From Octopus sinensis (Eukaryota): a DNA stretch of 64,000 nucleotides. Every line of letters begins with the position of its first letter. The first letter of the stretch is position 1. The DNA lies in NCBI RefSeq assembly GCF_006345805.1, contig NW_021825323.1, positions 1,229,440 to 1,293,439 on the forward strand, in the 5' to 3' direction. Under the pieces are notes generated by a model. It worked only from the letters and a program-made list of their open reading frames with translations, made no database searches and was not told the DNA's origin. This document shows, in pieces, positions 1-64,000 of this stretch. Made by a program: the position numbers and the translations under genes.

Positions 1-199
1 CTTAAGTAGATAATTTAAAATAAGTAGAGGTGGAAAAACTGCATAAATGTTGACATTCTATCCAGTCAATTAATATTCGACTGATTGCAATTAATAAGAC
101 ATTTTAGTTGTTGTTCAAACAACTATACTAATTTGAGTCATTTATAATCCAATAATTAGCGATTTTTTTGTAAAAGTCAATTTATTGAAGGAAAAAAGT

Positions 200-620
200 C
201 ATTGAACAAAATTTCATTTTTAAAATTTTCAACAAATGTTTGATTGGATTGAGGTCTGGTGATTGACTTGGCCATTCCAAAACATTTATTTTGTTCTTTA
301 GTAATCATTCAACAGTATTTTTGATTTATATTTAGGGTCTTTATCTTGCTAAAATGTCCATTGTTGTGTTAAATTTAATTTAGCAACCGAAGGAAACAGG
401 CATTCTTCCAGGATTTTTGAATATTTGAGCGAATTTATTATTTCAGCTATTACAAATAATTGTAGATGAAAAACGGCCCCACACCATGACACTTCCTCCC
501 CCGTGCTTTATGCTGGGTATGATGAGTTATATACCTGATTGAATTCATGCTAAATTGAAGGCTTGTAGTTCAGTCTGAAAAGTTGTAGTCTCCATTCCTT
601 ATCCAATCTTCAGCCCATAC
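200..620 (-). mobile_element. Degenerate Tc1/mariner transposase fragment
   Basis: Minus-strand translation gives [13 protein letters not shown] (about 244-280), a decayed WTF*QDKDP (about 340-360) and KHGGGSVMVWG (about 474-507). These are Tc1 DDE-domain motifs, with stops. Ends approximate. Confidence 0.75.
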
Positions 621-639
621 GTGCGATTTTCGTGATTTC

Positions 640-2050
640 AGTTTTAGTTGTATTCACAATAAGAAACCATTTCCCAAGCTGTGCTGTGGCAACATCGAGT
701 AACCGCCTCAAGGCTACTGTATCATGTAATACAAAGTCCACATCGTCAGCGTATACAATTTCGGTGATAAAAGAGTCTAAGATCACTCAGTGGCGCCTCC
801 AAGTATATCCCAAAAATGGGAAAAAATTTATAGATGACGTACTCCCAATTTGTACTATCAGTTCCGTGTTTGACAGTAGAACTTGTATCAACCTGACGCA
901 GTCCCCGTCGAGGAATCCCCGCAAAACACCAATAAGTTTTCTTCGGCGAATTATATCGAAAGTTCTCGACATTTTGATCTCCAGAATTGTGGTCGCACTC
1001 TTTGGCATGTAGCACAGCGCCACCTATGCCCCCAGTCCACATCGGCAGTAGATCTATCCGTCCTGAACCACTGTGGTTCAAAGACAGGAATACGCTTGCA
1101 GGCTCTTGTAAATAGTCCATCACCACCAGAGCAAGGACTTTTCTCAACGTATTGAGTAGAATGACAGGACGTAAGTAATCCACAGGACCCGTCTTCTTAT
1201 TTGGTCTTTGAATTGGGACCAGAATTTCTTTGCCGAAAGGAAGAAGGTTGTTAGTTGCGAACATTCTGCTTAGTACTTTGACCACGCTTTTCATTAGTAT
1301 TTTAGGGCCGTATTTCAGTAACTCAGACTTATACCCTCCGACCCTGGAGATCGATTGCTCTTCAGTCTTTCCATTGCTTTAGTGACTTCTTTCACCGTGA
1401 TTTCATTTGTCAAGTTTGCTGGGTTAGTAGTGATTAGGTCCACCTTTTCCAGTCAACATTAAATAGTCACTCAAAATAAGTAGCAATAAGTTCGGCTCAT
1501 TTCGAAGCATCAAAAATCATATTTCCGTTGTTGTTCTCGATCTTTAGTTTATTCGTTTACTTCCCCCTCTTAAGCAGCCTCATTGTTAAGAACATCTGCC
1601 CACAACCCTTTAGATCCTCCACTTTTTTGCCCTGTCTTCCAAAACGTTTGCAGTGTGTTCGTTGTTTAACTTTTTGATCAGATTCTGTATCCTGCTACGT
1701 TTTGATTTTAAAAATATTTCCTGACGGTATCCGTTGTGTTCTCTAACGATAGTCAAAGATCTTTCTATTTATTGCAGGGACATTTGTCTTTACATGTGCA
1801 TTTACAGCCGCCGCCCAATGTGAATTCTTTGTTTTGCATGCGTCCAGATGACTCCTTTATTGCTTATAGATAATGTTTTGTAGAATATTGATGGATTTTT
1901 CTGGTGGCATGTGAAGAGGATAATCGCTCAACTAGGTATGCCGTTTGTTTGGCATGATAAAATTTAGCATCTGAAGTGCGTACAAAACGACTTGTATTAT
2001 CGAACAGGGCAATGAGCTCACTTTCCAAGATGGCCCCTCCGTAATAGTGT
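640..2050 (-). mobile_element. Decayed non-LTR retrotransposon ORF2 (RT region, RTE-like)
   Basis: RT motifs YLRPVILLNTLRKVL, MSRTFDIIRR and YADDVDF (YADD at 742-753 on minus strand), with frameshifts and stops. Linker-like sequence continues to about 2050. Clade assignment tentative. Confidence 0.8.
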
Positions 2051-2069
2051 TCTGTCTTTCTGTCTACAA

Positions 2070-2335
2070 AACAAGGAATGCTTAATACTCGTTACAAACC
2101 ATACATTCTTCCAACATTGGACTACGCAACTCCATCATGAGCGCTTCTCTTGTCAAAAAAACTCCTTCAGAAGTTACAATCAATCCAAAACCAAGCACTC
2201 AAAATCACTACAAGTTGTATGAAGTCTACTCCGAACGACCATATGCATCAGAAAACCAAACTTGTAGACCATTTCGACATCTGTGGGACCCAATTCTTCG
2301 CTTCAGCGAGTATGATCAAAAACAACCCAAGATGT
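2070..2335 (+). mobile_element. Non-LTR retrotransposon fragment (post-RT thumb region)
   Basis: YKPYILPTLDYATPS*...LQKLQSIQNQALKITTSCMKSTP resembles the C-terminal RT/thumb segment of APE-type LINEs. Contains an in-frame stop. Confidence 0.6.
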
Positions 2336-2512
2336 GAGGATATAATTCAGTGTTTATTATTTTTGATATTATTTTTAATGTTTTTTCTGTTATGAATTTA
2401 AATATTTTTTATAAAAATATATAATTTATTAATTTATTGTTTTAAAATAATTTTTTAAACAAGTTATATATATAAAAGGAAATAGGAAATAAATCTCATT
2501 TTTGTTTTTCTG

Positions 2513-2994
2513 ATGGCGAAGGGTAAATCTAAAATAAAAATTGAATACATTTATGACAACATTAAACGAAGACAAACGTTAAGCAAAAGAAAACAAGGAT
2601 TGATCAAGAAAGCTGAAGAATTAGGGGTTTTGACTGGATCCGAAGTTCTTGTTATTATCTACAGTCCCACCAAAAATATGTATGTGTACAACACTGAAAG
2701 ATTTAAACCTTTTGTCGACGGCAAAGCTGCCATTTCTACAATTGCACAATGTCTTAACGATAAAAACTTTTCCATGGTTTATTAAGTTAAATTTACTATT
2801 TTATATAGAATTTATCCGACAAAGAAATGACTGGAAACTACGACTCCTACGGATATTTAGATAATCTTAATCAAAATTCAAATTATAGTTGTTATTCGAA
2901 TCATAACTATAACGATTCTTATGTTCCTGATGCTCAAGACTTGTGCCCTTCGATGTCATCGTGTTATGAACGAGGGTATAATCAAAACTTATAG
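2513..2994 (+). CDS. SRF: SRF-type (type I) MADS-box transcription factor, 2 exons
   Basis: MAKGKSKIKIEYIYDNIKRRQTLSKRKQGLIKKAEELGVLTGSEV...IAQCLN matches the SRF/MCM1 MADS plus SAM segment. A 32-nt GT-AG intron (2777-2808) restores an open frame to TAG at 2992-2994. Confidence 0.85.
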
Positions 2995-3339
2995 AGTATT
3001 CATTTGATTCAGTGTTAAATAAATCGAATTTTAATTTATTAATCCAAATTTGTCAATAGTTTAGTTATTGTGCCGAGAACCAAATTTTCGGAACTTTTTT
3101 GACAGAAATTCTATCTTTTCGGAACTATCTCAATCATGTAGACACAGTTCCAGCATTTTATTCAGAAGTATAGAGTAGGAATAAAATCCCTAAACATTCA
3201 TAATTATACAAATACATTTAAGATAGAAACCTCATTTTGATAGTAAATTTGTTTTGTTTATGAGGTTGATAAAGTTTTAACAAAATAGTTTTGTAAAACA
3301 TACATAGATTTAATATTATTTAATTGATATTAATCCGAC

Positions 3340-4060
3340 TGTTGTCCTCTGGAGGTTAATCTCCTCTTTTTAACACCACTCCTTGATCCTCTGTCTCCAA
3401 GTTAGTTACGACTCTTTTTCCCTCATTCTCCATATTATCTTCGTACGAATGACTTGCTTCAATTAAGAGGCTGCTGGCTGATTTTATTTCCTCATCAGTG
3501 ATTCTGATCCCATTCCTGTGCTTAACAATCATACTCTCCAGTGTTTTCTTTAACACAACTGACTGTATATAAGACTGAGTTCCGTCTTCGATAGCCAACT
3601 TTTCAATGTAGTTTTTAAAAAACTTGGAAACGAGCCCGTCCCAAATCAAAACCAGTGAAATTATTTTCACTTGAGCTTCGTAAAGAATGGACAACTCCCA
3701 TGCCAATAGATCGTATTTATAGCATTTCTCGACCTCGACCTGCTATTATTAATAAGCACAACGCAAAATAACGTTAGTAAAGTTATCTCGCTTGTGCCAC
3801 CCTCTCCTGGATGCGTTTTGTTAATCGCTTCCAAGTTCCTCTGTTCCTCGATAGTTCCCTCAGGTGCTCAAGATCGTCTGCTGATTTCAACCCTTTTCCA
3901 ATCAAAGTTAGATCTTGATGCAGGAGGGTTGCTTTCGTGGTCTTCCTCGGAGATTGTTCCCGGATGGGGGCGTAGTGGTGTTTCCTATCCATTCTTAGGA
4001 TGTGACCGAATAAGTCCCATCTATTACTGACCTGCTATAAAGTTTTAATATCATTAAGAG
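3340..4060 (-). mobile_element. 3' fragment of R4/NeSL-like (RLE) non-LTR retrotransposon, interrupted by an RTE-like insertion
   Basis: QVEVEKCYKYDLLAWEL...IWDGLVSK...YIQSVVLKKTLES is closely similar to the C-terminus of the 30067-32079 ORF. Confidence 0.85.
3747..4028 (-). mobile_element. 5'-truncated RTE-like LINE 3' end (282 bp) with 10-bp TSD
   Basis: Flanked by gacctgctat at 3737-3746 and 4029-4038. Encodes ...RKTTKATLLHQDL...DLEHLRELSRNRGTWKRL..., an RTE-like C-terminus. Confidence 0.8.
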
Positions 4061-4199
4061 CCACTAATAATTATATCGAAATATCCTACAAATTGACACT
4101 AGTTCATAAAATGGTAAAATTTACGAATACTTCATAGTGAATTGTAATGGAAAAGTTGCTAAATTTCAAAAACTTTACAACTCTGTAGAACGAGTTGGA

Positions 4200-5700
4200 A
4201 TCCAGATCCGACACTTTAAACCAACCCAAGTGGAGTAACTATGACTTGGTGTCTGTAGACCCAATTTTGTTATATCTAATCATGTCAGGAAATACAGAAA
4301 GTTGCTGATGATGAAATTGAGTTGGCTGTCGTCATGAATGATAGTCCACTCTGCGTGCTTGAAATATATCTCGAAGGTGTGAAGTGAGGCAGTGAGGGTC
4401 AGTGAGTGGGCTCGCAAGTGATGTCTCCTCTTATTATAGCAACTAAGAATACAAAAAGGAGGACTGATACCACAACATATGTGACAGTTCTTGACTTGTA
4501 CTGTACAACTCTTTCGTTCACAATTTTGATGATCACTGAGTATGCCATTTGTTAGTCGATATCGACAGAAGCATTGTGAATGTCTCCAGACTGTCCTCGT
4601 CCTCGGAGGGAGGCTGACCATCATCACCAACAATTCATCTATGGCCGCGTAGGACAAGTAGAATATGTCACAACAACACTATTCTCTCTACATTTCCATT
4701 TTTTGAATATGGCATTAGCAAAATACCTCATAAATATGCCCACTCACCTGCATTAGCAAAATACTTTTTCGGAGTTCATTAATCTTGGTCAACCAACTCC
4801 TCTTTAGATTCGACCATCTTTTGACGGTGACCAAATCCAGCAACCTGTTCGTGTTGTTCGATGCAGGAGATTATCCCCGAAAATAAATTGCGTCGGAAAA
4901 TGACCCCTTATTGGTAGTGATTTACCAACTCATAAAAGACGGCTCTGTTCTTGTTAGTTTACCAGTGTTCTTCACTATTACATTGTGTTTGTGTGGATAT
5001 CAATATAACCACGTGCCTGATAGGTTGACTCGGTCTCGGATGGGGGAGTGGTAATATCGCAGTCTAAAACGTGACAAAAACACTTACAAGTCAAACTTAA
5101 TCAGAAAATTGGCTTCCTCACTTTTATTCCCGAACAAGTCAAAGTTAAGTCTCTCCTATATGAAATTGAAAGACTTGATTTTCCACACAGTCACTGGTCG
5201 TCTGAGTACATTTCCTTGAAGGGGAAAGACCGAGTATTCCAGGGAACTGTCCAGGGACAAGGAGCCCCCCTTTAGTTGTACCCCATGAACCATTTCCCCG
5301 GTCATTTAGTATTAAATCACAAAACTGTCGAGATTAAGAGCAAAGTTGAACTCCCTACTCATAGTGAAATGTCATCACGTAAAATGGCGAGAAAGTCGTA
5401 TTCGTTTGTAAAATGATCGTCCAAAGAGTGGACACAATTTTCAAAATAAAGTTGTAAATAATATTTCTTAGGTCAATTTTCAGTCAATTTTTAAAACTTT
5501 ACGGTCAATTAAATGGGCTTTTTAAAGGGAATTTCTATTTTTTATGTCAATAAAAATGTTACTCTACTGATGAGAGTAACCACAGTTGTTCTAAGTCGAG
5601 GTGTATGGGTCATTCGTAAGGCAATACATCAACGATAACTTTAGTCAGGCTCTCCAATTGTCGTGAAGGACGTAACGAAACATGTCGAACCAACTCAACT
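4200..5700 (-). pseudogene. Unidentified intron-containing pseudogene remnant (copy A)
   Basis: A 24-nt GT-AG intron (gtaagtgtttttgtcacgttttag, about 5064-5087) joins in-frame stretches EANFLIKFDL/LRYYHSPIRDRVNL. There is a second GTGAGT donor near 4748 and many stops. No family recognised. Confidence 0.35.
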
Positions 5701-6652
5701 TTGGGACTGCAATCACGACTGGGCGACGTTATCAAGTCAAGGCAGTGGAAAAAGCGTGCTTGATGGCACCATCTTTAATCACAATGTCATTAGCATTCAC
5801 TTGATACATCTTGCCAGGTTATTTCCAACAAATATACCACAGTCCACTTATTCCCATCAAATGAAAAAACAGGGTCTTTGACTTTTTGGGTCGCTACAGC
5901 TGCCGGAACGTATTTCCGAGAACCGGAGACTTGTCGAAAGTATCTTGCATGTTCACATTTCCTCTCAAATCAGGATTTTGTGAGTTTTCATATCATCAGT
6001 CACTTTTTGAGACCTTATGATAAATTAGTACTAGGCTGGTTATTCCCAGGCCACATTCGAGATCTGACTTCAAAGCACTGAACGGATTTGAAGTGGTTGT
6101 CGGAGCCTGAGATTTTTGAGTACTTAAACTAGCCTAATAAATAATTTTTTGAGTACTACTTGAGAAACTGACTTAAATCCTTTAGGGTAGTTGGCTCTTA
6201 TAAAAGTCATCATTTTTTGGAAATGGCTGACATTGAATTGCACCAGGAAATTTGATTTTCATCACTAAAGTCATTTCTCATTAAATTAACCTTGATTTGT
6301 ACTGAACTCAGATTTTATTGAAGAAAAAAACAGTTGCATCTTCGATTGTCGAGCAAAAACTAGGAGGATCGTAATCAGTCTAGGAATATCAGTCCTGCCA
6401 CCCACAACCATGAAGGCCAGGCATAGAAAGAACAGAATTCTGAAACTGCCTTCAGATTATTGGGAAATTTGGACTTGAAATTATCTTTTCGAATTTCTTT
6501 GACTATGATAAATAATGGAAACCTGGATTGAAGTGATTATTGAATTAATCACATCATTATTCTATAAAAGATTAATATTTTAATTCACTTTTTCGGGGTT
6601 GCCCTGTGATAAAATCTCCAAATGCGAGTTTAATCTATTGACCAGTAATTGA

Positions 6653-7159
6653 CTCTGGACTTAGAAAATTACTTAGTTAATTAGTTTTTTTAATAAAGCT
6701 GTTTGCATAATAAATAGTGAGCTAATAAAAATATTTTCTATTTTTAAAAATTAATGTTATTGAAATCTTGACTTTATAGAGAACAAGATTTATTATTAAA
6801 ATTAAAACAAACAATTAGAGAACTCTTAATAACATTTAGTGTTAAATAAATTACTTCCTCTTTGAAAAGAACACAAGTGACTGTAGATCTTATTTGTTAT
6901 GAAGTATCTATATCTTGTTTCCAAAAAACAAAAAAAGACAGGAAGCTTCTATGGAGGATGAACTATTCATCAAGCAAGAAATCAAAAATTTATGCACAAC
7001 TTCTGCTTACTTTGAAGGCTCTGGACTTAGAAAATTACTTAGTTAATTAGTTTTTTTTTTAAATAAACCTGTTTGCATAATAAATAGTGAGCTAATAAAA
7101 ATATTTTCTATTTTATAAAATTAATGTTATTGAAATGTTGACTTTATAGAGAACAAGAT
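6653..7159. repeat. About 140-bp AT-rich direct repeat (6653-6789 and 7019-7159)
   Basis: ctctggacttagaaaattacttagttaattag...actttatagagaacaagat occurs twice, nearly identical. Confidence 0.9.
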
Positions 7160-7654
7160 GAATGGTCACAGGTGTAGTGAATAGCATATACTTCAAAAGT
7201 CGGCATAATAGTTCACAAATAAAATACACAAAATTAATAATATAACACCCATTAATATTGTAATCTATCTTAATGATTATTCACTTAAAAAACAAAAGAC
7301 TACATTACAAAAATACGTGGTTAAATTCCTAAAAAATCGTTAAAAATACGAAATCAATAAAAAATAAACAAAATCTTTTGAAAAATAAAAAAAGTTGTAC
7401 AAAATATAATCAGTGTCAGTAACTGCTTCCAATTAGTGAATTCTTCCAAATCTTCCCTATAGATTAAAAATAGGATTAACCACTCTCTAACAGGAATAAA
7501 AATTTCCAATAATATTAAAAAATATTATAATTAAAAGAAATAATAAATTCAATTAATTTGAAACTGAATGTTTTATCGTTTTTTGTTGTGCACTTGATAA
7601 TTTAGCCATTTTTTGAACATTAAAATTCATCAATAAAAAATCAGAAACAATTTC

Positions 7655-9620
<1,966 letters not shown>

Positions 9621-9745
9621 TCTGCGAAATATGTGGCTTATGCCATTTTTTATTTTAATCACTTTTTATTTAAATAATTTTCTGTTTTTTACTATCATAG
9701 CTATACTAGTTTTTATGTAAATAAAGTTAGATGGTTTTTTTAGAT

Positions 9746-11321
9746 CAGGGGTGCGCAAGTGCGGCCGTGAGTCGATGAATGTGCGGCCGTGGGCACAATT
9801 AGGTCATCGAGCAACTAATCTTAAATATAATGCTCATATTGTTAATTAATCAAGAAAAACCCTAAATGATATTTTTTTTTTAGGATTAAATTTATTTCAA
9901 ATCAAAAGAGAAATAGTCATTGGCAGATAGCCAGAGTATTGCCTCTGACTATGGCTATAGATATTCTTTCGATTAAATACCGGTGCTCACACGGGTCGCC
10001 GGTAACCCTTTCGATTAATGAGGCAATGCGCTGGAGTAGGGTCCGAGTAGAAGGCCCCTGTATTCCTGACGTCTCAACAGCCAGGGGGACAAACACTCTT
10101 CCATTCCCAATTCCAGCGTATTTCTCAGCTTTTCTTTTCTCAGCCCGTTCAGACGGGGCTCCAGGATTCTCGATGCATAATTTGATATTCTGATTAGAAA
10201 AGGAGTTCACACACGTGACGTCCCAAACCAGACACTTTCCCCTCTGGAATGGAAATGTGGTCATCCCATCGGGTCTTCTGCCGTCCTCTACGAAAATCCC
10301 TGCAGGTTCCAATTGTGTGTGGAATCCCGCAGTTCGAAGAGATCGACAGATGATCTGGTTCAGTTCGGAATGCCGTGAGGAACGTCCAATTCCGTTTCGA
10401 CAGGAGAGGGAGTGATATCCAAACTCGTCAGTCCACACGCCGCACCGGCTTTGGTGTTTTTCATAAACGCGTAGACCGAGGCGCAGACAAACTCCAATTC
10501 TTATGGCTTCATCATTAAGAAGGCAGCCAGTTGTATTACAAGGGTAACAGTTTAGCCACGCGCCGCTTAGGGGCTGGCTGCCCGCTTGTAAACAAGCCAA
10601 CCTTCTCTGGTCCATGGTTTCCTTTAGGCATGAAATGATAATTAAAAATATTCATAAACGGCTTAATTTATTTATGTCATTACCTGTTGAAAGACGACGT
10701 TCTTGAATGAAGAAAAAAGAAAATTTAATATCAACTGGGAAAGTGAATACTTCGTAGTCGAAACAGACAACAATAGCATGCAATGCTATTGTGCCATGAG
10801 ATTGTGAAAACTATAAAACGGGACAATGCTAAACAACATTTTCAAAGACATTTAGACCACCTAGTTGTCAAGTCCAAGTGTTCAAGAGAAGATTCCGTCC
10901 AAAATTTGAAATACAAATTAAGACAACAAAAAAATGTTTAAAAACTTTTTTATTTATGTGAGTCTACATTTTCCAAAATGAAATATTTAAAAAGTCAATA
11001 TAGATCTCGGATAACGGATGCAAACTTAGAGTCATGTTTGCGCATAATGATATCTACCCTACCCGTGGATTTCAAAATAATTATATGTCCACGAAATAAT
11101 TATTTATTTTAATAATATGATGTCCCTGATGAACGAGAGCATTTCCTGTCCAAGAACTCATTTGGTCTCGATGACAATGGGCAACTTATGCGGTCACTTT
11201 TAATAATTAAAAAAAATTACTATATTAATATCGAAAAAATAATGCAGAAAATGTGCGGCTGTGGAAGAGAAGGAAAAAAAATGCTATGCAGCCGCAAACC
11301 CAAAAAGCTTGCGCACCCCTG
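9746..11321 (+). mobile_element. Internally deleted hAT DNA transposon
   Basis: 14-bp TIRs caggggtgcgcaag (9746-9759) and cttgcgcacccctg (11308-11321). 8-bp TSD ttttagat (9738-9745 and 11322-11329); empty site in copy B at 34491-34498. hAT dimerisation-domain remnant LCESTFSKMKYLKSQYRSRITDANLESCLRI at about 10955-11050. Confidence 0.95.
9872..10632 (-). mobile_element. 5'-truncated CRE-like non-LTR retrotransposon (Zn-knuckle plus RLE end) nested in the hAT element
   Basis: ORF 9917-10615 has HSLSC...RHSELN, RPDG, WDVTC and AVET motifs. Poly(A) tail seen as T10 at 9872-9881; TSD aaatgata at 9864-9871 and 10633-10640. Confidence 0.9.
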
Positions 11322-11402
11322 TTTTAGATTTTTAATTTATGTTTTTTTAATTTATAATGAATATTTTTTAATAATTTTATTTAAATTAAAGTGTGAGGTT
11401 GC

Positions 11403-14400
11403 ATGTCGGTTTCGATATCTGATTGCATTCTATTTTCCGGGACTTTTACCCACATAAATATAAAAGTAATAATAAATATATTTATAATAATTAAAGAAAC
11501 ACGTGGATTGTATAGACTTTCCAACCGGAACATATCTTAAAGAAATCAGAATAATCCCAAACGACATTGAAGTCAAGCAGAAAAAAATAAGAGGGTTTCT
11601 TGTTGTGATAATTTCAGATGCACATCCCCGAACAGTTTTTTGGTCGAATTGCACGTTTTTGATATTGCAACGCGGGAATTCCTCATTGTCAACACGTATA
11701 GTCGACAATTTGATTGATTTAGTGTTCAATATGACCAAAATTCAACATTTATGAGCACAATTGACTACAAAGTATTCTCCCCTCACAATTCAGATGCCCA
11801 CAACCTGTCTAGTCTTGAGAGGAAGCTACAAGAACATCACTCTCGTGGTAATCGGGATTGCCTCTCCGCAGTTTCCCAGAGAGTTGAGGGTCAATCGTTA
11901 GTCGTCTTTTAATTAATGTCGTGATTAGCATGTGGATCGAGCTCACTAGATCCCAACATGAACTATGTATTACAAATAATCATTTTATATAGAGTTTCCC
12001 CAATTATACTTCTGACGATGCTTTGAAAAGTATTTTTTTAATAAAACACTTTTTAGAATTAATATTATTGAATGAGGATGACTCAGACTTGGAAAATTGT
12101 CCACAAACTGTAAATATTCATATTTATATTTCAGAATGAATTGTTTTTTGCTTTGTTGAACTCATTTGATGAACAATTGACCCCCCTGGAGGACAAAGAT
12201 GATATTTCTGGTTTGGTTAGTCAAAATGAGGTTGATTCTTTTTTTGAATTCGTCAAAAATGAATTAAAATCCGAAATGTATTCAAAACTGGCTCCATGTA
12301 GGTTCGATCAAAAATCGTGTAAAGATTACATTTCAAAAATGCCGTTTTTGTTGAAGAGAATTGAAAAGTCAGACAAGTCAAAATTCGAATGTTTTGAGTT
12401 TGTGAGATTCGTAGTGTGCACACAGTCACTGATTGAATGGCTGGTCTTGGTTTTTACTGACATTCCCACAAAGAGCTCGGAGATTTTGAAAATAGGCTTT
12501 TCTCTAATCGAGCAGTTGGCCGAAACTGGGAATTCTGTGGCTGTCCGTGTTCTTGAATCTCCGTTGGTTCCAATCTGGCTCAATGAGTTGGCAAAATCCG
12601 AGTTGACGGTCACCCTGAAGATGAAGTTTATCCTTTCATTTAGCACTCTTCTCCGGTCTTCGGAATGCTTTGATATTTTGACTATGCACAATTCTTCTCT
12701 TCAAGATTTATTTGACTCAATCAGCGAGGTCCCTGATGTATGTTTATTTGTAGAGTGGCATTCAGTCTATTAGACTAAGAGCAACTGTTCAGACTCTCCT
12801 GTCCAAGTTGGAGATTTGGCAGGCACTCAAATCAATTGGAGAAAGTCTCAGAATGACAAAGGAATTGGAAAATGTCCACAATGTCCATCAAGTTATCAAA
12901 GACTTGGAGTTTCTCATCAAAATATATTCTCACTCTCAAACTGAGTTGGAAAATGTATTCAGTGGATGTTACTTGTTGGTAGATTTCAGTATTGTGTTCG
13001 CCGAAGACGTTTCATTTGGGGATCCACGTTGATTCATTCGGTTTAATCCACACTCTTTTGGAAGAATTGTACTTTTCACTAATTATCTTTTTTTGAATAG
13101 TCGTGTTTTTGAATGTGTCGATCGTCTCATTTCTAACTCTCCTCATTTGCTACTTCAGGATAAAATGACTTTGTTTGGTCGTTTTGGAGTTTTGTGATGA
13201 CTTTGTCTTCAACCTACAAAGGATTGCTTTTTCTTTTGAAGTGTCCTCCTTTTTTCAACGCGTTTATTGATGTGGATCTTCGTTTTTTTGAATCCACGCG
13301 TTCTGTGTTGATATCAAGTTATTGTGAGTTAATTTGCCGACTTCATTCAATTCGGTCTGCTGAAAATTTGAGAGATTTACTTTCTGGTTTTTTACGTTTT
13401 TATTTATTTTAGACGAGAACTGTGCCATTGACTCCTTTTCCGACGTGATTGAAAAAATCCTCAAAATGTGTTCTCACGCACACGGGAGGAAGGCCATGGT
13501 TGCTGTTTTTGAGATGGAGGATAATTTTGATTTGATTGTTAGTCTTTTTGTGAGGATTTTCGGTATATTAATCACATTAATTGTTTTAGAAAATGAGTGC
13601 TCGTCACTGGAGTGTGGCTGTTCTCGGTTATTCGGTCGTTTTTTGTCGAATATCATCGAATCGGCTACGTCTGCTAGATTTTTTAGGTTTTTAACAAGTC
13701 AGCTTCTGCCTCTGCTAAAGCAAAGTATGTGTAATGGAGTTGTATGCAAGATATAGATGACGATGAGTGCTTATCCAGTTTAAGGGAATTGCTGCAACAA
13801 ATAAGCAGATTCGACTGGACGGAGGATGAGTGTATGACCGAGGCTGTGTCCGCCATTGCACATTACTCCCAGAATTTGTCACATCAGCCATTTGGACTGC
13901 TTTGTGTGATGAGAATGTGCAGTGATGTCATTAATCCCAAACATCGTGACGAGGAAAACCAAAGCAAGTTTCAGAGGCTTTCGTTTCTTCTTTATTTTGT
14001 GTCTGCTAATGGATTCCGTTGTCTGTTCGAACTGATAAATGTTTTTCACATATTTCTGGATTGTTCTAGAATATTCTAACCATCGCTGAACCAGCTTGGT
14101 TGTCCTTTGCCCCTTCTGTAGAAGTAATGACTTATTTTTTGAACCTGCTCCTCCCAACGTTGCAAATTATTTCCACTTTTGTACGAGAGGTGTCAGAATG
14201 CGGATGTCCAGTTGTCGACTTTAGTCTTTATGTTCTCTAGTTTAAAGATTCGGCCATTTTCTGTCCTTTGCTTCGTTGTTGGAGTTTAGTTTTTCACCTT
14301 CCGGTTGGATCCAACAACAAAAATGAAGTATTCTGTTTGTCTCCAATTAGTAGATCACTTGCACTGTGATTGACATTCTGACAGAATTCATCCATTCGGA

Positions 14401-16318
14401 AGACACCTGTTCTGACTTGGGTTTTCTGGGTTGTTTAACTGTAGATTGCATGTGGGTTACAATGGTGAGGGAAATGCTTTCGAATATGCTCTATTCTCCC
14501 GAATATTACATCCCAGGTCTGAATTTGCTGTCCTCTCTACTGCCCCCTCCAATTGAGCTCGTCCAAACTTCTACTTTCCGCCTTCCGTGGGAAAAACATC
14601 TAATGGTAGTCAAGTCGGATATTGGCAAGATGCTCAGAACTCTTGGAAGTTGGTTTTGTGCACAAACACGCAGTTTCGTCCTCCATTCCAGTTCGACGCC
14701 GTCTTTTGCGAGTTTTGCGTCAACTTGTGGATTTGGGTGTAGAAATGGGGACATTTGTCATTCGGTGTCTCCTTTTTTTCATTTGTAGGTCGTTGGTGTT
14801 GCTTGTGTGTGATTTTGTCAACGAGGGTGACGACCTGATGGTTCGAGGGGATCAAACGATGAATCTTTGTGCCCTTTTCGCACTCGAGTTGTTTGTTGCC
14901 ATTGCTGGAAAGACAGAAATTGGAATGTCTTGTTTTGTGTGTCTTCTTCTAAATTCAAGGTCATATTTTATCACATTTTGTAGTGAATCTGCATTTTTTG
15001 AAGCGTTTTTATTGACCCTTGTCAGGATATTTGAGGGCGACGCATCCAGAAATGAGGTCATGACTAATCTGGGTCAACAGATTACCGCGGTTTGACTTTA
15101 TTTCAACATTTTAGACTTATTTCGAGTCTTTATGTTCATATTTTCCATCAAATAAGGTTCTTTTGTGTTTATGAAGAGTTTCAGATTTTCCAATATTTGA
15201 TGCCACTGTTTATAAACAAGACTTTTGGTCGAATTTGTCAGGCTCTGATTCACCACATTCTCTGCTCAAGACGTGACTCGGTCAATGTGTCCATTCATAC
15301 TGTTGAGTTACTGGCTTGTAGAGGAAATGCTGGATTGATATTCGAGTTAACCAAATTTAGGTTATTTGTAGAGCCTTGGGTAATATGAACTCACTGGGGT
15401 CTGATTTCCAGTCTTTTATTGATTCCTGTTTTAATAGTTCCTCAATAGATTTGCTAATATCTGTCATTCGACTGCTGGGTTGTCTCGTTGCACATTCCCG
15501 TGACAGAGATGAGTCATATTTGACGATTCGGCGAATATTTGAATTGAATTATGACTGGTTTGACCATTTAGAGGTCAAAATAGAGGTTGGATGTCCAAAA
15601 ATAATTTTCAGTTTGTGGTCGGGCATTCAATAAATCTTAATTCTTTTTTTGATTTTAATCCTGAATATGAGTTTGATGACATATCTGAAAGTATGTGCCG
15701 TCATCACTGTTTTAGAGATCCAACAGCCATTGGAAGCTGATTTTTTGGAAAAGATTTACAGTTCTCGGCAGAATGGAGAGGCTACGAAAGAACATTATGG
15801 ACCAATTCGTTTAAAGGTTCACATTCCGTGTTATATTGCTAGGAGTCCTTTATGGTAGACAAGGCAATTGTGGAAGACAATTTTGACTTATTAGAGAAGG
15901 CTTTGCACAGTGAAGCGGGAATGAATTTTGTGGATAACTACATGTCAGATCAACTACATTTGAGGCGGTAGTGTTAAATATGAGTTAGGTGTAGAGAACA
16001 TTCCATGTTGTATGACACGAGTGGACAGAGTAGAGGAATACGGGCTTATGTTGCCCCAATGCGTGGTCGGAGAATTGGAGGACGGGGAATGTCAGTCTCG
16101 GCTATTCGGAGTTCAAATAGCAGTAGATATTCGTCATTGCACATTGATGAATTTAAACGACTGACAAACCCGACTTTGAATGTTTATTTGTGCATTTATA
16201 TTCATAGACCACACCCTTGCCAGAACAGTCGGATAACGACGATCTGACCTACCTCACAAGTTTGTTCCCACCAGACCATGTTTGTAGGTTTTATTACCGG
16301 AAATCATTAATTTGTTGA
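11403..16318 (+). CDS. VIRMA: Virilizer / VIRMA (m6A writer complex scaffold), copy A; one apparent 1-nt frameshift
   Basis: VIR_N motifs FTH...VDCIDFP...EIRIIP...GCTSPNSF...LVLRGSYKNITLVVIG, internal PVRRRLLRVLRQLVDLG and C-terminal NSSRYSSLHIDEF (cf. NTSRPPSMHVDDF). Many microintrons. A4 at about 13162-13165 versus A5 in copy B shifts the frame. Not every exon was checked and the 3' end is uncertain. Confidence 0.85.
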
Positions 16319-16384
16319 TCACTTTTTGTTTTTTATAAAAATTTTTAAAGGAGTTAGATTTAATGAATTAGTGAAATTAGGGGG

Positions 16385-16660
16385 TTAGACGTCATTTATA
16401 TAGTCATTCGGATTCTTGCGATGTGCCTGTTCAAATTCATTATCGGCCCATTTGATGGTGAGATAGCCCAGTGCGATGGCTAAGTGATTGTGGCACTACT
16501 CTTACGTGTGGCCACAGTTATGAAACTACGTTTGAAGCGATAAATCAATTTGGGAATTCCGTTTTTGAAATAGCCTGGATATGCTTTTTGGTGCAAAGGG
16601 GGAAATTGTAAATTCCACAACTCCGCGAATGTGAGCCAAGTTTCCAAATTCTTTTCCCAT
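16385..16660 (-). pseudogene. UQCRQ: Cytochrome bc1 complex subunit 8 (QCR8), copy A, +1 frameshift
   Basis: Same gene as 39127-39401 but one base longer: an extra G at about 16590 breaks the frame after PFA. Could be an assembly error. Confidence 0.85.
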
Positions 16661-17489
16661 CTACAAATATAAAAACTGCCACACAAGCGTACACTCTAAT
16701 GTTGCGTTTTAATTAATATATTATAGTACTTTAATAAAAACTATATAAATTATATTTTTGGTGACAAACACTAATTTAATCAGATTAAAAACAATTTAAA
16801 TATTTTTGAAAAATTATTCAATCCTAATTGTGTTATCTATCTTAGTATACGTAGTTCACCGTCCGAAGCCTTATTTGTGGAGTTTCTCCATGATGTTTTT
16901 CAGATCTTACCAGATCATCTACCAAAAACATAGAATAAAAATATTGAAATGATAAAGCTTCCAAATCCTTAATTGGAGTGATAATAAGTTGTTCTTTATG
17001 TACATTTATAAATTCAACTTGAAGGCTTTTTGACATCGAATTCATAAAATATCGGATCATCAATTTAGAAATAATAAGTTCCATTATTTTCATTTTCAAA
17101 GACCTCAAAGCTCATCTTTTTAAATTTTAGTTTTTGAAAACATCTGAAATTAATCTTACCCTGCTAATACAAGTTTAAAAAATGGTTGTCCAAAATATGG
17201 TCAGTATGAAAAGTGAAATGAATTTCTAACTAAATGAGAGGTTGGGAAGAAAAATCCAAATTGATGCTCGCCTATCCAGTCTTTTCCTGACATTTAGTCA
17301 GCGAGAGGCCCTGGACTGCACTTTTCTGGAGGTCTACAAAGCCAGAAAAGAAGAGAGAAAAGAGAAAAATGCGTGGAGTGTCATTCCCTGCTCACTTTGA
17401 AGACTCAGAAATTAGTTAGGCAATTAATTAGTTTCTTTTTATTAATAAATCAAAGTTATTTTTGGTTAGTACATTACAATTGATGAATT

Positions 17490-19427
17490 TTAGCACTTCA
17501 CATTCCATTTCCAATTACAAGTCTGTATTTGGGAATCATAAAGGAGATTTTCGGGGCAATTAACAACAAATCCTTTATATCCAACATGTGAACATAAAAC
17601 AAACTTCGAACATTCTGGATGTTTATGAATGCCAGGTTTGGTACAAATCAATTCTAGATTTAGTTAAAAAACAACCTCCATTAATAATTTTGAATCCGTC
17701 TAAATTGTCCGTGGTCATTTTTTTAGTATTTTTTTCATAATTGTTTTTTGTAGCTATGACATATATTATACTAATAACATGTTTTTTGAAATGTCGTTTT
17801 CATCTTGTTTTTATTTGTGTTAATAGAATTATTCTTCAAATTTAATTAAAAACCAACATGAACAGATGATATTTTACTTTGCTTGGTTGTATTTTCTGAA
17901 GGTTTAAAATTAATTATATCAAATTCAGTTTCACCAACTGAGTGCGTTGTCTAGTTTAATAAATTTACAAAAATAACAAGCACAGCAGTTTCATTTTTAT
18001 CAACATTGTTGTTATAAATTTTTTTGCTATTTATCCAGTCCTATAGTGTTTGGTTTCTACAATAGTTACAATTCCTGGATAAATTCCCAATGATTCGTGC
18101 ATTTGACCAATCAGTGGACTTTTCCCTTGATTACATATTTTTCCCGAAAAGTCGTCAAGACCCAGTGTCCACACCATCATTCCTCGCAAAGAATTTTTTT
18201 CACGTATTTTGCCATTTAACTATTTCAAAATATTGTACCTTTTCTCGAATACTTCTTTTTGTCTCGATTCCAATCCAATAGTGATTTTTAACTCCGTGAG
18301 ACACTTTTTGTTTATTGTCCCAAATTTCTTGATAATTTTCATTGCAATACTAAGTTATACATATAATAAAACTTCGATAAAGCCCAAAATCCCTGGAGTA
18401 TATAATACGTTTCCTTGAGGAGTCCCTCCAATTTTTTTATCACCAAGCTTTCCGTTTTTGTTAGCAATTTTAAACCCCTGTCCATATGTCCCCAATCCGA
18501 TTACTAATTTCGACCTATTTGCTCCATTTTTGATGTAATAATTAACTGCAAAATCCTAAATTGTGATAAATCATGGTTCAATACAGTATTGAACTCGTCA
18601 TTATCATTTGTCCCGTAAAGTCCGCTATGATGCCCAACAGAGTTCGAAAATTGTCCATAAAAATCATACGTCATTAAAAAAATTAAATCAAGATATCTAA
18701 ATAAGAAGAAAAAAATACTTCGATAAATCTGGAATGTTAAATGAGTTTTCAATCGTTGATCTGCCAGCAGAAACTGCCGCAGTCAACATGTATTTTTTAG
18801 ATTTATTCTTTTTAAAAACATTACTCATTATCTATTTGTAAAAATAGATTAGAAAACTTTGATTAGTCGAGAGAAAGATTCCTTTTGATTGTTTGGATAT
18901 TCCCAATCAATATCAAAACCATCAAAATTATATTGAGACAAATATTTCATTGTGTTTTTTGCAAAAATATGTGCATTTCGGGCACTTTTTGATATTGTAG
19001 TAAATTCTGAAAGTTGCCTTGCCCATCCTCCCACAGAAAGTAATATTTTCAGATCAGGATTTACTTTTTTTAACGACGTAACTTTTTCAAAATTTCCCTT
19101 TCCATCTAAAAAAAATTTTAACCCATTAAAGAACAATTTTTTTCTAAATCAGATATTCGTTCGTCCGTTGATGTAGGTTTCAAATTAACAATATCAATAT
19201 TACTGAATGCATATAATATATGTGTGCAAAGATATGGATACATATCTTCAGCTTTATAAGAAGCTAGCCCATTTCGATAAACTGCCCAATTTGTGTAGTA
19301 ACAAGCCAGAATTTTATCTAACATAAAATATTAGTTTAACCGTCTTTTTTGTTCTTAACTATAAATTGCTGCATTAAAAAAATCTAATTTAAACATTATT
19401 TGTATAAAACAATACTAGAGCCAACAT
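17490..19427 (-). pseudogene. GH18 chitinase with C-terminal CBM14 domain, copy A1 (1-nt deletion at about 18194-18200)
   Basis: CYYTNWAVYR, CTHILYAF, LLSVGGW, FDGFDIDWEYP and MTYDFYG are present, and the CBM14 reads CTKPGIHKHPECSKFVLC...CPENLLYD...CNWKWNVKC*. The deletion frameshifts before GMMVW. Start codon uncertain. Confidence 0.9.
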
Positions 19428-19744
19428 TTAATTACATATATACTCAGTTGTACATTTATATTGCAACTAATTAAATTTTTCTGTTACAGGCAGACACCTG
19501 CTTATAATTTGAATTTTATAATCATGATTAGTAAAATTGATTAACGAAAAGAAGTTAATTAATTCCACAAATAATATTTTCCCTTATAATCCAACAAAAA
19601 TAATTAACATTTCCGATAGGCTAGGAATGTGAACGGCGTTAATCTCGACGTGGTTTAGAAGCATTTGTAGTAAATTCAAATGGCATTCCAGATTTATACG
19701 TATCTTCAAATAAATTTATAAACTTGTGATATAAAGTCGTCTCC

Positions 19745-19884
19745 AAAAAATTTCCCATAAGGCAGGACTTCATCAAACCCCATACTATTGACACAAAATA
19801 ACAGACAAACAAACAAAAAATTTCCCATAAGGCAGGACTTCATCAAACCCCATACTATTGACACAAAATAACAGACAAACAAAC
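19745..19884. repeat. 70-bp tandem repeat, 2 copies
   Basis: tttcccataaggcaggacttcatc... recurs at 19751 and 19821. Confidence 0.95.
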
Positions 19885-20596
19885 ACTTTTTGGTGACAAA
19901 CACTAATTTAATCAGATTAAAAACAATTTAAATATCTTTGAAAAATTATTCAATTCAATCCTATTGTGTTACCTATCTTAGTCTACGTAGTTCACCGTCC
20001 AAAGCCTTGTTTGTGGAGTTTCTCCATGATGTTTATCAGATCTTACCAGATCACCTACCAAAAACATAGAATAAAGATATTTAAATGATAAAGCTTCCAA
20101 ATTGTTTTTTATGTACTTTTATAAATTCAACTTGAAGGCTTTTTGACATCGAATTCATAAAATATTGGATCACCAATTTAGAAATAATAAGTTCCATTAT
20201 TTTCATTTCTAAAGACCTCAAAGCTTATCTTTTTAAATTTTAGTTTTTGAAAACATCTGAAATTAATCTTACCCTGCTAATACAAGTTTAAAAAAGAAAT
20301 GGTTGTCCAAAATATGGTCAGTATGAAAAGTGAAATGAATTTCTAACTAAATGAGAGGTTGGGATGAAAAATCCAAATTGATGCTCGCCTATCCAGTCTT
20401 TTCCTGACATTTAGTCAGCGAGAAGCCCTGGACTGCACTTTTCTGGAGGTCTACAAAGCCAGAAAAAAGAGAAAAATGCGTGGAGTGTCATTCCCTGCTC
20501 ACTTTGAAGACTCAGAAATTAGTTAGGCAATTAATTAGTTTCTTTTTATTAATAAATCAAAGTTATTTTTGGTTAGTACATTACAATTGATGAATT

Positions 20597-22426
20597 TTAG
20601 CACTTCACATTCTATTTCCAATTACAAGTCTGTATTTGGGAATCATAAAGGAGATTTTCGGGGAAATTAACAACAAATCTTTTATATCCAACATGTGAAC
20701 ATAAAACAAACTTCGAACATTCTGGATGTTTATGAATGCCAGGTTTGGTACAAATCAATTCTAGATTTAGTTAAAAAACAACCTCCATTAATAATTTTGA
20801 ATCCGTCTAAATTGTCCGTGGTCATTTTTTTAGTATTTTTTTCATAATTGTTTTTTGTAGCTATGACATATATTATACTAATAACATGTTTTTTGAAATG
20901 TCGTTTTCATCCGTTTTTATTTGTGTTAATAGAATTATTCTTCAATTTATTTAAAAACCAACATGAACAGATGATATTTTACTTTGCTTGGTTGTATTTT
21001 CTGAAGGTTTAAAATTAATTATATCAAATTCAGTTTCACCAACTGAGTGCGTTGTCTAGTTTAATAAATTTACAAAAATAACAAGCACAGCAGTTTCATT
21101 TTTATCAACATTGTTGTTATAAATTTTTTTGCTATTTATCCAGTCCTATAGTGTTTGGTTTCTACAATAGTTACAATTCCTGGATAAATTCCCAATGATT
21201 CGTGCATTTGACCAATCAGTGGACTTTTCCCTTGATTACATATTTTTCCCGAAAAGTCGTCAAGACCCAGTGTCCACACCATCATTCCTCGCAAAGAATT
21301 TTCTTTCACGTATTTTGCCATTTAACTATTTCAAAATATTGTACCTTTTCTCGAATACTTCTTTTTGTCTCGATTCCAATCCAATAGTGATTTTTAACTC
21401 CGTGAGACACTTTTTGTTTATTGTCCCAAATTTCTTGATAATTTTCATTGCAATACTAAGTTATACATATAAATAAAACTTCGATAAAGCCCAAAATCCG
21501 ATTACTAATTTCGACCTATTTGCTCTCATTTTTGATGTAATAATTAACTGCAAAATCCTAAATTGTGATAAATCATGGTTCAATACAGTATTGAACTCGT
21601 CATTATCATTTGTCCCGTAAAGTCCGCTATGATGCCCAACAGAGTTCGAAAATTGTCCATAAAAATCATACGTCATTAAAAAAATTAAATCAAGATATCT
21701 AAATAAGAAGAAAAAAATACTTCGATAAATCTGGAATGTTAAATGAGTTTTCAATCGTTGATCTGCCAGCAGAAACTGCCGCAGTCAACATGTATTTTTT
21801 AGATTTATTCTTTTTAAAAACATTACTCATTATCTATTTGTAAAAATAGATTAGAAAACTTTGATTAGTCGAGAGAAAGATTCCTTTTGATTGTTTGGAT
21901 ATTCCCAATCAATATCAAAACCATCAAAATTATATTGAGACAAATATTTCATTGTGTTTTTTGCAAAAATATGTGCATTTCGGGCACTTTTTGATATTGT
22001 AGTAAATTCTGAAAGTTGCCTTGCCCATCCTCCCACAGAAAGTAATATTTTCAGATCAGGATTTACTTTTTTTAACGACGTAACTTTTTCAAAATTTCCC
22101 TTTCCATCTAAAAACTATTTTAACCCATTAAAGAACAATTTTTTTCTAAATCAGAATATTCGTCCGTTGATGTAGGTTTCAAATTAACAATATCAATATT
22201 ACTGAATGCATATAATATATGTGTGCAAAGATATGGATACATATCTTCAGCTTTATAAGAAGCTAGCCCATTTCGATAAACTGCCCAATTTGTGTAGTAA
22301 CAAGCCAGAATTTTATCTAACATAAAATATTAGTTTAACCGTCTTTTTTGTTCTTAACTATAAATTGCTGCATTAAAAAAATCTAATTTAAACATTATTT
22401 GTATAAAACAATACTAGAGCCAACAT
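20597..22426 (-). pseudogene. GH18 chitinase + CBM14, copy A2 (106-nt deletion and further indels)
   Basis: Near-identical to A1/A3, but lacks the equivalent of about 18393-18498 (junction about 21500). Also has a 2-nt insertion near 21525 and a 1-nt deletion near 20911. Confidence 0.9.
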
Positions 22427-22795
22427 TTAATTACATATATACTCAGTTGTACATTTATATTGCAACTAATTAAATTTTTCTGTTACAGGCAGACACCTGC
22501 TTATAATTTGAATTTTATAATCATGATTAGTAAAATTGATTAACGAAAAGAAGTTAATTAATTCCACAAATAATATTTTCCCTTATAATCCAACAAAAAT
22601 AAAAAAACTTAAAGTAATTCGTTATAATAAAATATAGTATTTTTTTCATTTAACTTAACATTTCCGATAGGCTAGGAATGTGAACGGCGTTAATCTCGAC
22701 GTAGTTTAGAAGCATTTGTAGTAAATTCAAATGGCATTCCAGATTTATACGTATCTTCAAATAAATTTATAAACTTGTGATATAAAGTCGTCTCC

Positions 22796-23005
22796 AAAAA
22801 ATTTCCCATAAGGCAGGACTTCATCAAACCCCATACTATTGACACAAAATAACAGACAAACAAACAAAAAATTTCCCATAAGGCAGGACTTCATCAAACC
22901 CCATACTATTGACACAAAATAACAGACAAACAAACAAAAAATTTCCCATAAGGCAGGACTTCATCAAACCCCATACTATTGACACAAAATAACAGACAAA
23001 CAAAC
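22796..23005. repeat. 70-bp tandem repeat, 3 copies
   Basis: Unit starts at 22802, 22872 and 22942. Confidence 0.95.
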
Positions 23006-23718
23006 ACTTTTTGGTGACAAACACTAATTTAATCAGATTAAAAACAATTTAAATATCTTTGAAAAATTATTCAATCCTAATTGTGTTACCTATCTTAGTC
23101 TACGTAGTTCACCGTCCAAAGCCTTGTTTGTGGAGTTTCTCCATGATGTTTATCAGATCTTACCAGATCACCTACCAAAAACATAGAATAAAGATATTTA
23201 AATGATAAAGCTTCCAAATTGTTTTTTATGTACTTTTATAAATTCAACTTGAAGGCTTTTTGACATCGAATTCATAAAATATTGGATCACCAATTTAGAA
23301 ATAATAAGTTCCATTATTTTCATTTCTAAAGACCTCAAAGCTTATCTTTTTAAATTTTAGTTTTTGAAAACATCTGAAATTAATCTTACCCTGCTAATAC
23401 AAGTTTAAAAAATGGTTGTCCAAAATATGGTCAGTATGAAAAGTGAAATGAATTTCTAACTAAATGAGAGGTTGGGATGAAAAATCCAAATTGATGCTCG
23501 CCTATCCAGTCTTTTCCTGACATTTAGTCAGCGAGAAGCCCTGGACTGCACTTTTCTGGAGGTCTACAAAGCCAGAAAAGAAGAGAAAAAGAGAAAAATG
23601 CGTGGAGTGTCATTCCCTGCTCACTTTGAAGACTCAGAAATTAGTTAGGCAATTAATTAGTTTCTTTTTATTAATAAATCAAAGTTATTTTTGGTTAGTA
23701 CATTACAATTGATGAATT

Positions 23719-25655
23719 TTAGCACTTCACATTCTATTTCCAATTACAAGTCTGTATTTGGGAATCATAAAGGAGATTTTCGGGGAAATTAACAACAAAT
23801 CCTTTATATCCAACATGTGAACATAAAACAAACTTCGAACATTCTGGATGTTTATGAATGCCAGGTTTGGTACAAATCAATTCTAGATTTAGTTAAAAAA
23901 CAACCTCCATTAATAATTTTGAATCCGTCTAAATTGTCCGTGGTCATTTTTTTAGTATTTTTTTCATAATTGTTTTTTGTAGCTATGACATATATTATAC
24001 TAATAACATGTTTTTTGAAATGTCGTTTTCATCTCGTTTTTATTTGTGTTAATAGAATTATTCTTCAAATTTAATTAAAAACCAACATGAACAGATGATA
24101 TTTTACTTTGCTTGGTTGTATTTTCTGAAGGTTTAAAATTAATTATATCAAATTCAGTTTCACCAACTGAGTGCGTTGTCTAGTTTAATAAATTTACAAA
24201 AATAACAAGCATAGCAGTTTCATTTTTATCAACATTGTTGTTATAAATTTTTTTGCTATTTATCCAGTCCTATAGTGTTTAGTTTCTACAATAGTTACAA
24301 TTCCTGGATAAATTCCCAATGATTCGTGCATTTGACCAATCAGTGGACTTTTCCCTTGATTACATATTTTTCCCGAAAAGTCGTCAAGACCCAGTGTCCA
24401 CACCATCATTCCTCGCAAAGAATTTTCTTTCACGTATTTTGCCATTTAACTATTTCAAAATATTGTACCTTTTCTCGAATACTTCTTTTTGTCTCGATTC
24501 CAATCCAATAGTGATTTTTAACTCCGTGAGACACTTTTTGTTTATTGTCCCAAATTTCTTGATAATTTTCATTGCAATACTAAGTTATACATATAAATAA
24601 AACTTCGATAAAGCCCAAAATCCCTGGAGTATATAATACGTTTCCTTGAGGAGTCCCTCCAATTTTTTTATCACCAAGCTTTCCGTTTTTGTTAGCAATT
24701 TTAAACCCCTGTCCATATGTCCCCAATCCGATTACTAATTTCGACCTATTTGCTCCATTTTTGATGTAATAATTAACTGCAAAATCCTAAATTGTGATAA
24801 ATCATGGTTCAATACAGTATTGAACTCGTCATTATCATTTGTCCCGTAAAGTCCGCTATGATGCCCAACAGAGTTCGAAAATTGTCCATAAAAATCATAC
24901 GTCATTAAAAAAATTAAATCAAGATATCTAAATAAGAAGAAAAAAATACTTCGATAAATCTGGAATGTTAAATGAGTTTTCAATCGTTGATCTGCCAGCA
25001 GAAACTGCCGCAGTCAACATGTATTTTTTAGATTTATTCTTTTTAAAAACATTACTCATTATCTATTTGTAAAAATAGATTAGAAAACTTTGATTAGTCG
25101 AGAGAAAGATTCCTTTTGATTGTTTGGATATTCCCAATCAATATCAAAACCATCAAAATTATATTGAGACAAATATTTCATTGTGTTTTTTGCAAAAATA
25201 TGTGCATTTCGGGCACTTTTTGATATTGTAGTAAATTCTGAAAGTTGCCTTGCCCATCCTCCCACAGAAAGTAATATTTTCAGATCAGGATTTACTTTTT
25301 TTAACGACGTAACTTTTTCAAAATTTCCCTTTCCATCTAAAAACTATTTTAACCCATTAAAGAACAATTTTTTTCTAAATCAGAATATTCGTCCGTTGAT
25401 GTAGGTTTCAAATTAACAATATCAATATTACTGAATGCATATAATATATGTGTGCAAAGATATGGATACATATCTTCAGCTTTATAAGAAGCTAGCCCAT
25501 TTCGATAAACTGCCCAATTTGTGTAGTAACAAGCCAGAATTTTATCTAACATAAAATATTAGTTTAACCGTCTTTTTTGTTCTTAACTATAAATTGCTGC
25601 ATTAAAAAAATCTAATTTAAACATTATTTGTATAAAACAATACTAGAGCCAACAT
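23719..25655 (-). CDS. GH18 chitinase + CBM14, copy A3 (no indel seen; best candidate for the functional copy)
   Basis: Catalytic DxDxE motif FDGFDIDWEYP intact. Exons checked join in frame through 23-29-nt GT-AG introns, except one intron without an AG acceptor (see findings). Start codon uncertain. Confidence 0.8.
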
Positions 25656-26117
25656 TTAATTACATATATACTCAGTTGTACATTTATATTGCAACTAATT
25701 AAATTTTTCTGTTACAGGCAGACACCTGCTTATAATTTGAATTTTATAATCATGATTAGTAAAATTGATTAACGAAAAGAAGTTAATTAATTCCACAAAT
25801 AATATTTTCCCTTATAATCCAACAAAAATAAAAAAACTTAAAGTAATTCGTTATAATAAAATATAGTATTTTTTTCATTTAACTTAACATTTCCGATAGG
25901 CTAGGAATGTGAACGGCGTTAATCTCGACGTGGTTTAGAAGCATTTGTAGTAAATTCAAATGACATTCCAGATTTATACGTATCTTCAAATAAATTTATA
26001 AACTTGTGATATAAAGTCGTCTCCAAAAAATTTCCCATAAGGCAGGACTTCATCAAACCCCATACTATTGACACAAAATAACAGACAAACAAACAAAAAA
26101 TTTCCCATAAGGCAGGA

Positions 26118-26334
26118 CTTCCAAAATTCTACATTTTAATTTAAGACTTTTAATTCTCCTTTATCAAAATAGAGACTAAACATTGTCTAAATTTCTGAAA
26201 AAGTTTAGTATTCAAAAGGGTTTAATATTTCTGTTTAATCTCAGAAATGGAACAAGTCCAGGAAATCAAAAACTTTCTTAAGATTGAACCATGAAGAAAA
26301 CTTTCTTAAGATTAATATTATCGAAGTTTTTTCA
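26118..26334 (+). repeat. 217-bp segment copied from 44666-44882 at the A/B junction
   Basis: Same length as 44666-44882 with 4 mismatches seen; cttc microhomology at the left junction. Confidence 0.9.
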
Positions 26335-26930
26335 CGAATGACTTGCTTCAATTAAGAGGCTTCTGGCTGATTTTATTTCCTCATCAGTGATTTTGATCCC
26401 ATTTCTGTGCTTAACAATCATACTCTCCAGTGTTTTCTTCAACACAACTGACTGTATATAAGACTGAGTTCCGTCTTTGATAGCCAACTTTTCAATGTAG
26501 TTTTTAAAAAACTTGAATCAAAACCAGTGGAATTATTTTCACTTGAGCGTCGTAAAGAATGAACAACTCCCATGCCAATAGATCGTATTTATAGCATTTT
26601 TCGACCTCGACCTGCTATTATTAATAAGCACAACGCAAAATAACCTTAGTAAAGTTATCTTGCTTGTGCCACCCTCTCCTGGATGCGTTTTGTTAATCGC
26701 TTCCAAGTTCCTCTGTTTCTCGATAGTTCCCTCAGGTGCTCGAGATCGTCTGCTGATTTCAACCCTTTTCCAATCAAAGTTAGATCTTGATGCAGGAGGG
26801 TTGCTTTCGTGGTCTTCCTCGGAGATTGTTCCCGGATGGGGGCGTAGTGATGTTTCCTATCCATTCTTAGGATGTGACCGAATAAGTCCCATCTATTACT
26901 GACCTGCTATAAAGTTTTAATATCATTAAG
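26334..26930 (-). mobile_element. Duplicate of the R4/NeSL-like 3' fragment with its nested RTE-like insertion (26619-26900)
   Basis: Matches 3445-4058. Same TSD gacctgctat at 26609-26618 and 26901-26910. Confidence 0.85.
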
Positions 26931-26959
26931 TGGAAAAGTTGCTAAATTTCAAAAACTTT

Positions 26960-28900
26960 TTATCGAGACGAAACAACCTTGAAACTAATTAGAAGGAGAA
27001 CTTGAGCTATTTCGACGTAGACAAACTGCGTGTTGGAGGCTGCCCTGTCCTGGGGTGAGTGAGGAGGATACTTTCATAATAGTCACGTCGTCTCGATATT
27101 TGGCAAACCCACTCTCCTTACTCCGCTTGTTCTTTATGAATATCACGAAACACGTGGACACACCAGATGACTGACTGAAGAAGAATTGAACCACCACCAA
27201 GTAAAAATTATAGGTGAGGTAGGCGGATGTGTGGTGTCCCTTCATGGATATTCCACCAAATGGGACTCCCTCTATGCACACTGTGGACAGATGGGTTTTT
27301 CTTGTCCGTAGGAATGATCACGTACTTGGGAATAAATGAAGGTACAACTCTGTAGAACGAGTTGGGATGCAGATCCGACACCTTAAACCAACCCAAGTGG
27401 AGTAACTGTGACTTGGTGTCGTTTGTAGACCCAATTTTGTTATATTAATCATGTCAGGAAATACAGAAAGTTGCTGATGATGAAATTGAGTTGGCTGTCG
27501 TCATGAATGATAGTCCACTCTGCGTGCTTGAATATACCTCGAAGGTGTGAAGTGAGGCAGTGAGGGTCAGTGAGTGGGCTCACAAGTGATGTCTCCTCTT
27601 ATTATAGCAACTAAGAATACAAAAAGGAGGACTGATACCACAACATATTTGACAGTTCTTGACTTGTACTGTACAACTCCTTTCGTTCACAATTTAGATG
27701 ATCACTGAGTATTGCCATTTGTTAGTCGATATCGACAGAAGCATTGTGAATGTCTCCAGACTGTCCTCGTCCTCGAAGGGAGGCTGACCATCACTCACCA
27801 ACAATTCATCTATGGCCGCGTAGGACAAGTAGAATATGTCACAACGACACTATTCTCTCTACATTTCCATTTTTTGAATATGGCATTAGCAAAATACTTC
27901 GTAAATATGCCCACTCACCTGCATTAGCAAAGTCAACCAACTTCTCTCTGGATTCGACCATCTTTTGACGGTGACTAAATCCAGCAACCTGTTCGTGTTG
28001 TTCGATTCAGGAGATTATCCCCGAAAATAAATTGCGTCGGAGAATGATCCCTTATTGGTAGTGATTTACCAACTCATAAAAGACGGCTCTGTTCTCCTTA
28101 GTCCATCAGTGTTCTTCACTATTACATTGTGTTTGTGTGGATATCAAAATAACCACGTGCCTGGTAGGTTGACTCGGTCTCGGATGGGGGAGTGGTAATA
28201 TTGCAGTCTAAAAAGGTGACAAAAAACACTTATGAGTCAAACTTAATCAGAAAATTGGCTTCCTCACTTTTATTCCCGAACAAGTCAACGTTAAGTCTCT
28301 CCTATATGAAATTGAAAGACTTGATTTTCCACACAGTCACTGGTCGTCTGAGTACATTCCCTTAAAGGGGAAAGAACGAGTATTCCAGGGAACTGTCCAA
28401 GGACAAGGAGCCCCCTTTTAGTTGTACCCCATAAACCATTTCCCCGATCATCCAGTATTAAATCACAAAACTGTCGAGATTAAGAGCAATGTTGAACTCC
28501 CTACTCATAGTAGAATGCCATCACGTAAAATGGCGAGAAAGTCGTATTCTTTTGTAGAATGATTGTCCAAAGAGTGGACCCAACTTTCATAAGAGTAGTT
28601 TATATAAAAAATAAAGTTGTAAATAATATTTTGTAGGTCAATTTTTCAGTCAATTTTTAAGACTTTACGGTCAATTAAATTGGCTTTTGAAGGGGAATTT
28701 CTATTTTTTATGTCAATAAAAATGTTACTCTACTGATGAGAGTAACCACAGTTGTTCTAAGTCGAATTGTATGGGTCATTCGTAAGGCAATACATCAACG
28801 ATAACTTTAGTCGGGCTCTCCAATTGTCATGAAAGACGTAGCGAAACATGTCGAACCAACTCAACTTTGGGACTGCAATCACGACTGGGCGACGTTATCA
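26960..28900 (-). pseudogene. Unidentified pseudogene remnant (copy B; about 385 bp longer at 26960-27345)
   Basis: Homologous to 4180-5750, with the same intron-like signals and many stops. Confidence 0.35.
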
Positions 28901-30041
28901 AGTCAAGGCAGTGGAAAAATTTGAAGAGAGAAGGGTCAATGCTGGGTCCATATGCCACACTCACGTGACTGACTCTACAATCCCTACGTTACAAATACTC
29001 GAATCGAGGTCGTAAAAATACTTGAGGGGAAACAGTGACTTTCGAATCTCGAAATCCCCGAATGGAATGGCGACTTGGTCTACCAGAGGACACAATAGTC
29101 AACTCAAATATGTCCCCATCAGTTCTGCCCCTCCAAACAGTCCCCAAAAACCGACAATTATTCCGAAGAATAATAGACAGGGAATAGTCCCGGAGAGTAG
29201 TCTTCATTTCTTCAAACTCGAAAACGACAAAAGAGAGTGCTGAATGATGTCTCCCCACTGTCAAAACTACTCCTCACTCACACAATCCACCATTCAGACT
29301 CCACTCGCTTAATAAACCCCAAAATATTGTCCTCTCCAAAAACGGAGGGATCTGACAAGGCTTTGAGGGAGACCCCTTTTAGACCGACAGATGGTTTTGA
29401 TCCCTTCTTGTTGCCGACGGTGAATCCCCACTCGCTCAATGTCCTACTGAGGAGTGTTCGTGGCAGTCTACATAAATCGACGAGTCTGTCCATCACTCAA
29501 CAATAAAACAAGGACACATGGAGATGAAATCAGTTGGAGAAGTAAAAAATAAATAAATTTATATCCAGTTAATAAAATCCATAAAACTCCAGACTAAGTC
29601 AAAATCCTCAAGAAACGACAAATTCATGATCAAGATCAAACTTGTCTCCTTTGGCCTTAAGCTTAGCTTTAATTTGTTCAAAAACGGGAATTTCCTAAAA
29701 TAGACATTAAATAAAATACTTTGACATCTCCTTCAGAGTCGATTACGTTGATAGCCACAGCACTGTGCTTGGAGAAGTAAAAACTAGTCAAAGCATGGTG
29801 AGTGTCACTAATCTCGACAACAACACTGTCCGACTTGTCCACGTTTACAGATGGGCACTGTCCGAGAATCTACCATGACAGTCCAAAAGACCTTAATTTT
29901 GACATCCTGAGAATTGAACAAGATGAATGGTCACAGGAACAAGATGAATGGTCACAGGTGTAGTGAATAGCATATACTTCAAAAGTCGGCATAATAGTTC
30001 ACAAATAAAATACACAAAATTAATAATATAACACCCATTAA

Positions 30042-32132
30042 GGAGCAAGCTCTCATTAACCAATGTTTGAACAAGGAGTACGGGAATGGCCTTTATTCTG
30101 CTTGGGTCGATGTGAAGAATGCATATGACTCAGTTGATCATGATTTTTTGTTTCACGTTTTGGATTGTTCTGGAATCCCGCTTTGGATCGTAAACTTTGT
30201 GAAGAGCGTAGTTAAGAAGTGGGCAGTAAAGCTGCATATGGAAGGTAGAAGAATTGGATCAGTGAAGTTAAACCGAGGAATTTTACAGGGAGACTCATTG
30301 TCTCCTTTACTATTTGTTATGGTATTAGATCCTCTAAGCAGGATCCTTAATTCCGTGTTTCCAAAACTTGAAATTAACCAGGAAGATCCCAATATGTTAA
30401 CATATTCTACTAATCATTTGCTATTTATTGACGATCTAAAAATATTTGCTCTCAAACAAGACACTTTACTCAAAATGATGGAAGCTGTTAACGGATTTTT
30501 TAAAATTGTTGGTTTGGAGATGAATTCAGAAAAATCAGCGTCTAATTTGGAATCATTATCATGTTGTAAGACTATTGACGGAATCAATGGATATCGGTAT
30601 TTGGGTGTACTTGAAGATGGTGGAAGCAATGTTCTTAAGAATAGAGTTATGGACTCTATCTTTGAGAATGTTAAGAAGAGGATAACTATGCTATCGAAAA
30701 CAAAACTCAACTCTGTGAATCTGTTTCGTGCTATAAATGAATATGAATTGTCACTATATAATTATTATATTAGGCTAATCAATATTGAACCTTCTGAATT
30801 TGATGATATTGACAGACAAATACGGCAATTGCTTACGTCGCTCAGATTACATCTCAAACCTGCAAATAAAGAGAGACTGTATTTAAACCGGAAGGCTCTT
30901 GGAAGAGGGCTTTCATCAGTTGCTTTCAAAAGTGAACTAATGCTCTTTCAGTTCCTTACGAGTCTGGAAAATATGTCAACTATATGTTTACGGAGGGCGG
31001 GGATTATGCGTGTAATTAAAATGAATAAATGGCATTTGGCTATGATCGCAGGATTTCTATCCTCCAAATATGCAATTATTGATAAGAAAAGTATTACTAT
31101 GGAGTCTCTAAAGTCCAGTCAGATACAATATTTACAAAAGAAAATTAGTTCTAAAGCACTACATTCTGTGCTTTTCAAATGTGTGGATGAACCTAATGGT
31201 GATTTACCTGCATCCTCAGAATGGCTATCTAATGGAAATAATGGGCCACGAAGAGAAGCATTGTATTGTCTTTTGCAAGATCGAAACTTGTTTTTTGCAT
31301 CCGCTGACTCATTATGCAATCATTGTAAGAAAAGCAAGAAAACTGTTGACCACATGGCTACTCAGTGTGGTAAAATGCTCAACAGTGATTATCTCCGGAG
31401 ACACAACGAAGTTGTGAAGTGTATTCACCTTAACTTGTGCCGAATGTATGGACTCAAAAAAGCAAGACGATTGAAGGGACATTCTGTTCAGTCAACACTG
31501 TCGACGGGAAAAGTTGAAATCAGGGTTGATTGTACAATTCTCACCGAAACAAAAGTAGAATATAACAAGCCAGATATCTTTGTCCACGACAAAGTCAGAA
31601 ACGAAATAAATCTAATTGAAGTGGGTATTACTTCACAGGATTGCCTCAAGCAAGTGGAGGTTGAAAAGTGTCACAAGTATGACCTATTGGCAAGTGAGCT
31701 TTCGCTTCTGTATAGCTGTCAAGTAAAAATAATTCCTGTGGTTATGACATGGGATGGAGTTGTCTCGAAATGCTTCAAAAATTATATGAAGAAACTATCT
31801 ATTGAAGCAGGAACGAGGACATACATCCAATCCGTTGTACTGAAAAGAACGCTCGAGAGTATGATGATCGAACACAAGCACGGAATGAAGGTATCTGGTG
31901 AAGAATACGCTTCTGCTTCCAACCGGTATGTGGAGATGGCATGCAAAAATGAAGACGACCCAATGAATGCTAAAGAAGATGCAATGGTTGAATCAGATGT
32001 GGTAGTGGGGAGTAAGAGGCAGCTGGAAGTAGACTCTTCTTCCAAGAGAAGGAGAGTGGATATCAGCGAGCTGGAGTGAGATCTGCTTAGTTTCTGATTA
32101 AGTATTAATTTATTATTGGTTTAAAAACGGGA
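30042..32132 (+). mobile_element. 5'-truncated R4/NeSL-like (RT + CCHC + restriction-like endonuclease) retrotransposon; uninterrupted ORF 30067-32079 (670 aa)
   Basis: RT motifs WVDVKNAYDSV, GILQGDSLSPLLF, FIDD and YRYLG; Zn knuckle CNHC...H...C; RHN; KPD...IEV endonuclease. TSD ataacacccattaa (30028-30041 and 32133-32146); empty site at 7242-7255. Confidence 0.95.
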
Positions 32133-32545
32133 ATAACACCCATTAATATTGTAATCTATCTTAACGATTATTCACTTAAAAAACAAAATACTACATTACA
32201 AAAATACGTGGTTAAATTCCTAAAAAATCGTTAAAAATACGAAATCAATAAAAAATAAACAAAATCTTTTGAAAAGTAAAAAAAGTTGTACAAAATATAA
32301 TCAGTGTCAGTAACTGCTTCCAATTAGTACATTCTTCCAAATCTTCCCTATAGATTAAAAATAGGATTAACCACTCTCTAACAGGAATAAAAATTTCCAA
32401 TAATATTAAAAAATATTATAATTAAAAGAAACAATAAATTCAATTAATTTGAAACTAAATGTTTTATCGTTTTTTGTTGTGCACTTGATAATTTAGCCAT
32501 TTTTTGAACATTAAAATTCATCAATAAAAAATCAGAAACAATTTT

Positions 32546-34381
32546 ATGTGCACAGAAAATCACAAAGACAACAATCTTATCCGCCTAATTCGCATAGAAA
32601 CTGCATTTAACGAGTAACAAAAATACGACTAACCCAAATTAGTTGTCTCTCCGTGTCGTTGATCCCCTCATTTGTCACTTTTGACCAATTCATAACACAA
32701 ATCAGAGGCTTTGTTGACGTCGACGAAAACAAGCCAATGACCGTCAAATGGATCGACCCCGAAGGTGACCCGATCATCTTGTCCTCTCAAATTGAGTTCC
32801 TGGAAATGATTCGAGTAGCCCTCAGTTTTCCCGACCCCCGAATTCGGGTCCACAGTAACCGATTTTTGATTTATGTTAGTTTTTTTAGCAGTGCCAGAAA
32901 AGCCAGGAGTGTTGTGTCCGAATGAAACATGTTTTATTACTTATTTATAATTAGGGAACATGTATCGGCGAGGTATCAAACATATGCTCAAGATATATCA
33001 AATCCGAGGACATTCCTACTCCAACAAATTCCCCAGAAAAGTTAATATTTCACTAAAAACTGTTTTTTAAGAATATTCCGTGTGTTTACTGTCATCAGAG
33101 TGTTTGGAGATTTTTCTCAAACTCGCTTTCGTGTAGTAAATGCAATCTTTTTGTCCACAAACGATGTTATCGAGCTTACCAGGGCACGTGCGGAGGGGTC
33201 TCCCAGGTTTCCGAAGATGGCTCAGAAAAATTGAACGTTTCGGGGGATTTTGAAGAAGTTTAATAATTTCTAACTCGGCAAGGAAAGTGAATTTGAGAGT
33301 GACAAAGTTGAGTTGAAAAATTTTCGGTTTTTGTCGGTTATCGGAGCCGGAAGTTACGCCAAAGTATTTGCGGCGGAATTTCGTCCAACGAAAAAGATTT
33401 ATGCTCTCAAAGTGATTTTAAAGTCCATTTTATTTGACCACAGCGAGGTTAAATAAACTCACTTTTTGTAGGATTTGGAGAGTGTTTTTATTGAGAAGGA
33501 AGTCTTCAGGATTTCAACCCTCAACTACTTCCTGGTGGGTCTCCACTCGACTTTCCAGACCAGGAATCGGTAAGAATTAAAAAATGAGTTCAGACTTGTT
33601 TTTGTGATTGATTTTGCCAACGGAGGTGACCTCATGTCGCACATGGAACAAATGCAGCGACTTCCCGAGGATCATTCACGGTTTTATGGCGGGGAAATAA
33701 TTTTGGGACTCGACTATCTTCATTCGAGATGTGACCTCGACCTTCTGCGGGACTCCGAACTATTTGGCCCCCGAACTGATAACTGGCCCGAATTATGGTG
33801 GAATGTGCTTTCCTGGCATTTTCAGGGTTTCAGGTGGATTATTGGGCTTTGGGAGTGTTGATGTATGAATTGATGTCCGGAAGATCCCCCTTCGAGGTCC
33901 CCCCGAATATTGGAGAGGGATTCCAAGAGGAGTATCTCTTCCAGAGTGACTTGTGGTTTACTATTTAAGTGATTGTTAACAAAAATGTGAGAATTCCGCG
34001 GTTTCTGAGTTCCTCAGCCTCCAGTTTAGTGCAGGAGTTACTCGATCGAGTATTCCTGTTTGTTGTATGTTTAGGCCCCGGCGACGAGGTTGGGGTGTAA
34101 TTTGGAGACGGGGAGAACGGATTTGGAGACTCACAGTTTTTTCCGTTCCGTCGACTGGGAGGCACTGAAAACACGTTCAGTTGTTCCGCCGTTCAAGCCG
34201 AATGTTTCAGACAGGAATGACCTTTCTAAAATACCGGAGACATTCACTAAGCGACGTCTTCGATTTACAAAACAATTTCCGTTTTGTTGTTGTTTAATAT
34301 ATATACAGTGACGTGGCTTCTCGGGTGGATCAGTCAGTCTTTAAGGATTTTAATTTCATTAATGAGGAACATTTTGAATAG
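32546..34381 (+). pseudogene. aPKC: Atypical PKC, copy B; catalytic loop deleted
   Basis: Near-identical to copy A, but the junction at 33727/33728 removes [12 protein letters not shown]...DYGLCK (net 141 nt) and frameshifts. The downstream [33 protein letters not shown] is canonical. Confidence 0.9.
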
Positions 34382-34518
34382 TCTGCAAAATATGTGGCTT
34401 ATGCCATTTTTTATTTTAATCACTTTTTATTTAAATAATTTTCTATTTTTAACTATCATAGTTTTTCATGTAAATAAAGTTAGATGGTTTTTTTAGATTT
34501 TTAATTTATGTTTTTTTA

Positions 34519-37500
34519 GTCGGTTTCGATATCTGATTGCATTCTATTTTCCGGGACTTTTACCCACATAAATATAAAAGTAATAATAAATATATTTAAA
34601 ATAATTAAAGAAACACGTGGATTGCATAGACTTTCCAACCGGAACATATCTTAAAGAAATCAGAATAATCCCAAACGACATTGAAGTCAACCAGAAAAAA
34701 ATAAGAGGGTTTCTTGTTGTGATAATCTCAGATGCACATCCCTGAACAGTTTTTTGGTCGAATTGCACGTTTTTGATATCGCAACGCGGGAATTCCTCAT
34801 CGTCAACACGTATAGTCGACAATTTGATTGATTTAGTGTTCAATATGACCAAAATTCAACATTTATGAGCACAATTGACTACAAAGTATTTTCCCCTCAC
34901 AATTCAGATGCCCACAACCTGTCTAGTCTTGAGAGGAAGCTACAAGAACATCACTCTCGTGGTAATCGGGATTGCCTCTCCGCAGTTTCCCAGAGAGTTG
35001 AGGGTCAATCGTTAGTCGTCTATTAATTAATGTCGTGATTAGCATGTGGATCGAGCTCACTAGATCCCAACATGAACTATGTATTACAAATAATCATTTT
35101 ATATAGAGTTTCCCCAATTATACTCCTGACGATGCTTTGAAAAGTATTTTTTTAATAAAGCTACTTTTTAGAATTAATATTATTGAACGATGATGACTCA
35201 GACTTGGAAAATTGTCCACAAACTGTAAATATTCATGTTTATATTTCAGAATGAATTGCTTTTTGCTTTATTGAACTCATTTGATGAACAATTGACCCCC
35301 TTGGAGGAAAAAGATGATATTTCTGGTTTTGTTAGTCAAAATGAGGTTGATTCTTTTTTTGAATTTGTCAAAAATGAATTAAAATCCGAAATGTATTCAA
35401 AAACTGGCTCCATTTGTAGGTTTGATCGAAAATCGTGTAAAGATTACATTTTAAAAATGCCGTTTTTGTTGAAGAGAATTGAAAAGTCAGAGAAGTCAAA
35501 ATTCGAATGTTTTGAGTTTGTGAGATTCGTAGTGTGCACACAGTCACTGATTGAATGGCTGGTCTTGGTTTTTACTGACATTCCCACAAAGAGCTCGGAG
35601 ATTTTGAAAATAGGCTTTTCTCTAATCGAGCAGTTGGCCGAAACTGGGAATTCTGTGGCTGTCCGTGTTCTTGAATCTCCGTTGGTTTCAATCTGGCTCA
35701 ATGAGTTGGCAAAATCCGAATTGACGGTCACCCTGAAGATGAAGTTTATTCTTTCATTTAGCACTCTTCTCCGGTCTTCGGAATGCTTTGATATTTTGAC
35801 TATGCACAATTCTTCTCTTCAAGATTTATTTGACTCAATCAGCGAGGTCCCTGATGTATGTTTATTTGTAGAGTGGCATTCAGTCTATTAGACTAAGAGC
35901 AACTGTTCAGACTCTCTTGTCCAAGTTGGAGATTTGGCAGACACTCAAATCAATTGGAGAAAGTCTCAGAATGACAAAGGAATTGGAAAATGTCTACAAT
36001 GTCCATCAAGTTATCAAAGACTTGGAGTTTCTCATCAAAATATATTCTCACTCTCAAACTGAGTTGGAAAATGTATTCAGTGGATGTTACTTGTTGGTAG
36101 ATTTCAGTATTGTGTTCCCCGAAGACGTTTCATTTGGGGATCCACGTTGATTCATTCGGGTTAATCCACACCCTTTTGGAAGAATTGTACTTTTCACTAA
36201 TTATCTTTTTTTTGAATAGTCGTGTTTTTGAATGTGTCGATCGTCTCATTTCTAACTCTCCCCATTTGCTACTTCAGGATAAAAACGACTTTGTTTGGTC
36301 GTTTTGGAGTTTTGTGATGACCTTGTCTTCAACCTACAAAGGATTGCTTTTTCTTTTGAAGTGTCCTCCTTTTTTCAACGCGTTTATTGACGTGGATCTT
36401 CGTTTTTTTGAATCAACGCGTTCTGTGTTGATATCAAGTTATTGTGAGTTAATTTGCCGACTTCATTCAATTCGGTCTGCTGAAAATTTGAGAGATTTAC
36501 TTTTTGGTTTTTTACGTTTTTATTTATTTTAGACGAGAACTGTGCCATTGACTCCTTTTCCGACGTGATTGAAAAAATCCTCAAAATGTGTTCTCACGCA
36601 CACGGGAGGAAGGCCATGGTTGCTGTTTTTGAGATGGAGGATAATTTTGATTTGATTGTTAGTCTTTTTGTGAGGATTTTCGGTATATTAATCACATTAA
36701 CTGTTTTAGAAAATGAGTGCTCGTCACTGGAGTGTGGCTGTTCTCGGTTATTCGGTCGTTTTTTGTCGAATATCATCGAATCGGCTACGTCTGCTAGATT
36801 TTTTAGGTTTTTAACAACTCAGCTTCTGCCTCTGCTAAAGCAAAGTATGTGTAATGGAGTTGTATGCAAGATATAGATGACGATGAGTGCTTATCCAGTT
36901 TAAGGGAATTGCTGCAACAAATAAGCAGATTCGACTGGACGGAGGATGAGTGTATGACCGAGGCTGTCTCCACCATTGCACATTACTCCCAGAATTTGTC
37001 ACATCAGCCATTTGGACTGCTTTGTGTGATGAGAATGTGCAGTGATGTCATTAATCCCAAACATCGTGACGAGGAAAACCAAAGCAAGTTTCAGAGGCTT
37101 TCGTTTCTTCTTTATTTTGTGTCTGCTAATGGATTCCGTTGTCTGTTCGAACTGATAAATGTTTTTCACATATTTCTGGATTGTTCTAGAATATTCTAGC
37201 CATCGCTGAACCAGCTTGGTTGTTCTTTGCCCCTTCTGTAGAAGTAATGACTTATTTTTTGACCCTGCTCCTCCCAACGTTGCAAATTATCCTCACTTTT
37301 GTACGAGAGGTGTCAGAATGCGGATGTCCAGTTGTCGACTTTAGTCTTTATGTTCTCTAGTTTAAAGATTCGGCCATTTTCTGTCCTTTGCTTCGTTGTT
37401 GGAGTTTAGTTTTTCACCTTCCGGTTGGATCCAACAACAAAAATGAAGTATTCTGTTTGTCTCCAATTAGTAGATCACTTGCACTGTGATTGACATTTTG

Positions 37501-39066
37501 ACAGAATTCATCCATTCGGAAGACACCTGTTCTGACTTGGGTTTTCTGGGTTGTTTAACTGTAGATTGCATGTGGGTTACAATGGTGAGGGAAATGCTTT
37601 CGAATATGCTCTATTCTCCTGAATATTACATCCCAGGTCTGAATTTGCTGTCCTCTCTACTGCCCCCTCCAATTGAGCTCGTCCAAACTTCTACTTTCCG
37701 CCTTCTGTGGGAAAAACATCTAATGGTAGTCAAGTTGGATATTGGCAAGATGCTCAGAACTCTTGGAAGTTGGTTTTTTGCACAAACACGCAGTTTCGTC
37801 CTCCATTCCAGTTCGACGTCGTCTTTTGCGAGTTTTGCGTCAACTTGTGGATTTGGGTGTAGAAATGGGGACATTTGTCATTCGGTGTCTGCTTTTGTTT
37901 CATTTGTAGGTCGTTGGTGTTGCTTGTGTGTGATTTTGTCAACGAGGGTGAAGACCTGATGGTTCGAGGGGATCAAACGATGAATCTTTGTGCCCTTTTC
38001 GCACTCGAGTTGTTTGTTGCCATTGCTGGAAAGACAGAAATTGGAATGTCTTGTTTTGCGTGTCTTCTTCTAAATTCAAGGTCATGTTTGATCACATTTT
38101 GTAGTGAATCTGCATTTTTTGAAGCGTTTTTATTGACCCTCGTCAGGATATTTGAGGGCGACCCATCCAGAAATGAGGTCATGACTAATCTGGGTCAACA
38201 GATTACCGCGGTTTGACTTTATTTCAATATTTTAGACTTATTTCGAGTATTTATGTTCATATTTTCCATCAAATAAGGTTTTTTTGTGTTTATGAAGATT
38301 TTCAGATTTTCCAATATTTGATGCCACTGTTTATAAACAAGACTTTTGGTCGAATTTGTCAGGCTCTGATTCACCACATTCTCTGCTCAAGACGTGACTC
38401 GGTCAATGTGTCCATTCATACTGTTGAGTTACTGGCTTGTAGAGGAAATGCTGGATTGATATTCGAGTTAACCAAATTTAGATTATTTGTAGAGCCTTGG
38501 GTAATATGAACTCACTGGGGTCTGATTTCCACTCTTTTATTGATTCCTGTTTTAATAGTTCTTTGATAGATTTGCTAATATCTGTCATTCGACTGCTGGG
38601 TTGTCTCGTTGTACATTTTCAAAGACAATTTTGACTTATTAGAGAAGGCTTTGCACAGTGAAGCGGGAATGAATTTTGTGGATAACTACATGTCTGATCA
38701 CCTACATTTGAGGCGGTAGTGTTAAATATGAGTTAGGTGTAGAGAACATTCCATGTTGTATGACACGAGTGGACAGAGTAGAGGAATACGGGCTTATGTT
38801 GCCCCAATGCGTGGTCGGAGAATTGGAGGACGGGGAATGTCAGTCTCGGCTATTCGGAGTTCAAATAGCAGTAGATATTCGTCATTGCACATTGATGAAT
38901 TTAAACGACTGACAAACCCTACTTTGAATGTTTATTTGTGCATTTATATTCATAGACCACACCCTTGCCAGAACAGTCGGATAACGACGATCTGACCTAC
39001 CTCACAAGTTTGTCCCCATCAGACCATGGTTGTAGGTTTTATTACCGGAAATCATTAATTTGTTGA
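34519..39066 (+). pseudogene. VIRMA: Virilizer / VIRMA, copy B (start codon lost; internal deletion)
   Basis: A 55-nt deletion (equivalent to 11350-11404) removes the upstream region and AT of the ATG. The 377 nt equivalent to 15497-15873 are replaced by ttca at 38618-38621. Confidence 0.85.
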
Positions 39067-39126
39067 TCACTTTTTGTTTTTTATAAAAATTTTTAAAGGA
39101 GTTAATGAATTAGTGAAATTATGGAG

Positions 39127-39401
39127 TTAGACGTCAGTTATATAGTCATTCGGATTCTTGCGATGTGCCTGTTCAAATTCATTATCGGCTCATTTGATGG
39201 TGAGATAGCCCAGTGCGATGGCTAAGTGATTGTGGCACTACTCTTACGTGTGGCCACAGTTATGAAACTACGTTTGAAGCGATAAATCAATTTGGGAATT
39301 CCGTTTTTGAAATAGCCTGGATATGCTTTTTGTGCAAAGGGGGAAATTGTGAATTCCACAACTCCGCGAATGTGACCCAAGTTTCCAAATTCTTTTCCCA
39401 T
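39127..39401 (-). CDS. UQCRQ: Cytochrome bc1 complex subunit 8 (QCR8), copy B, intact, 82 aa
   Basis: MGKEFGNLGHIRGVVEFTISPFAQKAYPGYFKNGIPKLIYRFKRSFITVATP/IALGYLTIKWADNEFEQAHRKNPNDYITDV*, with one 26-nt GT-AG intron. Matches the UQCRQ family (MGREFGNL...SPFEQRAYP...GIP...RKNP). Confidence 0.92.
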
Positions 39402-39486
39402 CTACAAATATAAAAACTGCCACACAAGCGTACACTCTAATGTTGCGTTTTAATTATATTTATACTTTAATAAAAACTATATAAAT

Positions 39487-39790
39487 GTGTTTAATCTTAA
39501 ATAGAAAAACAAATGAGCGAAAATGATTATCATAATCTTAAGCTGCTGATGATCAAAAAGACGTTGCCCTTTAGGATCGCAATGGATATTCTTTGGAACA
39601 ACCATTGCTTCTCCCGAGGCTCTCTCCGTCTTCTCGAGATCAGATTCCCGATTTTAACGACGAGTTCAAACGATTTTTGGCTCATGGCCCCGGAGGTTTC
39701 TACAGATATTGGGGAGAAGATAAAGTTGTCTAGCAGGTTGGAATATTTCTGAGCTTTATGTACCTCAGCCTTCTCAGCGGCTGAGCCTGG
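39487..39790 (-). mobile_element. 5'-truncated CRE-like 3' end (304 bp)
   Basis: PGSAAEKAEVHKAQKYSNL...PISVETSG...FQRISIAILKGN. TSD actatataaat (39476-39486 and 39791-39801); empty sites in copies A and C. Confidence 0.9.
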
Positions 39791-40501
39791 ACTATATAAA
39801 TTATATTTTTGGTGACAAACACTAATTTAATCAGATTAAAAACAATTTAAATATCTTTGAAAAATTATTCAATCCTAATTGTGTTACCTATCTTAGTCTA
39901 CGTAGTTCACCGTCCAAAGCCTTATTTGTGGAGTTTCTCCATGATGTTTATCAGATCTTACCAGATCACCTACCAAAAACATAGAATAAAGATATTTAAA
40001 TGATAAAGCTTCCAAATTGTTTTTTATGTACTTTTATAAATTCAACTTGAAGGCTTTTTGACATCGAATTCAAAATATTGGATCATCAATTTAGAAATAA
40101 TAAGTTCCATTATTTTCATTTCTAAAGACCTCAAAGCTTATCTTTTTAATTTAGTTTTGAAAACATCTGAAATTAATCTTACCCTGCTAATACAAGTTTA
40201 AAAAAATGGTTGTCCAAAATATGGTCAGTATGAAAAGTGAAATAAATTTCTAACTAAATGAGAGGTTGGGATGAAAAATCCAAATTGATGCTCGCCTATC
40301 CAGTCTTTTCCTGACATTTAGTCAGCGAGAAGCCCTGGACTGCACTTTTTTGGAGGTCTACAAAGCCAGAAAAAAGAGAAAAATGCGTGGAGTGTCATTC
40401 CCTGCTCACTTTGAAGACTCAGAAATTAGTTAGGCAATTAATTAGTTTTTTTATTAATAAATCAAAGTTATTTTTGGTTAGTACATTACAATTAATTAAT
40501 T

Positions 40502-42430
40502 TTAGCACTTCACATTTCATTTCCAATTACAAGTCTGTATTTGGGAATCATAAAGAAGATTTTCGGGGCAATTAACAACAAATCCTTTGTATCCAACATG
40601 TGAACATAAAAAAACTTCGAACATTCTGGATGTTTATGAATGCCAGGTTTGATACAAATCAATTCTAGATTTAGTTAAAAAACAACCTTCATTAATAATT
40701 TCGAATCCGTCTAAATTGTCCGTGGTCATTTTTTTAGTATTTTTTTCATAATTGTTTTTTGTAGCTATGACATATATTATACTAATAACATGTTTTTTGA
40801 AATGTCGTTTTCATCCTGTTTTTATTTGTTTTAATAGAATTATTCTTCAAATTTATTTAAAAACCAACATGAACGGATGATATTTTACTTTGCTTGGTTG
40901 TATTTTCTAATGGTTTAATATTAATTATATCAAATTCAGTTTCACCAACTGAGTGCGTTGTCTAGTTTAATAAATTTACAAAAATAACAAGCATAGCAGT
41001 TTCATTTTTATCAACATTGTTGTTATAAATTTTTTTGCTATTTATCCAGTCCTATAGTGTTTAGTTTCTACAATAGTTACAATTCCTGGATAAATTCCCA
41101 ATGATTCGTGCATTTGACCAATCAGTGGACTTTTCCCTTGATTACATATTTTTCCCGAAAAGTCGTCAAGACCCAGTGTCCAGACCATCATTCCTCGCAA
41201 AGAATTTTCTTTCACGTATTTTGCCATTTAACTATTTCAAAATATTGTACCTTTTCTCGAATACTTCTTTTTGTCTCGATTCCAATCCAATAGTGATTTT
41301 TAACTCCGTGAGACACTTTTTGTTTATTGTCCCAAATTTCTTGATAATTTTCATTGCAATACTAAGTTATACATATAAATAAAACTTCGATAAAGCCCAA
41401 AATCCCTGGAGTATATAATACGTTTCCTTGAGGAGTCCCTCCAATTTTTTTATCACCAAGCTTTCCGTTTTTGTTAGCAATTTTAAACCCTTGTCCATAT
41501 GTCCCCAATCCGATTACTAATTTCGACCTATTTGCTCCATTTTTGATGTAATAATTAACTGCAAAATCCTAAATTGTGATAAATCATTGTTCAATACAGT
41601 ATTGAACTCGTCATTATCATTTGTCCCGTAAAGTCCGCTATGATGCCCAACAGAGTTCGAAAATTGTCCATAAAAATCATACGTCATTAAAAAAATTAAA
41701 TCAAGATATCTAAATAAGAAGAAAAAAATACTTCGATAAATCTGGAATGTTTAATGAGTTTTCAATCGTTGATCTGCCAGCAGAAACTGCCGCAGTCAAC
41801 ATGTATTTTTTAGATTTATTCTTTTTAAAAACATTACTCATTATCTATTTGTAAAAATAGATTAGAAAACTTTGATTAGTCGAGAGAAAGATTCCTTTTG
41901 ATTGTTTGGATATTCCCAATCAATATCAAAACCATCAAAATTATATTGAGACAAATATTTCATTGTGTTTTTTGCAAAAATATGTGCATTTCGGGCACTT
42001 TTTGATATTGTAGTAAATTCTGAAAGTTGCCTTGCCCATCCTCCCACAGAAAGTAATATTTTCAGATCAGGATTTACTTTTTTTAACGACGTAACTTTTT
42101 CAAAATTTCCCTTTCCATCTAAAAATTATTTAACCCATTAAAGAACAATTTTTTTCTAAATCAGAATATTCGTCCTTTGATGTAGGTTTCAAATTAACAA
42201 TATCAATATTACTGAATGCATATAATATATGTGTGCAAAGATATGGATACATATCTTCAGCTTTATAAGAAGCTAGCCCATTTCGATAAACTGCCCAATT
42301 TGTGTAATAACAAGCCAGAATTTTATCTAACATAAAATATTAGTTTAACCGTCTTTTTTGTTCTTAACTATAAATTGCTGCATTAAAAAAATCTAATTTA
42401 AACATTATTTGTATAAAACAATACCAACAT
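40502..42430 (-). pseudogene. GH18 chitinase + CBM14, copy B
   Basis: Near-identical to A3, with a 5-nt deletion near the start (about 42424) and a 1-nt deletion in CBM14 (about 40610). Confidence 0.9.
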
Positions 42431-43989
42431 TTAATTACATATATACTCAGTTGTACATTTATATTGCAACTAATTAAATTTTTCTGTTACAGGCAGACAC
42501 CTGCTTATAATTTGAATTTTATAATCATGATTAGTAAAATTGATTAACGAAAAGAAGTTAATTAATTCCACAAATAATATTTTCCCCTATAATCCAACAA
42601 AAATAAAAAAAACTTAAAGTAATTCGTTATAATAAAATATCGTATTTTTTCCATTTAACTTAACATTTCCGATAGGCTAGGAATGTGAACGGCGTTAATC
42701 TCGACGTGGTTTAAAGCATTTGGAGTAAATTCAAATGACATTCCAGATTTATACGTATCTTCAAATAAATTTATAAACTTGTGATATACAGTCGTCTCCA
42801 AAAAATTTCCCATAAGGCAGGACTTCATCAAACCCCATACTATTGACACAAAATAACAGATTGAATGGATTCCTTCAGCTAAATATAAAAATTAATGGTC
42901 ATAGTGCCTTTCGGTTGTTTTAATTTTTGGTTTTTGAACAGAAACGATATTCCCGCAATGAGTTTCAATTTTTAAAAACTCTCTATTTGAATGAAGTAGA
43001 GCACTTTTATTCTAATAATCGTACCAAATGCCCTTAAGAACGTATCCATTTATTTTAAAGTTATTCTAAAGTTGTATAACCAGTAAAAGCAGGTGGAAAT
43101 AAAATAATAAAACCCCAAATAAACTGGTCATCAATCATATGAGTGTTCAAATCTTTGTTCCACTTTATAAGAGATTGAAATTGTCAGGCTTAAACTGAAA
43201 CAATCATTAAAATAGTTTCTCGCAAACATGGCAGATTGGGTATTTAAACTTCATAGTTTGACTCATTCAAAACGTATGATTATCCATTTATATATTAGAT
43301 TGTTGTCATCCGTGGTTTGGACTTACAAATATATTCACGTTTACAAAGTCTCATTTTGGGAAGTTAAAATTGACATGGGTTACAACGGGATAAACTCAAA
43401 ATGGCAATCAACCGTTTTTAACGGATCTGCTGTGAAAATAAATGGCAAAACAACAAAAATCAAATTTTCGATAATTGATGAAAAACAGACATTGTAATTT
43501 AATAATGGTTTCCATTCTATTCTGGATCCCACGTGTTGGACAAGAATGGCGGGGAACGCTTGGATAAAGTGACACTTTTTACTTTTTTTAACAAAAAGAA
43601 ACTTCACGTGGGTAAACTTCTTTTTTCAAACATGTCACTTGATGAAAAAGAAAATCTTCAAATACTAATGTCTCATAAAGGGTCACATTTTTACGTCAAA
43701 TGGAGTGGCGACCGCTGTATGCTTTGGAAAATTTTTGTTTTTCTTGAAATCAGAGAACTGCCAAAGGATTAAAAAACAAGATTCTTGTGAGATGACAGAC
43801 TCTTAGAAAAGATCTTGGTTGCTTCCCTCAGGACCAACTATCTCTCAATTTTTAATACGTTTTCGGCTTAATAGTGAATTATTAAAAAAAATTCAACTCT
43901 CTAAACTTATAATTAAAAGTGTGGGGAAATATCTACGAAAGAAAATTCATCGGCTTTAATTAAATGTCTAGAAATTCACGAATACTCCA

Positions 43990-44160
43990 ATACGCATTTC
44001 GATTGTTGTACAACAAACCCGATATTGTGGTCCACGATAAGTTCACCGGGAGATTGTTATTGAGGAGATGGACATCACGTGCCTAGATCGTTTGCACACA
44101 GGAAAAGTGAAGAAAAGGAGGCATTATGATCTTCTTGAAAACAAGCTATGGATTTTTGAT
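43990..44160 (+). mobile_element. Degenerate R4/NeSL-like endonuclease fragment
   Basis: YNKPDIVVHDKF...EMDIT...HYDLLENKL parallels YNKPDIFVHDKV...EVGIT...KYDLLASEL of the 30-kb element. Confidence 0.7.
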
Positions 44161-45910
44161 ATTGTCTGTTACTGAGCAAATTAAAATTTTTTTAATTTTT
44201 ACTCTTTTAAAAGACCAAAATAAACAAGCTGTTATATTCAAAAGTAAACTTTTTAATAAACAAGCATCAAAGTAAATTTGAATTTGCCGTCCTTTTGAAG
44301 AAGCTTTCTATCCTATCTGTTTCGGTCTCGTTTAATTATGACTTTGATGATTATTTCATTTTTTCTTATCGGCTTGCCACGCTGGTATCAGTTGGTATGG
44401 CCCTATCAACACGCACCAGTCCAATCGAGATAAGTGATTGAACTGAATAGCTTTTTTATTATTTTTTTTGATGAAAAATTTTTGAAAAACATGAATATAC
44501 TTCACGCCTTGAATTTTCTATCAGAGTCGTGATGTTTCTTGTTGTTTACTTTAATTGTGAGCAATTCTTCTCCCAATATTGTGGATGAAGGCTTTTGTGA
44601 GTTTTCTAAAGACTTTTTCATTGATAACTCGTTTTTGCGAACTTATGCTTTTTTGAGATGCGAATCTTCCAAAATTCTACATTTTAATTTAACACTTTTA
44701 ATTCTCCTTTATCAAAATGGAGACTAAACATTGTCTAAATTTCTGAAAAAGTTTAGTATTCAAAAGGGTTTAATATTTCTGTTTAATCTCAGAAATGGAA
44801 CAAGTCCAGGAAATCAAAAACTTTCTTAAGATTGAACCATAAAGAAAACTTTCTTAAGATTAATATTATCGCAGTTTTTTCATCGATTTATAAATGTCTG
44901 GCCTTTTTCAATGCCTCCTTATTTAACGTGGTTTTTAGAAATCAGACAAAAGCCATGAAAGTAGTCAGAGTTGCTGTTCACGTATTTCGATACCAGTTTA
45001 CAAAAAAATCCCGAATTTTATTAGTATTAGCATCAAAGTAAAAACATTGATCTATTAATTCTAAAATTTTTGACAAGACAGTGTCTTTATTGCGCATTCG
45101 ATAAAGTAAAACGATTAAATCATTCTTTGCCGCTTTTTAATAATGAGCACTTTCTAAAATGTGTCATTTCTTATCTACCGAATTAGGGATGTTTTGCTAA
45201 AATATATGATTTCATTGCTCAACGGTCAGATTCTTTAAGCTAAAATGATTTATTAACCGGAAAATGTACAAATTGTGGGTTTTGCTATTTAGTTAACAAA
45301 TAGAGTTTCAAAAAAGCAAACTTCATATATGTATGGAAAGACAAGAGAATACTCAATATAAAAAAATCGAGGATTTATTTCTGAAGAATAGAATATTAGC
45401 ATCATCCAGAAGAATATTAACTTCAGAATATTAACTTCACCCTTAAATGAGTGTAAACCTTTTGAATTTAAACAGATTTAAATCTAATAAATCTAAATTT
45501 ATTCCAATCTATTTTCCACAAGAAAATTTAATAGCTCATATAAACTAAAGTGCATAAAATCGGCTTACTTTGCGCAAAAATAATTATCATTAAAAATCGA
45601 CAATTTATTTGAATATTGATTTTTTTATTTTATTTTAAATCCTAAAATATTATGTGGTTTTTGAAGCTTTAATTAATTATAACTATTATTATGAGCTATT
45701 TAATGACATGAAATGTTAATCAGGACATAATATTCTACGACAACCCTCATCTCTTATGTTCATCTTCTATAGCCGGTACTGAGGGAAATGTGTGTTTCTA
45801 ATTCAGAAAAACCATTATTTAATATTTTAAATTATTTTTATTAAGTTTAATAATTATCTGTGGTTTATGCAGTTTTCATAAAGTAATAAATCATAAAAGA
45901 TTTAAATTAG

Positions 45911-47037
45911 ATGAAATCTATAGCAGCCTGTCTATATGAAGACAAACTAAAGCATATAAATTATGAAAAATTGGTGATTCTCTGTCGGTTTCAATAATCT
46001 TGATTAAATATTTTCCAGGAAAAAGAACATAAATCTTTTCAAAGTTAGAATATGGGTTATCATGAACTAGTTTAATTTGAACCATTTTAATGAATCAAGT
46101 AACGACAGCCCAAGTGCATTTTTACACAAATTTAAAAATCCACGTGACACAAATACTCTCAAATTCATTGTATAAATGTAATATTGCAATCTATTTAGAA
46201 ATTGTTATCTCAGCACCCCGAAGCACTCCCAATAGACCCACCCACTGCCATACTTCGGCTTTATGATCGATTGGAGCAATACAAAGGTTTGCAGGAATGC
46301 TTTGAAAACGGTAGTTTACTTACTTGGACGTTAGACGAGAGAATTTTCTGTCCTTGGTTCGCTCCAATAACTCCCGAACTGGTTCCTCCTAATTTTCCGA
46401 TAAGTAAAATGTGATAATTACAATATTCAGTAATCAAGACCGTCGACGCCTGTGCAGTGAATGCACACTCCGTTCATAATTTATAAACTCAATTCTCGAT
46501 AGATGTCCATTGTCTTTGATTCTGCAGGTTTTGGAGTCCTGACAGACCGCCTGGGACAGGAATACCGGAACCACGACGGAGTTATGTTCAAAATATATGT
46601 CGTTGGTCATTATTACAATGTCCAAGCTCGCCAGTCAAGCACTAACATGTTTCCAGGTATTAAAAAATTTTTGTAAGGCTCAGACAAACAAGAGCCAATC
46701 GAGTTTCATTCACAGTCTATTTGCAAGAAATCTATTGCTGACTCGGCTGATCGACTCATTCCCTGGAACTCGCCAGACGATGAGACAATAAAATCTGCAG
46801 CCTTCGCGATTTCAAAGAAATTTGGAATTTCGTTGTTCGGATTTGACGTTCTAAAAGATTCTCTAACAGGCAAAATTGCGATAATTGACATTAATTATTT
46901 TCCCTGTAAGTGTTTTGATTATATTTACAGCATATGATAATATGGTCTCTGTTTCTGAATGTTTAGCATCGTTTTTTGATACTATTCTATCGAGGGATTA
47001 CTCCACAGAATTGGCTGCGTATGAGAGAGTAATCTAA
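45911..47037 (+). CDS. ITPK1: Inositol-tetrakisphosphate 1-kinase; in-frame TAA at 46074-46076 unless a non-canonical acceptor is used
   Basis: LHKF, DPPTAI..LYDR, FP.IKT...HSMSIVF, QEYRNHDGVMFKIYVVG and SLFGFDV...IIDINYFPSY. Eight introns of 21-31 nt. Confidence 0.9.
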
Positions 47038-47751
47038 TTCATTTTTTCAATAAATTATTTGGTTTCAATTGTTTCCACCGAGTGGTAATACCAAAAATTT
47101 CGATCGATGTTCTCTTGCTCGCCACTATTTTTAAAAGTTTGTTTTAAGGAAAATATTTTTTGGTTAAACTATTTTTTAGATAAAATGTTTTCTATTAGGC
47201 TAGGCTTAACATGCGCACGTCTACTAGATTTTTTTAAGTAAAAAAATTCGAATTGTTTCATACACTAAGGAGAATAAAAATCAATCGACGTCGAAATTGG
47301 TAATTCGCAGAAAATGAGCAGTATTCTATAAATATTTGATTAAGTTGATACAAATCAATTCATCATTCACGAATTAGATAAGATGAAAGATTGGCTTAAT
47401 ATTAATCCTGATTCTTTGATTTTTGATTGTTAGAATAAATAACTTGCGAAAAATTCTTTTGTGAATACCGAAGAAGCATAAAAGATACCTAAAAATTAAA
47501 AGCATTTTTTATCAAAAAGAAAAATTTCGATATAAATTTGCCTGAGGTGAATGCCGTCATAGGTCATATGCTGAGTCAATATTTTTTGTCGGTCATAAAA
47601 GATGACAAAAAAGAGAGGATTTAGTATACTAAAAAAACAATTAATGTACTTCCTTTTATAAAAATGTATGAATAATTTTAGATTTTAATATTCGGATATC
47701 TGACCTAATTAGATTGTTTAAATTACATACCGGCGCTCAATTCTTTACTAA

Positions 47752-49333
47752 ATGTCTTTGACAAGTAATAACACAACTCTTATAATTCAGCATTAGAAAA
47801 TGTCCGAGGGAGAGGAATAGTAGTGACATCTACATTTTTTTGTTTGAGTATTATGTATACACAGAGAGTCAATCTAAATGTGGTTGCTGCAGAAATTGTT
47901 ACTGTTGACCAAAATAACACAAATAATGTAAATAAGCATATATGATTTCAAGAAACTGTTTGTTTGGACTACTGGAGAACGAGGAGGCGCTTTTATGTCG
48001 TTTTATATAGGATACACTCTGACTCAAATTCTTGGTGGAGTGTTGGCTAAAAAATATGGTCAAAAATTAATTCTTACCATCTCGATCATAATATCAACTG
48101 CAATGTGTGTTGTTTCCCCCGTGGCAATTGAATACTCTGTTTATGCACTGATAGCTGTGAGAATAATCATGGGACATGTACAGGTCTAAAATGTTTTAAA
48201 GTTTTTAGGCATGCCTTTTGCCTGCAATCTTTCTCATTATTGTGAACTGGTTTCCGGACAATTATCGAAGCACAGCCAGTGGAATGATCATACCAGGTAT
48301 TTTTTTATTGATAATTTTCAGGGACCAATGTTGGTTCTATTTTAGCTTTTTCGGTTGTTTCTGGGCTGGCAAAAAACGAGTATCCATGGAGTACTTCCTT
48401 TTATATTTTTGGCATATTTTTTGCAGTTAATTTTATTTTCAGGAGGTTCAGCAACTCTTTATTTAATATTTTTTCTTGTCTTTTTTACCGACTCTCCAAA
48501 TTATAACAAATGGATCACTTCAGAAGAAAAAAAATTTTTGGAAGAAAACGTTAGCTTAAAAACTTCCAGGACTATAAGGGCAAAATTTTGATTTTATTTT
48601 TAGGATTTCCCGTGGCGTCAAGGACTGACCTCAAAAGTATTTTTATCCTTAATATTTGCGCATTCTGCGGGGACATATAGCCTGTTTTTTATTATTAGTT
48701 ATATTCCGTGGATAATCGACGGGTTGTATAATATCCAAGTAAAAAATGTATTTTTGAATAAATAATAAATTGCAAACGGAAATTACATTTTTGGTTCCAA
48801 TCCTTATTTGGCTTGGAGGATTTGTTTCATGCTATTTATTTGACGTTCTTGCCCAAAGGAAGGTAATGGGGAAATTAAAGTTGAGAAAACTGCTTCATTT
48901 TCTTGGTTTCTATTAAACATAAATTATATTAATCAGGACAGATTCCAGTAAGCATCTTCATGTTGTGTGCCACTCTAACATGTAATAAATTTGTAGGGAT
49001 TACGTGCATTATGATCGCTTGTTTTTTGATAGGAGTATCTCTTTCTGGGGCCTTGCCAACTATTGTCGACATTGGACCAGATTATAGTAGTATATTGATT
49101 GGTATTGCAAACACACTGGGGTCTATTTTTGGAATCATTGCAATCTTTTCTACATCTGAGATTGTGACATTGAGAGTTTGATCAAATAATATTTTTAGAA
49201 TGATTTTAATCAATGGAGGATTGCTTTTAGCATAATGCTTGCAGTCCATTTCGTATCCGTCTTGTTGTTTACAGTTTTTGCACAAATCGAGATTCAGACA
49301 TGGGCAAAAACTAAATCAGTTTCAGAAAATTAA
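47752..49333 (+). CDS. SLC17 (sialin-like) MFS anion transporter; two GC-AG introns and one intron without AG
   Basis: YTQRVNLNV, SFYIGYTLTQILGGVLAKKYG, DSPNYNKWITSEEK, DFPWR and TIVDIGPDYSSILIGIANT are SLC17 family motifs. Ends TAA 49331-49333. Confidence 0.88.
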
Positions 49334-49861
49334 CTAAAGCTAACAGTTAATTCCACAAATAGTTAATAGTTAACTTTGTTTTCTCTGTTGAGTTCATTTA
49401 TTTGGCTCGAAAACCAGGGTTGTATCAAAAAAAGTTTTTCACAATGTACTTTGTAACCTCGCATAGGCAGGACACATATATAATTTTTTAGTAGAGAACA
49501 GTTAATGCAAAGTAATTGTAGAACAAACGAAATAATCTGTATTTCTTTGGTAATTGTAGCGCAACCAAAACAATAATTCTGCCAACTTCTGGAATCCGTA
49601 GTGAAATGGTAATATTTTTTCTCAATTTAAAAATGTAAAAAATCTGTCCATGGTAACTTCGCAAAACAGCATAGCTCATAGAATAATGACGACCTTTGTA
49701 TTTCCATCTCGGTCCTTTTTTTCTTAGATTAATCATCGAATTTCAAAATTTAAAGACTTAACAACAGTTTTCGTAACACACAAAAATAACAAAATAAAAC
49801 GAGATCTAAGTCAACTAACCCTGATCATTGACTAACACAGCATTTATTAAATAATTTAAAT

Positions 49862-50963
49862 CTACTCATCTTCGCTACTACAATATGACACCAGTCCATT
49901 CGAAGGGGATTCAACCACCGTCTTCTTACACACAGGCAACGACGCGCATTTAAAATCAGTGGCATGAAACGCCTTTGTAGCAATATCAGCCATTCTTTGG
50001 TTTTTACCCACCAAATTGTTGATCATCAACTGCGACGACGAATTTCTACTGGCTGATAATTTGAGTGGGACACCCTCCACGACACGCCAGTTCTTCTTGC
50101 CTATACCTCACCAACAACCACATCAACCAGTATTCTCAAATCGTCGCTGCAGTTCTTTTATTCCAGCCATCACTGCGTAATCCGTGCTGGACTCGGGGAG
50201 AAGTTTCACCACATTAAGACCACGTTTTTGGCCAAATTACTGTCCTTCATTTCCTCAATACTTCTCCTCTTCCTCTCTGCCTAATAAACTGAATAAAGAC
50301 AACAAACTCTATAATGGTCTCTGGCAATCGAATTGAGGTCATAGTCGATTAAATACTTCTCTCGGCTTTCGTGGATAAGCCCCAACTCACTTTTCTTTTC
50401 CTTCGCCTTCAATTCGTCTCCAAAGTCATGTTCCAACTTGAACATTGCATCAGTCAACATCCTCTTCTTATCCTCCCTGTCAGTGGTCAGGATTTGTTCG
50501 TTGGCTTCAGGATCCCACCTCTCCTCCTTCCGTCTGCCTCAACTGTGGACGACATATTCCAATCCCTGGGAATGCTAGAGGAGGGTACTTTTGGATTTGT
50601 TTGTACTTCGATGATGCCAGTGCAATTGTGGCATCTCATTTTGAATCGGAAGATGGGGGTGGAGTAGTACATTCCCACTTTCCTCTTCTCTGCATCAAAT
50701 CGGACTCACATGGCCACATGTTCTTGACATCCATCACACCAAAAGTCGAAGGGCATCTCAAATCTAGTCATTAGATTGGTTGGGATGGTCTAACCGAATA
50801 ACACGTGTCTTCACTCCCATTGTTATTTTTGATTTTTTGGCATGGTCTGCTAGGACTTGATCAAGGGTTCCATGGGAAGGTTCAAATCCGGGGGCATAGT
50901 ATTTATTCACGTTTTTCCGTTCTGCCTAATTGGAAGGGATAGATTAAAAAATTGTGGAACCAT
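49862..50963 (-). pseudogene. YJU2B: YJU2B/CCDC130 splicing factor; two in-frame TGA codons and a 1-nt frameshift
   Basis: M/AERKNVNKYYAP...RFEMPFDFWCDGC...VGMYYSTPIFRFKMRCHNC...RKEERWD..NEQILTT..TDAMFKLEH. TGA at 50706-50708 and 50539-50541; T5 at 50225-50229 where T6 is needed. Confidence 0.9.
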
Positions 50964-51224
50964 AACACACACCAGAGAGAAATAGTAACTAATAATTTAT
51001 TAAATAAAATAAAATTTTTTTTAAATACAAAAAATAATAATCAATATAAACTGTTCAATTTTGAAAGAAAAAATTTATTTGATTACGAAATCTGAATAAT
51101 GCCGTCCTTGTACCAAGTTAATTTCTTTATAAGAGAATATTTCTGGCAATTTAAAACATTATAAATTTATTTTATTGATCAAAAAAATTAATTTTAATTT
51201 AAATAAATTAATCATCCACGTGAT

Positions 51225-53006
51225 ATGCACTACATTTCAGATTTGAATACAACTGATAACAAAGTGTAATATAACTACATAAATCATAACCAGTCTCTGC
51301 TACAACTGTGGACAACCAATAGTCAGAAACGCCTGCAACATTTGTGTAACATGTCTACGATCCACAGTCGACATTACCGAAGGAATCCAACGACAATTCA
51401 CAATCAATTCCTGCAATCACTGCGAGAGGTTCCCCCACCCAACCACCTCAGAGTACTCATCCACCATTCCAAGTTCGTGTCTGCTGCCCCCGAATCACGA
51501 GAACTCCTCTCAATATGTCTCAAACGAATCCTCAACCTCCAAAGCCTAGTTCGCCTGGTGGATGCCAGTTTTGTGTGGACTGAGCCTCACAGCAAACGAA
51601 TAAAAGTCAAATTAGTGGTGGAGAAGGAGGTAAGGGAGAGGACTAACCCACAGGTGATGAATGGACTGTGTTTGCAGCAGAGTGTGGTGGTGGAGTACAT
51701 TCTGGTCAATCAAATGTGTGGGGACTGTCAGAAAGTGGAGAACAAGGACTACTGGTGTTCGGTAGTGCAGGTCAGGCAGAGGTGTGACTGTCGGAAAACC
51801 ATGTTCTACGTAGAACAAGTCATTCTCAAGTATAATCTCCACATCAATGTAGTCGGTATTAAAAAACAGCGAGGTTTGTCTTTCTATTTATTCCAGATGG
51901 ACTTGATTTTTATAGTAATAAAAAGAACAACAAAATGAGTCATTTGATAGCACAATTCGTGCCTTGTCGGTTAGTTCTCTCCCCACAATGACAGTGTCAC
52001 TAATTCTAAACAACTTGTGTCTCAGGATGTGCAGAATAGTATTGCTTTCTACCACTTTACTACTTTTGTTGAGATTATTCCTCTCAATAAGGTAAATTAT
52101 GTTTTGATAGTGGAGGACTCACTCGTCTGTCTTCCTCACAATGTGGCTAATTCTCTGGGAGGGATTGGGCAGTTGTGTCTTTGCTACAGAGTGTCACAGG
52201 ATATTCACTTGATTGATCCTTCCACTTGCCAGAGTTAGATTTTTCTATTTATATTCAGTTTCCACACTTTCGTCGAATATGTATTGGAGACATGTCATTC
52301 CAGAATTACTGTCCAGTAAGGCATTGCAGCATTTTATGGTCTGTGAAATATCCCCAACTCAAAGGACTGTCCCACATCAATGGATTGTTTCTAATAAAGT
52401 ATTTATTGATAATAATTTATTTAAAGCACTCACTTTCTGACGTTTGGGTGGTACCTGCATCTTCCACTCAATACGATCAAATTCACACGCGGACTCACCT
52501 CAAACTGAAGCCGGGGGACTATGTCTTGGGGTGGTGGTCTGACTATTCAATTGAAGGTACGACTTGGGCAACTCGAATGTGAACAATGAAGAGTACGAGA
52601 AGTTACAAATGTCGAAGAAGGGCGAATACATTCCTTCTCTGGTCATATATTTTAATATTTGTAGATACTCGTCAAGAAGTTTTATTATCGGCAATTTAAG
52701 CGTCGTCGGGCCAGGAATTGGAAACTCCGCAGATTGGCTGACAGCAAGAAAGTGGAAGAGGAGTCAAATGTGGATAAAGTTGAAGAAGACGCGTTCGGTT
52801 TGTGTGCTTAGTTTGCAGAGACTATGAGAACTTTTTGGACGATTTGGAGGAAGACCCCCTCAATAGACTGGAGGTGAATATCTATAGGGGTTGTGTTGAG
52901 TAGTATTGTTGTAGATCTGGAGAATTTGAGAATAAGTGATGTCGACTCGGAGGACAGACCTGTCATTGAACTTAGCGAGATGTTGTCCCATATGGATATT
53001 GAATAA
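51225..53006 (+). CDS. NMD3: 60S ribosomal export protein NMD3, apparently intact
   Basis: CYNCG...CVTCL, ESRELL, FVWTEPHSKRIKV, VVQVRQ, DGLDFY and DYENFLDDLEED. All 12 introns read are GT-AG, 23-28 nt, and the frame is open to TAA. Confidence 0.95.
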
Positions 53007-53031
53007 TTTTTTTCTAATTCTTTTCCAAATA

Positions 53032-54141
53032 CAGTTTACCCTCTATTGCTCGCCATTTCTATAACTCGCCACTTTTTTGGAAAAAATGCCATTTTTACTA
53101 AGGAAATTCCATTTCTCGCCAAATTCTCTTACTCGCCACGTTTTAGTATTAAAAAATTAAAATTTATTATTAAAAAAAATAATTTTTTCAAATATTTATA
53201 TCGCGTGTTTTTTTTGTAACATGAGGAAGTGCTCAAGATTATCTTATGATCAAAAAAGAGAAATTATAAATTATCTTATTGATAATTCTTCTCTAAGTCT
53301 AAGGCGTGTGTTTCAGAAATTTTTCGTCGCGTTCAAAAAATCAATTTCGAGACGTGCAATTAACGATCTTAAATTGAACAAACAGAAGATTCTTGGAATA
53401 ATCCAATTTATGGGAGAAGTTCTCGTTTTTCGAGACTTAGATATTCAGCAATTGATTCTGAAATTATTGCCTGGATAGATTACATGAAATCTATTGGAGT
53501 TTGCCTCAATGATGAGATAATTTTGTCGAAAGCAACTGAAATTGCTGCGTTAAACGGTCTCTTCGAATTTAAAGCCAGTAAAGGATGGCTTGAAAAGTTC
53601 AAAAAAAGGCACAATGTAAAACTAAGAATTTTTCATGGTGAATTGGGATATACTGCGGATGAGTTCAAAGACCAAATTATAGACTTTACGTACTCTGAAA
53701 ATGACGAACTTCATGAATTTGTTCAAAACAATAACTATGAAAATAACGATGAAAATGCAATTTTAGACAGTTCAATTACTGAAGATTGTGAAAGAAACAA
53801 CTGTATTACACATCGAGATGCGATAAAATGTATTTCGGACCTCAAAAAATATTTTTCAGATGACGATAATTTTGATGTGAATATGCTAGAAAGTTTATTA
53901 AAAATCAAAAAAATATAGAGAAAAGATCATACAAAAAAACTATAAATGATTACTTTACTTAAAATTTTGGTTTTTTAAATAAATGTTTCGGCTATTTATT
54001 TAAATGTTTAGATAGTTAAAAATTATAGAAATTTTTTGTTGATAGAAAATAGGATATTGATTATTTCTCTTACTCGCCAAATTCTCTTAGTCGCCAATTT
54101 TGGCTTGGTCCCAAAAATGGCGAGCAATAGAGGGAAGACTG
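53032..54141 (+). mobile_element. Tigger/pogo-type DNA transposon, internal deletion derivative
   Basis: 27-bp TIRs (cagtttaccctctattgctcgccattt, 2 mismatches) with TA TSD at 53030-53031 and 54142-54143. HTH and CENP-B-type FKASKGWLEKFKKRH domains are present; the DDE domain is absent. Confidence 0.92.
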
Positions 54142-54399
54142 TATTAGCAAATTGTTCAAATAATACAGCTAGACAAAGTTAAAGACTAATCATTTTTTTT
54201 TGATTTTCATAATTGGCCACAAATTTTGATTTTTTAATAAATTTGAATTTTATTAATAAAATTTGTCATTTCTTCTCGCAATAATTATACTCGTCTAAAT
54301 TTTGATCAGAAAATATAAATTTTATCTTAGAAGAATTCTCATTTTTTCTTCTCTGCATTTGGCCGAAAGATTTTCTTTTTTTGTTTAATAAAAAAATTC

Positions 54400-56000
54400 T
54401 TCAAAAAAAACATTCTTTTGAAAAAAGATTCTCTTCTCAAAGATAGCAAGAAACATAATCTAGCCTCAAAAAATATCAAATCTTAAGTTTTCTGAACTTG
54501 ATGAAAAATTCGTTGAAGGATGGACTTGATTGAGTATAGAGGTATTTTATTTAGGGTCTAACATTTAGGCGGTTTTCTTAATGATGCCTTAATTTCTAGT
54601 AAAGCTATGTTATTTGCGCAACAACTTAAACTAGTAAATTTTAAAAACTCAAATGGTTTTTTGGACATTGATTTCGAATGCGAGAATTGCATGGAGAAAT
54701 GAAAACTGACGATTCCGTTGACATCGAGTCTTTTCTTTCTAAATTTCGTGAAGTTTCACAGAGATACAATGATGATCAAATTTACAACTTAGATAAAACT
54801 GGATTGTTTATAAAAGCATTCCTTCAAAATCCATTTGTCGTAACCGATTTAAAGGTTATACAAATTTCAAGGATCGTGTTTCCATAATGCTTTGCACGAA
54901 TATGAGTGGAACTCATAAATTAAAACCTGTGATGATATCAAAACCCAAAAAAAACCCGATGTTTCAAAAACTACAATTACGATTCATTTATTTTATATTA
55001 TAGCTCCCAGCGTGCTTGGATGACCGGAAAAATGTGCCTCATAGATTGGCTAATAAAGTTTAATTCAATTATATTTATTAAAAATATGGAAAGCTAAATT
55101 GATCAGGAATTAATCGGCCAGCAAGCCGGATGGAACAGCTGTTCCCACGCACAACGGCCAACAGGATCCTTTGGATTAGGAATGTAAATTCCCTAGGATC
55201 CTTGGAGCGTAAAGAACAGAGGTGGCCAAGTTTCTTTAGATGATCAACTGTCTTTGTGCCAAAGACGCACGAAGTCTCAACAACAATTGGCCAAAAACAA
55301 AAGCCGTCTAACAAGCCCTGGTATTTTTCGGATTTTGTATGTTCAGCCCTATTAGCACGGGACCCGGGCAGAGAGGCGGATTCGTTAATGGCCGACTTAG
55401 AGAAGGAATCAACACACGTGACATCCCAAACTAGTGGTTTACCAGCGTCGAAAGCGAACAACGTCGAGCCATCAGGCCTTTTTCCATCACCACGGTCAAG
55501 ACCAATTGGCTCAAGGACAGAAGGATACCCTGCCTTTTCGAGGAATCTAAAATTACAGAAAAAACAAATTTTAATTTGAATCTAAAATTACAGAAAAAAC
55601 AAATTTTGTTTATTTTAGATAACTTTCCTTCCCATTGCATACCAGAAAATTTGTCTAATATTGAAATCATGTTTATACCGTGAAATAGTACAGGCTTGGT
55701 CCAGCCAATGGACCTGGGAATCATAAAAAATTTTAAAACGCTTTTCAATAAGCACAAACTTGGATATTTAACGGATTTATTTGAACATCAAGAAATATCC
55801 GTTTATAGTTCATATAAAAAGCTCACATTAAAGGATGTTGTGATATTTGTTAAAATGGAATGGGAAGATGTATCGTAACATTCCATTTCAAATTGTTTCG
55901 GATTTCTAAATAATGATAATGTGAAAAATAAATCAGAAGATAGTATCATAACATTTATTTCGGAATTCTAAATATTGATAACGTAAAAAAATCAGAAGAT
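54400..56000 (+). mobile_element. Degenerate Tigger/pogo transposase remnant, interrupted by a CRE-like insertion
   Basis: IYNLDKTGLF, MLCTNMSGTHKLKP, WMT, ILFILDNFPSH and VQPMDLGIIKNFK (DDE_1-like motifs), with frameshifts. Ends not defined. Confidence 0.8.
55070..55545 (-). mobile_element. CRE-like retrotransposon 3' fragment
   Basis: LEPIGLDRGDGKRPDG...VWDVTCVDS...VVETS...IQRILLAVVRGN. Confidence 0.85.
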
Positions 56001-56200
56001 AGTATATCAATAGAAAGGACAGATATTTTTAATCCGTTGGTATTGAAGAATTTCTTGAATATGAATATGCAGAAAATGATAAAATAGAAGAGATGGAGAA
56101 TTGCTGAAACATTGAAAATGAAAATGATAAAAATATAAATGATGATGAAGAAATTAACAAAATGACATTGTAGACAGGTTAACGACAATTGAAAAAGATT

Positions 56201-56407
56201 GGGGCCAAGACGATCGCTCATCTCAAGAAACTTGGCCGCCTGTGCACCTACCGCTCCAGATATCCGAGGGAACTTATATTCCTTATTCAGAGGATCTCGC
56301 TGGCTGTTTTACGCGGGAATTGTCTTTCAATCCTGCAAGCCAGTATATAATAGCTAGATTTTTTTTGACGATGTCTCTTTTTAGTTAATTATAATTTTCG
56401 CCCAAAA
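56201..56407 (+). mobile_element. CRE-like 3' end with 14-bp TSD
   Basis: GAKTIAHLKKLG...LIQRISLAVLRGN. TSD aattgaaaaagatt at 56187-56200 and 56408-56421. Confidence 0.85.
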
Positions 56408-56539
56408 AATTGAAAAAGATTTATTAAAAAACATTAAAAACGAGCATGATGTCTTACTAATCTCATCTATAAGACGTTACAAAGAAAATATAGTGATATC
56501 TAAAAAAAACAAATTAAAAAAATTGAGATTTTTTTCATC

Positions 56540-57200
56540 GAAATGTCGGACTCAGGGAACAAATATCCAAATATTTTCTTGTTGCGAGACAATAGCCTTT
56601 GAAACACTTTCATCACAAATTGGGGAACCAAGAATCAAGATCTCCAAGGGCAGTTCAACTGAGGCCGTCAATCTTCTTCGCAAGTAGCAAGAAGGCATTA
56701 CTCCGATTTGTTGGTGGGTCGGAAAGTCAAATTACTTCACATTTATCACCATTTAATGAAAGCCCAATTTTCACAAATTCGAATTTTATCTTCAAGAATG
56801 CCTCTAAAATCACTTCAAGAGGACCGCCAAGAGTGAAGTCGTCAAAATACCAAAAATTGACCGGCGAGGAAGTGCTACGTGCCACATGATCCACACAGAC
56901 AGCGAATAGAAGAGGGGGTCACTCTGTTGGATTCCACATTCCGACCTAATGACTTTCCCAGAAAACACAAGCTGCTTGGGATAAAATATGCGAGAAAAAC
57001 TATTGGGAATATCTTGGGGCAGCGTTCGGACAATGCCTCGAGCATGTGGTCACTCCTTACGCTATTGAAAGCTTTATTAACATAAAGTTTGAGAAGGAAG
57101 GGAACATTCTTTGGCGTGGAAAACGACAACTGGCGGGTAGCGTGGGATAGTGTTTCGCAAGCCCGTTTAACACCGACCCCGAATTGATAAGGAAATATTA
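56540..57200 (-). mobile_element. CRE-like reverse transcriptase fragment
   Basis: YQFGVGVK..CE, KAFNSVR and FWYFDDFTLGGP...GLSLNGDKCE, with frameshifts. Confidence 0.8.
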
Positions 57201-57262
57201 GTAAATTGTTCAAATAATACAGCCAGACAAAAGTTATAGATTAAAAATATCATTTTATTCTA

Positions 57263-58650
57263 CAGTGCTCGTCAAAAAAAATTGCTCAGCCATTTTTTCA
57301 TGCTTTTATTGACAAATTAATAAAAAATTTAATCTTACGCTTCATTTTTTATTTTAATTCTTAAGTATATTAATTTATTTATGCGATTTTATTTCAATAT
57401 AAGGAATTTAAAGCATAAAAATTCAAATCTCGTGACAAAAAACATTGCTCACTTTTCTTGTTATTGCATATGCCACGTTCTCCCAAGAAACAGTTAACTG
57501 AATTTAAAAAAGGGATGATTATTGCGTACTTTAAAGAGGGTAAATCAATCAGAGAAATCTCAAAAATACTTAATTTGCCGTATTCCACAATTTCATTTAA
57601 TATTCGAAAATTTTGAGAATTTGGAACACTGCATCGGAGACCGGGCTCAGGACGTCTTCCGAAACTAAGTTCCCCACAAATACAATTTTTATGTAATGAA
57701 ACCGAATCACATCCTACATTGTTGGCAGTGGATTTGTCCAACAAAACTAAAGAAACTTTCAATATTGATGTTTCCCCTAGGACAATTCTGAGAACTTTGA
57801 ATAAAAATGGGGTATATTGTCGTGTAGCAAAAAGAAAGCCATTGCTTTCTCAAAAAATATTATTTCGAGATGGTCTGCGTCACTACGATTTTTATCGATA
57901 TCTGATAGTACATGGAAATCAGTGATATTCTCAGATGAGTCAATGTTCGATGTTTTTAACAACAGAAAACATCAGCTTGTTTACAGAAAAAATAAAACGG
58001 AGTTAAAAAATGCACATTTGCTGCCGACTGTTAAGTTCGGATTAGGGAGAGTTATGATTTGGGGCTGTATATCGTATAGTGGTGTAGGCAATTTGGTTTT
58101 TATCGAAGAAACTATGAACTCTGGATATTATATAAATTTACTGTCTAATAATCTGGACCAATCAGCTGAAAAAATGGGCTTATCCTCGTTTATTTTTAAA
58201 CAGGATAATGCTCCATGCCATACATCTCGTATGGTTAAGGCATATTTCGAAACCAAAAAATATATTATTCTTGATTGGCCATCGCAATCACCGGATCTTA
58301 ACCCAATAGAGCATGTGTGGTGCTTTATGTAAAGAGAATTAGCTAAAAATCCCCCGAAAAGTAAAGAGAATCTAAAGACAAATATTATGAAAATTTGGCA
58401 GTCAATTCCTAAAAGTTTTTTACAAAACTTAGTAAATTCAATGAGAAAAAGGAGTTATTCTTTATATTTAGCAAGGGGAGGACATATTAATTACTGATAA
58501 TGAGATTTCCAAATTTGTGCTAATGTTATTTGTCTTGCAATTTTTTGTTTTTGTTTAAGTTTGTAAATAAAAAAGAAAAATTTTATTATAAAAATTAAGG
58601 TATAATAATAAAATACTACTTAAAGATGTTTACAAAAAAATAAATCAGAA
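57263..58650 (+). mobile_element. Tc1 (DD34E) transposon; disrupted transposase 57470-58497; right TIR missing
   Basis: Left end TA-CAGTG at 57261. FSDES, QDN and [12 protein letters not shown] with 34 residues between D and E. Stops at about 57617 and 58330, frameshift at about 57858. Confidence 0.9.
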
Positions 58651-58671
58651 TAATGGTCGTTTTTTGGTCGT

Positions 58672-61367
58672 TTCTCGGTTATTTGGTCGTTTTTTGTCGA
58701 ATATCATCGAATCGGCTACGTCTGCTAGATTTTTTAGGTTTTTAACAAGTCAGCTTCTGCCTCTGCTAAAGCAAAGTATGTGTAATGGAGTTGTATGCAA
58801 GATATAGATGACGATGAGTGCCTATCCAGTTTAAGGGAATTGCTGCAACAAATAAGCAGATTCGACTGGACGGAGGATGAGTGTATGACCGAGGCTGTCT
58901 CCGCCATTGCACATTACTCCCAGAATTTGTCACATCAGCCATTTGGACTGCTTAGTGTGATGAGAATGTGCAGTGATGTCATTAATCCTAAACATCGTGA
59001 CGAGGAAAACCAAAGCAAGTTTCAGAGGCTTTCGTTTCTTCTTTATTTTGTGTCTGCTAATGGATTCCGTTGTCTGTTCGAACTGATAAATGTTTTTCAC
59101 ATATTTCTGGATTGTTCTAGAATATTCTAACCATCGCTGAACCAGCTTGGTTGTCCTTTGCCCCTTCTGTAGAAGTAATGACTTATTTTTTGAACCTGCT
59201 CCTCCCAACGTTGCAAATTATTCTCACTTTTGTACGAGAGGTGTCAGAATGCGGATGTCCAGTTGTCGACTTTAGTCTTTATGTTCTCTAGTTTAAAGAT
59301 TCGGCCATTTTCTGTCCTTTGCTTCGTTGTTGGAGTTTAGTTTTTCACCTTCCGGTTGGATCCAACAACAAAAATGAAGTATTCTGTTTGTCTCCAATTG
59401 GTAGATCACTTGCACTGTGATTGACATTCTGACAGAATTCATCCATTCGGAAGACACCTGTTCTGACTTGGGTTTTCTGGGTTGTTTAACTGTAGATTGC
59501 ATGTGGGTTACAATGGTGAGGGAAATGCTTTCGAATATGCTCTATTCTCCCGAATATTACATCCCAGGTCTGAATTTGCTGTCCTCTCTACTGCCCCCTC
59601 CAATTGAGGTCGTCCAAACTTCTACTTTCCGCCTTCCGTGGGAAAAACATCTAATGGTAGTCAAGTCGGATATTGGCAAGATGCTCAGAACTCTTGGAAG
59701 TTGGTTTGTGCACAAACACGCAGTTTCGTCCTCCATTCCAGTTCGACGTCGTCTTTTGCGAGTTTTGCGTCAACTTGTGGATTTGGGTGTAGAAATGGGG
59801 ACATTTGTCATTCGGTGGCTCCTTTTGTTTTATTTGTAGGTCGTTGGTGTTGCTTGTGTGTGATTTTGTCAACGAGGGTGACGACCTGATGGTTCGAGGG
59901 GATCAAACGATAATCTTTGTGCCCTTTTCGCACTCGAGTTGTTTGTTGCCATTGCTGGAAAGACAGAAATTGGAATGTCTTGTTTTGCGTGTCTTCTTCT
60001 AAATTCAAGGTCATGTTTGATCACATTTTGTAGTGAATCTTCATTTTTTGAAGCGTTTTTATTGACCCTTGTCAGTATATTTGAGGGCGACCCATCCAGA
60101 AATAAGGTCATGACTAATCTGGGTCAACAGATTACCGCGGTTTGACTTTATTTCAACATTTTAGACTTATTTCGAGTCTTTATGTTCATATTTTCCATCA
60201 AATAAGGTTCTTTTGTGTTTATGAAGAGTTTCAGATTTTCCAATATTTGATGCCACTGTTTATAAACAAGACGTTTGGTCGAATTTGTCAGGCTCTGATT
60301 CACCACATTCTCTGTTCAAGACGTGATTCGGTCAATGTGTCCATTCATACTGTTGAGTTACTGGCTTGTAGAGGAAATGCTGGATTGATATTTGAGTTAA
60401 CCAAATTTAGGTTATTTGTAGAGCCTTGGGTAATATGAACTCACTGGGGTCTGATTTCCAGTCTTTATTGATTCCTGTTTTAATAGTTCCTCAATAGATT
60501 TGCTAATATCTGTCATTCGACTGCTGGGTTGTCTCGTTGCACATTCCCGTGACAGAGATGAGTCATATTTGACGATTCGGCGAATATTTGAATTGAATTA
60601 TGACTGGTTTGATCATTTAGAGGCCAAAATAGAGGTTGGATGTCCAAAAATAATTTTCAGTTTGTGGTCGGGCATTCAATAAATCTCAATTCCTTTTTTG
60701 ATTTTAATCCTGAATATGAGTTTGATGACATATCTGAAAGTATGTGCCGTCATCACTGTTTTAGAGATTCAGCAGCCATTGGAAGCTGATTTTTTGGAAA
60801 AGATTTACAGTTCTCGGCAGAATGGAGAGGCGACGAAAGAACATTATGGACCAATTCGTTTAAAGGCTCACATTCCGTGTTATATTGCTAGGAGTCCTTT
60901 ATGGTAGACAAGGCAATTGTGGAAGACAATTTTGACTTATTAGAGAAGGCTTTGCACAGTGAAGCGGGAATGAATTTTGTGGATAACTACATGTCTGATC
61001 AACTACATTTGAGGCGGTAGTGTTAAATATTAGTTAGGTGTAGAGAACATTCCATGTTGTATGACACGAGTGGACAGAGTAGAGGAATACGGGCTTATGT
61101 TGCCCCAATGCGTGGTCGGAGAATTGGAGGACGGGGAATGTCAGTCTCGGCTATTCGGAGTTCAAATAGCAGTAGATATTCCTCATTGCACATTGATGAA
61201 TTTAAACGACTGACAAACCCGACTTTGAATGTTTATTTGTGCATTTATATTCATAGACCACACCCTTGCCAGAACAGTCGGATAACGACGATCTGACCTA
61301 CCTCACAAGTTTGTTCCCACCAGACCATGTTTGTAGGTTTTATTACCGGAAATCATTAATTTGTTGA
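58672..61367 (+). pseudogene. VIRMA: Virilizer / VIRMA, copy C (5' half missing)
   Basis: Homology to copy A begins at the equivalent of 13621. 1-nt deletions at about 59911 and 60465. Confidence 0.88.
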
Positions 61368-61433
61368 TCACTTTTTGTTTTTTATAAAAATTTTTAAAGG
61401 AGTTAGATTTAATGAATTAGTGAAATTAGGGGG

Positions 61434-61708
61434 TTAGACGTCATTTATATAGTCATTCGGATTCTTGCGATGTGCCTGTTCAAATTCATTATCGGCCCAT
61501 TTGATGGTGAGATAGCCCAGTGCGATGGCTAAGTGATTGTGGCACTACTCTTACGTGTGGCCACAGTTATGAAACTACGTTTGAAGCGATAAATCAATTT
61601 GGGAATTCCGTTTTTGAAATAGCCTGGATATGCTTTTTGTGCAAAGGGGGAAATTGTAAATTCCACAACTCCGCGAATGTGAGCCAAGTTTCCAAATTCT
61701 TTTCCCAT
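61434..61708 (-). CDS. UQCRQ: QCR8, copy C, intact
   Basis: 275 nt with the same 26-nt intron and an open frame, as in copy B. Confidence 0.92.
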
Positions 61709-62480
61709 CTACAAATATAAAAACTGCCACACAAGCGTACACTCTAATGTTGCGTTTTAATTATATTTATAGTACTTTAATAAAAACTATATAAATTATA
61801 TTTTTGGTGACAAACACTAATTTAATCAGATTAAAAACAATTTAAATATTTTTGAAAAATTATTCAATCCTAATTGTGTTATCTATCTTAGTATACGTAG
61901 TTCACCGTCCGAAGCATTATTTGTGGAGTTTCTCCATGATGTTTTTCAGATCTTACCAGATCACCTACCAAAAACATAGAATAAAGATATTGAAATGATA
62001 AAGCTTCCAAATTGTTTTTTATGTACTTTTATAAATTCAACTTGAAGGCTTTTTGACATCGAATCCATAAAATATTGGATCATAATTTAGAAATAATAAG
62101 TTCCATTATTTTCATTTCTAAAGACCTCAAAGCTTTTGAAAACATCTGAAATTAATCTTACCCTGCTAATACAAGTTTAAAAAAATGGTTGTCCAAAATA
62201 TGGTCAGTATGAAAAGTGAAATAAATTTCTAACTAAATGAGAGGTTGGGATGAAAAATCCAAATTGATGCTCGCCTATCCAGTCTTTTCCTGACATTTAG
62301 TCAGCGAGAAGCCCTGGACTGCACTTTTTTGGAGGTCTACAAAGCCAGAAAAAAGAGAAAAATGCGTGGAGTGTCATTCCCTGCTCACTTTGAAGACTCA
62401 GAAATTAGTTAGGCAATTAATTAGTTTTTTTATTAATAAATCAAAGTTATTTTTGGTTAGTACATTACAATTAATTAATT

Positions 62481-64000
62481 TTAGCACTTCACATTTCATT
62501 TCCAATTACAAGTCTGTATTTGGGAATCATAAAGAAGATTTTCGGGGCAATTAACAACAAATCCTTTGTATCCAACATGTGAACATAAAACAAACTTCGA
62601 ACATTCTGGATGTTTATGAATGCCAGGTTTGATACAAATCAATTCTAGATTTAGTTAAAAAACAACCTTCATTAATAATTTCGAATCCGTCTAAACTGTC
62701 CGTGGTCATTTTTTTAGTATTTTTTTCATAATTGTTTTTTGTAGCTATGACATATATTATACTAATAACATGTTTTTTGAAATGTCGTTTTCATCCTGTT
62801 TTTATTTGTTTTAATAGAATTATTCTTCAAATTTAATTAAAAACCAACATGAACAGATGATATTTTACTTTGCTTGGTTGTATTTTCTGAAGGTTTAAAA
62901 TTAATTGTATCAAATTCAGTTTCACCAACTGAGTGCGTTGTCTAGCTTAATAAATTTACAAAAATAACAAGCACAGCAGTTTCATTTTTATCAACATTGT
63001 TGTTATAATTTTTTTTGCTATTTATCCAGTCCTATAGTGTTTAGTTTCTACAATAGTTACAATTCCTGGATAAATTCCCAATGATTCGTGCATTTGACCA
63101 ATCAGTGGACTTTTCCCTTGATTACATATTTTTCCCGAAAAGTCGTCAAGACCCAGTGTCCAGACCATCATTCCTCGCAAAGAATTTTCTTTCACGTATT
63201 TTGCCATTTAACTATTTCAAAATATTGTACCTTTTCTCGAATACTTCTTTTTGTCTCGATTCCAATCCAATAGTGATTTTTAACTCCGTGAGACACTTTT
63301 TGTTTATTGTCCCAAATTTCTTGATAATTTTCATTGCAATACTAAGTTATACATATAAATAAAACTTCGATAAAGCCCAAAATCCCTGGAGTATATAATA
63401 CGTTTCCTTGAGGAGTCCCTCCAATTTTTTTATCACCAAGCTTTCCGTTTTTGTTAGCAATTTTAAACCCTTGTCCATATGTCCCCAATCCGATTACTAA
63501 TTTCGACCTATTTGCTCCATTTTTGATGTAATAATTAACTGCAAAATCCTAAATTGTGATAAATCATTGTTCAATACAGTATTGAACTCGTCATTATCAT
63601 TTGTCCCGTAAAGTCCGCTATGATGCCCAACAGAGTTCGAAAATTGTCCATAAAAATCATACGTCATTAAAAAAATTAAATCAAGATATCTAAATAAGAA
63701 GAAAAAAATACTTCGATAAATCTGGAATGTTTAATGAGTTTTCAATCGTTGATCTGCCAGCAGAAACTGCCGCAGTCAACATGTTTTTTAGATTTATTCT
63801 TTTTAAAAACATTACTCATTATCTATTTGTAAAAATAGATTAGAAAACTTTGATTAGTCGAGAGAAAGATTCCTTTTGATTGTTTGGATATTCCCAATCA
63901 ATATCAAAACCATCAAAATTATATTGAGACAAATATTTCATTGTGTTTTTTGCAAAAATATGTGCATTTCTCGCACTTTTTGATATTGTAGTAAATTCTG
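62481..64000 (-). pseudogene. GH18 chitinase + CBM14, copy C (5' part beyond window; 2-nt deletion at about 63784)
   Basis: Near-identical to copy B. SKKYMLTAA is frameshifted by loss of TA. Confidence 0.85.

What the first reader, a model, noticed from the sequence alone, without database searches (positions are those of the whole stretch)
18213..48775. Three introns in three genes lack a usable AG, and all three are solved by a GT...AA intron
Chitinase (18216-18238, 23 nt, ends TAA), ITPK1 (46044-46076, 33 nt, ends TAA) and SLC17 (48748-48775, 28 nt, ends CAA) each need an intron to restore a conserved frame, and no AG does so. An AA acceptor in the normal size range works for all three. 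This could reflect tolerated non-canonical acceptors in a size-driven spliceosome, or A-to-I editing of AA to AI (a mechanism known from ADAR2 self-editing). The alternative is independent inactivating mutations in a decaying region, which neighbouring YJU2B shows is plausible.
Basis: inference. Interest (0 to 1): 0.7.

Follow-up and report, generated by a model that had tools for sequence, protein, structure and literature searches.

The report
Two tiny introns ending in AA
In an animal genome whose introns are only about 25 bases long, two otherwise intact genes (a sialin-like transporter and a chitinase family) each have one intron that ends in AA instead of the near-universal AG, while the third claimed case (ITPK1) is an ordinary intron.

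Summary
The finding is partly right. ITPK1 is wrong. SLC17 is right. No AG acceptor works, and removing GT..AA (48748-48775, 28 nt) gives a complete 447-aa protein collinear with human sialin. The chitinase site is right in four paralogues (21322-21344, 24446-24468, 41228-41250, 63208-63230). It fails in the cited copy: a 1-nt deletion there means the 23-nt GT..AA removal runs into a stop, and a 19-nt GT-AG is in frame. I curated 49 introns: 45 GT-AG (21-35 nt), 2 GC-AG and these 2 GT-AA. AGs 19 nt from the donor are bypassed in three normal introns. The chitinase copies differ by 6 synonymous and 2 non-synonymous changes. A true pseudogene next door (YJU2B) carries nonsense and frameshift lesions but no splice-site lesions. 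An acceptor G>A should be only 1-3% of first disabling hits. I therefore favour real use of AA acceptors (about 0.5) over young pseudogenes (about 0.33). No RNA data could be reached, so this is unproven.

The parts
47752..49333 (+). SLC17/sialin-like transporter gene: ATG to TAA, 9 introns, 447 aa
   Evidence: Spliced model gives one uninterrupted ORF. It is collinear with human sialin and VGLUT2 over residues 43-440, E 3e-40.
48748..48775 (+). 28-nt intron GTATTTTTGAATAAATAATAAATTGCAA, i.e. GT..AA. It can also be written AT..AC at 48750-48777.
   Evidence: It contains two in-frame stops. Its removal shifts the frame by +1 into the conserved TEITFLVPILIWLGGFVSCYLFD. No usable AG exists. The junction VKN|TEI aligns to sialin QEN|GFL without a gap.
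48412..48442 (+). 31-nt GC-AG intron of SLC17
   Evidence: The only GT-AG alternatives are 52-61 nt and delete the conserved STSFYIFG. The GC-AG model is collinear with sialin.
48580..48603 (+). 24-nt GC-AG intron of SLC17
   Evidence: The only GT-AG alternative is 54 nt and deletes 10 residues.
24260..25531 (-). Chitinase (GH18) copy 3, from CYYTNW to the stop. It is intact if the last intron is removed as GT..AA.
   Evidence: 376-aa translation with an intact FDGFDIDWEYP catalytic motif. E 2e-76 to an insect chitinase. The segment sirekmakyvkenslrgmmvw aligns to [20 protein letters not shown].
24446..24468 (-). 23-nt intron GTACAATATTTTGAAATAGTTAA (GT..AA), chitinase copy 3
   Evidence: It is the only excision starting at the GT that restores MAKYVKENSLRGMMVW. 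The internal TAG at 19 nt is out of frame.
41228..41250 (-). The same GT..AA intron in chitinase copy 4, which is otherwise intact
21322..21344 (-). The same GT..AA intron in chitinase copy 2, which is broken elsewhere by a +1 insertion and a 106-nt deletion
63208..63230 (-). The same GT..AA intron in chitinase copy 5. The copy is cut by the window end and has a 2-nt exon deletion.
18216..18238 (-). The sequence is the same 23 nt, but here its removal leads to a stop.
18220..18238 (-). 19-nt GT..TAG segment, in frame only in copy 1. It is shorter than any of the 49 curated introns.
18194..18200 (-). A7 run in copy 1 where the other copies have AAAGAAAA. This is the 1-nt deletion that changes which excision is in frame.
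46044..46070 (+). ITPK1 intron 2: an ordinary 27-nt GT..TAG intron, not GT..AA
45911..47037 (+). ITPK1 gene: 8 GT-AG introns of 21-31 nt, 303 aa, intact
51225..53006 (+). NMD3 gene, used as an internal control: 12 GT-AG introns of 23-28 nt, 494 aa, intact
49862..50963 (-). YJU2B/CCDC130-like pseudogene, used as an internal control for decay. It has two in-frame TGA codons (50706-50708 and 50539-50541) and a frameshift at an A5 run (50225-50229). All four introns are GT-AG.

Best explanation
The window comes from an animal with ultra-short introns, here 21-35 nt with a median of 25. It is most likely a dicyemid.

Two introns end in AA, each one G>A transition away from a normal (C/T)AG:
- SLC17 intron 7.
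- The last intron of a five-copy chitinase family.

My best reading is that these introns are still removed at the AA, perhaps less efficiently, and that the genes are functional. In such tiny introns the 3' cut site would be fixed mainly by distance from the 5' end and branch site. An AG that lies too close (19 nt) is skipped, and a non-AG dinucleotide at the permitted distance (23 and 28 nt) can be used.

Shown:
- The sequences and the absence of any usable AG.
- Exact collinearity with homologues when the AA-ended segment is removed.
- Intact ORFs.
- The bypass of AGs at 19 nt in three canonical introns.
- The excess of synonymous changes among the chitinase copies.

Inferred:
- That splicing really happens at AA.
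- The distance-ruler mechanism.
For: (1) ORFs and collinearity. SLC17 gives one 447-aa ORF, collinear with sialin across the junction. Chitinase copies 3 and 4 give complete GH18 proteins. The first codon after the AA (ATG) aligns with a conserved Met, SIREKM vs SIRNKM.

(2) No canonical alternative of normal size exists.

(3) Size rule. In 49 curated introns none is shorter than 21 nt. AGs ending 19 nt from the donor are bypassed in NMD3 52092-52115, YJU2B 50281-50307 and aPKC 8679-8702. The TAG at 19 nt in the chitinase intron is therefore not expected to be used.

(4) Selection. All five chitinase copies carry the AA. Since duplication they differ by 6 synonymous and 2 non-synonymous substitutions (S=230, N=898; binomial p 0.001-0.03). 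Both changes in the exon downstream of the AA are synonymous in the AA-defined frame.

(5) Lesion spectrum. The window's own duplicates show 0.168 indels per substitution, 89% of them frameshifting. SLC17 has 174 nonsense-creating changes. An acceptor G>A is therefore only about 1-3% of first visible disabling hits, yet it is the sole 'lesion' in two independent genes. Copies that are certainly dead (YJU2B, aPKC copy 2, chitinase copies 2 and 5) carry nonsense mutations and indels, and no splice-site hits.

(6) Splice signals look relaxed here. SLC17 has two GC-AG introns. Published logos show reduced 5' and 3' motifs in D. japonicum (PMC13644364).
Against: - There is no RNA evidence. The species is absent from the protein and contig collections.
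- The neighbourhood contains real decay, and three of the five chitinase copies have frameshifting lesions.
- The synonymous-excess test rests on only 8 substitutions. Comparison with flanking non-coding DNA is inconsistent: 0/209 variable sites in the 5' flank against 12/260 in the 3' flank.
- In well-studied spliceosomes a G>A change at the last intron base strongly impairs the second step (my own knowledge).
- The published dicyemid logo still shows AG. Those annotations could not have reported non-AG ends (my inference from the pipelines described).
- My first reading of NMD3 as a further GT..AA case was wrong. This shows how easily such cases are over-called.
Confidence: 0.5

Rival explanations
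1. Acceptor-site loss. The G>A changes destroyed the 3' splice sites. SLC17 and the whole chitinase family are then young pseudogenes (or yield only truncated products) in a duplicated, transposon-rich region that is losing genes.
For: - YJU2B, between SLC17 and NMD3, has two in-frame TGA codons and a frameshift.
- aPKC copy 2 has a 141-nt deletion and an 11-nt insertion.
- Chitinase copy 2 has a +1 insertion and a 106-nt deletion. Copy 5 has a 2-nt deletion. Copy 1 has a 1-nt deletion.
- Copy 1 of the large unnamed gene needs a frameshift that copy 2 does not.
- G>A is the commonest kind of change in an AT-rich genome (my own knowledge).
- Efficient GT-AA splicing without editing has little precedent.
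Against: - Both genes have no other disabling lesion.
- The chitinase copies diverged with about 6:2 synonymous to non-synonymous changes after acquiring the AA.
- The a-priori share of acceptor G>A among first visible lesions is about 1-3% per gene, so two of two is unlikely.
- The certainly dead genes show a different lesion spectrum.
Confidence: 0.33
2. A-to-I editing turns AA into AI, which is read as AG before splicing. This is how ADAR2 edits its own pre-mRNA.
For: Known in human for ADARB1, NRK, HOOK3 and COG8 (PMC4176328).
Against: - Folding 151 nt around each site shows no structure beyond shuffled controls (z -0.94 and +0.39).
- Neither AA lies in a long duplex.
- These are constitutive 23-28-nt introns, not regulated cassette exons.
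- No ADAR gene is in the window, which is not informative for the genome as a whole.
Confidence: 0.03
3. Sequence artefact or minor allele. The true base is G, through a base-call or consensus error or a rare allele captured from pooled animals.
For: - 1-nt differences at homopolymers between copies could partly be assembly errors.
- The A7 run in chitinase copy 1 is of that kind.
Against: - The chitinase AA is present in all five copies, which differ elsewhere by 1-4%.
- The AA sites are substitutions, not homopolymer indels.
- The window has no N.
Confidence: 0.04
4. For SLC17 only: the intron is an AT-AC intron (48750-48777, 28 nt). This is a recognised rare class in which a first-base A pairs with a last-base C.
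For: The excision is in frame and gives a protein of the same length...VKNV|EITF....
Against: - The 5' end ATTTTTGA matches neither the U12 consensus ATATCC nor the local GTA consensus, whereas the GT reading starts GTA.
- There is no U12 branch-site motif.
- The same trick fails for the chitinase, where it gives AC..AT.
Confidence: 0.05

Closest known systems
Ultra-short spliceosomal introns of dicyemids (Dicyema) and myxobolid myxozoans (PMC13644364, PMC6543705, PMC6736024)
   Same: - Length 21-35 nt with a median of 25; the published medians are 27 bp (Dicyema sp., H. salminicola) and 22 bp (T. kitauei, M. rasmusseni).
- 5' signal reduced to GT plus A/T.
- High intron density, conserved intron positions, and a repeat- and LINE-rich genome with about 36% GC.
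   Different: Published logos and annotations show only AG at the 3' end. Here two introns end in AA and two start with GC. Non-AG ends could not have been called by the pipelines used (my inference).
Human GT-AA introns, some converted to GT-AG by ADAR editing (ADARB1, NRK, HOOK3, COG8; PMC4176328)
   Same: GT..AA at the DNA level at a position where splicing is needed.
   Different: The human cases are long introns with alternative exons and double-stranded editing substrates. Here the introns are 23-28 nt, appear constitutive, and have no predicted duplex.
Relaxed donor dinucleotides: GC-AG everywhere, GA-AG in Oikopleura dioica and Eurytemora affinis (PMC7072748)
   Same: A lineage-specific loosening of one splice-site dinucleotide in a compact genome. 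The window also has GC-AG at 2 of 49 introns.
   Different: In those species the relaxation is at the donor's second base. Here the unusual base is the last base of the intron.
Unitary or duplicated pseudogenes disabled by a splice-site mutation
   Same: A single G>A change at an acceptor; a neighbourhood with other dead copies.
   Different: There are no secondary lesions in SLC17 or in chitinase copies 3 and 4. The paralogues show a synonymous excess. The lesion type is improbable as a first hit in two genes.

Membership tests
Ultra-short spliceosomal intron (dicyemid type) | Length within the species' narrow range (about 20-35 nt) | tested here: met
   28 nt and 23 nt, against 21-35 nt for the 45 curated GT-AG introns.
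Ultra-short spliceosomal intron (dicyemid type) | 5' end GT followed by A/T | tested here: met
   GTATTT and GTACAA. Position +3 is A or T in 45 of 49 introns.
Ultra-short spliceosomal intron (dicyemid type) | Removal restores a conserved reading frame, collinear with homologues | tested here: met
   Alignments to sialin and to an insect chitinase run through both junctions. Enumeration.
Ultra-short spliceosomal intron (dicyemid type) | 3' end AG | tested here: not met
   CAA at 48773-48775. TAA at 24446-24448 (- strand) and in all four other chitinase copies.
Ultra-short spliceosomal intron (dicyemid type) | Absent from mature mRNA | not testable with these tools
   No transcript or protein of this species is in the collections.
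ADAR-edited GT-AA intron | AA lies in a double-stranded RNA substrate | tested here: not met
   Fold z-scores are -0.94 and +0.39. The AA is unpaired or in a short weak stem. Long-range or trans pairing was not tested.
ADAR-edited GT-AA intron | A>G mismatch in pre-mRNA reads; ADAR gene present | not testable with these tools
   No reads and no whole genome were available.
Pseudogene disabled at a splice site | Further disabling lesions (stops, frameshifts) in the same copy | tested here: not met
   None in SLC17 or in chitinase copies 3 and 4. Present in copies 1, 2 and 5.
Pseudogene disabled at a splice site | Neutral substitution pattern (dN/dS about 1) | tested here: inconclusive
   6 synonymous against 2 non-synonymous changes, p 0.001-0.03, but only 8 events. 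No paralogue is available for SLC17.
U12-type (AT-AC) intron | 5' ATATCC(T)T and a TCCTTAAC branch site near the 3' end | tested here: not met
   The AT..AC reading of SLC17 starts ATTTTTGA and has no such branch motif. The nearby ATATCC at 48731 gives the wrong frame (checked by hand).

The most novel reading that the evidence does not exclude
In dicyemid-type ultra-short introns the 3' cut site is set by a molecular ruler, and the AG is dispensable. AA-ended introns (and perhaps others) would then be spliced constitutively in functional genes at a rate of a few percent. They would have been invisible to every annotation and read-mapping pipeline that only allows GT/GC-AG. A possible link is the decay of the spliceosome discard-associated factor YJU2B/Saf4 seen in the same window.
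Probability: 0.4. Interest if true: 0.75.

Novelty: new variant of a known kind. Interest (0 to 1): 0.5.

Why it matters
The terminal AG is one of the most invariant signals in eukaryotic gene expression. A natural system that constitutively removes 23-28-nt introns ending in AA would show that position can replace sequence in 3' splice-site choice when the intron is barely longer than the spliceosome's own reach.

It would also mean that gene sets of dicyemids, and perhaps myxozoans, are under-called wherever pipelines forbid non-AG ends.

If the sites instead prove to be dead acceptors, the window documents ongoing gene loss in a reduced parasite genome. A transporter, a chitinase array and a splicing factor would all be caught very early in decay.

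Tried and rejected
1. Ab initio gene finder. I wrote a Viterbi finder using codon log-odds and intron penalties. The codon signal is only 0.13 bit per codon and it chose wrong introns, so I abandoned it for curation. With strong constraints it served as a rough check that the large unnamed gene needs no non-canonical intron in copy 2.

2. NMD3. I first read a junction as a fourth GT..AA case, or as GA..AG. Exhaustive enumeration found a canonical C-rich 23-nt GT-AG intron (51429-51451) that gives exactly the homologues' length. The claim is withdrawn.

3. Searches for this species' proteins or transcripts. The SLC17 model gave best identity 22-28%. The NMD3 model gave best identity 48%. An exact look-up of a window ORF found nothing. 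No transcript evidence is therefore available.

4. U12-type reading of SLC17: wrong frame and no motifs. A two-intron canonical rescue of SLC17: none exists. For the chitinase the only options use 16-22-nt GC-AG or GT-AG mini-introns.

5. RNA editing: no duplex predicted.

6. Rfam and tRNA scans for snRNA genes that might explain altered recognition: no hits.

7. Pfam on fragments of the large duplicated gene: no family found.

8. Supplements of PMC13644364 on D. japonicum intron classes: not held.


Full report
WHAT THE WINDOW IS

The 64-kb window has 29-40% GC and no N. It carries animal genes interrupted by very short introns. I curated 49 introns in six genes by hand and by exhaustive enumeration: 45 are GT-AG (21-35 nt, median 25), 2 are GC-AG and 2 are GT-AA. 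Only two animal groups are reported to have such introns, dicyemids and myxobolid myxozoans (PMC13644364). The GC content, LINE and repeat load, and intron size fit Dicyema (36.7% GC and 49% repeats in PMC6736024; median intron 27 bp in PMC6543705). The species itself is not in the searchable protein or contig collections. The organism is therefore inferred, not shown.

The window is built from three copies of a roughly 12-kb unit (aPKC, a large unnamed gene, chitinase), plus two extra tandem chitinase copies. The copies are 95-99% identical, and transposon fragments lie between them.

CHECK OF THE THREE SITES

ITPK1. The same donor with the TAG at 46068-46070 makes a 27-nt GT-AG intron whose last three bases are the in-frame stop. 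With it and seven other GT-AG introns (21-31 nt) the gene is a complete 303-aa ORF, collinear with human ITPK1 (E 3e-37). The junction LFK|FNL lies opposite VVQ|LNL. This example is withdrawn.

SLC17. Exon 7 ends in frame ...YNIQVKN and runs into TAA TAA. The next conserved segment, TEITFLVPILIWLGGFVSCYLFD, is in the +1 frame. There is no AG between 48740 and 48816. Enumeration of all stop-free in-frame excisions finds no GT/GC-AG solution except a 121-nt one that removes a transmembrane region. No pair of canonical introns works either. Removing 48748-48775 (GTATTTTTGAATAAATAATAAATTGCAA) gives a 447-aa ORF that aligns with human sialin through the junction without a gap. The same excision can be written AT..AC, shifted by 2 nt. 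The gene also has two GC-AG introns for which no GT-AG alternative of normal size exists.

Chitinase. The 23-nt sequence GTACAATATTTTGAAATAGTTAA is present in all five copies. In copies 2-5 its removal joins ...SIREK to MAKYVKENSLRGMMVWTLGLDDF. That matches an insect chitinase ([27 protein letters not shown]) residue for residue, including the Met encoded by the first codon after the AA. The internal TAG at 19 nt is out of frame. The only canonical solution, 56 nt, deletes 12 conserved residues. There the 23-nt removal ends in a stop after 12 codons, and the 19-nt GT-AG segment is in frame and gives a 374-aa ORF.

IS 19 NT A USABLE INTRON?

None of the 49 curated introns is shorter than 21 nt. 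In three canonical introns an AG that ends 19 nt from the donor is passed over for one at 24-27 nt. These are NMD3 52092-52115, YJU2B 50281-50307 and aPKC 8679-8702. In each, only the longer excision keeps the conserved frame. This is also direct evidence from the sequence that 3' site choice here depends on distance.

ARE THE AA-BEARING GENES ALIVE?

Evidence for:
- SLC17 has no other lesion.
- Chitinase copies 3 and 4 are intact and keep the catalytic DxxDxDxE motif.
- All five copies share the AA, so it predates the duplications. Since then the coding sequence has collected 6 synonymous and 2 non-synonymous substitutions, plus one tied to an in-frame 3-nt indel. There are 230 synonymous and 898 non-synonymous sites (binomial p 0.001 to 0.03, depending on how events and mutation bias are counted).
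- The two changes in the last exon are both synonymous in the frame that only the AA excision provides.

Evidence against:
- Copies 2, 5 and 1 carry frameshifting indels.
- The comparison with non-coding flanks is inconsistent.
- The neighbourhood contains unambiguous pseudogenes:
  - YJU2B is collinear with human YJU2B and S. pombe Saf4 but has two in-frame TGA codons and a frameshift at an A5 run.
  - aPKC copy 2 has a 141-nt deletion and an 11-nt insertion.
  - Copy 1 of the large gene needs a frameshift that copy 2 does not.
- The large gene as a whole shows pN/pS of 0.4-0.5 between copies. This is what reciprocal loss after duplication would give.

LESION SPECTRUM

The window's duplicates give 0.168 indel events per substitution, 89% of them frameshifting. 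SLC17 has 174 nonsense-creating single-base changes and nine acceptor Gs. On these numbers an acceptor G>A is about 1% of the first visible disabling hits, or up to about 3% allowing a threefold transition bias. Yet in two independent genes it is the only 'lesion'. The copies that are certainly dead show nonsense mutations and indels, and keep all their GT-AG ends. This asymmetry is hard to reconcile with random decay. It is expected if AA acceptors are tolerated and drift like GC donors do.

OTHER MECHANISMS

- Editing. GT-AA sites made canonical by ADAR are known in human (PMC4176328). Folding 151 nt around each site gives z-scores of -0.94 and +0.39 and no long duplex.
- U12-type splicing. 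The motifs are absent.
- Assembly error. This cannot explain an A shared by five diverged copies. For SLC17 it would have to be a substitution error at exactly the acceptor G.

VERDICT

One of the three examples is wrong. One is mislocated but real in the paralogues. One is right. For the two real cases I favour genuine use of AA as a 3' splice site in a distance-governed mini-intron spliceosome (about 0.5) over very young acceptor-loss pseudogenes (about 0.33). Nothing here shows the spliced RNA, and the statistics rest on few events.

My own false start with NMD3 is a warning. It looked like a fourth GT..AA case until enumeration found a C-rich canonical intron. Such claims need exhaustive alternatives and RNA evidence.

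NOVELTY

GT-AA introns are known as rare curiosities, and ultra-short introns are known in dicyemids. Constitutive AA-ended ultra-short introns in conserved genes have not, to my knowledge or in the papers read, been described. If real, this is a new variant of a known kind.

Noticed in passing
49862-50963 (- strand); TGA at 50706-50708 and 50539-50541; A5 run at 50225-50229: The YJU2B/CCDC130 (Saf4)-like gene has four intact GT-AG introns but two in-frame TGA codons. Each sits exactly where human YJU2B and S. pombe Saf4 both have Gly (GMGVR / VSGAQ). It also has a frameshift in an A5 run. Two nonsense hits both at invariant Gly (GGA>TGA) is an odd coincidence. No in-frame TGA was seen in about 2,500 other curated codons, and none of the six curated genes ends in TGA. 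Saf4 helps stabilise the Ntr1 disassembly complex in discard-bound spliceosome intermediates (PMC12086092), so its decay here may bear on splice-site tolerance.
   Followed up: partly
8940-9075 (+ strand), aPKC copy 1: After DYGLCK the canonical 22-nt GT-AG intron (8952-8973) leads into a frame that is open. However, it leaves the conserved activation-segment motif [16 protein letters not shown] one frame off for about 31 codons, and the conserved frame resumes at [11 protein letters not shown]. No canonical intron reaches the motif's frame; only GG-AG or GT..GA of 23 nt do. The rest of the gene is intact and conserved to its C-terminus. It is either a compensated frameshift, assembly indels, or off-by-one splicing.
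   Followed up: partly
48412-48442 and 48580-48603 (+ strand): Two GC-AG introns lie in the same gene (SLC17) that has the GT..AA intron. None was found in the other 40 curated introns. So 3 of the 4 non-GT-AG introns cluster in one 9-intron gene.
   Followed up: yes
7242-19603, 32133-42606, 58672-64000; tandem chitinase copies at 19744-26121: Three copies of a roughly 12-kb unit (aPKC, a large unnamed gene, chitinase) plus extra chitinase repeats, 95-99% identical. Damage looks reciprocal: unit 1 keeps aPKC but has a frameshifted large gene, while unit 2 has a deleted aPKC but an open large gene. The large gene shows pN/pS of 0.4-0.5 between copies and has no Pfam match.
   Followed up: partly
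NMD3 52092-52115 and 52798-52820; YJU2B 50281-50307 and 50566-50588; aPKC 8679-8702: AG dinucleotides inside introns at 14, 19 and 21 nt from the donor are skipped in favour of AGs at 23-27 nt. This suggests a minimum donor-to-acceptor (or branch-to-acceptor) distance of about 21-22 nt.
   Followed up: yes
48742-48792 (+ strand): The end of SLC17 exon 7 plus the start of the AA intron (AAAAAUGUAUUUUUG) can pair with the start of exon 8 (CGGAAAUUACAUUUUU). This loops out most of the intron and brings the two splice sites together. The overall fold is not better than shuffles (z -0.94), so it may be chance in AT-rich sequence.
   Followed up: no
2486-2782 (+); 29998-32076 (+); 53161-53915 (+); 57617-58329 (+); 749-1378, 9920-10651 and 55081-55581 (-): An SRF-type MADS-box exon (Pfam PF00319, E 2e-18). 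A 693-codon open frame that looks like a LINE reverse transcriptase. ORFs resembling pogo/Tigger and Tc1/mariner transposases. Several reverse-transcriptase-like fragments. Only the MADS box was checked with a tool; the rest were named by eye.
   Followed up: no
51429-51451 and 51630-51653 (+ strand), NMD3: Not all introns are AT-rich. Two NMD3 introns are C- or G-rich: GTTCCCCCACCCAACCACCTCAG, and GTAAGGGAGAGGACTAACCCACAG, which has a yeast-like ACTAAC. The latter is an in-frame, stop-free 24-mer that could be mistaken for coding sequence.
   Followed up: partly
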